Positions 1 through 32,762 of a DNA stretch of 32,762 bases are shown in pieces; positions within the stretch are counted from its first letter, which is position 1, and every line of letters begins with the position of its first letter. Made by a program: the position numbers and the translations under genes. The notes below the pieces were generated by a model, which was given only the letters and a program-made list of their open reading frames with translations, was not told the DNA's origin and ran no database searches. This stretch comes from Thermoproteota archaeon (GTDB taxonomy: Archaea > Asgardarchaeota > Jordiarchaeia > Jordiarchaeales > Freyrarchaeaceae). The stretch spans positions 1 to 32,762 of the forward strand of contig JAPDJY010000056.1 in NCBI GenBank assembly GCA_029258835.1, in the 5' to 3' direction.

Positions 1-127
1 GAAGGAGCGGGGTTACCCCAAAAGGGGGCGAGGCCAATGACCTGCTCCCAATGAACCCTGAGGGAGCCGAGGCTGATTTGTCCCAAAGCGGACACACGTC
101 TATAAAAGACTACGTCCGCTGAACCCC
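1..127 (+). mobile_element. Structured GC-rich element, probably the 3' end/omegaRNA region of an IS200/IS605 tnpB (truncated by window edge)
   Basis: Nested stems: GGGGTT(9-14)/AACCCC(122-127), CCCC-AAAA-GGGG(16-27), GCTCCC(44-49)/GGGAGC(62-67), AGCGGAC(87-93)/GTCCGCT(114-120). AATGA..CTGA K-turn-like pairs are present. Resemblance to archaeal tnpB tails is from memory only. Confidence 0.35.
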
Positions 128-383
128 TTACGTTTTTAACCATGAAGCAATGTATGATTAAAATTAAAAGTTATTGCCTAGGGTGCTGGCTGCTGCAAGA
201 GAAGGACTACAATGGAAAAGAACAAAAGTATGCTAATGCAAAAAGAATTTATACATTGGGGACTTCTGTTTTCTCCGCAGTTAAGATGGAAGGAAGTAGA
301 AGTTTGCATGTGTGTTATTTCATGTTCTTATCTAAAAAGTTTCTGGTTTACTTTTCTAATTACTTATTGGAAGGGTGATTTGG

Positions 384-3300
384 ATGACAGGTAATGAGTT
401 AACTATGGATGACAGGTGGGCGATAGTTGAAGCATTCTTAGAGGAGAAGGGACTGGTCCGCCAGCACCTAGACTCGTATAATGACTTTGTGGAGCATGGA
501 ATGCAAGAGGTGGTTGACGAGGTCGGAAAAATAGATGTGGAAGGAGAGGATTACTATGTTAAGCTGGGGAAGATAGAGGTTGGGCCGCCCACCATCAAAG
601 AGGCTGATGGTTCACGGAACTTATTGACGCCTGCTGAAGCGCGGATTAGAAACCTGACCTATTCTGCCCCTATATATTTAGAGATGAGTATAGTTTACAA
701 GGGTGATGGGAGGGAAATCGAGGAAGAACCTGTTCAAGTTTACATAGGCCAGCTTCCTATAATGTTGAAGTCTGTTAAGTGTCCTCTTTCAGAGATGAGT
801 AAGGAAGAGCTAATAGAGATAGGGGAAGACCCTGATGATCCCGGAGGGTACTTCATCATAAATGGATCTGAGAGAGTGCTGGTTACCCAAGAAGACTTGG
901 CGCCTAACAGGATCCTTGTGGAAGAAGTGAATAAGGGAGGACCTATCACTCATATAGCGAAGGTGTTTAGTACGTCTAGGGGCTTCAGGGCGCCAGTCAC
1001 CATGGAGAGAAGGAGAGATGGAACGCTGAAGGTATCGTTCCCCTCTGTCCCCGGGAAGATCCCGTTGGTTGTTTTAATGCGTGCTCTTGGACTGGTCACC
1101 GACCAACAGGTCGCAAGTACGATAGAGGCAGACGACCCGGAAATACTGAACGAGTTTATTCTTTCAATAGACGAGGCTTCGCCGATTTCTACAAGGGAGG
1201 ACGCGTTAGACTATGTAGGAAAGAGAGTTGCTGTGGGGCAAACGAGGGATTACAGGATTAAGAGGGCGGAGCAAGTTCTTGACAAGTATTTGCTTCCGCA
1301 CGTAGGGACGGAGCCGGAGGACAGGTTAAAGAAGGCATTCTATCTTGGCCAAATGGCGCAACGCCTTATAGAGTTGGCGTTGAAGCGAAGGCAGCCAGAC
1401 GATAAGGATCACTACGCCAACAAGCGACTTAAACTAGCGGGAAGCTTGCTAATGAGCTTGTTCAGGGTGGCTTTCCTTAACTTATGCAAGGACATTAAGT
1501 ACCAGCTTGAGAGAAATGCTGCTCGAGGTAGACGGCGTAACATAGCTAATGCTGTCCGCGCAGATGTAATAACTGACAGGCTGTATCATGCCCTCGCTAC
1601 TGGCAACTGGGTTGGAGGAAAGTCGGGTGTTAGCCAGCTTCTCGACAGAACAAACTACATGTCAACCTTAAGCCATCTTCGAAGGGTAACTTCTCCTTTA
1701 AGTCGAAGTCAGCCTCACTTCGAAGCAAGAGATTTACATGCAACTCACTGGGGGAAGGTGTGCCCAAACGAAACACCTGAAGGGCCAAACTGCGGCCTCG
1801 TAAAGAACCTCGCTTTGCTTGCTTACATATCAGTTGGCTTAAACGAGGAAGAGGTTGAGGCAAAGCTCATAGAGCTAGGGCTTCACCCGATAGAGGAGTT
1901 CAGCCGCGTTGGGAGAAGAGAGGGAGCCAAGGTTTTCTTGAACGGTAGGCTTGTAGGGTTCCATAAGGACCCCGAAAAACTCGCTAATACCATTAGGGAG
2001 CTTAGAAGGAGGGGAGAGATAAGCGACGAAGTTAACGTTGCATACTACGATGACGCTGATGAAGTTCAAATAAATTGTGATGCTGGGCGGGTAAGGAGGC
2101 CGTACATTATAGTCGAGAACGGGGTGCCTAAGTTTAAACCTGAACATACGGAGAAGCTGAGAAGTAAAGAGTGGACGTTCACCGACTTGGTAAGGAGAGG
2201 TATAATTGAGTACTTAGATGCTGAGGAGGAGGAGGAAGCGTACATCGCGTTGAACCCAGAGGATGTAGAGGAGGAAACTACTCATCTGGAAATTGCGCCA
2301 GTAACTATTCTTGGAATATCCGCGGGAATAATACCATATGCGGAACATAATCAGAGTCCTAGAAACACTTACGAGGCAGGGATGGCGAAACAAGCTTTGG
2401 GGTTATTCGCTTCAAACTATAAGCTTAGGATGGACACTAGGTCACATCTTCTCCACTACCCTCAGGTGCCCATAGTTAGCACTAGGGTAGCAAAGGTTTC
2501 AGGATTTGAGGAGAGGCCGGCAGGGCAAAACTTCATAGTAGCAGTCTTATCCTACGAGGGATACAACATAGAGGACGCTCTCATAATAAACAAGGCGTCC
2601 ATTGAGCGGGGGTTGGGGCGGTCATCGTTCTTTAGATGCTACGAAGCCGAGGAAAGAAAGTATCCCGGAGGACAGGAAGACAGGTTTGAAATTCCTGACC
2701 CGAACGTTAGAGGGTACAGGGCCTCTGAAGTGTACAGGCACCTTTCAGAAGACGGCGTCGTAGAACCTGAAACCGAAGTCGAGGGAGGCGAAATAATAAT
2801 CGGCAGGACGAGCCCGCCGAGGTTCCTAGAGGAGAGAGCAGAGTTTGAGGTGGCTGCACAGGCGAGAAGAGAGACCTCCATTAGCATAAGACACGGGGAA
2901 AAAGGCACCGTGGACACAGTGGTAATAACGGAAACAATCGATGGAAATCGCCTTGTAAAAGTGAAAATTAGAGATCAAAGAGTACCCGAGCTTGGAGACA
3001 AATTTGCGACGAGGCATGGGCAAAAGGGCGTAATAGGAATGATAGTCCCCCAAGAGGACATGCCATTTACCGAGGACGGCATAGTTCCAGACGTGATAAT
3101 AAATCCTCACGCATTTCCGTCGAGAATGACGTTGGGACAAATAATAGAGTCACTAGCAGGAAAGGTGGGATGCCTAGCTGGAAGGAGGGTAGATGGAACA
3201 GCTTTCTGCGGGGAGAAACCCGAGGATCTATGTCAGGAGCTTAAAAGCTTGGGCTTCAAGTATAACGGGAAAGAAGTCATGTACAATGGAATAACGGGTG

Positions 3301-3728
3301 AAAAATATGAAGTGGATATTTTCATAGGCGTCGTATACTACCAAAAACTGCATCATATGGTTGCTGATAAGATCCATGCACGGTCGAGGGGGCCAGTGCA
3401 GATACTGACGAGGCAACCAACAGAGGGCAGAGCAAGGGAAGGAGGGCTTAGATTTGGCGAAATGGAACGGGATTGCTTAATAGGGATGGGAGCAGCACTC
3501 TTACTTAAGGAAAAGTTAGTAGATGAGTCTGACAGAACAGAGATCTATGTTTGCGAAGAATGCGGGGCGCTTGCCGTCCAAACACAAAACAGGAAGCTCT
3601 ACTGTCCCCTCTGCGGTGAGAAGGCACGCATCTCGAAGGCGGTTGTAAGCTATGCGTTCAAGCTGTTAATCCAAGAGCTTATGTCCATGTGCATTTTCCC
3701 GAGGTTAAAATTGGAAAGCATGGTTTAA
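384..3728 (+). CDS. rpoB: DNA-directed RNA polymerase subunit B (unsplit Rpo2)
   Basis: Motifs [64 protein letters not shown] and a C-terminal CxxC..CxxC. ATG at 384 follows a GGTGA Shine-Dalgarno; the ORF track starts at GTG 375. Confidence 0.98.
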
Positions 3729-3746
3729 CCCCGTTTTATTTTTGCC

Positions 3747-4187
3747 CTACTTCCGTCTGCTATCAGTTACTATTATTGATTTGAAGTTTTTGACTCCTTC
3801 AAGCGAAGCTATTTTATCTTGTATGAAAAAAGAAAGGTCCTCGATAGCATTCACCCTAATAAAAACTACGATGCTTGGCGTTCCCACCATACATGTGTAG
3901 ATCTCGTTGACCTCTGGGTACGAGTACAATTTTTCCGTTATGGAACTAAGTTTTTTGAGTTCTGCTTCTATTAAAAGAATTGCGAAAACCTTAAACCCGA
4001 GCTTTTTCCAGTCAAGGTCCACTGTGAACTTTTTAATGACGCCTTTTTTGAGAAGCTTCTTTATTCTGTTAGCTACCGTCCCGGTGCTGACGCCAACGAT
4101 TAACGATATTTCATTAAAACTTTTTCTACCTTCATTAAGCAATATTGAAATAATCTTCCGGTCTATGTTATCAATTTCCTCATTCAT
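3747..4187 (-). CDS. Lrp/AsnC family transcriptional regulator
   Basis: IDNIDRKIISILLNEGRKSFNEIS..VGVSTGTVANRIKKL..GVIKKF helix-turn-helix plus RAM-like C-terminal domain; 146 aa. Confidence 0.93.
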   Translation of the reverse strand: MNEEIDNIDRKIISILLNEGRKSFNEISLIVGVSTGTVANRIKKLLKKGVIKKFTVDLDWKKLGFKVFAILLIEAELKKLSSITEKLYSYPEVNEIYTCMVGTPSIVVFIRVNAIEDLSFFIQDKIASLEGVKNFKSIIVTDSRRK

Positions 4188-4489
4188 ACGCTACCCTCAG
4201 GACAGCGACGATGAAAACGGGATAATACCTGAGTGAAAGAGACGAACACACGACCCACCTAAGCACTTAGAGTTACTGAAAGTTAAAGCGGATGACATGG
4301 AAGGAAAGGTATAATGGAGAGAAAATAACATGATTGTAATGTTGAAGCGTTACGTTAAAAGTATACCGTTGATAAATAAAACAGAATGCTTAAAAATAAC
4401 GGTATAAAAACCAAATGAAACTTTGGTAAAGAACCCTATGAGGTATTAAAAAGCAGCATACAGAACAGAAAGGACTAGATAGAGGAAGA

Positions 4490-4615
4490 TGGCGGGCTGG
4501 GCGGGATTCGAACCCGCGACCGCCGGGTTAAAAGCTTCGCCCATGGTCCGGCGCTTTAGGCGAGCATTTAGATGCTCTACCTAGGTTCCCGGCTCCGCCT
4601 CTGAGCTACCAGCCC
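4490..4615 (-). tRNA. tRNA-Lys(UUU) with three non-canonical introns (approx. 15/16, 22/23, 30/31), CCA encoded
   Basis: Removing about 4600-4586, 4576-4556 and 4547-4536 gives GGGCTGGTAGCTCAGCCTAGGTAGAGCGCCGGGCTTTTAACCCGGCGGTCGCGGGTTCGAATCCCGCCCAGCCCGCCA, a complete cloverleaf. The first intron boundary is uncertain by 1 nt. Confidence 0.92.
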
Positions 4616-4646
4616 GTATCATTGAATGAATTATCATGGAAGGCTA

Positions 4647-4660
4647 CTTATATTTTTTGG
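4647..4660 (-). promoter_or_regulatory. Putative BRE/TATA for tRNA-Lys
   Basis: Minus strand reads CCAAAAAATATAAG about 30-45 nt upstream of the mature tRNA 5' end. Confidence 0.35.
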
Positions 4661-4801
4661 ATTGCAAATTGAAAGGAGAATGCAATGTAAATTCTGGATT
4701 TAAACGTAGCAGGGAAAAATGAAGGGGCATGTCAGGGTTAATCTTGCGATGTGCTGTGTTTAAATACGTTTAGGCAGCTTATCTGGTGGGTTTACTTGAA
4801 T

Positions 4802-6466
4802 ATGGATGACGCCTTAAAAAAGGAATGGTTTCGTTTTAACAGTAAATTAGTGGTAAATGAGGGGCAGTTTGGCCTCTTAGAGGTTTTCAAGAGAAATTTT
4901 GGAAGAGAACGAATGTTAGAGAAGAAAATATTAAAGGTAGACGAGTACGAAGTGGGACCGTATAAAGTTTGTATTTTCTCCTCCCCAAGAGAGCTCGAAT
5001 TTATATATGGCGTCAGTGATTCTTCAGTTGAACTGCTGAGTGAAAAATTGGTTGAACATCTCTCATCAACACTAGCAGATAATATTGCCTATAAAATTAA
5101 GGGGTTACATTTATTTGATAAGTTTCTTGCATTTACCGTTGATGAGGCAGTTAGACAGCTCCAAGGCTATTTGGAACTCTCCGAGGAAACGGCAAGAAAA
5201 GTGGCGTTAAGCTTAGCGTTCAGGTGCGCTGGTTTATCTGCAATTGCCCCTTTGCTGTTAGATGATAAAGTAGAGGAGTTTTACCTCGATGGAAAAGAGG
5301 AAAACGTATATTTAGACCATAGAGATTGGGGGCGATGCAAAACTAACATTATACTGTCTGATAAGGACATAGAAAGAGTTCTTACTAGAATACGGCTTGA
5401 GAGTGGGTTTCGACTTGATGAGGTACATCCTTCGCTGAAGGCTGAGGTGCTAACCAAATTCTTCAGGGTAAGAGTCTTAGTTGATATTCCACCCATAGCA
5501 GCAAAGGGAATTATGTTAACCTTCAGGAGAATGCGAAAAAAACCGTATACGATTCCTGAATTAATTTATAATGGCACGATATCGGTCGAAGCCGCGGCCT
5601 ATCTTCTTTTCTGCATTCTAAGAAGGTTTAACATTTGTGTTATAGGGGAGCCTAGGGCAGGTAAGACAACAATGATAAATGCCCTTGACTTAATGACGCC
5701 ATTAAACTGGAGGAAGGTATATGTTGAAGATGTTATTGAAAGTCTTTCCCTCCAAGAGCATGGGAGCCACCAAGCGAAGGTTAAAGTGAAGCCGCCGGAG
5801 GAAGAAGGGGAGAAAAGCAAGGCTAAAGAAATTACACAGCTACTCCATCGTTCTCCCGACTGGGTTTTCCTAGGAGAAATACGCACAAGGGAGGATAGCT
5901 GGGCGATGTTCCACGCCCTTACAGCAGGGTTGGTAGGGCTTCAGACATGCCACGGCAGATCCGTAGAGGACATCATTTTACGTTGGGTTATCCATCACGG
6001 AATACCATTAACTAACCTTAAGGCATTAGATATAATTGTAGAGATGAAAATGCTACCTAGCATTGCCGGAAGGCCTAAACGACGGGTTATGAAGATTGTC
6101 GAGGCAAGCGATGATCCACGGAAGTTTTTAACAGTCGAAAAGCTTTTCTCGGGGGAAGCGTTCATTGACGTTTTCGCATGGAGCCCGGAGAGAGATGAAT
6201 TATCCCTAGTTACAGATCTCCTTAAAACACCCTCTCTCAAAAAGATACGTAAGCGGTTTAATGCGAGTGAGGAAGAAGTACTGGAGGAAATGGATGTCTA
6301 CAAGTTTACTTTCAGCAAAATGGTTGAGAAAAAGATCTTCACAGTTAAGGATAATGTTTCAATACTAAACCACCTTTATTATTTATCCTCCAACGTGGAT
6401 GAAGGGGAGATGGATTGGAAGGATGTAAAAAGAGAGATAGAGAAAATTATAGAGAAGCTACATTAA
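4802..6466 (+). CDS. Type II/IV secretion (VirB11/TadA/FlaI-like) ATPase
   Basis: Walker A GEPRAGKTT, Asp-box-like VYVEDVIE, LHRSPDWVFLGEIR Walker B region and a TCHG His box. Start uncertain (ORF track 4751; ATG 4802 preferred). Confidence 0.88.
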   Translation: MDDALKKEWFRFNSKLVVNEGQFGLLEVFKRNFGRERMLEKKILKVDEYEVGPYKVCIFSSPRELEFIYGVSDSSVELLSEKLVEHLSSTLADNIAYKIKGLHLFDKFLAFTVDEAVRQLQGYLELSEETARKVALSLAFRCAGLSAIAPLLLDDKVEEFYLDGKEENVYLDHRDWGRCKTNIILSDKDIERVLTRIRLESGFRLDEVHPSLKAEVLTKFFRVRVLVDIPPIAAKGIMLTFRRMRKKPYTIPELIYNGTISVEAAAYLLFCILRRFNICVIGEPRAGKTTMINALDLMTPLNWRKVYVEDVIESLSLQEHGSHQAKVKVKPPEEEGEKSKAKEITQLLHRSPDWVFLGEIRTREDSWAMFHALTAGLVGLQTCHGRSVEDIILRWVIHHGIPLTNLKALDIIVEMKMLPSIAGRPKRRVMKIVEASDDPRKFLTVEKLFSGEAFIDVFAWSPERDELSLVTDLLKTPSLKKIRKRFNASEEEVLEEMDVYKFTFSKMVEKKIFTVKDNVSILNHLYYLSSNVDEGEMDWKDVKREIEKIIEKLH

Positions 6467-7272
6467 TTATCATTAATATCTGCAAGCATTTAGCGTCGTT
6501 GCTTCCGTTTAAGCTACCAACGACCAATTTAAAAACGAGGGAAAAGGAAATAAACATAATACTTAAAAAGCTTCAAGTTACTAGTGAAGAGCTGCATACT
6601 GGGAGTTTAATCTTTAGCATACTCGTTGGGATACTTATTTTTTTACCATCAACCATTTTGCTGAAAAACGTAGGCATCGCAATAACATTTACTGTTACCA
6701 CGAGTATAGCGGCCTATAATTTACCTTTCACGCTTCTTTTAAAAGAACTAGAGAGAAGGAAGAGAGTATATGGCTTATATGCAGACACGATCATTAAGAT
6801 GATCCTATTCGCAGAGCGCACCACAGGAAACATATATGATGCAATTATACCATTAACACGGCTCGATGAGGAAGAGGTAACGTTTACATTTAGAAAAATT
6901 GCGAGGAGGATTCTCTGTGGAGAAAACATGGAAAAAGCGATAATTCGTTTTGCACAGAGACAACCAACGAGAGCATTGAAATTGTATCTTCCTTTGGTGG
7001 TAAGAGCGAAAAGTGTTCATATGACATGGCGGCAGGTGGTTAATAAAGCTAGAATGGAAATTAGAGACGAATACCAAAGATATACGTTAGAGCTTGAAAA
7101 TAGGATGATGCTTGTAACAAGTATAACCTTTCTCTTACCAGTATTCTTAACTATGTGGTCATTACTATTTGGAGCAACAACGTTTATCTACACCATTTTA
7201 CCGATCCAATTATGTGGCGCTATTCTCTTAAGCAGATTCTTTCTCTATTCAAAAAACAACTTAATAGAATAA
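6415..7272 (+). CDS. TadB/TadC (type II secretion F-like) membrane platform protein
   Basis: Four hydrophobic segments, FRKIARRILCGENMEKAI T2SS-F-like segment, and overlap with the secretion ATPase gene. Confidence 0.7.
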   Translation: MEGCKKRDRENYREATLIIINICKHLASLLPFKLPTTNLKTREKEINIILKKLQVTSEELHTGSLIFSILVGILIFLPSTILLKNVGIAITFTVTTSIAAYNLPFTLLLKELERRKRVYGLYADTIIKMILFAERTTGNIYDAIIPLTRLDEEEVTFTFRKIARRILCGENMEKAIIRFAQRQPTRALKLYLPLVVRAKSVHMTWRQVVNKARMEIRDEYQRYTLELENRMMLVTSITFLLPVFLTMWSLLFGATTFIYTILPIQLCGAILLSRFFLYSKNNLIE

Positions 7273-7356
7273 GCTATTTTGAAAGAAATTTAAAAGAGAA
7301 AGTAAGTTGATTTTTATGAATAATGCAAGCTGACAGGTTGTGTAAGGGGAAGGTTA

Positions 7357-8715
7357 ATGAGCAAGTTTATGCCGCTAACTCAAGGTGAAATAGAGGAAAT
7401 GCTAAGGGAAATAAGTATTGAAACCATAGAGGAACTCTTCGACGACATACCGCCTGAATTGAAAATAAGCATGGTTGAAGCACCACGCGGAAGAACAGAG
7501 TACGAAGTTAAGAGACATGTAATGAAAATATTAAGTAAAAACAAGCCATATAGCACCATGCCTCTATTCTTAGGAGGGGGCGTGTGGCCACATTACGTTC
7601 CCTCAGTTGTTAAATATTTATCTGCATTACCGGAATTTGTGACGGGCTACACTCCTTACCAACCTGAAATTTCACAGGGAATATTACAGGCACTCTTTGA
7701 ATATCAAAGCATGATCTGCGAGCTGACGGGAATGGACGTTGCTAATGCGTCGATGTACGATTGGGCTTCATCGCTAGGTGAAGCAGCCTTGATGGCTTTA
7801 AGGGTAACAGGGAAAAAGGAAATAGTGATACCTCAAGCGATAAGCCCTGAAAGGGAGGCTGTGCTTAAAACGTACATTCATGGCAAAGCAACGATCAGAA
7901 AAGTAGCATACGACGTGGAAACAGGCATGATCGATTTGGAAGGATTACAGAATGTGATATCTAAGGAGACAGCAGGAGTGTATATTGAAAACCCAAACTA
8001 CTTTGGAGTAATAGAGTGCGAAGCCGAGGAGGCCGGAAAAATAGCCCATGAAGTCGATGCCATCTTCATAGTAGGAGTCGACCCTATCTCGCTGGGAGTT
8101 CTAACCCCTCCAGGAGACTACGGTGCAGACATAGTTATAGGAGAAGGACAACCCTTAGGCGTGGGACTAAACTTTGGAGGCCCTCTTCTAGGTATTTTCA
8201 CGTGTCGTAACGATAAGAAAATGATCAGGAACATGCCTGGACGGATAATAGGGATAACGGAGGATTATGAAGGCAACAGGTGCTATACTATAACTCTCCA
8301 AACGAGAGAGCAACATATTAGACGTGAAAAGGCAACCAGCAACATTTGTTCCAACGAGACGCTCTGCGCGGTGCAAGCAGCAATTTACATGGCATACATG
8401 GGACCCAAAGGAATAGAGCAGGTGGCTAAAGTGTGCATGGCAAATGCAAGATATTTAATGAAGAAAATAGACGCGATAAACGGTTTTAAGGCACCGATCT
8501 TCTCAGCCCCTCACTTTAAGGAGTTCACTGTGAGAACAGATTTCCCATCAACGGAAGTTCATAAAACGCTCATAAATAGCGGCGTACACGGAGGAAAAAT
8601 GTTAAAGGACGAGTTTCCAGAGCTAGGGGAAGTATTCCTTTTCTGCGTAACCGAAGTACATACAGAAGAAGACGTCGAGGCCTTAATTAAAGCATTATCA
8701 AGCATTTCAAGCTAG
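7357..8715 (+). CDS. gcvPA: Glycine dehydrogenase (decarboxylating) subunit 1
   Basis: FLGGG, GYTPYQPEISQGILQALFEYQ, ANASMYD, LQTREQHIRREKATSNICSN. Confidence 0.97.
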   Translation: MSKFMPLTQGEIEEMLREISIETIEELFDDIPPELKISMVEAPRGRTEYEVKRHVMKILSKNKPYSTMPLFLGGGVWPHYVPSVVKYLSALPEFVTGYTPYQPEISQGILQALFEYQSMICELTGMDVANASMYDWASSLGEAALMALRVTGKKEIVIPQAISPEREAVLKTYIHGKATIRKVAYDVETGMIDLEGLQNVISKETAGVYIENPNYFGVIECEAEEAGKIAHEVDAIFIVGVDPISLGVLTPPGDYGADIVIGEGQPLGVGLNFGGPLLGIFTCRNDKKMIRNMPGRIIGITEDYEGNRCYTITLQTREQHIRREKATSNICSNETLCAVQAAIYMAYMGPKGIEQVAKVCMANARYLMKKIDAINGFKAPIFSAPHFKEFTVRTDFPSTEVHKTLINSGVHGGKMLKDEFPELGEVFLFCVTEVHTEEDVEALIKALSSISS

Positions 8716-8718
8716 AAG

Positions 8719-10272
8719 GTGTTTAAAATGGCGGAGTTCAGGCAAGCCACGTGGAGGTATAAGGATAAGGTCTTAGAGCCAACGGTGTTCGAGCTTTCCA
8801 AGAAGGGAAGAGAGGGACATAAACCTCCAGAACCAATCAAAAAAGCACGTGAACTAGTAGAGGAAGTAATTGCCATGATACCTGAAAGAATGAGGAGGAA
8901 AAAGCCGCCTAACCTACCTGAACTATCAGAGGTTGAAGTTGTTAGACATTACACCCGACTAGCGCAAATGAACTACTGTGTAGACCTAGGATTTTACCCT
9001 TTAGGGTCCTGCACTATGAAATATAACCCAAAGATATGCGAAGAGATCGCTAGTGTTCCTGAGGTAGCCTACGTCCACCCCAACCAAGATGAGGAAACGG
9101 TTCAAGGAGCATTAGAGATACTTTATGAAACAGAAAGGATGCTCGCCGAGATTTTAGGCATGAGTAGGGTAACTCTTCAGCCAGCTGCTGGAGCTCAGGG
9201 GGAGCTTACTGGTATGGCAATGGCGAGAAGGTACTTTGAGGACCTCGAAGAGGACCGGAAAGACGTTTTAATACCAGATTCAGCTCACGGTACGAATCCT
9301 GCAAGTGCGAGAATGTGCGGTTTCAACGTGGTTACAATTCCTTCAAACGAAGAAGGATTGGTGGACTTAGATGCTTTAGAAGCTATAATCGGAGAGCAAG
9401 TAGCCTGCTTAATGCTGACAAACCCGAACACATTAGGGCTTTTCGAGAGGGACATATTAAAAATTTCTAGAATAGTCCATGAATATGGTGCCCTACTATA
9501 TTTAGACGGAGCCAATATGAACGCGTTGTTAGGTGTAGTTAAACCTGGAGATATGGGATTTGACATAGCCCACGTAAATCTTCATAAAACGTTTTCTACT
9601 CCTCATGGTGGTGGCGGTCCAGGAGCAGGACCCGTAGGGGTTAACGAACGGTTAGTTGAGTACCTTCCAGTACCAACGGTAGAGTACGACGAAGAAAAAC
9701 AGAAGTACTACCTTAACTATAACAGGCCGAAAACTATTGGGAAGGTCAGAAGCTTTTATGGAAATTTCACCGTGATCTTAAAAGCGTACATTTACTTGAA
9801 AATGATTGGAAGAGAGGGATTAAGACGGGTTGCTGAGGTAGCCGTACTCAATGCAAATTACCTTGCTAAGAGGATAGAGAAGATAAAGGGGTTCTCATTA
9901 CCATATAAAGGCTTGTATAAACACGAATTTGTAGTGAGTGCTGCACAGTTAAAAAAAGACGCCGGCGTCACCGCGCTGGACATTGCAAAAAGGATATTGG
10001 ACTATGGGATTCACCCGCCAACGATATACTTTCCTTTAATAGTACCTGAAGCCTTAATGATCGAGCCAACTGAAACAGAAAATCTTGACACATTAAGAAG
10101 GTTCGTTGAAGTCATGGAGAAAATTTCTGAGGAGGCGTATACTAAACCAGATGTGTTGAAACGCGCCCCACATAACACATCAGTAAGAAGGGTGGATGAA
10201 GCTAAAGCGGCAAAAGAGCAAATTCTAACATGGAAAATGTACCTTGAAGGGAAGGCAGCAATGGAGCATTAA
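8719..10272 (+). CDS. gcvPB: Glycine dehydrogenase (decarboxylating) subunit 2
   Basis: [33 protein letters not shown] and the PLP lysine motif [18 protein letters not shown]. Confidence 0.97.
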
Positions 10273-11363
10273 CGTTGAAGAGATTTCAATTCGGTGAGGA
10301 TTTCAGAGGGGTGGAGAATTCTGACTTTTCGAGGTTTACCTCTTATTTCAACGTATCCATAATGTTTAACGCTGTTCTTCTTTATATATCCCATGCCCAC
10401 TCCAACTCCTTTAAGAGGAGATAAAGTTCCACTAGTAACAAAGCCGGATTTCATTCCATCTGTGAGAATACTGTACCCTTTACGTGGTATTCCTCTTTCT
10501 TCCATAAGTAGACTTACCCGTAAAAACCGTATTCCACGTGTTTCAAGGGCTTTCCGCCCTATAAAGTTCTTGTCCAAGTCTAGGAAGCGCTCAAGGGAGG
10601 CCTCGATGGGGGTTACATCTTCATTAATATCTACTCCATATAAGGCAAGCCCTGCCTCCATCCTAAGGATATCTCTTGCAGCAAGCCCACAGGGAGTTAT
10701 TGACGACGATTCTCCTAGCTTAAGTATCAGTTCCCAGAGTGCTAATGCCTTTTCATCATCAAACTGTATTATTTCGAAGCCGTCCTCGCCGGTGTATCCG
10801 GTTCTAGAGAGTAAACAGGGCGACCCTAAAACGGTAACACTACAATGTTTAAACCTTCCCAAAGAAGAGAGACTTGTAAGACCTTTAATAACTTGTGGCG
10901 ATAAAGGTCCTTGAACTGCAAACATGACGGATTCATCGGATAAGTCGTCTACTTGAACATTAAAGTTAAACTCGTCAGTCTTTGCTGTAATCCAAGAGAA
11001 AGCCCTTTCCCTATTGCACGCGTTTACCACAAGTAGCAGTCCATTATCCATCTTATATACGATTATGTCGTCTATTATTCCTCCATGCTCATTAAGTAAA
11101 AAACCATATTTACAGTCTCCTTTCCGCATGGCTTCAACATCCCTAGTAAATAAGAGGTTCATTAAACGGGTTGCATCATCTCCTGAAACCATTATTCGCC
11201 CCATGTGGGACACATCAAAGAGACCCACGTTGCGCCTAACCGAGAGGGCCTCCACGGTTGGACCGAAACCCTTATATTCCAATGGCATTTCAAACCCAGC
11301 AAATTCAAACATAACAGCATGTTCGGCGTGCCATTCATGAAGAGGTAGTCTACGTGGCGTCAT
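10269..11363 (-). CDS. gcvT: Glycine cleavage system aminomethyltransferase T
   Basis: [51 protein letters not shown]. Confidence 0.96.
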
Positions 11364-11449
11364 AAACCAATCACCAGTTGATTATAAAAACAATCAAGGA
11401 GAAACTTGTATTTAAAGGGAAGTGAAGTCTTTTAATAATATTACTTTGC

Positions 11450-12439
11450 TTGAGAGGAGGCAGCTATTTGGCTTGTGAAGAGCTAAAAATGAAGTTTGAA
11501 ATGTTAAGTAAATATCTTAATGTTCCCGCTAAAAGAGGCTACATGCTTAGTAGCATAGCAGACTGCTTCTTGTATGAAGGAAAAAGGAAAGAAGCACTAA
11601 AACTTAAAGGGGCAGCCATTTCCGAATTTAAAAGGGAATTGGCAAATTCGAAGCTGGGATGTTATGATTTAGGGCTGCTCCATGTTTGGTTAGGTTACTG
11701 CTATGCTGATAAGCCACGATTCGTTAAGCACCTCATTAAGGCAGCAGAATTCTTTGCGAAGGAAAATGTACATGCTTTAAGGAAAGAGGATCGTCTGCGT
11801 CCAGTCATGGGAATGTACAATGCAGCTACATGCTACCTTATACTAGGAAAGAGGCGTGAAGCGAGAGAGTTATTTTTGGAACTCCATAGTAAAAAGCGGT
11901 CTTTAAACGTGCCATCAGTTTTTTTAGCGTCATCATTGTTCAGAATGGGAAGCGTTGAGGCCGCTTTAGAAACGTTGAAGGAAGCGTTGGATAGGGAAAC
12001 TTCATCATTCATCAAAACAACTTTAAAGTTTATTGCGGGTTGTTATTCTCTCGTTAGGGGGGATACTGTTTACGCTGAAAAAATGTTTCGTGGACTGCTT
12101 GCAAACCCGGATATCGAAGACGAAATGCAGGTTTACAATCTTAAGACTTATGCGCTCTGCCACCTTGCATTGGGAAACTTCGGAGAGGCTCTTGACATAT
12201 TAAATTTTACCATAGAAACAATGGAAGGAGGGAGAGAGATAGGCGAGCTTCACTTAGCTTGGGAGATACGGCAGGCAATTTACGCTCTGAAACAGGGAAA
12301 CAATGAAATGCTGGAGACGATTTTAAAGATGATGAGCTGGAAGTGGTTTAGCATACCCTACTATGATACAATAGTTGTAATACTCAAAAGAAAATTAAAG
12401 GAGTTGATGCCTGAAGAGAATCTTTTTATTTTCTTTTAG
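11450..12439 (+). CDS. TPR-like helical repeat protein
   Basis: Repeated TPR-like motifs (YNAATCYLILGKRREARELF, LASSLFRMGSVEAALETL, YALCHLALGNFGEALDIL). Confidence 0.7.
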   Translation: MRGGSYLACEELKMKFEMLSKYLNVPAKRGYMLSSIADCFLYEGKRKEALKLKGAAISEFKRELANSKLGCYDLGLLHVWLGYCYADKPRFVKHLIKAAEFFAKENVHALRKEDRLRPVMGMYNAATCYLILGKRREARELFLELHSKKRSLNVPSVFLASSLFRMGSVEAALETLKEALDRETSSFIKTTLKFIAGCYSLVRGDTVYAEKMFRGLLANPDIEDEMQVYNLKTYALCHLALGNFGEALDILNFTIETMEGGREIGELHLAWEIRQAIYALKQGNNEMLETILKMMSWKWFSIPYYDTIVVILKRKLKELMPEENLFIFF

Positions 12440-12479
12440 GAATAAGAAAGAAAACTCAAAGAAAAAGGAGGGTGAAATT

Positions 12480-13267
12480 ATGGCTTCACTTGAAGAAGGC
12501 AAGGTAGAAAAGGAAAAGACACCAAATTTTCTTGGATTACTTGTGTCGTATCTTCTAGCAGCATCTATGGTAGGAATTTGCCCCACTATAGTTTTAGTTT
12601 ATATTCTCCTAGACATAATAAAGTTACCGTTGTTTTTAGTGATCGCTTTAGCACCAGGATATTACGTTCTCACCAGATGGGTCTTTAACTTAACTCTGCT
12701 TTTCATAGCGAAACATTCGATACGTCCGGTTGAGGAAGGAGTACACGAAATGAGCATGAGCAATGTTAACGCCGTCAACTGGCTGCGCAATGGAATAGCA
12801 ACGTGTCTAGCCCTTCACTATATAGGGTTCGAACTAGTGTAGATGCGTTCTACACTAGGAATAAACCGTTCGGTATGCCCGGGCTTGGAAGCTTGGTTCT
12901 GAGGGCACTAGGGGCAAAAATGGGGCGAGGCGCTGTGGCATCGTTCGTTGCAGATCCATACCTAATAGAAATGGGAGACGGGTCCATAGCAGGGGGAGGT
13001 TCGATAATTTCAGGGCACGTATTTGATAGAGGAAAACTGAAGATAGGAAAAGTTAAGATAGGGAAAAACGTGGTTATAGGAGGCAACGCGGTAATATTTC
13101 CAGATGTTGAGATAGGTGATAACTCTGTCGTCGGAGCGCTGTCATTAGTAACCTCGGGAACAAGGATCCCGCCAAACCAGGTTTGGGGGGGAATACCGGC
13201 AAAACCGGTCATGACTGTAGATGGAAAGCCCTTAAGTAACATGAGAGAAAGCAAGGAAGAAACTTAA
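12480..13267 (+). CDS. Membrane-anchored left-handed beta-helix (hexapeptide) acyltransferase, interrupted by a predicted BHB intron; join(12480..12832,12865..13267), 251 aa
   Basis: The N-terminal ORF has two hydrophobic helices. The C-terminal ORF has LRALGAKMG, hexapeptide repeats (VKIGKNVVIGGNAVIFPDVEIGDNSVVG) and WGGIPA. The spliced length is 756 nt, in frame, with junction IGFE|PFGMPG. Confidence 0.85.
12833..12864 (+). other. 32-nt bulge-helix-bulge mRNA intron
   Basis: GG-GTTC-[GA|A]-CTAGTGTAGA-TGCGT-TCTACACTAG-GAAT-[AA|A]-CC: two 3-nt bulges, a 4-bp central helix and a perfect 10-bp inner helix. It contains the in-frame TAG. Confidence 0.85.
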
Positions 13268-13273
13268 AACATT

Positions 13274-14026
13274 TTAACCCATTAAACCGGGGAAATAGTA
13301 TTTTTCTCCATACGCATAGCTTTCCTCTTTTCTTGCAATCCCACTTTCCTCAAGTGCAGTGAGCGCGGCGTTAACACGTTCCTTCGACCAGCCAGTTTTT
13401 AACATAACATCCTCTGGAGTGACGTACCCTTTCTCGCTAGCAATGCTTAAAATCTCGTTTTGGTCGTCGCTCAGTTCAGCAGGGATAAAAACTACGATTT
13501 TAACACCCGATCTAAGTTGACGTAAACCAGGAATCACCTTCCTTTTCTCGAGCTCCTTAATCGCCCGCTCTACATCGTCTACTTTCACCTTGCCCCTTAA
13601 CCTTCCAGTATTTACTATAAGGTAAGCATCTCCGAGGGTCATTATACCTCCAGTTTCCTTGCGCTTAAGAAGAGCACGTTGATATAACAGTAATCCCAGC
13701 TTCTCGTAGTCTATTCCAACAGACAAACCTAGCATTTTCTTTTTCAATACTTCCTCCTCACTTATCACGTGGGTTATTACGGCACTTTCTGGTATACCAT
13801 ATTTCTCTCTGATTCTACTTATTTCACTTTGAAGTTTTGGGCTTGTAGCAATTATTACACCGTACTTCTCAGCGATTTCTTCAAGTTTACCTTTAATCTT
13901 TGTAGCCGCCTTAAGATCTTCCTCTAGTTCTTCAAGTTTTAGCTCGGCAGCTTTTCTTTCCATATGTTTTCTTCTTTCCATTCTCTCACGAATTTCACGG
14001 ATCCCCAAATCTGACAGCCCCAACAA
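13274..14026 (-). CDS. ESCRT-II Vps22/Vps36-like (EAP30 domain) protein
   Basis: N-terminal helical region, TGGIMTL..DDVERAIKELE first winged helix, ELSDDQNEIL..GYVT....TGWSKERVNAALTALEESG..YYFP second winged helix; adjacent to Vps28. Confidence 0.88.
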   Translation of the reverse strand: MLGLSDLGIREIRERMERRKHMERKAAELKLEELEEDLKAATKIKGKLEEIAEKYGVIIATSPKLQSEISRIREKYGIPESAVITHVISEEEVLKKKMLGLSVGIDYEKLGLLLYQRALLKRKETGGIMTLGDAYLIVNTGRLRGKVKVDDVERAIKELEKRKVIPGLRQLRSGVKIVVFIPAELSDDQNEILSIASEKGYVTPEDVMLKTGWSKERVNAALTALEESGIARKEESYAYGEKYYFPGLMG

Positions 14027-14029
14027 ATT

Positions 14030-14707
14030 TTAAAGCGATAAATCTTTAAGCCTTTGCTTAAAGTCGCGGTACCATCGATAAGCGTCGTACTCCATTTTCT
14101 TAGCGTCCTCTTGGTCTAAGACTAGGTCAGGAGGTAAGTCTTTCAAACGATTCCGCCAATCAACAACCTCTTTGTAGACCCAATAATTTTCACCTTCTAA
14201 ACCCGGAAATTTTTCAAGTTGGAGAGCTAATTCATCTAAGAGAGGGACAATAATGTCAATCCTAGCATAGTCGGTTAGTTGAAGCGAATCTATTAGCGTT
14301 ATTAAATTAGAAATCACATCGGCTGTTCTTGAGGCTAGCGCGGAAGGGGAAACCCTAAGAGCTTCCATAGGAATTTCGTCCTCAGACCTGACAGTAATAC
14401 CATCAGACGCGGCAAGCCGTAACCGTGAAGAAGCATAAGGATATTTTTCGAGAATACCATTCTCTTCTAAAAACTTTTTAAGATCGAAACCCTTACTCTC
14501 TAGTTTAGACCGTACGTTAATTATCTGCTTTATGTGCCATTCCAGCTGTTTCTGATATGTGATGGCGTCAATTAAACCGTTTTCATAGCTGCTAGTTAGC
14601 ATATCTAATGTTGCTATGCATGCATACAGTTCCCCCTCAAGGCTAAGCTGATTATTACCTCTCTGTCGTTCTTTAGCTTTCTCGGCGACTTTCATTTTTA
14701 GAACCAC
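14030..14707 (-). CDS. ESCRT-I Vps28-like protein
   Basis: ELYACIATLDMLTSSYENGLID..Y N-terminal core; LITLIDSLQL..IDIIVPLLDEL..VVDWRNRL..DAYRWY C-terminal helical bundle. Confidence 0.88.
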   Translation of the reverse strand: MVLKMKVAEKAKERQRGNNQLSLEGELYACIATLDMLTSSYENGLIDAITYQKQLEWHIKQIINVRSKLESKGFDLKKFLEENGILEKYPYASSRLRLAASDGITVRSEDEIPMEALRVSPSALASRTADVISNLITLIDSLQLTDYARIDIIVPLLDELALQLEKFPGLEGENYWVYKEVVDWRNRLKDLPPDLVLDQEDAKKMEYDAYRWYRDFKQRLKDLSL

Positions 14708-14710
14708 CCA

Positions 14711-15472
14711 CTAACTAGACTCAACCTCGCCTCGGAGGCTCTGAAGCTTCTTATTGACTATGTACCATTGCTTCTTGTATTTTCTGTATAGCCTAGTATA
14801 ATCTGTCGGATCTATTTCACCAGCTTCAAACTTTTCCTCGAGAGATCTTATGAGGTCTTCTATAGCGATCTTCTCGCTTTCTAATTCTAACTTTTCGTCG
14901 ACAGGAACTTTCATGCTAGTCTGAACGGTGCCGATGGCGACCTCCGCGTGGGTAGTTAACCTACTTCTGAGAGAGGCGATTGTTTCATCCTTCTCCTGAA
15001 GCTTACGTTGAAGTTCTTTTACTTGCCGTTCTAAAGCAGCAATCCTGTCAAGAAATTCGGATGGAGGCACCTCTGCACCTGACTCAGAGAGAGAAGGTAT
15101 AGGCGTCTTCTGAGGTTTCTTAAATAGAGGGCGGGGAGGAACCTTTGCGAAAACGCCCTTGAGCGTGTTTATTGCGTGATAAACGTGGTATTCCGGCTTC
15201 CACTGGTCTAGTATGCTTAAGTGGACCCTGCCTGTTTCCGGATCCACATTAGGATGATCTGTTGGCGAGATCATACGGATAATTGGAGGGTCAAATGGAA
15301 AAGTTGGAGGAATCTTAACTTCAACCTCGAATTTAAGTCCTCTATATTCACCTCTCCCTGCGATTTCACCTCTCCATATCGTTAGGTCGCCCTTGAACGG
15401 CGTGAATCCTTTAGCTCTCTCGTACATTAATTGGGCTTCCCGTGCAAGTATCAATTCAAAATCTTCAGTCAA
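14711..15472 (-). CDS. ESCRT-I Vps23/TSG101-like protein (UEV + coiled coil + steadiness box)
   Basis: E2 fold IPPTFPFDPP..HPNVDPETGRVHLSILDQW with His in place of the catalytic Cys, Pro-rich linker, coiled coil, and C-terminal AIEDLIRSLEEKFEAGEID..DY..LYRKY. Confidence 0.88.
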   Translation of the reverse strand: MTEDFELILAREAQLMYERAKGFTPFKGDLTIWRGEIAGRGEYRGLKFEVEVKIPPTFPFDPPIIRMISPTDHPNVDPETGRVHLSILDQWKPEYHVYHAINTLKGVFAKVPPRPLFKKPQKTPIPSLSESGAEVPPSEFLDRIAALERQVKELQRKLQEKDETIASLRSRLTTHAEVAIGTVQTSMKVPVDEKLELESEKIAIEDLIRSLEEKFEAGEIDPTDYTRLYRKYKKQWYIVNKKLQSLRGEVESS

Positions 15473-15763
15473 TCCCAGTCAACTCCTTGCTCTTCATTAC
15501 AATATCCATTCTCCACGAAAATTAAAACTTTTGATATCGACAAAATAGGAGAACTCTTAGAAGAAGACGATGAAAGCAGCCCTAAGGTAGAATAATTTCC
15601 CTGAATGACAATAAAAAGCTGCTTTTTAAAGACTTTCTTGTGTATTACAGGTATTTTTAAGTCAAAGATGATACTCTAGGTAGTAGTTTAAATACGCTTA
15701 AAAGAGAAATTAGGAAGGTAAATGCTGATGGCTGCCGCCTTAGCCTTATAGGGAGGTGATTGT

Positions 15764-16318
15764 GTGGAGGAGAACCCTAAGGCTGAAGGACATATAGTGA
15801 TTAGCGGCAGAGTATATCCAGCTAATAAAGTTATTAGCGCCCTTATAAGGGAGGGGTTTGCAGATGTGAAGATAGAAGCTGGCGGCGTCTTAGTTATAGG
15901 AGGAGAACGCATCCAGCCACTTTTTCAAAGCGTTCAAGACCGCGCTATGGCCATCACCTGTTATGGCAGCCTCGCGTACTGTTGCGGATTAGAAAAGAAA
16001 TGTCCTATTCGGGATGAAGCATTAAGACTGTTAGGGTTGTCTGAGGCGGATTACTTGAAGATAAAGAGATACATGCATAATAAGTTCATCGAATATGCAA
16101 AGGGATTATGGGGCATAAGGGAGGAAAATATTGAAAAAACATATTTAACTGATGAAAACGACTACTTAGGGAAATATAGATATGAAAGAAAAGAAAGATG
16201 GAAAGAACAAGAAAACGAGTACACACCAGAAATAGGAGGATTCTGCGTCTTTTGCGGTGAAAAACTTCCTTTAAACGCAAGATATTGTAAACGATGCGGA
16301 CGAGCCGTACAATTATAA
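15764..16318 (+). CDS. Cys-rich protein with methanogenesis-marker-9-like motif and C-terminal zinc ribbon
   Basis: TCYGSLAYCCGLEKKCPIRDEALRLLGLSEADYLKIK; FCVFCGEKLPLNARYCKRCG; GGAGGTGA Shine-Dalgarno upstream. Confidence 0.65.
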   Translation: MEENPKAEGHIVISGRVYPANKVISALIREGFADVKIEAGGVLVIGGERIQPLFQSVQDRAMAITCYGSLAYCCGLEKKCPIRDEALRLLGLSEADYLKIKRYMHNKFIEYAKGLWGIREENIEKTYLTDENDYLGKYRYERKERWKEQENEYTPEIGGFCVFCGEKLPLNARYCKRCGRAVQL

Positions 16319-16338
16319 ATTTATGGTTGAAAGAAAAG

Positions 16339-17352
16339 TTAAATGTTTAAGTGTAGCTCTCGCCACCGCCTATAATCGCTTGGAAACCTTATGTATGTTA
16401 CGAGTTTTGTGGCTTTGTAGGAAGTTGCTAATTTCCTCACGGATTCAAACTCGTCATCGTCGGTGAAAGACCAGTACATAAAGGACAGTTTTCTTCTTCT
16501 AGCAGTTATATCTCTAAGAGGAAGCAACGTTTCACTTAAAGCGTTAAACTCGGGTGTGTCAACTTTCGGTAAAATGGGAGACCATGCATTTATGTTAATG
16601 AGAACGTGACCTGTTATAGCCGACAAGGCTTCTATGTCCTGGCCAAAGTGCTTGTAAGCACCTTTCTGATATCCTGTTTCAGGGTCAAGTTCAACGGTTA
16701 CTAGAACTTCAACGCCTTTATCTTTAACAGCGTTGTGAACTGTTGAAACGGCGCTCTTTATTTTTTCAGCACGCCACTCAAACCATTTTGACAGAGCTTG
16801 CGGGTCATCGCGTAAGGCTTCAAAACTTAATGGGGAATCTATTCCAATGAGCTCCGCAAACTCGCTTTTGCAAGTTTCACAGAAACAGTATGTTTCTCTG
16901 ATGTAAGAGTTTCCTTGAAGGATTATCCCCTTCACAGGAAACTCCGTTATTTCATCGGCGACACTTGCAAGATACTCCCAGAAGGCGCTCCTGTTAGGGC
17001 AAACAAAGCCCTCTGCCACATTCCCTTCTGAACTATAAGTTCTGTATGAGGGATCAACGGCGTAATACTCGTCGATAAACATGTTAATAACAGCATATAG
17101 GTCTATTCCCGCAGCCCCAGTGGTCTCAGCCACTGTTGAGAAAAAATTTCCATATTCATCATGTATAGGAGCATACTTACTATTGTAAAGCGCGTATCCT
17201 CGTTCATCCTTCGCAACAGCAGCAATTTGCTTCATGTAACCTCCAAATTCAGCCATAAATTCATCAGCACTTTTATCCAGAGTATATGGGTCAATTATTA
17301 AGAGTACATTACGAATTAAAAGATCCCGCACCTCCATTTGGTACACCTGCAA
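16339..17352 (-). CDS. Glycoside-hydrolase-like TIM-barrel protein (GHL10/DUF187-like)
   Basis: AKDERGYALYNSK, FVCPN..FWEYL, VKGIILQ, YCFCETCK..F, WFEWR. Confidence 0.6.
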   Translation of the reverse strand: MQVYQMEVRDLLIRNVLLIIDPYTLDKSADEFMAEFGGYMKQIAAVAKDERGYALYNSKYAPIHDEYGNFFSTVAETTGAAGIDLYAVINMFIDEYYAVDPSYRTYSSEGNVAEGFVCPNRSAFWEYLASVADEITEFPVKGIILQGNSYIRETYCFCETCKSEFAELIGIDSPLSFEALRDDPQALSKWFEWRAEKIKSAVSTVHNAVKDKGVEVLVTVELDPETGYQKGAYKHFGQDIEALSAITGHVLININAWSPILPKVDTPEFNALSETLLPLRDITARRRKLSFMYWSFTDDDEFESVRKLATSYKATKLVTYIRFPSDYRRWRELHLNI

Positions 17353-17461
17353 ATCGTCATTTAATGGAAAAAATGTGAAAGCACGGTAAAAAACTTTACT
17401 AATGTAGAGTCTCTATAATAGTTGCGAGTTGCACAATTAGAAGTTTGATTTCCAACAAAAA

Positions 17462-20077
17462 TCATATCCATGACTCTAGGCGGGTTAACCCCACAATCTT
17501 ATCGAAATCTAACCCCAATGCATCTAAGACTTGCTCAAAAGTTGTTCGGAGATACTCTTTATATTTTTCTGTGTCTATTTCTTCTTTCCTAGCTAACTCT
17601 ATGGGTCTAACACCTTCTTTACCTTTTACTTTAACGAAGGAAATTATGTCACCTGGCTTGATTTCTTTCCCAAGCTCTAAAAGTTGTCTTGCTGCCTTCA
17701 CATGTTGCGGAGTAGTTTTAACATAGCTTTTGATGGGTTTAGTTAACTGCACCCTGAAGGCGAAATCTTCGAGTGTGAACTCCCTTCTCTGAATTTTAAC
17801 GTAGCAAGTGCGAGCGATTCGCTCTATCTCCTCTTTTGCCTCATTAAAGTCTTGTTCGGAGTTCACTCTGCTTAGAACAGAAACCATTTGAAGAAATGCC
17901 TTTTGAATAAACTGAGGGGAGTTACGTTTTCTCCCTGTAAGCCCCTTAATGTCAACAGAGCCATCCTTAAAAACACCTAAATAGTTCTTCTTTCGCTCGG
18001 AGAAAGCCACATACCTGTACACTTTATCTACATCCAAGTCTACATTCAGGGCTTTTTGGCTCCACTCAATTAATTCAGATATTTTCTTTTCTTGCGGGTT
18101 TTTTATGAAAACGCTGTCGGTATCGCCATAGAGAATTTCCATTGAAAGCTCCTGTGCCTTCCTTATAGTTGCTTCAATGGTATGCCTTCCTATAGCAGCG
18201 GTGCTTTCAGCCACAGGCAAGCAGTAGAAAGGAAAATGTTCTGCCCCGAAAACACCGTAACTTGCATTTATGATTACTTTAAGCGCCCGTTCAACGACTG
18301 AGTACCACCTTCGCAACTCATCATTTAAACCTTTATCCTTAGACTTTGGCTTGAACCATTTAACCCGTATATCTCGAAGGAAACCTATAAGTAGCGAGCT
18401 CATTCCTCGCCTTTTGGTACAAATCCAATGACTCGTCTCAGGGACCACGTTTACCTTACATTCTGGATGGGGACATCTTACGGTCTCATAACTCAGATTG
18501 TATTCTTTTATTATGCTGGGGTAAAGGGAGGCAAAATCTAAAACGACTACGTTAAAGTGTACCCCTGGTTTTGGTTTAACAACTTTAGCTCCTTTAAACT
18601 TTTTATCCTTGGTAATTGCTTTCGTATCGCTTACGTTTTTCATTGAGGCGATATCCTCTGGCCTTGGAATTAGATAGTTCCTCAAACGATGTTCATAGTA
18701 GAAGAGGTTTTTAATCCACGAGGAAACCCCTTGCCTTGTCACGTCCTCCATTGATAAACGAGAGATACGCATTAGCAAAATAATTAGTTTTAAAACTAAA
18801 TTATCATCGAACCGTGTTAGTTCAAGAGTAATGTATGCGTCTTGCCAGCAGTATGCAGCCAGAACTAGGAGAGGTAACTCGGATATTTCCGTTTCAAGGG
18901 AAACCTTACCAATATCTATTAACGCTTTAGCAATCGCATCTAGCGTTTCCTCCTTATACTTATTTGAAAAAGCGTAAACTTGAATCGACTTATTATGGAA
19001 AAACTTGTAAAGGTCAACGTGAACGCCGTAACGCAAGTAAGCAGCGTCCTTCCCAAGTATTATAGGAATTTCATCCTTAGGAAAACCAAGTTTAAGAGCT
19101 CTATGATATAAATACTTTAAGTCAAAGTTATCACCGTTAAACGTCAGAACTATGGGGTAACAGTCAACCACTTCAAACAGCGTCTTTATAAGGTCAACTT
19201 CCTTATCAAAAAATTCCACTCTAAATTTATCAGTAAAACCACTAGGAATTTCGCCTTTACTTAATTCTGGTCTTTTCAGTATTAAAACACGGGATTCGCC
19301 GTCGTTTGAAACAATCGCTGCACAGATAATCTCATTTTCTGCGGACTCAGGGTCAGGGATTCGATCTAATTCGCTAAAAACCTCTATATCTATGGCCACC
19401 CGCTTAATGTCGGGTACAGGTGCTATGAAAGAGGGAAGAAACTCCATTAAGACCTCAAGAAATTCCTCTGATTCCCCTTTAAAAACTTGTAAAAGTTCTT
19501 TAATATCCCCTACATCTAAAGGCGCCTTTTCTAATCGTCCTCCTTTCACCATCCAAAACATGCCAGGGATGATTTTTTTATCATAAATGTAGCAGTTGTG
19601 GTATTGAATTTTGGCCTCCCAAGCATTAGGAAGCAACTCCCTGATAGATCCAGATCTGCCACCTATAGCAAGCGGGTTCTTTCCCAGTATTTTGGTCATT
19701 CTGACTTTCCTATCATGAAGTAAGTCATATTTTTCTACCTCTTCAAAGCCTAAAAGCCCGCTGTGAGACATCAATTTCGAGTTCTTCTTTAAATCGTCTA
19801 TGCTCAAATCGGACAGACAGTAAGGGTGGTGATCGGTATTGTCATACCACCAGTAAAGCTTACGGCTTTCAGGGTCATATAAGCGCACATATGCACAATT
19901 TTTTTCACCATGATATCCTACCGATAAAAGAAGGCATGGCAGATTTTCCGGAGGATACTCGTAATCTTTCCTTGCCTCCGTGGCCGAAACGTCCGCTTTA
20001 CCAGCACTTGCCGCAGCTTTATTTTCACTTTCCACTTTATCCGAGATAAATTGGAATAGAGTAGTTTCCTTATACAA
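17462..20077 (-). CDS. polB1: Family B DNA polymerase, PolB1 (Dpo1-like)
   Basis: Exo motifs AIDIEV and TFNGDNFDL; polymerase motifs DFASLYPSII, K..INASYGVFG, YGDTDS and KKNY; N-terminal YDNTDHHPYC typical of PolB1. Confidence 0.95.
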   Translation of the reverse strand: MYKETTLFQFISDKVESENKAAASAGKADVSATEARKDYEYPPENLPCLLLSVGYHGEKNCAYVRLYDPESRKLYWWYDNTDHHPYCLSDLSIDDLKKNSKLMSHSGLLGFEEVEKYDLLHDRKVRMTKILGKNPLAIGGRSGSIRELLPNAWEAKIQYHNCYIYDKKIIPGMFWMVKGGRLEKAPLDVGDIKELLQVFKGESEEFLEVLMEFLPSFIAPVPDIKRVAIDIEVFSELDRIPDPESAENEIICAAIVSNDGESRVLILKRPELSKGEIPSGFTDKFRVEFFDKEVDLIKTLFEVVDCYPIVLTFNGDNFDLKYLYHRALKLGFPKDEIPIILGKDAAYLRYGVHVDLYKFFHNKSIQVYAFSNKYKEETLDAIAKALIDIGKVSLETEISELPLLVLAAYCWQDAYITLELTRFDDNLVLKLIILLMRISRLSMEDVTRQGVSSWIKNLFYYEHRLRNYLIPRPEDIASMKNVSDTKAITKDKKFKGAKVVKPKPGVHFNVVVLDFASLYPSIIKEYNLSYETVRCPHPECKVNVVPETSHWICTKRRGMSSLLIGFLRDIRVKWFKPKSKDKGLNDELRRWYSVVERALKVIINASYGVFGAEHFPFYCLPVAESTAAIGRHTIEATIRKAQELSMEILYGDTDSVFIKNPQEKKISELIEWSQKALNVDLDVDKVYRYVAFSERKKNYLGVFKDGSVDIKGLTGRKRNSPQFIQKAFLQMVSVLSRVNSEQDFNEAKEEIERIARTCYVKIQRREFTLEDFAFRVQLTKPIKSYVKTTPQHVKAARQLLELGKEIKPGDIISFVKVKGKEGVRPIELARKEEIDTEKYKEYLRTTFEQVLDALGLDFDKIVGLTRLESWI

Positions 20078-20419
20078 TTAAGCGCCCTCCCTTCTCCGAG
20101 ATCTAAAAAGATAAAGAGAGAAATATAAGTTCTATGTAACAAGGAACCCTGAGGCGTTAACGGTTAGAACAAATGAACAATATAAAATTATGTAAGCTTC
20201 GCATTCACTCTCTTGGTTGTTTAAGAGCATTATTAATAACTTTATCCTTTAGAGAGATTTTTGAAAAAGATGAGTAGAGTTAAAATGGTTTTCTCGAGGA
20301 GAAGAAATGAGATAACTTTTAAACTTAGAAGAAGAATAGGTTTTAAAGAAGCCTGTTGCATTTTGATGTCATAGCAACCCCGATGGGAGGGAAAAAAGCT
20401 GAGAGGATTTAATTGGAAA

Positions 20420-21607
20420 GTGCTTTTTGACGAGACACAAAAGGAGAGAGGACGCTTAGCGTTAAACTACCGTGGTTTAAAGGGGTTACTGGAGGAGGAA
20501 GGCTTCCAATGCATACGGCTGGTGGAATTTCCCATCACAGAAGATAAACTTGAAAAATTTGATATTTTTGTGATTCCATGCCCTGACCAGTCCAAGTTCA
20601 GCCCTGCAGAGGTTGATGCTATAGTGGATTTTGTAGCCCGTGGCGGTAGCCTTTTAGTTATGAGCCATGCTGGGGGAGATCCAGGGTTAAGGACAAACCT
20701 AAACACAATAATGGAGAAATTTGGCGTTTCATTCCAAAACAACCAAGTTGTAGATGAACGGCAGAACTTTGTCCATAGTAACATGCCTAAAATTACCCGT
20801 TTTGCGGATCATCCGATTACTCAAGGCATTAATGAGTTATGCTATCCTGCAGGCTGCGGTTTGAAGGTTATTGGTGGAAACGCTATAGGAGTTGCATTTG
20901 CAAGCAAAACTGCAGAGCCACCAGAGGCGACTATTATAGCGGCTGCGGAGTTTGGGAGAGGGAAAGTTGTAGCCTTAGGGTCCTACGAAATATTTAGAGA
21001 TAGAACAGCTGGAGGGTTAAACACTGCTCAAAATGCACTTTTAGCGTTAAACATTTTTAACTGGCTCAAGGAGAAGAGGAAAATAAGCGTCCAAAGAGCA
21101 GAAGCCTTAATGGAAACAAGAGAGATTTCCACTGTAACCATGCCAAGCACTGAAGCAGCAACACGTATTCCTGAAGCAGTTGAAGGCGTTCAGCGCCCGG
21201 CGGTAGCGGCGTATACGCCCGAACTTGATAAGATCCTTACGGAAATCGTTAACCTACGGAGACGGTTTGATGGTTTTGTAAAAGAATTTAGAATATTCGC
21301 TTCAAGAATGCTATCTCAAAGAAGAAGAGAGGGAGTGGTCGTTACAAGGCCGTCCTTTGAAACAACAAGAGAGACTCTTCCACCAACAGCGATCGAAGAA
21401 TTAGAAGAGCTTGAAAGCAGACTTAAGTCCCTTAAAGACCAATTGGAGTATATAACGAGAAGATATCAGGCGGGGGCAATGGAAAAGGCCGAGTATGCTG
21501 CACAACGATCAAGGCTTCGAGGAGAAATACGTTCAGTCATCGCTAGTATAAAAGCGCTTAAAGAGAAAGCAGGGTTACAATATGAAGAATATGAAGAGGA
21601 ATTCTGA
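20420..21607 (+). CDS. GIFT (GldG/IFT52-like) domain protein with coiled coil and steadiness-box-like C-terminus
   Basis: LFDETQKE, ITEDKL, KFSPAE, GGSLLVM..GG....TNLN....FG, YPAGC, GKVVALGS..IF.D, N......FNWL; no signal peptide; tail LEYITRRYQAGAMEKAEY. Confidence 0.72.
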   Translation: MLFDETQKERGRLALNYRGLKGLLEEEGFQCIRLVEFPITEDKLEKFDIFVIPCPDQSKFSPAEVDAIVDFVARGGSLLVMSHAGGDPGLRTNLNTIMEKFGVSFQNNQVVDERQNFVHSNMPKITRFADHPITQGINELCYPAGCGLKVIGGNAIGVAFASKTAEPPEATIIAAAEFGRGKVVALGSYEIFRDRTAGGLNTAQNALLALNIFNWLKEKRKISVQRAEALMETREISTVTMPSTEAATRIPEAVEGVQRPAVAAYTPELDKILTEIVNLRRRFDGFVKEFRIFASRMLSQRRREGVVVTRPSFETTRETLPPTAIEELEELESRLKSLKDQLEYITRRYQAGAMEKAEYAAQRSRLRGEIRSVIASIKALKEKAGLQYEEYEEEF

Positions 21608-21657
21608 GGGACATTTTCGTGAAAGCATCCTCTTGATAGGAGAAGCGGTCTAAACCT

Positions 21658-22263
21658 TTATTTCCGCCTTCTTTCCTCTCGCTTGAATTCTTCAACTTTT
21701 TTCCTGATCCATGAGTTAAGGACGGACTTTGCCTCAGCCATCATCTCTTTCACTTTCTCAAATAAATTTAGTATGAAAGATATTATTTCATCCGCCCGCC
21801 AACGGTCCTCATGCGTAAAGAGAAAGGTAACGTCATAACCTTCCTCCGTATCTATTACATTAAGCTTCTTTCTAGCAAGCTCCCTCACCAGCCTTTTAAC
21901 TAGATATCGTTCAACTTCGTCATGTTTCTCGAAACGGAGAGAAATTATTGAACTATTAATGGTTTTTCTCCCCCGCCCGAGCTTTGTTTCGACTTCTTGG
22001 TAGCCTACGTTGCCGCACACGTCTTCACAGACAATGCAAGGGATATCGACGCCTCTCTTAGGGCATGTATACGGTTCCAAATCTAAGAGGAAACGCAAAG
22101 CGTCAGCTAATTCTTCCAATTCAAGCACTGTAATTTCCTCTAACGCATCGAATCCTTCATCAAGAAAAGACGCATCTAAGTCATCGTCTACACTAAACCT
22201 GAAAACTTCTTTCCTCTCACCAGAGCCCAAGGGATAGCACCCCAATACGAAGTTCGTATTCAC
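21658..22263 (-). CDS. ARPC4 (Arp2/3 complex subunit 4)-like protein
   Basis: INSSIISLRFEKHDEVERYLVKRLVR..EGYDVTFLFT..IISFILNLFEKVKEMMAEAKSVLNSWIRKKVEEF parallels the eukaryotic ARPC4 C-terminal half (INS..S....DEIE..L...EGYDISFL.T...EEF), compared from memory. Confidence 0.75.
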   Translation of the reverse strand: MNTNFVLGCYPLGSGERKEVFRFSVDDDLDASFLDEGFDALEEITVLELEELADALRFLLDLEPYTCPKRGVDIPCIVCEDVCGNVGYQEVETKLGRGRKTINSSIISLRFEKHDEVERYLVKRLVRELARKKLNVIDTEEGYDVTFLFTHEDRWRADEIISFILNLFEKVKEMMAEAKSVLNSWIRKKVEEFKREERRRK

Positions 22264-22455
22264 TGTTATTTAGTGCTACTAAAGGCGGATTTGTTTTTTA
22301 AGTAACCCATTAGAGACTCTTAACACCACCTCGCTTATTTATTTTTCTTATTGTTCCGTTTTTCCCTCACTCTCCACCTAAATCTAACAGCATGGGTTGG
22401 AAACGTAATGACTCACACTCCAGCTTTCTAGAAGAGAAAAATGTAAAAGCAAGAG

Positions 22456-23328
22456 ATGGTTAAACTTGCCCGTGAGGGAAGAAAAGTGTTTACAAGCAAG
22501 AAAACGATGTTAAACAAAGAAAAGAAGATAGTAATCCTAGTAGTCCCAGGGTTCTTAACAGCGAGCAAACATGCAAGTTCAACGATCTCTGAATTATTCT
22601 TTGACGCATTTTTCTTGAACTTACCAGAAGAGTTAAACGAAACGTTAAGGCTGTTCCTGAAGGGTGAAATTGATGAAGACGAAGTATGGCAGGATTATGC
22701 GTCCTTAACGGAAAGTAGTGAACCAGTAGTTCATGCAACGAGAAGATGGTTCTCCCCCATGCTTAATGCGCTAAGAAAAAGGTTTAAGGAAAAAGCGTTT
22801 GATTTATACTGCTATGAAGAAGCACAGAAACACAAAGAAGCAAACCAACTTTTAGAAGAGCAGTTATATCTTGAGTTTAAATGCAAAGTCACAGGAAAAC
22901 TGTTTTTGGACGAGTGGAAACATATAATTAAAAAATGTTTGGATGCAAATAATAAGAGTTCCATTTCCCGCAAGATCATAGTTAATGTTAATGACTATTC
23001 GAGTGTATGCATTTTATCTCGAGGGAGAGTGCGGGCATTTAGGCAAAATTTAGGAGGAAGAAAAGTTAAAATTAAGTACATATACCATTATTGGCGTCCA
23101 CCTTTAGAGAGCCTTTTGATTCTTTCAAGCATCTACGACATAGACAAGATGCCCGAAGAGATATTTAAGGATTGTATTAAACAGCATTTAAACTACGTTG
23201 AATTCATACTACAAGCAGAGAGCTTAGATTCCGCCCATGAAAAATGGGTGAAAAGCCTAAGTTTAAGGAGGAAGAAGCTGTTCAGAAGCAAAGATAAAAG
23301 TGACGAGGAGGCTTACAACTTTTACTGA
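22456..23328 (+). CDS. Hypothetical protein
   Basis: 290-aa ORF filling the intergenic space; no recognised motif. Confidence 0.7.
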   Translation: MVKLAREGRKVFTSKKTMLNKEKKIVILVVPGFLTASKHASSTISELFFDAFFLNLPEELNETLRLFLKGEIDEDEVWQDYASLTESSEPVVHATRRWFSPMLNALRKRFKEKAFDLYCYEEAQKHKEANQLLEEQLYLEFKCKVTGKLFLDEWKHIIKKCLDANNKSSISRKIIVNVNDYSSVCILSRGRVRAFRQNLGGRKVKIKYIYHYWRPPLESLLILSSIYDIDKMPEEIFKDCIKQHLNYVEFILQAESLDSAHEKWVKSLSLRRKKLFRSKDKSDEEAYNFY

Positions 23329-23440
23329 CAAAAGGAGGAAAACAGAGGAGGCATGGTTCTTTCAAATCGATTTTTTAGAGGGAAAGGTTAAAATTTGATG
23401 TTGAACATAAAGGGAACCCCCTAAAGGAGGGTAAATAGAG

Positions 23441-24649
23441 ATGGAGTTTTACATTGGGGAAGCTTTGGTTGGCAAAGGAGCAGAAGTGGCCCACATAGAT
23501 TTAATAATAGGAGATAAGATGGGGCCGGTCGGCATAGCGTTTGCACAGGGATTAACTCATATGTCGCAAGGACACACGCCCTTGCTAGGTGTAATTCGCC
23601 CCAACTTGCCTCCTAAGCCTCACGTTTTGATAATCCCAAAAGTAACCGTTAAGAACATGGAGCAAGCTAACAAAATTTTTGGGCCAGCCCAGTCAGCTGT
23701 AGCTAAAGCTGTAGCAGATGCTGTAGAGGAAGGAATAATTCCAGAGGATAAAGTTGAAAATTGGGTAATAGTGGCAAGCGTGTTTGTTCATCCTGAAGCG
23801 AAAGACTACAGGAAAATATATCACTACAATTATAGTGCAACGAAACTGGCATTAAAACGTGCTTTAGAAGCCTACCCGCCTCTAGAGAAAATAATGTATG
23901 ATAAAGATAGGGCGGTGCATCCGATAATGGGGTTCAGAGTGCCACGATTATGGCGGCCACCTTACCTTCAGATAGCACTAGATAACCCGTCACTAGAGCA
24001 AGCGCTCCGCGTAGTTAGGGAAGTTCCTAAAAGCGACATGATCATATTAGAAGCGGGAACGCCGTTAATAAAGAAGCATGGAGTAAGCGTCGTTAGCAAG
24101 CTTAGAGAGCTTGCCCCAGACACGTTCATAGTAGCAGACTTAAAAACGCTGGATACAGCGCAAGTCGAAGTAGACCTAGCCTACGAGGAAACTGCAGATG
24201 GTGTTGTTGCCTCCGGACTAGCTTCAAAAGAGGCAATTGACAAATTTATCTATGAAGCGAAGCGTATGGGGGTCTACGCCTTCCTAGATATGATGGAGGT
24301 GGACGACCCGATAACAAAACTTAAATCACTTAAGAGACTGCCAGACGTGGTAATAATTCACAGGGCAATAGACACTGAGGCATCTGGTAGGAGGTCGAGG
24401 TGGGAGTTAATAAAGGAAATTAATCAGGAATTTAAAGGCCATAAAATGCTCTTTGCTGTAGCAGGAGGGATAGTGCCGGAGACTGCTGAAGAAGCGCTAA
24501 ATGCTGGAGCTCACATACTTATAGTGGGAAGGTACATTACACAATCTAAGGATATCAGAAGGTCTGTTAGAGAGTTCCTTGAAATACTCAAGACGAGGAT
24601 ACCTGGAGAGCCAGGTGATATAGACCTATTAAGAGTACACGTGGAATAA
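23441..24649 (+). CDS. fae-hps: Bifunctional formaldehyde-activating enzyme / 3-hexulose-6-phosphate synthase
   Basis: Fae domain [30 protein letters not shown]; HPS domain [41 protein letters not shown]. Confidence 0.93.
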
Positions 24650-24684
24650 AGCAAAATTTTCCTAAGCAAAGGAAGCAACGTAAA

Positions 24685-24858
24685 TTAGGAGCTTGGAAAT
24701 TCGTGGCCACACTTTGGGCAACGTATGAAGCCGCAGTTACCCAGAGCAGACGCGGCACAGCCGCTACATGCAAACGCTCGAGAGTAGCTAATGTCAAAAG
24801 TGAACCCGCATTGAGGACACGTAATGAGTCTATGTGAGGATCGTTTACGTCGATACAT
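24685..24858 (-). CDS. Small Cys-rich zinc-finger protein
   Basis: CPQC..YSRAFACSGC..NC..CPKCGHEF; ATG at 24858 follows GGAGG (ORF track starts at 24873). Confidence 0.7.
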   Translation of the reverse strand: MYRRKRSSHRLITCPQCGFTFDISYSRAFACSGCAASALGNCGFIRCPKCGHEFPSS

Positions 24859-24959
24859 TACCAGCGCCTCCAAGTTGGTTTTAGCAAAAAAGCGAAAATA
24901 AACATTTCGAAAACGGGGACGCTTCTAACTAAGTTTTCTGGAACTGTAAAAGTTGTTGC

Positions 24960-26087
24960 TTACTTTATTTTCTTAACGGCTTCTTGGTGGTAGCCTGTGA
25001 TAATTTTAAAATATCTACCTTTCATTTGATTGTCCAGTTCTGGATCGCCAGTGTCAACCCTTAAGGAGGGGAGGGTTGAAAGCTTGTAGGGCGTAGCCAC
25101 TATGATTATGTTTTCGAGACCAACTCTTTTTATGACCTCGCTACTTATTTGCTGGTTTCCTCTTCCAAAAATGTATCCTTGCCGCCCGATAGGAGAGATG
25201 ATTATCTTTGCAGGCCTTCCCGAGATCTTTCTGAGTATTTCCTCCTCGTCAACGTCCTTAGCTATTACGCGTCCATTCTCAATTAGATCTACGCCAAGAA
25301 CTGTTTTTTCCACGCCTAGAACGTCCGCCACAGCTTTACAAGTAGACCCAGGACCTAAAATGTAGATGACATCTGGCTCCAGAAGCTCCTTAACATACTT
25401 GGCGATAGCATACTGGTCGTCCCTTTCATCCTGCACGGTGGGACTCATCACCTTTGCACCTTGAAGAAGGGTGGGTTCATAAGGAGTCAACGCGTATCCT
25501 TTCAGCTTAACTAAAAGTTTACCCTGCCTGAAGGCGTCTTCGTCAACATCTAAGACCTCCGCCTCCCTTACAGATAGTTCCTCCCAAAGAAAACGTATTG
25601 CAAGATGTCCAGCCGACTCGGGAGACGTTGCAAAAGTAGCAGACCATATCTTAACGCCCGAGGGAATGCCTAGGATCGGCACCTCCTTATCGACGGCCTT
25701 TAGAAGATCTACCGTTGTTCCGTCTCCTCCAGCATAGAGGATAAGAGGCACGTCCATTTCAACCATGAGACGGGCAGCGTTAATAGTATCTTGGGGTGTA
25801 GTTGGCTCAGAAATATTTAACGAAAGAACATGCGTGTGAAAGCCGTGTTTTTCCGCTATAGCAGCCCCCATAATTCCAGGAGGGCACACCAAGCATATTG
25901 CAGACCCTACAGAGCTTAAAACATTTAATGCTCTCTCGGCACGCTCAAGGGAGACTAGTTTAGCACCCCTCTTAAGCGCAACTTTAACGAGTTCAGGATC
26001 ATCTGACCCTTTAAATCCGTATTTACCTCCTATTCCGGCAATGGGATTAACGAGGAATCCTAATAGTTTAAGGGACATGCATACCAC
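24960..26087 (-). CDS. ATP-NAD kinase / AcoX-like family protein
   Basis: LVNPIAGIGG...KGSD, AGGDGT, GIPSGVK, GQ-like GRQGYIFGRGNQQIS, VDTGD. Confidence 0.88.
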   Translation of the reverse strand: MVCMSLKLLGFLVNPIAGIGGKYGFKGSDDPELVKVALKRGAKLVSLERAERALNVLSSVGSAICLVCPPGIMGAAIAEKHGFHTHVLSLNISEPTTPQDTINAARLMVEMDVPLILYAGGDGTTVDLLKAVDKEVPILGIPSGVKIWSATFATSPESAGHLAIRFLWEELSVREAEVLDVDEDAFRQGKLLVKLKGYALTPYEPTLLQGAKVMSPTVQDERDDQYAIAKYVKELLEPDVIYILGPGSTCKAVADVLGVEKTVLGVDLIENGRVIAKDVDEEEILRKISGRPAKIIISPIGRQGYIFGRGNQQISSEVIKRVGLENIIIVATPYKLSTLPSLRVDTGDPELDNQMKGRYFKIITGYHQEAVKKIK

Positions 26088-26272
26088 CAGCTGGTGTTAA
26101 ATAAGAGAGCAAGTCGTCCTTAAAATATTACGTTTCAGAAAACAGGGGAAGGGCTTCCTAAAAAAGAGGAAAGAGCGAACAGTCAAATAATGGTCAAAAA
26201 CAATGTTTATTCTAAGGAAAAAGTTAAAAGTTCGAAGATCTCCCATTTTTAGGGAGAGAGGGGACGGTCACG

Positions 26273-27439
26273 TTGATAAACATCAGGGCAACCTTAGCGT
26301 TTCTCCGTGAACTAGCTAAAAAAGCTGGAAAAGAAATTAAGGCCAAGAAACACATTCTCAAGCAACCACATGATAAGATAGTTTTCCTGCTAGCTCATCG
26401 TCCAGACGGTGCCCTTAAGGGTAGAACCACCTTAGCCAAGGTTCTCTGTATCCTTGACAGTTTAGTGCTAAAGGAGAGAGACTATCTCGTCATAGACTAC
26501 TTTGGACCTGAAGATGCTAATTTCCCAAGGGCTTTAGGATTCGCAGCCAACGAGAAGCTTATACACATTCAAACATTAAATTCAAGCGAGCACGTCCTAT
26601 TAACATGGCGCGGGTATAACTACGTTAAGAGCAAAGGGATTCCCCGTGTAGAAAAGCTAGCAGAGCTTCTCCAAGAGCTGTTAGCCTTCTCTCAGAAAGC
26701 GGACAGGAACCTAGTTAATACGGCTTACATGTTTTTGTTTAACATAACGGAGGACGATTGGGGAAGAAGAAACATACCGTTTGAAGCGTTCATAAAAGGA
26801 GACACCATAGTGTATAATTCTCTAGCCTACAATTTATACAGGTACAAAAAAGGAAGCAGGTTTAGGAGGGTAGCAAATCCTGCAATGCGTATGAAAGAAT
26901 CATTAAAAGTAGAGTTGGATGACGTGACCCTTCCCCGTCTCTCCGGGCATGGTTTAGATGGAGACGACATGAAGGACGGGCAAAGTTACGCTTTCCCGTA
27001 CCTAGAAGCAGCTAACATGTTTCTAATGGTTACAAGTTGCCTTCCAACCTTAGAGGACGTAGCGGGCACAGCATTTTCAAGGACGAGCTATTACGAAAAA
27101 CTGGCGGGGGTTAAAGAGTTTAAGGTAGAAGAGAGAAAGGAGTATGCTGCAAGGAAGCAGGCAATATTGAAGACGTGTAAAGTCCACTTGGAAATACTAT
27201 GCGAGAGGGGGCTAATGGAGAAGAAAAAGGGAAAGAACATTAAAACATACCAACCAACTGCTAGAACGTACCTGGTTGATGGCGCCGCTTATAACCTAGC
27301 GAATAGGAGAAAAGCAATGTTCTACTGGAACAAAATGAAAAACTACGTTGAAGAGTATAGAAGGCGCTTGCTCCAAACCCACCGTCAAAATGCGGTTTTT
27401 AGTCAATTATTGATGGATGACTACGTTTATTTTAGGTGA
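26273..27439 (+). CDS. Hypothetical protein with Panacea/DUF4065-like winged-helix N-terminus
   Basis: LKGRTTLAKVLCIL..DYFGP..LLTWRG pattern; overlaps the downstream HD gene by 4 nt. The domain call is tentative. Confidence 0.55.
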   Translation: MINIRATLAFLRELAKKAGKEIKAKKHILKQPHDKIVFLLAHRPDGALKGRTTLAKVLCILDSLVLKERDYLVIDYFGPEDANFPRALGFAANEKLIHIQTLNSSEHVLLTWRGYNYVKSKGIPRVEKLAELLQELLAFSQKADRNLVNTAYMFLFNITEDDWGRRNIPFEAFIKGDTIVYNSLAYNLYRYKKGSRFRRVANPAMRMKESLKVELDDVTLPRLSGHGLDGDDMKDGQSYAFPYLEAANMFLMVTSCLPTLEDVAGTAFSRTSYYEKLAGVKEFKVEERKEYAARKQAILKTCKVHLEILCERGLMEKKKGKNIKTYQPTARTYLVDGAAYNLANRRKAMFYWNKMKNYVEEYRRRLLQTHRQNAVFSQLLMDDYVYFR

Positions 27440-29079
27440 ATTGTTTGCATCGAGAATCATGGAAAGTACGGGATGTTATCTGGGGGGACGTGTTCCTTAC
27501 AGCTGAGGACAGGAGAATACTTGACACCTTTGAAATGCAACGGTTAAGAGGGATAAAGCAGCTGGATTTTGCTTTCTTAGTTTACCCAGGTGCAGAGCAT
27601 ACCAGATTCCAGCATAGCTTAGGAGTAAGGGCATGCGTCGATCGGATAATAAGTGCTTCAAAGTTACCGGTAGATGAGGAGGAGTTAAGGCTTGTTAGAG
27701 TTGCTGCGTTGCTCCATGACGCAGCAACACCAGTCTTCAGTCATGTAGTATCCGACTTTTTCCGTCGGTTCTACCCTGACATAATCCCACCACACGAGAA
27801 GTTCGTGGGGGAGGTACTTGAAGGCGTATGCTATGAGAAATATATCGAAAGGCATCCTGAAGCAGAAGGAGAAGTGCCTTCACTAAAGGAGGCGTTGCAA
27901 GAGGAGGGGTACAGCAGGTCTGACAGAAGGAAAATTGTGAGAATAATAACAGGCGAGTTTAAGCCGAAATACATAGCGCAGCTTGTCAATGGAGCGCTGG
28001 ATGCAGACCGTCTCGACTATCTGAAAAGAGACGCGTACTATACAGGTGTCCCTCAAAGCTACGATGACAGAATATTCTCGTCGTTCAACGTGGGTGAGGG
28101 TGACGAGCTAACGCTGAAAGTTAAACATGACGCTATAGGAGCAGCGGTAAGCGTCCTTGAAAGCCGCTTCTGGATGATGCAGAAGGTTTACCTTCACCTA
28201 ACGGTTCTAGCGGCAAATTGCTTAGCCTTAGAGATGCTGGTGAAGGCGCTCGGAGATTACGACTTCTATGAGCTCTTCTTCTTAGATGACGCGGAAATTC
28301 TTAACCAGTTTATAAGGTCAGAGGTAGAGGAAGTAAGGGTGCTTGCTTGCAGGATGCGTTACCGTAAATTACCAAAAAAGGCGTATGTGGCACATTTAAA
28401 GGAACTACCCGAGAAAGTTTCCAAGGCGGCTTTAGGGATGATAAACTACCATGAACTCCAGGATGAAATAGCCAATGAAGCAAAGGCTATAAATCCACGC
28501 TTGGAGATCGATGAAAAGGACATTTTCTTGTATCTTCCAAGAGACTACTATAAGGGGGCTGAGGAGGTGAGAGTTGGCGACGCCACGTTAGAAGAGTATG
28601 ACCCTAGCATAGTTCAAACTTTGAAGGCGAGATATGAAAGCTTAATGCAGGTGTGCGTATACGTTTCAAATAATGGATATGTTAAAACCGTAAATGACGC
28701 TTGTGTGAGACTATTCGGGGTTAAAAGCGACTACGATCCGAACACGAGGAGGCCGCCCCTAAGGAAAAAGGGGAGTGTGGATGAGGAAATACTGCGTTTC
28801 TTAAAGAAAGTTAGGGATGGGGCAAATTATGCTTTAAAGGCTCTTAGAACACTCGTGGAAGTTGCAGAGGCTTGCAGCCGGGACAAGCTAAGCGAGATGA
28901 TGGGTGTTGAAGCCACCACGGTTTCAACGTATCTTCAACAAATTTACAGGCTTCAAAAAATGCTAAGGCAGCCCGTCCTATTGAGGATGAGGGAGGGAAG
29001 GAAAATATTGTGGGAGGTAAACCCTAATTTGAGGGAGGGATTGCGGAGGGGCCTCAGAATGGTTGAGAGGGGGGAATAG
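27436..29079 (+). CDS. HD-domain phosphohydrolase (SAMHD1/YdhJ-like) with C-terminal HTH
   Basis: QRLRGIKQL, YPGAEHTRFQHSLG, LLHD, DADRLDYLKRD, VYLH; C-terminal SRDKLSEMMGVEATTVSTYLQQI helix-turn-helix. Confidence 0.88.
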   Translation: MNCLHRESWKVRDVIWGDVFLTAEDRRILDTFEMQRLRGIKQLDFAFLVYPGAEHTRFQHSLGVRACVDRIISASKLPVDEEELRLVRVAALLHDAATPVFSHVVSDFFRRFYPDIIPPHEKFVGEVLEGVCYEKYIERHPEAEGEVPSLKEALQEEGYSRSDRRKIVRIITGEFKPKYIAQLVNGALDADRLDYLKRDAYYTGVPQSYDDRIFSSFNVGEGDELTLKVKHDAIGAAVSVLESRFWMMQKVYLHLTVLAANCLALEMLVKALGDYDFYELFFLDDAEILNQFIRSEVEEVRVLACRMRYRKLPKKAYVAHLKELPEKVSKAALGMINYHELQDEIANEAKAINPRLEIDEKDIFLYLPRDYYKGAEEVRVGDATLEEYDPSIVQTLKARYESLMQVCVYVSNNGYVKTVNDACVRLFGVKSDYDPNTRRPPLRKKGSVDEEILRFLKKVRDGANYALKALRTLVEVAEACSRDKLSEMMGVEATTVSTYLQQIYRLQKMLRQPVLLRMREGRKILWEVNPNLREGLRRGLRMVERGE

Positions 29080-30350
29080 TGCAAGAAAAGAGGATTCTGA
29101 TAAAGGATCCAATCTACGGGTACATTCAATGCAGTCCAGAGGAAAAAAAGATAATAGACACTGAAGCCGTGCAGAGGCTGCGTAGGATTAGGCAGCTTGC
29201 AGGTAGCGAGTTCGTTTACCCTGCTGGAGTACATACTAGATTTGAGCACTCACTCGGGGTTATGCATCTTGCAGGGTTATTAGCTAGTACCCTTATTGAG
29301 AAGGGAGTTTTGGAGGAGGAAGGGTTACGGCAGATAAGGATTGCCGCGTTACTCCATGATGTGGGACATGGCCCATTTAGTCACGTCTTTGAAGCCCTCC
29401 TAATAAGGCACCTAGGAAAAACGCATGAAGACATGACGGTGAAAGTGATCACCGAGAGCAGCCTGAAAGATGTTTTAAACGAGATAGGGTTAAACGTTAA
29501 GGACACGGCGCTTTTAGCTGTAGGTAAACTCGATAACAGGAAGAGAGAATTTTGGAGTCAAATAATTTCGAGTACTGTTGACTGCGATAAGTTAGACTAC
29601 ATCTTAAGGGATTCTTACCATACAGGCGGAGAGTTCGCGTCTATAGACGTCTTCCGACTAATTTACACTATCGACTTGTACGAGGGGAGCTTGGCTGTGG
29701 ATTTAGCCGCTCTCCCGACCCTTGAAGCGTTCCTTATAGCTAGGCTTGAACTCTTCAGAAGCATATATTTCCATAAAGCTTCGAGAGCAGCCCAGATTCT
29801 CTTAGAAAAAGCCCTTGAAGAAGCACATAAAGAAGTGGACATATTGAAATTAAGTGCTGAAGAATATCTGAAGCAAGACGACTACACCATGTGGACCCTA
29901 CTACTTCAATGCGAGAAATCAAGGGAATACATTGAAAGACTGCGGAGACGCGACCTTTTAAAAGTAGCTTATGAAAAAGCGTCCTTCACCAAGGACGGAG
30001 TTTTCCCGACGATCCTCACCAAGGATAGTGTTAGAAGGCAACTTGAAGAAGAGATCGCTGGAGAGGCAAGCGTCGATGTGGGGGAAGTGTACATAGATGT
30101 GCCAACCTTACCGTCAGTTCCCTACCACCACGCAATGAAAGACGAACCGATGGAGATACCTATTTTTCAAAGGCAAAAAAATGGAAGCAAGAAAATCCTA
30201 CGTCTTGGGGACGTCTCCAACATTCTCTCAGTCATGAGGGGGTTCCTAAACATAATCAGAGTGTATACAAACGTGAAAAATAGAGAGATAGTGGCGGAAG
30301 CCTCAAAGAAAATACTTGGAGAGCCGTTCTCCTCCAAAATATCTTACTAA
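29079..30350 (+). CDS. HD-domain phosphohydrolase (SAMHD1/YdhJ-like dNTPase family)
   Basis: IKDPIYG, QRLRRIRQL, HTRFEHSLG, LLHDVGHGPFSH, HE, DCDKLDYILRD, IYFH. Confidence 0.93.
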   Translation: MQEKRILIKDPIYGYIQCSPEEKKIIDTEAVQRLRRIRQLAGSEFVYPAGVHTRFEHSLGVMHLAGLLASTLIEKGVLEEEGLRQIRIAALLHDVGHGPFSHVFEALLIRHLGKTHEDMTVKVITESSLKDVLNEIGLNVKDTALLAVGKLDNRKREFWSQIISSTVDCDKLDYILRDSYHTGGEFASIDVFRLIYTIDLYEGSLAVDLAALPTLEAFLIARLELFRSIYFHKASRAAQILLEKALEEAHKEVDILKLSAEEYLKQDDYTMWTLLLQCEKSREYIERLRRRDLLKVAYEKASFTKDGVFPTILTKDSVRRQLEEEIAGEASVDVGEVYIDVPTLPSVPYHHAMKDEPMEIPIFQRQKNGSKKILRLGDVSNILSVMRGFLNIIRVYTNVKNREIVAEASKKILGEPFSSKISY

Positions 30351-30473
30351 GAGCGCAGATGCGCAAAACGGTTACTGAGCAAATTCATGGGGTTTAAACC
30401 AATCGGCACTCCATTAAATTTTTCAAGGAGAGAAGCGAAAAACATCTTACAACTCTAATGAGAGGGGAAGATA

Positions 30474-30971
30474 TTGAGCTCTGAAGTCAAAATAATAGTC
30501 GTTAATGTAGAGAAGGAAAAGGACGACCAGTTTATCTGCGGGATGGCGAACTTCACCGTTTACACCTGCGACAACATATTCAGGGAGCTATTAGCCGCAG
30601 TACCAAGAATAAAATGTGGAGTTGCGATGAACGAGGCAGCCCCACGCCTAGTAAGAGTTAACGGTAACGATGAAAGACTAAAGGAGCTAGCTGCGAAAAA
30701 CGCATTAGCAATAGGAGCATCCCACGCCTACGTAATACTTATGAAAGAAGCATTTCCAATCAATGTACTTAACGCTCTGAAGAACGTGCCAGGAATATGC
30801 AACGTAATAGTCGCCACAGCAAACCCAGTCCAACTGATAATCGCAGAAACACCTCTGGGAAGAGCAATCCTAGGAGCAGTCGACGGAAATAGTGTCACAA
30901 ACATAGAAAACGAAGAGCAAAGGAAGGAGAGAAGAGAGCTTGTAAGGAAGCTAGGCTATATTCTAGGCTAG
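30474..30971 (+). CDS. Adenosine-specific kinase family protein (PAE2307/DUF355-like)
   Basis: GVAMNEA..RLVRVNGND, FPINVLNALKNVP, ATANPVQLIIAET..GRAILGAVDG, R.ELVRKLGY. Confidence 0.85.
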   Translation: MSSEVKIIVVNVEKEKDDQFICGMANFTVYTCDNIFRELLAAVPRIKCGVAMNEAAPRLVRVNGNDERLKELAAKNALAIGASHAYVILMKEAFPINVLNALKNVPGICNVIVATANPVQLIIAETPLGRAILGAVDGNSVTNIENEEQRKERRELVRKLGYILG

Positions 30972-31150
30972 CCCCCAACAACCACCTATTCCCTAATTAT
31001 CCTCTCCAGCCTTAACCCTTACTCCCATTATTTAAACTCCTTTTTCTCATTTTCAGCATGTTGGAAGAACCTGGCGCGACGAAAAACAAGGAAAGTAGGA
31101 AGAATGCTAATACAGTAAGAGAGGAAAATCAACAGGAAAGCAGGGAGATG

Positions 31151-31332
31151 TGGCGCCCGGGGTGTGATTCCCGAGGAAGACCTTTTCGAACACACGCGGC
31201 GGGGAGTGCGGCGGGAAACGCCTCCGCCAGTGGGTTTCTTGCCCCCATGTTCCCACAAGATCTCGAGCTTCGGCGCCTTAGAGGCTCCACCGCCCTACCA
31301 TTACCCACTCCCCAGCTCTAGGCGACCCGGGC
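31151..31332 (-). tRNA. tRNA-Ser(CGA) with five introns, CCA encoded
   Basis: Removing 31317-31301, 31286-31269, 31261-31236, 31223-31207 and 31184-31168 yields the 87-nt GCCCGGGTCGCCTAGTGGTAGGGCGGTGGGCTCGAGACCCACTGGCGGCTCCCCGCCGCGTGTGTTCGAATCACACCCCGGGCGCCA, with all stems paired, a long variable arm and G73. Confidence 0.9.
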
Positions 31333-31462
31333 GCTCTGTCCACTCTATATTCTCTCTAATTTAGAAGAAGTATTTTTATTTTTTGAGGTGAAGTGCGTCC
31401 TTAAAATCAATGTTGCATTTAGTGTTTTCCTTTCTCTTCCATGCAACTCTTTACCCGCAGTA

Positions 31463-32032
31463 CTAGCGTTTATATGCAGATATTAAGTCTATCTTAGTTA
31501 TTATTCCAACAACCTTTCCTTTATCCACTACTAGCACTGCCGGATTGCCGCTCATTATAAGATGACGTACAACCTCTACGCTCGTGGATGGACTTACCAC
31601 TGGGAAGCTATCCTCCATTACGTCCTTAACTCTTTTTTCGAAAACATCGCATCCTTCTGACAGGTATTTCATTATTGTTCCCTCATTAATGCTACCTATT
31701 AAGCGGCCATTCTCTATGACTGGCATTTGGGAGATACCGTTTTTCCTCATGAGCTCAATAGCGTCCTTAACGGAGGCATCAGGGGAAATAGATATCACCG
31801 GGGAGAACATTACCTCCCCAGCGGTAACCTGCTTTTTCTCATACTCACTCATCGCCGCAACAATCTTCCTAAGCGTTGAAAGGCGCGGGTCAACGGAGCC
31901 AGACTCGATTCTAGCTATCAACGACTGGCTTACACCAGCCCGCCTTGCGAGCTCTTCCTGGGTTAACCCTAAACGCTTTCTCGCCTGCCTTAGATCTTCA
32001 GGAGAAGGCAGATAAAACATTAAAAGCCCCAC
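31463..32032 (-). CDS. XRE-family HTH + CBS-pair transcriptional regulator
   Basis: LRQARKRLGLTQEELARRAGVSQSLIARIESGSVDPRLSTL followed by two CBS domains. Confidence 0.93.
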   Translation of the reverse strand: MGLLMFYLPSPEDLRQARKRLGLTQEELARRAGVSQSLIARIESGSVDPRLSTLRKIVAAMSEYEKKQVTAGEVMFSPVISISPDASVKDAIELMRKNGISQMPVIENGRLIGSINEGTIMKYLSEGCDVFEKRVKDVMEDSFPVVSPSTSVEVVRHLIMSGNPAVLVVDKGKVVGIITKIDLISAYKR

Positions 32033-32182
32033 CTCTAAGTAGAGGACCTCCCTCCACGCTCGAAAATGCTTCAGAGTAATTTCTATCAGAAAAAACGTTT
32101 TTTAACTTTTCTAGTTCCTTAACGGTTTCTGTTTACATTCTAAACAAGAAGCAAATATATAGAACTATAAGGTGCTGTTAGG

Positions 32183-32762
32183 TTGAACGGAGAAAGACTG
32201 GAAGGGCTCAGCGTGAAAAAAAGATGCAAGATTCTGTGCGGCGGCATCGTCCAAGGAGTTGGAATGCGCCCTTTTGTATACCGCATAGCAGTTAAAAACA
32301 AGCTTACAGGATACGTCCTAAACCTAGGAGATGCAGGGGTTAAAATAGTAGTTGAAGGCGAGGAAGAAGCCATAAAGAAATTTCTCATGGACCTGAGGAG
32401 GGAGAAGCCGCCGTTAGCACGGTTCGAGAAAATAGATGTGAAGTGGGAGAGGTATAAAGGAGAATTTTCATCCTTCACCATAAGGAAAAGTAGCAAAAAG
32501 AAGGTCCTTGAAGGGTCCTACATACCACCAGACGTGGCGATATGTGACAAGTGCGCTGAGGAAATTTTAAACCCTGAGGATAGGCACTACAATTACCCAT
32601 TCACATGCTGTGCCGACTGTGGTCCAAGGTACACATCAATAATAGCGCTGCCATACGATAGAGAGTTAACAACCATGAGAGAGTTCCCGCTATGCTCCTA
32701 CTGCAGAGAGGAGTATGAAAACCCGTTAGATAGAAGGTATCACGCCCAGGGAATATGCTGCC
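32183..32762 (+). CDS. hypF: Hydrogenase maturation carbamoyltransferase HypF (5' part, runs off window; not in ORF track)
   Basis: Manual translation: GIVQGVGMRPFVYRIA..GYVLNLGDAGV (acylphosphatase domain), IPPDVAICDKC, YPFTCCADCGPRY, PYDR..TTM..FPLC..C..EYENPLDRRYHAQ. Start is TTG 32183 or GTG 32213. Confidence 0.95.
   Translation, partial: MNGERLEGLSVKKRCKILCGGIVQGVGMRPFVYRIAVKNKLTGYVLNLGDAGVKIVVEGEEEAIKKFLMDLRREKPPLARFEKIDVKWERYKGEFSSFTIRKSSKKKVLEGSYIPPDVAICDKCAEEILNPEDRHYNYPFTCCADCGPRYTSIIALPYDRELTTMREFPLCSYCREEYENPLDRRYHAQGICC

Follow-up and report, generated by a model that had tools for sequence, protein, structure and literature searches.

Predicted bulge-helix-bulge introns in two tRNA genes and an acyltransferase gene of an uncultured Asgard archaeon of the Jordarchaeales

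The closest described counterparts of the introns reported here are found in the multi-intron tRNA genes of Atabeyarchaeia, Freyarchaeia and Jordiarchaeaceae (Valentin-Alvarado et al. 2024, PMC11291895; Goswami et al. 2026 preprint, 10.64898/2026.10.13.758758). Most tRNA genes in these Asgard groups are interrupted, at non-canonical sites and by up to five introns per gene, and standard tools miss many of the D-arm introns (PMC11291895; 10.64898/2026.10.13.758758); the published mean is 2.0-2.4 introns per tRNA gene (10.64898/2026.10.13.758758). The interruption of tRNA genes is therefore already on record for the group. Introns in mRNA are mentioned in neither work, and the word "mRNA" is absent from the preprint. 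Multi-intron tRNA genes are also known from Thermoproteales (Sugahara 2008, as cited in PMC11291895). As regards protein-coding genes, the literature that we searched, which holds no mRNA introns for these Asgard groups, documents splicing within coding sequence for one archaeal gene only, cbf5, whose pre-mRNA carries a bulge-helix-bulge (BHB) intron in Crenarchaeota (Watanabe 2002; Yoshinari 2006; Yokobori 2009, PMC2738675). A further BHB intron lies in the 5' UTR of HVO_1309 of Haloferax volcanii (PMC7714728), where the reading frame is independent of it because the leader is untranslated.

The window (the whole 33-kb stretch of DNA that was analysed, 32,762 nt) comes from an uncultured Asgard archaeon of the Jordarchaeales and holds three genes interrupted by nine BHB introns: three in a gene for tRNA-Lys(UUU), five in a gene for tRNA-Ser(CGA) and one in a gene for a membrane acyltransferase. 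We put at roughly 85% the probability that these are archaeal introns of the tRNA type, handled by EndA and RtcB. A preliminary description of the sequence had predicted nine introns of 12-32 nt, and both the parses of the spliced tRNAs and the BHB of the mRNA bear this out. In the primary transcript, every intron would pair locally with the exon immediately upstream, leaving two 3-nt bulges with a 4-bp helix between them; EndA would cut each bulge between its second and third bases, and the exon ends would then be ligated by RtcB. We infer this cutting and joining from the sequences, their structures, their conservation and the enzyme genes. Self-splicing introns of groups I and II possess a ribozyme core of hundreds of nucleotides that is recognisable by Rfam models. 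The inserts here are 12-32 nt long, and no group I or group II core was matched by Rfam at the gathering threshold or at E ≤ 10.

The two tRNA genes lie on the reverse strand at 4490..4615 (tRNA-Lys, three introns) and 31151..31332 (tRNA-Ser, five introns), both with an encoded CCA, and their outer ends coincide with the limits 4490 and 31332 of the finding in the preliminary description. Because the genes are so heavily interrupted, neither ARAGORN nor Rfam (gathering threshold and E ≤ 10) found any tRNA in the raw window; when one long intron was allowed, ARAGORN called Arg(gcg) and Pyl(cta), both wrong. Once the inserts were removed, ARAGORN called a tRNA-Lys(ttt) of 78 nt and a tRNA-Ser(cga) of 87 nt, both lengths counting CCA, the latter with a long variable arm and each with a perfect cloverleaf. 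An independent solver written for the analysis, which reads a cloverleaf with introns allowed anywhere, arrived at identical parses. Its scores were 16.4 for tRNA-Lys and 24.0 for tRNA-Ser, against best values of 6.2 and 5.6, respectively, among 150 dinucleotide shuffles of each gene.

We took advantage of two genomes from another genus of the same family, G001 and G002, for comparison. All nine introns are present at identical sites in both, with conserved exons and with intron sequences and lengths that differ. For the eight tRNA introns the exons are nearly identical and the hairpins are kept while lengths vary (e.g. 12/16/19 and 17/15/21 nt), and the changes within helices are compensatory.

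Within tRNA-Lys, intron 1 (4585..4600, 16 nt) lies in the D-loop at position 15/16 and forms a relaxed BHB with three of four central pairs. The D-loop AGCTAGGTA is common to both orthologues, whose introns are 17 nt each, and to the paralogous tRNA-Lys(CUU), and the 3' boundary of the intron is therefore fixed. Intron 2 (4556..4576, 21 nt), at position 22/23 within the 3' strand of the D-stem, has a central helix of four pairs (AGGU with GCCU) and an inner hairpin preserved by compensatory changes in G001 (23 nt) and G002 (22 nt). Intron 3 (4536..4547, 12 nt), placed by ARAGORN on the spliced product and by our solver, interrupts the anticodon stem at 30/31; its orthologues, of 16 and 19 nt, occupy the same site.

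Within tRNA-Ser, three introns form a strict BHB: intron 1 (31301..31317, 17 nt, position 15/16; helices of 3 bp outer, 4 bp central and 3 bp inner; orthologues of 15 and 21 nt), intron 2 (31269..31286, 18 nt, position 30/31; 3, 4 and 4 bp; orthologues of 20 and 23 nt) and intron 5 (31168..31184, 17 nt, position 59/60 in the T-loop; 5, 4 and 3 bp). Both tRNAs thus carry introns at 15/16 and 30/31, as had been described. Intron 3 (31236..31261, 26 nt; orthologues of 28 and 32 nt) occupies the canonical position 37/38 and is flanked by the anticodon stem GUGGG and CCCAC. Intron 4 (31207..31223, 17 nt) sits in the variable arm and ends in CA, as placed by ARAGORN on the spliced product, our solver and the three orthologues, which all end in GCA and leave the variable-arm stem GGCGG and CCGCC. 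A 29-nt alternative forms a strict BHB but removes the variable arm; we rejected it because the anticodon is that of Ser and the three orthologues keep the stem. Overall, 3-4 of the 8 tRNA introns pass the strict BHB test, with outer helices of 3-5 bp and inner helices of 3-4 bp, and the others have three of four central pairs or short flanking helices.

The introns had also been described as sharing one signature, a first base A after a purine and an end in A, with eight of nine ending in AA. The start with A after a purine stands for all nine, while AA ends are found in seven; the exceptions are Lys intron 1 (AC, at the boundary that had been uncertain and is set by the orthologues) and the variable-arm Ser intron 4 (CA). 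Strict BHB geometry alone settles the boundaries of four introns (Ser 1, 2 and 5 and the mRNA intron), and all four carry the full signature R/A...AA/ (slashes mark the cuts), which is seen in only 1.3% of the strict BHB-shaped candidates genome-wide (1176/92731). These letters, purine/A at the 5' cut and AA/ at the 3' cut, are bulge bases. When we compared 79 introns all against all, none resembled another more than shuffles did, except for one same-site pair in paralogous tRNAs. The sequences are thus alike no more than by chance and give no support to the shared origin that had been proposed, and because of this lack of similarity the A-rich bulge letters are more simply read as what the enzyme or selection tolerates; they probably reflect a preference of this kind and not common descent.

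The idea that interruption of tRNA genes extends across the genome fared better. Introns are present in 30 of the 32 tRNA genes that we solved, so that the pattern named in the preliminary description as refuting, with most other tRNAs intron-poor, is not what the genome shows. These introns number 76, a mean of 2.4 per gene. The commonest site is 59/60 (ten times), followed by 30/31 (eight), 37/38 (seven) and 15/16 (six). Since the scoring in this census included the bulge signature, signature frequencies taken from it are biased. The SRP RNA gene, for which an intron has been reported, was also located in the genome, at 350 nt against a model of 317 positions.

The foremost rival reading is an active process of gain, for example reverse splicing by EndA and RtcB plus reverse transcription, that has spread one intron type from tRNA to mRNA and left the signature as its footprint. 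The recurrence of identical sites across different tRNAs (59/60, 30/31, 37/38, 15/16) fits such a process, as do the introns in unrelated protein genes and the many independent gains reconstructed for these families (10.64898/2026.10.13.758758). Site recurrence may equally mark where the cloverleaf permits a BHB to form, however, and the absence of similarity among the 79 introns speaks against copies of one type. Furthermore, because all nine introns recur in a second genus of the family, they are old, predating the split of the genera, and none is recent, so that the word "active" in the preliminary description is not sustained by them. We therefore consider ongoing gain unlikely as an account of the window.

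The interrupted protein-coding gene lies on the forward strand. Exon 1 (12480..12832; residues 1-118 by tblastn) encodes the hydrophobic N-terminal part and breaks off two bases into a Glu codon; exon 2 (12865..13267) supplies the last base of that codon, continues with PFGMPG and runs through a hexapeptide-repeat domain (Pfam Hexapep) to the stop codon. Between them is a predicted 32-nt BHB intron (12833..12864) with an outer helix of 2 bp, the central helix GUUC with GAAU, an inner helix of 10 bp and the bulges GA/A and AA/A. Read unspliced, the gene would yield a truncated product of 120 aa, with an in-frame TAG at 12840-12842. Splicing would take out both this TAG and a +2 frame offset, and would join the membrane N-terminal part to the acyltransferase domain, giving a membrane-anchored acyltransferase with a TM segment and hexapeptide repeats (left-handed beta-helix). 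Exon 1 by itself has no family match in Pfam or NCBIfam and exon 2 matches NCBIfam TIGR02353 at positions 105-215, whereas an intact homologue matches 11-215 continuously. Aligned with 11 homologues that lack the intron, the spliced protein shows no gap across ...LALHYIGF-E-PFGMPG..., and it matches loci of the Freyarchaeia family as one tblastn segment; the stretch of the predicted spliced protein that spans the junction reads ...HYIGFEPFGMPG...; ...HYIGFEPFGMPGLG... The intron has the top BHB helix score among the signature-bearing candidates in the genome that join ORFs, and its inner helix ties with that of EF-1alpha as the longest in a stricter candidate list.

The comparison with G001 and G002 supports this reading. 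The orthologous introns fall at the same codon and measure 32 nt in G001 and 31 nt in G002, and the offset between the exon frames (2, 1 and 2 in this genome, G002 and G001) equals intron length modulo 3 (32/31/32 nt). When the BHB is aligned in the three genomes, 95.8% of cells are paired and four pairs are changed on both sides, against at most one in a control in which the partner was slid. The P-F-G codons just after the intron differ among the three genomes only at synonymous third positions, and are therefore translated, although the first ATG of exon 2 comes only after them. Folding by minimum free energy weighs against this reading: the mRNA region is stable (z -3.2) and its inner helix of 10 bp is in place, but exon 1 pairs with exon 2 in that fold and the 4-bp central helix does not form. 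The tRNA-Ser precursor shows no stability beyond that of its shuffles (z 0.62). Thermodynamic folding detects BHBs poorly. In the only metatranscriptome run examined, one contig covers exon 2 (13003-13215) and none crosses the junction, so that we infer the excision in RNA.

It could be argued instead that the gene is decaying into a pseudogene, or that two genes are present, one for a membrane protein of 120 aa and one for a transferase of 130 aa whose start is ATG 12875, and that the hairpin is incidental, such as a terminator or regulatory stem. The ATG five codons into exon 2, the in-frame TAG in all three orthologous inserts and the lack of a family match for exon 1 alone could all be cited for this. 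Both halves, however, are under purifying selection in three genomes of two genera, and change from the insert to ATG 12875 is only synonymous. Each of the 11 homologues is one continuous protein in which the junction falls inside a conserved block; the frame offset follows insert length; the BHB geometry is exact and maintained by compensatory changes; and no T-run follows the hairpin. Together these observations make a pseudogene or a pair of genes very improbable.

A BHB intron is likewise preferred over rescue during translation, whether by programmed frameshifting or by ribosomal bypass of the 32 nt. A hairpin that is stable, has 10 bp and opens with a stop codon does resemble the take-off and landing elements of bypassing, but the take-off and landing codons are unmatched, the split codon GA/A demands exact joining, the bulges and helix are spaced exactly as in EndA substrates, and the identical geometry recurs in the tRNA genes of the window, where translation has no role; we regard such rescue as extremely unlikely. 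Finally, although the genome is a metagenome bin of 91 contigs with an estimated contamination of 6%, we dismiss chimeric joins or sequencing errors as the source of the inserts, since DNA contigs from independent runs of metagenome sequencing (X1, X2 and a short one from X15) reproduce the region with the mRNA insert at ~99% identity, and all nine sites are occupied by inserts in the separately assembled sister genomes.

The acyltransferase gene is not the only protein-coding gene affected. As had been anticipated, BHB introns reach other coding sequences, and we confirmed five more genes: EF-1alpha, ppsA, PCMT, a radical-SAM gene and a leuC-like gene. In each, the apparent frameshift or stop coincides with a canonical BHB, removal of which restores conserved motifs. 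As one example, removing a 43-nt BHB from EF-1alpha restores GHVDHGK/STLMGHLL; in ppsA, removing 19 nt restores RSSASAED/LPGASFAGQQ, and the exons of PCMT align to positions 2-59 and 61-208 of its Pfam family. Whether mRNA splicing deserves the word "routine", as the preliminary description had it, is a relative matter: six protein genes with introns were verified among all of those in the genome. The window offers a glimpse of a condition that extends across the genome in Jordarchaeales, where nearly all tRNA genes are interrupted and introns occur in at least six protein genes, EF-1alpha included.

We also scanned the genome by structure. The strict BHB shape gave 92,731 matches, not above decoys with 2-, 4- or 5-nt bulges. 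Matches whose removal joins two long open frames numbered 2112 against 1925-1962 for decoys, counts that are alike because operon junctions mimic split genes; with the bulge signature added there were 22 against 16-20, and the strictest filter (inner helix of at least 6, at most 2 G-U pairs, at most 50 nt) left 31 against 18-23, a modest excess. A structure-only scan is a test of low power and gives no evidence against mRNA introns; because such scans yielded no excess over decoys, the genome-wide claim rests on genes verified individually. One candidate, C26:8133-8181, was a false positive whose "intron" itself encodes conserved acetolactate-synthase-like sequence.

The genome encodes the enzymes that splicing would require, two EndA genes (PF01974) and one RtcB gene. 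The 190-aa EndA is closest to the catalytic subunit of A. pernix (E 4e-46) and aligns end to end with 3p1z_B. It conserves the motifs IRKPK (aligned to VEKPR), AVY, IDHAP and SVRKKF, and retains both the Tyr/His/Lys triad of a catalytic alpha subunit and the Crenarchaea-specific loop with the equivalent of Lys44 (for the function of this loop see PMC3241643). In the 308-aa paralogue, both EndA domains fall within the C-terminal 170 aa; it has an Ala aligned at the catalytic His in one pairwise alignment, and a 135-aa N-terminal extension that is absent from known beta subunits. The classification of subunits called for in the preliminary description thus points, on sequence grounds, to a broad-specificity (alpha-beta)2-like enzyme of crenarchaeal type, in which a catalytic alpha subunit would act with a His-less, non-catalytic paralogue.

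These results bear on how such genomes are read. Only 12 tRNAs are called in the whole 2.7 Mb genome, none of them in the window, and EF-1alpha, ppsA, PCMT and others appear frameshifted. Because gene callers and tRNA finders fail in this way, metabolic and phylogenomic reconstructions of these Asgard archaea will miscount "missing" and "pseudo" genes unless BHB introns are removed. The tRNA part is a well-resolved five-intron example and adds no new principle. On the biological side, several ordinary and essential protein genes would need splicing by EndA and RtcB in a lineage adjoining the eukaryotic stem. Two questions become testable: how introns colonise coding sequence without a spliceosome, and whether there is an archaeal precedent for the action of eukaryotic TSEN and RtcB on mRNAs. 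A bolder combination is quite unlikely, namely that the tRNA-splicing enzymes form a general and obligatory mRNA-splicing system on which EF-1alpha and other essential genes depend, that introns are still entering coding sequences by EndA/RtcB reversal, and that the conserved in-frame stop of the intron acts as a checkpoint between truncated and full-length protein. If true, it would give, among the closest relatives of eukaryotes, a prokaryotic analogue both of intron invasion and of control in the manner of XBP1/HAC1.

Set against the described systems, the tRNA part is an instance of the published Asgard pattern, with the same lineage and a matching mean of 2.4. The cbf5 intron is similar in being a short BHB intron within coding sequence, in hosts whose EndA is hetero-oligomeric and of broad specificity, as is predicted for the enzyme here; in both cases EndA cutting and rejoining by a tRNA ligase are presumed, and the phylogenetic distribution is patchy. 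It differs in phylum and gene, in that at least six protein genes, including EF-1alpha, are interrupted here against one, and in that cbf5 splicing has been demonstrated experimentally whereas splicing here is predicted. HVO_1309 is likewise an mRNA substrate of an archaeal splicing endonuclease, although in its host introns are few and EndA is a homodimer (alpha'2). Intron copies in Thermoproteales are reportedly similar in sequence, in a manner suggesting transposition, and in this respect differ from those of the present genome, among which we found no such similarity. Otherwise the two sets are alike: BHB introns occupy non-canonical sites at many positions of the tRNA, and EndA has the Crenarchaea-specific loop and is of the (alpha-beta)2 type, which is predicted for the present genome. 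The introns of HAC1 and XBP1 are non-spliceosomal, being cut by Ire1 at two stem-loops and rejoined by a tRNA ligase (RtcB in animals). They resemble the acyltransferase intron in that a short intron is removed by a protein endonuclease and a tRNA ligase, with a change of reading frame, and differ in having another endonuclease and motif and in being regulated by stress; the system here would work alike without being a member of theirs.

In the raw window, neither ARAGORN nor Rfam found a tRNA. Two minus-strand genes, for tRNA-Lys(UUU) at 4490-4615 and tRNA-Ser(CGA) at 31151-31332, nevertheless carry intact acceptor stems, T-arms and encoded CCA, with excess sequence in between. From canonical pre-tRNAs we took the rule for the bulge-helix-bulge (BHB), the substrate shape of the tRNA-splicing endonuclease EndA: a four-base stretch of exon pairs with the four bases of intron just ahead of the intron's last two, and each 3-nt bulge is cut past its second base. 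A scan by this rule gave a strict BHB for three inserts of the Ser gene. Once three inserts were removed from the Lys gene and five from the Ser gene, ARAGORN called tRNA-Lys(ttt) and tRNA-Ser(cga), both with perfect stems and U33, the latter also with a long variable arm, as a Ser tRNA should have. The same parses were the best solutions of a custom solver that reads the cloverleaf from an anchored acceptor and permits an intron ahead of any base; its scores were 16.4 (Lys) and 24.0 (Ser), against at best 6.2 and 5.6 in 150 dinucleotide shuffles of each interior. In both parses, 15/16 and 30/31 are intron sites, in agreement with the preliminary description. The 3' CCA is encoded at 4490-4492 (Lys) and 31151-31153 (Ser), as it is at about 30 tRNA loci of this genome bin (G000); at this place, the sister genus's tRNA-Lys orthologues read CTA or TAA.

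We found both genes in two genomes of the same family and another genus (G001 and G002), with all eight intron positions identical. The exons differ by a few bases, and the introns vary in sequence and length with their hairpins kept. Lengths, with G000 first, are 16/17/17, 21/22/23 and 12/16/19 nt for Lys introns 1-3, and 17/15/21, 18/20/23, 26/28/32, 17/16/16 and 17/at least 28/31 nt for Ser introns 1-5. This comparison settled the one boundary in doubt, that of Lys intron 1, which comes to 16 nt and ends in AC; the D-loop left behind is AGCTAGGTA, as in the paralogous tRNA-Lys(CUU). The comparison also favoured 17 nt over a 29-nt alternative for the variable-arm intron of tRNA-Ser.

Pfam matches among the window's long ORFs include a one-piece RNA polymerase B, a family-B DNA polymerase, an ARPC4-like protein, an IFT52-GIFT protein and three neighbouring ESCRT-I/II-like genes (EAP30/Vps36-like, Vps28-like and UEV+Vps23-core-like; 13274-15472, minus strand); judged from such matches, the gene content is of Asgard type. 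The ESCRT-like trio lies directly downstream, on the opposite strand, of a gene for a transmembrane, hexapeptide-repeat acyltransferase, which is split between overlapping ORFs in different frames (12480-12842 and 12803-13267, plus strand). Between these lies a perfect 10-bp hairpin; with its flanks GUUC...GAAU, an outer helix of 2 bp, and GA|A and AA|A as bulges, it makes up a canonical BHB. Deleting 12833-12864 removes an in-frame TAG and fuses the frames into a 251-aa protein. In tblastn this protein matched Freyarchaeia-family loci in a single unbroken segment (52-56% identity), and its match was divided over two frames in G000, G002 and G001.

The orthologous inserts, of 32, 31 and 32 nt, interrupt the same codon (GA|A or GA|G) with frame offsets of 2, 1 and 2, and therefore the frame tracks intron length. 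Among the three orthologues, the P-F-G codons directly 3' of the insert vary at synonymous positions only. In their alignment, BHB cells are 95.8% paired and four pairs are changed on both sides, with at most one such change in slid controls. The junction of the spliced protein aligns gap-free with 11 uninterrupted homologues, three of them G000 paralogues. An intact homologue covers positions 11-215 of NCBIfam TIGR02353, the terminal membrane plus beta-helix domain of Pls/PosA synthetases, unbroken, and exon 2 (12865-13267) alone covers 105-215. The insert was recovered in DNA contigs of independent metagenome runs; RNA coverage came from one run, over exon 2 only. We predict that 12833-12864 is spliced out of the mRNA. 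Together, the canonical spliced tRNAs and the mRNA's BHB and restored frame confirm the nine introns originally noticed.

All three orthologous introns (the others in L002 and L003) carry the in-frame TAG, here at 12840-12842, six codons past the 5' cut (GUG UAG or GCG UAG), so that unspliced mRNA would yield a 120-aa membrane fragment; this TAG may have been selected or simply inherited. Expansion of the acyltransferase family is seen in G000 (9 matches) and in its Jordarchaeales and Freyarchaeia relatives (7-10), and the intron is confined to one orthologue group. Elsewhere in the window, a T2SSE-type ATPase ORF (4751-6466, plus strand) overlaps by 52 nt, in another frame, a 285-aa ORF (6415-7272, plus strand) that matched no family; since this overlap holds no good BHB, the two are probably an ordinary gene pair, the second with a later start.

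The contig belongs to a 2.72-Mb bin of 91 contigs, in which RF00005 found only 12 tRNAs, the majority over-long. A search anchored on a paired acceptor, a T-arm and CCA returned 95 hits (15 on reversed sequence), and these 95 collapse to about 30 loci. With four further Rfam loci added, the solver resolved 32 genes holding 76 introns (median 19 nt), most often at 59/60, 30/31, 37/38 and 15/16; two genes are intron-free, and the window's tRNA-Ser has the maximum of five. As the solver's scoring favours the signature, signature frequencies from this census are biased; intron counts match the values published for these families (2.0-2.4 per gene). A 122-nt tRNA-like locus (C7:54315-54436, minus strand) scored weakly (9.2), and its 5' part resembles a duplicated acceptor and D-arm segment; this gene may be unusual in structure or hold a longer intron.

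Initial structure-only BHB scans of the genome gave no surplus over decoy motifs. Two broken protein genes were tested individually. In EF-1alpha the first 18 profile positions are missing from the frame, and removing a 43-nt intron within the P-loop (C27:28832-28874, minus strand; BHB with a 10-bp inner helix) restores GHVDHGK|STLMGHLL. PEP synthase (ppsA) is broken over two frames; once a 19-nt BHB intron (C1:87579-87597, plus strand; helices of 7 outer and 4 inner pairs) is removed, the motif RSSASAED|LPGASFAGQQ is whole again. A stricter scan placed EF-1alpha and the window's intron at the top and brought out three further genes. Conserved motifs are likewise regained on BHB removal in PCMT (25 nt, C8:8772-8796, plus strand; exons matching Pfam positions 2-59 and 61-208), a radical-SAM gene (27 nt, C1:136638-136664, minus strand, directly 5' of the CxxxCxxC motif) and a leuC-like gene (29 nt, C6:47345-47373, plus strand; a typical N-terminus results). 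Hits at repeated units that contain GAGTCCCCAGACATGGGGATTGAAAG were rejected as false; these units look like CRISPR repeats and lie on C2 near 1865-1940, 7768-7842 and 161698-161748 and on C16 near 51238-51313.

The preliminary description had read one shared signature as active, genome-wide intron spread reaching protein-coding genes. The extent stands, with introns in 30 of 32 solved tRNA genes (a mean of 2.4 over all 32) and in six verified protein genes, the window's included. Active gain is not supported: all nine window introns are common to another genus and hence not recent. In an all-against-all comparison of 79 introns, similarity did not rise above shuffles except in one pair at the same site in paralogous tRNAs; the letters purine|A...AA| are therefore better read as bulge composition than as the mark of one spreading element. 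Reverse splicing as the source is speculation.

The genome encodes the ligase RtcB and two EndA-family genes. The 190-aa member aligns along its whole length with the catalytic subunit from the heterotetramer of A. pernix; catalytic motifs are conserved in it, and so is the Crenarchaea-specific loop, Lys44 equivalent included. That loop gives broad substrate range (PMC3241643). The other, a 308-aa paralogue (C6:39157-40083; 862-1788 of locus L022), has both EndA domains C-terminal and, because Ala aligns with the catalytic His, would fit a structural partner. Its 135-aa N-terminal extension had no family match and sets it apart from known EndA beta subunits.

Interruption of tRNAs in this lineage is already known: intron-rich tRNA genes were reported in 2024 for Atabeyarchaeia and Freyarchaeia (PMC11291895), and a 2026 preprint on Jordiarchaeaceae and Freyrarchaeaceae describes up to five introns per tRNA gene and an (alpha-beta)2-like EndA, the route of intron arrival not being identified there (10.64898/2026.10.13.758758). 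Among searchable papers, our literature search returned none that treats BHB introns in Asgard mRNAs, and relative to these papers the mRNA introns described here are new. BHB introns in mRNA as such are known, the archaeal cases in those papers being only cbf5 of Crenarchaeota and a 5'-UTR intron of Haloferax.

Follow-up and report, generated by a model that had tools for sequence, protein, structure and literature searches.

The acyltransferase locus

The window analyzed here, a single stretch of 32,762 nucleotides, comes from an archaeon that had been taken for a probable Asgard member from its sequence and that is present in samples of hydrothermal or marine sediment. This is borne out: the host is Jordarchaeales-like, and ESCRT genes adjoin the acyltransferase gene described below. 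The ESCRT-like cluster lies directly downstream of that gene, on the minus strand at positions 13274-15472 of the window, and comprises an EAP30/Vps25-like gene, a VPS28-like gene and one that looks, by eye, like a UEV/E2 variant.

The acyltransferase gene is laid out as two overlapping open reading frames (Table 1), whose coordinates and sequences are exactly as first described and which prove to be halves of one gene. The product of the first half is a hydrophobic N-terminal domain, apparently with two transmembrane segments; ORF1 matched no family in Pfam or NCBIfam. ORF2 encodes a left-handed beta-helix (hexapeptide) acyltransferase domain (PF00132, 2.8e-08; PF14602, 1.8e-07), and both the repeats and the TIGR02353 similarity that characterize hexapeptide-repeat (LbH) acyltransferases are present in it. 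Its best similarity in NCBIfam is to the C-terminal domain of the Pls/PosA synthetase (TIGR02353, 1.9e-23); since this score is far under the full-length cut-off, the likeness to Pls/PosA holds at the domain level only.

Table 1. Features of the split acyltransferase gene and of other genes with BHB inserts in the same genome (positions refer to the window unless a contig is given)
Feature	Position	Strand	Description
ORF1	12480-12842	+	120 aa; stop codon TAG at 12840-12842
ORF2	12803-13267	+	154 aa; overlaps ORF1, in the +2 frame
Shine-Dalgarno-like motif GGAGGGTGA	12467-12475	+	Before the exon 1 ATG; read directly from the sequence
Exon 1 (predicted)	12480-12832	+	Codons 1-117 and GA, the first two bases of codon 118
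Intron (predicted), 32 nt	12833-12864	+	Removal gives a 251-aa ORF, gapless relative to homologs
Exon 2 (predicted)	12865-13267	+	Third base of codon 118 (Glu), codons 119-251, TAA stop
Outer BHB helix, 5' strand GG	12825-12826	+	Pairs with 12866-12867; G-C pairs invariant in 7/7 variants
Outer BHB helix, 3' strand CC	12866-12867	+	Exonic; first two bases of a Pro codon
Central 4-bp helix, 5' strand GTTC	12827-12830	+	Exonic; pairs with 12859-12862, one G-U pair
Central helix, 3' strand GAAT	12859-12862	+	Intronic
Bulge 1, GAA	12831-12833	+	Putative 5' splice site between 12832 and 12833
Bulge 2, AAA	12863-12865	+	Putative 3' splice site between 12864 and 12865
Inner hairpin	12834-12858	+	Perfect 10-bp stem, 12834-12843 with 12849-12858; 5-nt loop 12844-12848
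TAG in the exon 1 frame	12840-12842	+	Within the intron; invariant in 8/8 lineages
EF-1alpha	Genome G000, contig C27, about 28838-28880 (L198), outside the window	-	43-nt insert in the P-loop, GHVDHG|KST
Four further genes with BHB inserts (L194-L197)	Genome G000, C8:8766; C6:26554; C19:4679; C1:136670	+; -; -; -	Inserts of 25, 36, 55 and 27 nt, in the order of the positions

A bulge-helix-bulge element between the two frames

The region where the two frames meet folds into a bulge-helix-bulge (BHB) of canonical form, as had been proposed for it, with a 2-bp outer helix, a 4-bp central helix, two 3-nt bulges and a 10-bp inner stem. Archaeal BHB motifs are defined by 3-nt bulges on opposite strands with a 4-bp helix between them (PMC5829648), and we found exactly this 3-4-3 geometry in all seven variants of the element described below. 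Helices flank the core on both sides: the inner one, of 10 bp, is 94% paired and includes four covarying pairs, and the outer one has just 2 bp yet is invariant. As claimed from the window sequence, excising 32 nt that include the TAG restores the frame and gives 251 aa; the ORF joined after removal of 12833-12864 reads ..HYIGFEPFGMPGLGS.., the predicted exon join runs from ..GGGTTCGA to ACCGTTCGG, and the junction peptide would be HYIGFEPFGMPGLGSLVLR. A single copy of the hairpin is present in the window, and a single copy in the 2.72-Mb genome as a whole, so it is not a repeat element. No Rfam family matched the element or anything else in the window.

Both RNAalifold and minimum free energy folding favor another register, GGUU/AACC with an internal loop, over the BHB fold, which lies 1.1-3.3 kcal/mol above it. 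The two registers share the inner hairpin, and covariation does not tell them apart. We retain the BHB because the energy model penalizes bulges and because the gap is so small.

The mature junction, in which 12826-12832 would be joined to 12865-12867, forms a perfect 10-nt palindrome, GGTTCGAACC, that includes TTCGAA; the corresponding site is not palindromic in the intronless orthologs of the sister family. This palindrome may be a by-product of BHB symmetry or the trace of an intron insertion.

Orthologs interrupted at the same codon

A search with the C-terminal half of the protein found about 20 uninterrupted homologs of 250-260 aa in Freyarchaeota, Jordarchaeales and Lokiarchaeia. The original prediction expected the spliced protein to align with intronless homologs with no gap at the junction, and it does: the 251-aa product runs gapless against these intact homologs across ..LALHY[IV]G[FY][EQ]PFGMP.., so that the insert is an exact interruption of a conserved protein.

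Among 40 related genomes, the closest orthologs, in G001 and G002 (sister genus, 82-84% identity), also have short open frames and carry their inserts at the same codon as the window gene; paralogs and remoter homologs in these genomes are intact. The N-terminal half retrieved six further truncated ORFs of about 120 aa (P0124-P0129). On every one of their contigs, which stem from more than 10 independent samples, the gene is likewise split and the gene order is the same: a T2SSE ATPase, a 284-aa ORF, the split gene, EAP30 and VPS28. When metagenome and genome collections were scanned with loose DNA patterns, most matches were bacterial and due to chance; the true orthologs among them were only three (L084, L100 and L124), none of which is a new variant. 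The insert is thus at the same codon in every ortholog found, namely seven distinct complete variants, which represent related lineages rather than independent samples, and one more (L039) that ends at the end of its contig. The split acyltransferase gene is syntenic with EAP30 and VPS28 in every examined Jordarchaeaceae contig that reaches that far.

In an alignment of the seven complete sequences (A1), 96.4% of the BHB cells are paired, and sliding the 3' partners lowers this figure to 35-48%. Four pairs of the inner helix have changed on both sides (C-G/U-A, G-C/A-U, U-A/C-G and A-U/G-C). The central helix is 100% paired, with one-sided changes G-U/G-C and U-A/U-G.

Intron lengths in the seven variants are 32, 31, 32, 32, 31, 31 and 31 nt, and hence the offset between the exon frames differs among lineages. 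Despite this, the ORF is whole again in all seven once the insert is excised at the bulges, and predicted splicing at the bulges is the only process that reconciles the two lengths.

The lengths also bear on a translational explanation, in which the ribosome would pass from one frame to the other either by a programmed frameshift or by a hop from the Phe codon TTC at 12828-12830 to the Phe codon TTC/TTT at 12869-12871. The bypass in T4 gene 60 takes place in a layout of this kind, with a hairpin, a nearby in-frame stop and matching codons on either side, and the stable hairpin, close in-frame stop and matching flanking Phe codons of the present gene resemble it. A frameshift, however, would have to be -1 in the 32-nt lineages and +1 in the 31-nt lineages: we see no fixed direction of shift at a conserved slippery site, of the sort that characterizes programmed frameshifting, and reading through would add about 10 residues that are missing from all homologs. 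A hop from Phe to Phe would lose Glu-Pro-Phe, which the intronless homologs keep. Recoding also leaves unexplained why 3-nt bulges should stand four base pairs apart, and five other genes of this genome, described below, have BHB inserts of 25-55 nt without any such codon pairs. To our knowledge, bypassing has not been reported in archaea, and we regard recoding as a very improbable account of the locus.

The orthologs similarly settle where the predicted cuts would fall. For the window by itself, the mature sequence is the same whichever of the three bulge bases, first, second or third, precedes the cut; the position is fixed by the orthologs, not by the window sequence. Bulge 1 is GAA, GAG or GAT and bulge 2 is AAA, AGG or AAG among the variants, and a cut that follows the second base is the only one to yield both a Glu codon and an ungapped protein from every one of them, as read from sequence rather than from RNA ends. 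The rule applied at the outset, that EndA cuts after the second bulge nucleotide, gives this Glu in every variant and agrees with the published bond: in a solved EndA-BHB complex, cleavage takes place between the second and third bulged nucleotides (PMC12397907).

Same-codon inserts, compensatory changes and a gapless spliced product together uphold the proposal that a BHB intron of the EndA type lies in the acyltransferase mRNA. It is these comparative data that carry the case, and we consider them decisive. We put at roughly 0.9 the probability that positions 12480-13267 encode a single membrane-anchored hexapeptide-repeat acyltransferase of 251 aa, whose pre-mRNA would contain a 32-nt BHB intron.

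Selection on the exons and origin of the probable intron

Exon 1 has pairwise dN/dS ratios of 0.09-0.17 and exon 2 of 0.02-0.12, at dS values from 0.2 to more than 2. Such low ratios at high dS imply that the gene is functional and that the intron is old. Within the exonic part of the BHB, the synonymous sites of the codons GGG TTC are invariant in eight lineages, as compared with 11 of 13 other degenerate codons alongside that vary, which suggests that the exonic portion of the motif is constrained at the RNA level.

A pseudogene formed by a small palindromic insertion, or an assembly or sequencing artefact, would likewise show two ORFs that overlap out of frame and a stem that is perfectly palindromic. 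A pseudogene is at odds with strong purifying selection on both halves across lineages that are near synonymous saturation, and with an insert structure maintained by compensatory changes; a palindromic element is at odds with a hairpin repeated nowhere else in the genome. As to an artefact, the insert is present in more than 10 independent assemblies. The possibility of an assembly error, raised with the original prediction, was checked against independent DNA: contigs from three runs span the junction, include the 32 nt and are free of indels at that point; in one run the depth is 68. These contigs exclude an assembly error and say nothing about RNA. With exon selection and the compensatory changes, they effectively refute a pseudogene or an artefact.

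Programmed rearrangement, which would remove the 32 nt from the DNA of expressing cells and not from RNA, is to our mind equally remote. Nothing direct speaks for it, beyond the fact that contigs could miss rare DNA variants. The insert is present in all DNA contigs, its flanks have no recombinase-type repeats, and the structure that is conserved is an RNA-type BHB with G-U pairs, which would be meaningless in DNA.

A gene that is truly split deserves more attention. In this case, the locus would encode a 120-aa membrane protein and an acyltransferase of about 130 aa, initiated at ATG 12875 or at an upstream GTG, and the hairpin would be an intercistronic processing or attenuation element. Public gene callers do give two ORFs in all relatives, an ATG stands three codons past the junction, and the in-frame TAG is invariant. 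However, the Pro-Phe-Gly codons that precede ATG 12875 are conserved at the protein level with synonymous changes (CCG/CCA, TTC/TTT and GGT/GGC), so they are translated. Furthermore, the ORF2 frame, in its upstream parts, is not the same in the 31-nt as in the 32-nt lineages, so that no conserved N-terminal extension is possible; and, read from the sequence, no motif comparable to the GGAGGGTGA of ORF1 lies ahead of the internal ATG. A split gene would also leave unexplained the 3-4-3 bulge geometry, the restoration of the frame in all variants and the synonymous constraint on GGG TTC. We find it unlikely, if somewhat less so than recoding, and prefer a single gene with a BHB intron.

The intron-bearing genes form one clade (100/99). 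The best-matching genes of the sister family (Freyr-type) are intronless, with GGA TAC CAG|CCC at the site, and four of them share the upstream neighbor. One intron clade beside an intronless sister family indicates a single gain followed by co-adaptation of the exon, and places this gain, on the sequences compared, in the ancestor of the Jordarchaeaceae ortholog group. No intronless member of the intron clade was found among the full-length matches, the best of which reaches 68% identity, whereas the split orthologs are at 82-84%.

The TAG at 12840-12842 is invariant even where its pairing partners have changed or the stem has been remodeled (G001 type), which hints at selection on the stop codon itself. 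Two sister-family homologs, at G008:C166:20273-20671 (L005) and G006:C1:744027-744389, have single in-frame TAA codons inside the match.

Splicing machinery and proposed mechanism

A BHB intron requires that its host encode a splicing endonuclease and the RtcB ligase, and both are present here. Two genes match the EndA family (PF01974) above the cut-off, one a 190-aa ORF and the other an ORF of 308 aa from its first in-frame ATG. Inspected by eye, one protein has the catalytic Tyr/His/Lys and the other, listed at 308 aa, lacks the His. The EndA genes lie in the G000 regions C1:12233-12481 and C6:39796-40056, and RtcB, which scores 607 bits, at C1:78966-80273. A broad-specificity (alpha-beta)2 EndA has been reported in Asgard archaea (PMC5829648), and the two predicted subunits fit such an enzyme.

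We propose the following course of events. In the transcript, the exonic GG-GTTC would pair with the intronic GAAU and the exonic CC, and the fold would offer two 3-nt bulges, 4 bp apart, atop the 10-bp hairpin of the intron. The splicing endonuclease, with its two EndA subunits, would cut after the second base of each bulge; RtcB would then join the exons, ..GGG UUC GA with A CCG UUC.., thereby restoring the Glu118 codon and the frame, and would probably circularize the intron. Unspliced mRNA would stop at the conserved in-frame TAG and give a 120-aa, membrane-only product.

One metatranscriptome (X18) contains RNA from the gene: its sole contig covers 13003-13215, inside exon 2 and off the junction. 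Anatomy, conservation and covariation of the element have been observed, as have selection on both exons and the genes for the enzymes; from these we infer that excision and ligation take place in vivo.

Splicing might also serve as a switch, with the 120-aa membrane-only protein made from unspliced mRNA and the complete enzyme from the spliced form, at a ratio set by EndA/RtcB activity. The only hint in this direction is the invariant in-frame TAG, and we hold such regulation to be doubtful.

BHB inserts in other genes

Five other genes of this genome contain canonical 3-4-3 BHB inserts, of 25-55 nt. One is the gene for EF-1alpha, whose insert has a CGGC/GCCG central helix, AAT/AAG bulges, a 10-bp stem and an in-frame TAA; the Pfam GTP_EFTU coordinates are continuous around it (1-15, then 17-176). 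The other four genes encode an isoaspartyl methyltransferase, a FAD-binding oxidase, a tetraether-synthase-like radical-SAM enzyme and a PflX-like radical-SAM enzyme. Across the inserts, profile coordinates run 2-59 then 61-208 for PCMT and 1-80 then 92-139 for FAD_binding_4, and they are continuous in both radical-SAM enzymes, the tetraether-synthase-like one being split at CNLRCP|CF. Five of the six verified introns contain an in-frame stop, which in two of the five was imposed by the scan filter. Since EF-1alpha is essential, the organism must splice BHB introns from mRNAs, and this necessity raises considerably the prior for the acyltransferase intron. These predicted introns largely support the view that EndA and RtcB act in Jordarchaeia as a general system for splicing mRNAs, which in this genome would concern at least six coding genes.

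Genome-wide scans put the value of a single site in perspective. Controls with slid structures gave one or two matches of equal score per genome in a scan for a BHB with frame restoration, so that a single sequence alone is weak evidence. A first scan for BHB elements joining ORFs, with exons of at least 60 codons, found no enrichment over slid-structure controls; its filter left out genes whose first exon is short as well as elements with an outer helix of 1 bp. In a relaxed scan, the total counts were still dominated by background and the top matches proved real. When an all-Watson-Crick inner stem of 10 bp was required, only the acyltransferase site and EF-1alpha were left, versus none in four controls.

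The tRNA genes could not serve as a BHB control: ARAGORN predicts only 25 tRNAs in this 95%-complete genome, with erratic intron calls. In the window, it reports a tRNA-Arg with a 42-nt intron on the minus strand (4490-4615), and Rfam finds no tRNA anywhere in the window at its gathering score. The low ARAGORN count and the blank from Rfam fit heavily interrupted tRNA genes. On the same contig as EF-1alpha, a GTP_EFTU-family gene (G000 C27:25527-26153, minus strand, 464-aa frame) is interrupted within its domain match by a single TGA in frame, which could be a selenocysteine codon or another interruption.

Relation to known non-spliceosomal introns

The cbf5 pre-mRNA of Crenarchaeota was reportedly described by Watanabe in 2002 as carrying a BHB intron. 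Its distribution covers Desulfurococcales and Sulfolobales (Yokobori 2009, PMC2738675), and according to a 2020 paper, which also treats an intron in a Haloferax 5' UTR, cbf5 is alone among archaeal coding sequences in having a BHB intron (PMC7714728). The acyltransferase intron has much in common with that of cbf5: both are short, lie inside a coding sequence, are of the EndA type and lineage-specific, and are inherited vertically with inferred gain or loss, and in both cases gene callers mis-annotate the host gene as split. The intron sequences are unrelated, and the hosts differ, cbf5 encoding an RNA-modifying enzyme of Crenarchaeota and the present gene a membrane hexapeptide acyltransferase of Asgard Jordarchaeia. 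Splicing of cbf5 has been demonstrated experimentally, whereas that of the acyltransferase mRNA is deduced from sequence. The literature searched did not mention BHB introns in the mRNAs of Asgard archaea. Very probably, the acyltransferase intron is an mRNA intron of the cbf5 type in a new gene and a new phylum.

Two other sets of BHB introns can be compared. Freyarchaeia, Atabeyarchaeia and Jordiarchaeia carry an extreme load of tRNA introns (PMC11291895; bioRxiv 10.64898/2026.10.13.758758), and BHB introns have been gained with particular frequency in these groups. Their tRNA introns at non-canonical positions share with the acyltransferase intron the lineage, the motif and the small size, and presumably the enzymes. 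They differ in that the host RNA of the latter is an mRNA, from which the intron has to be removed with single-nucleotide precision if the frame is to be kept, and in that coding also constrains the exonic portion of the motif. The BHB intron of Haloferax volcanii HVO_1309 (PMC7714728) is likewise an EndA substrate in an mRNA; unlike the acyltransferase intron, it lies in the untranslated 5' leader and leaves the coding sequence uninterrupted.

A resemblance to HAC1/XBP1 splicing had also been suggested. It stands as far as a non-spliceosomal, protein-catalyzed reaction on a short, frame-switching intron is concerned, with ligation by an RtcB-type enzyme (in metazoans) or a tRNA ligase, and extends no further. 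Ire1 cuts at twin stem-loops under stress regulation, whereas the acyltransferase element is a BHB, the substrate of a tRNA endonuclease type of enzyme, and has a single hairpin within that BHB in place of the twin loops.

Implications for Jordarchaeia

Beyond cbf5, the acyltransferase intron extends the record to an unrelated gene, metabolic or membrane-related, and to an Asgard lineage, and its evolutionary history is well resolved: it was gained once, some seven diverged variants are known, helix pairs covary, and bases of the exons have co-adapted with the motif. Together with the five further introns, it indicates that the tRNA-splicing machinery routinely handles mRNAs in a group marked by runaway gain of tRNA introns. 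Standard annotation splits or truncates such genes, as does every public record of the acyltransferase gene. If splicing did prove to act as a switch, it would be an archaeal counterpart of the regulated cytoplasmic splicing of HAC1/XBP1, in the lineage closest to eukaryotes and in a gene beside an ESCRT cluster. These genes offer a testable system for how protein-spliced introns colonize coding genes in close relatives of eukaryotes.
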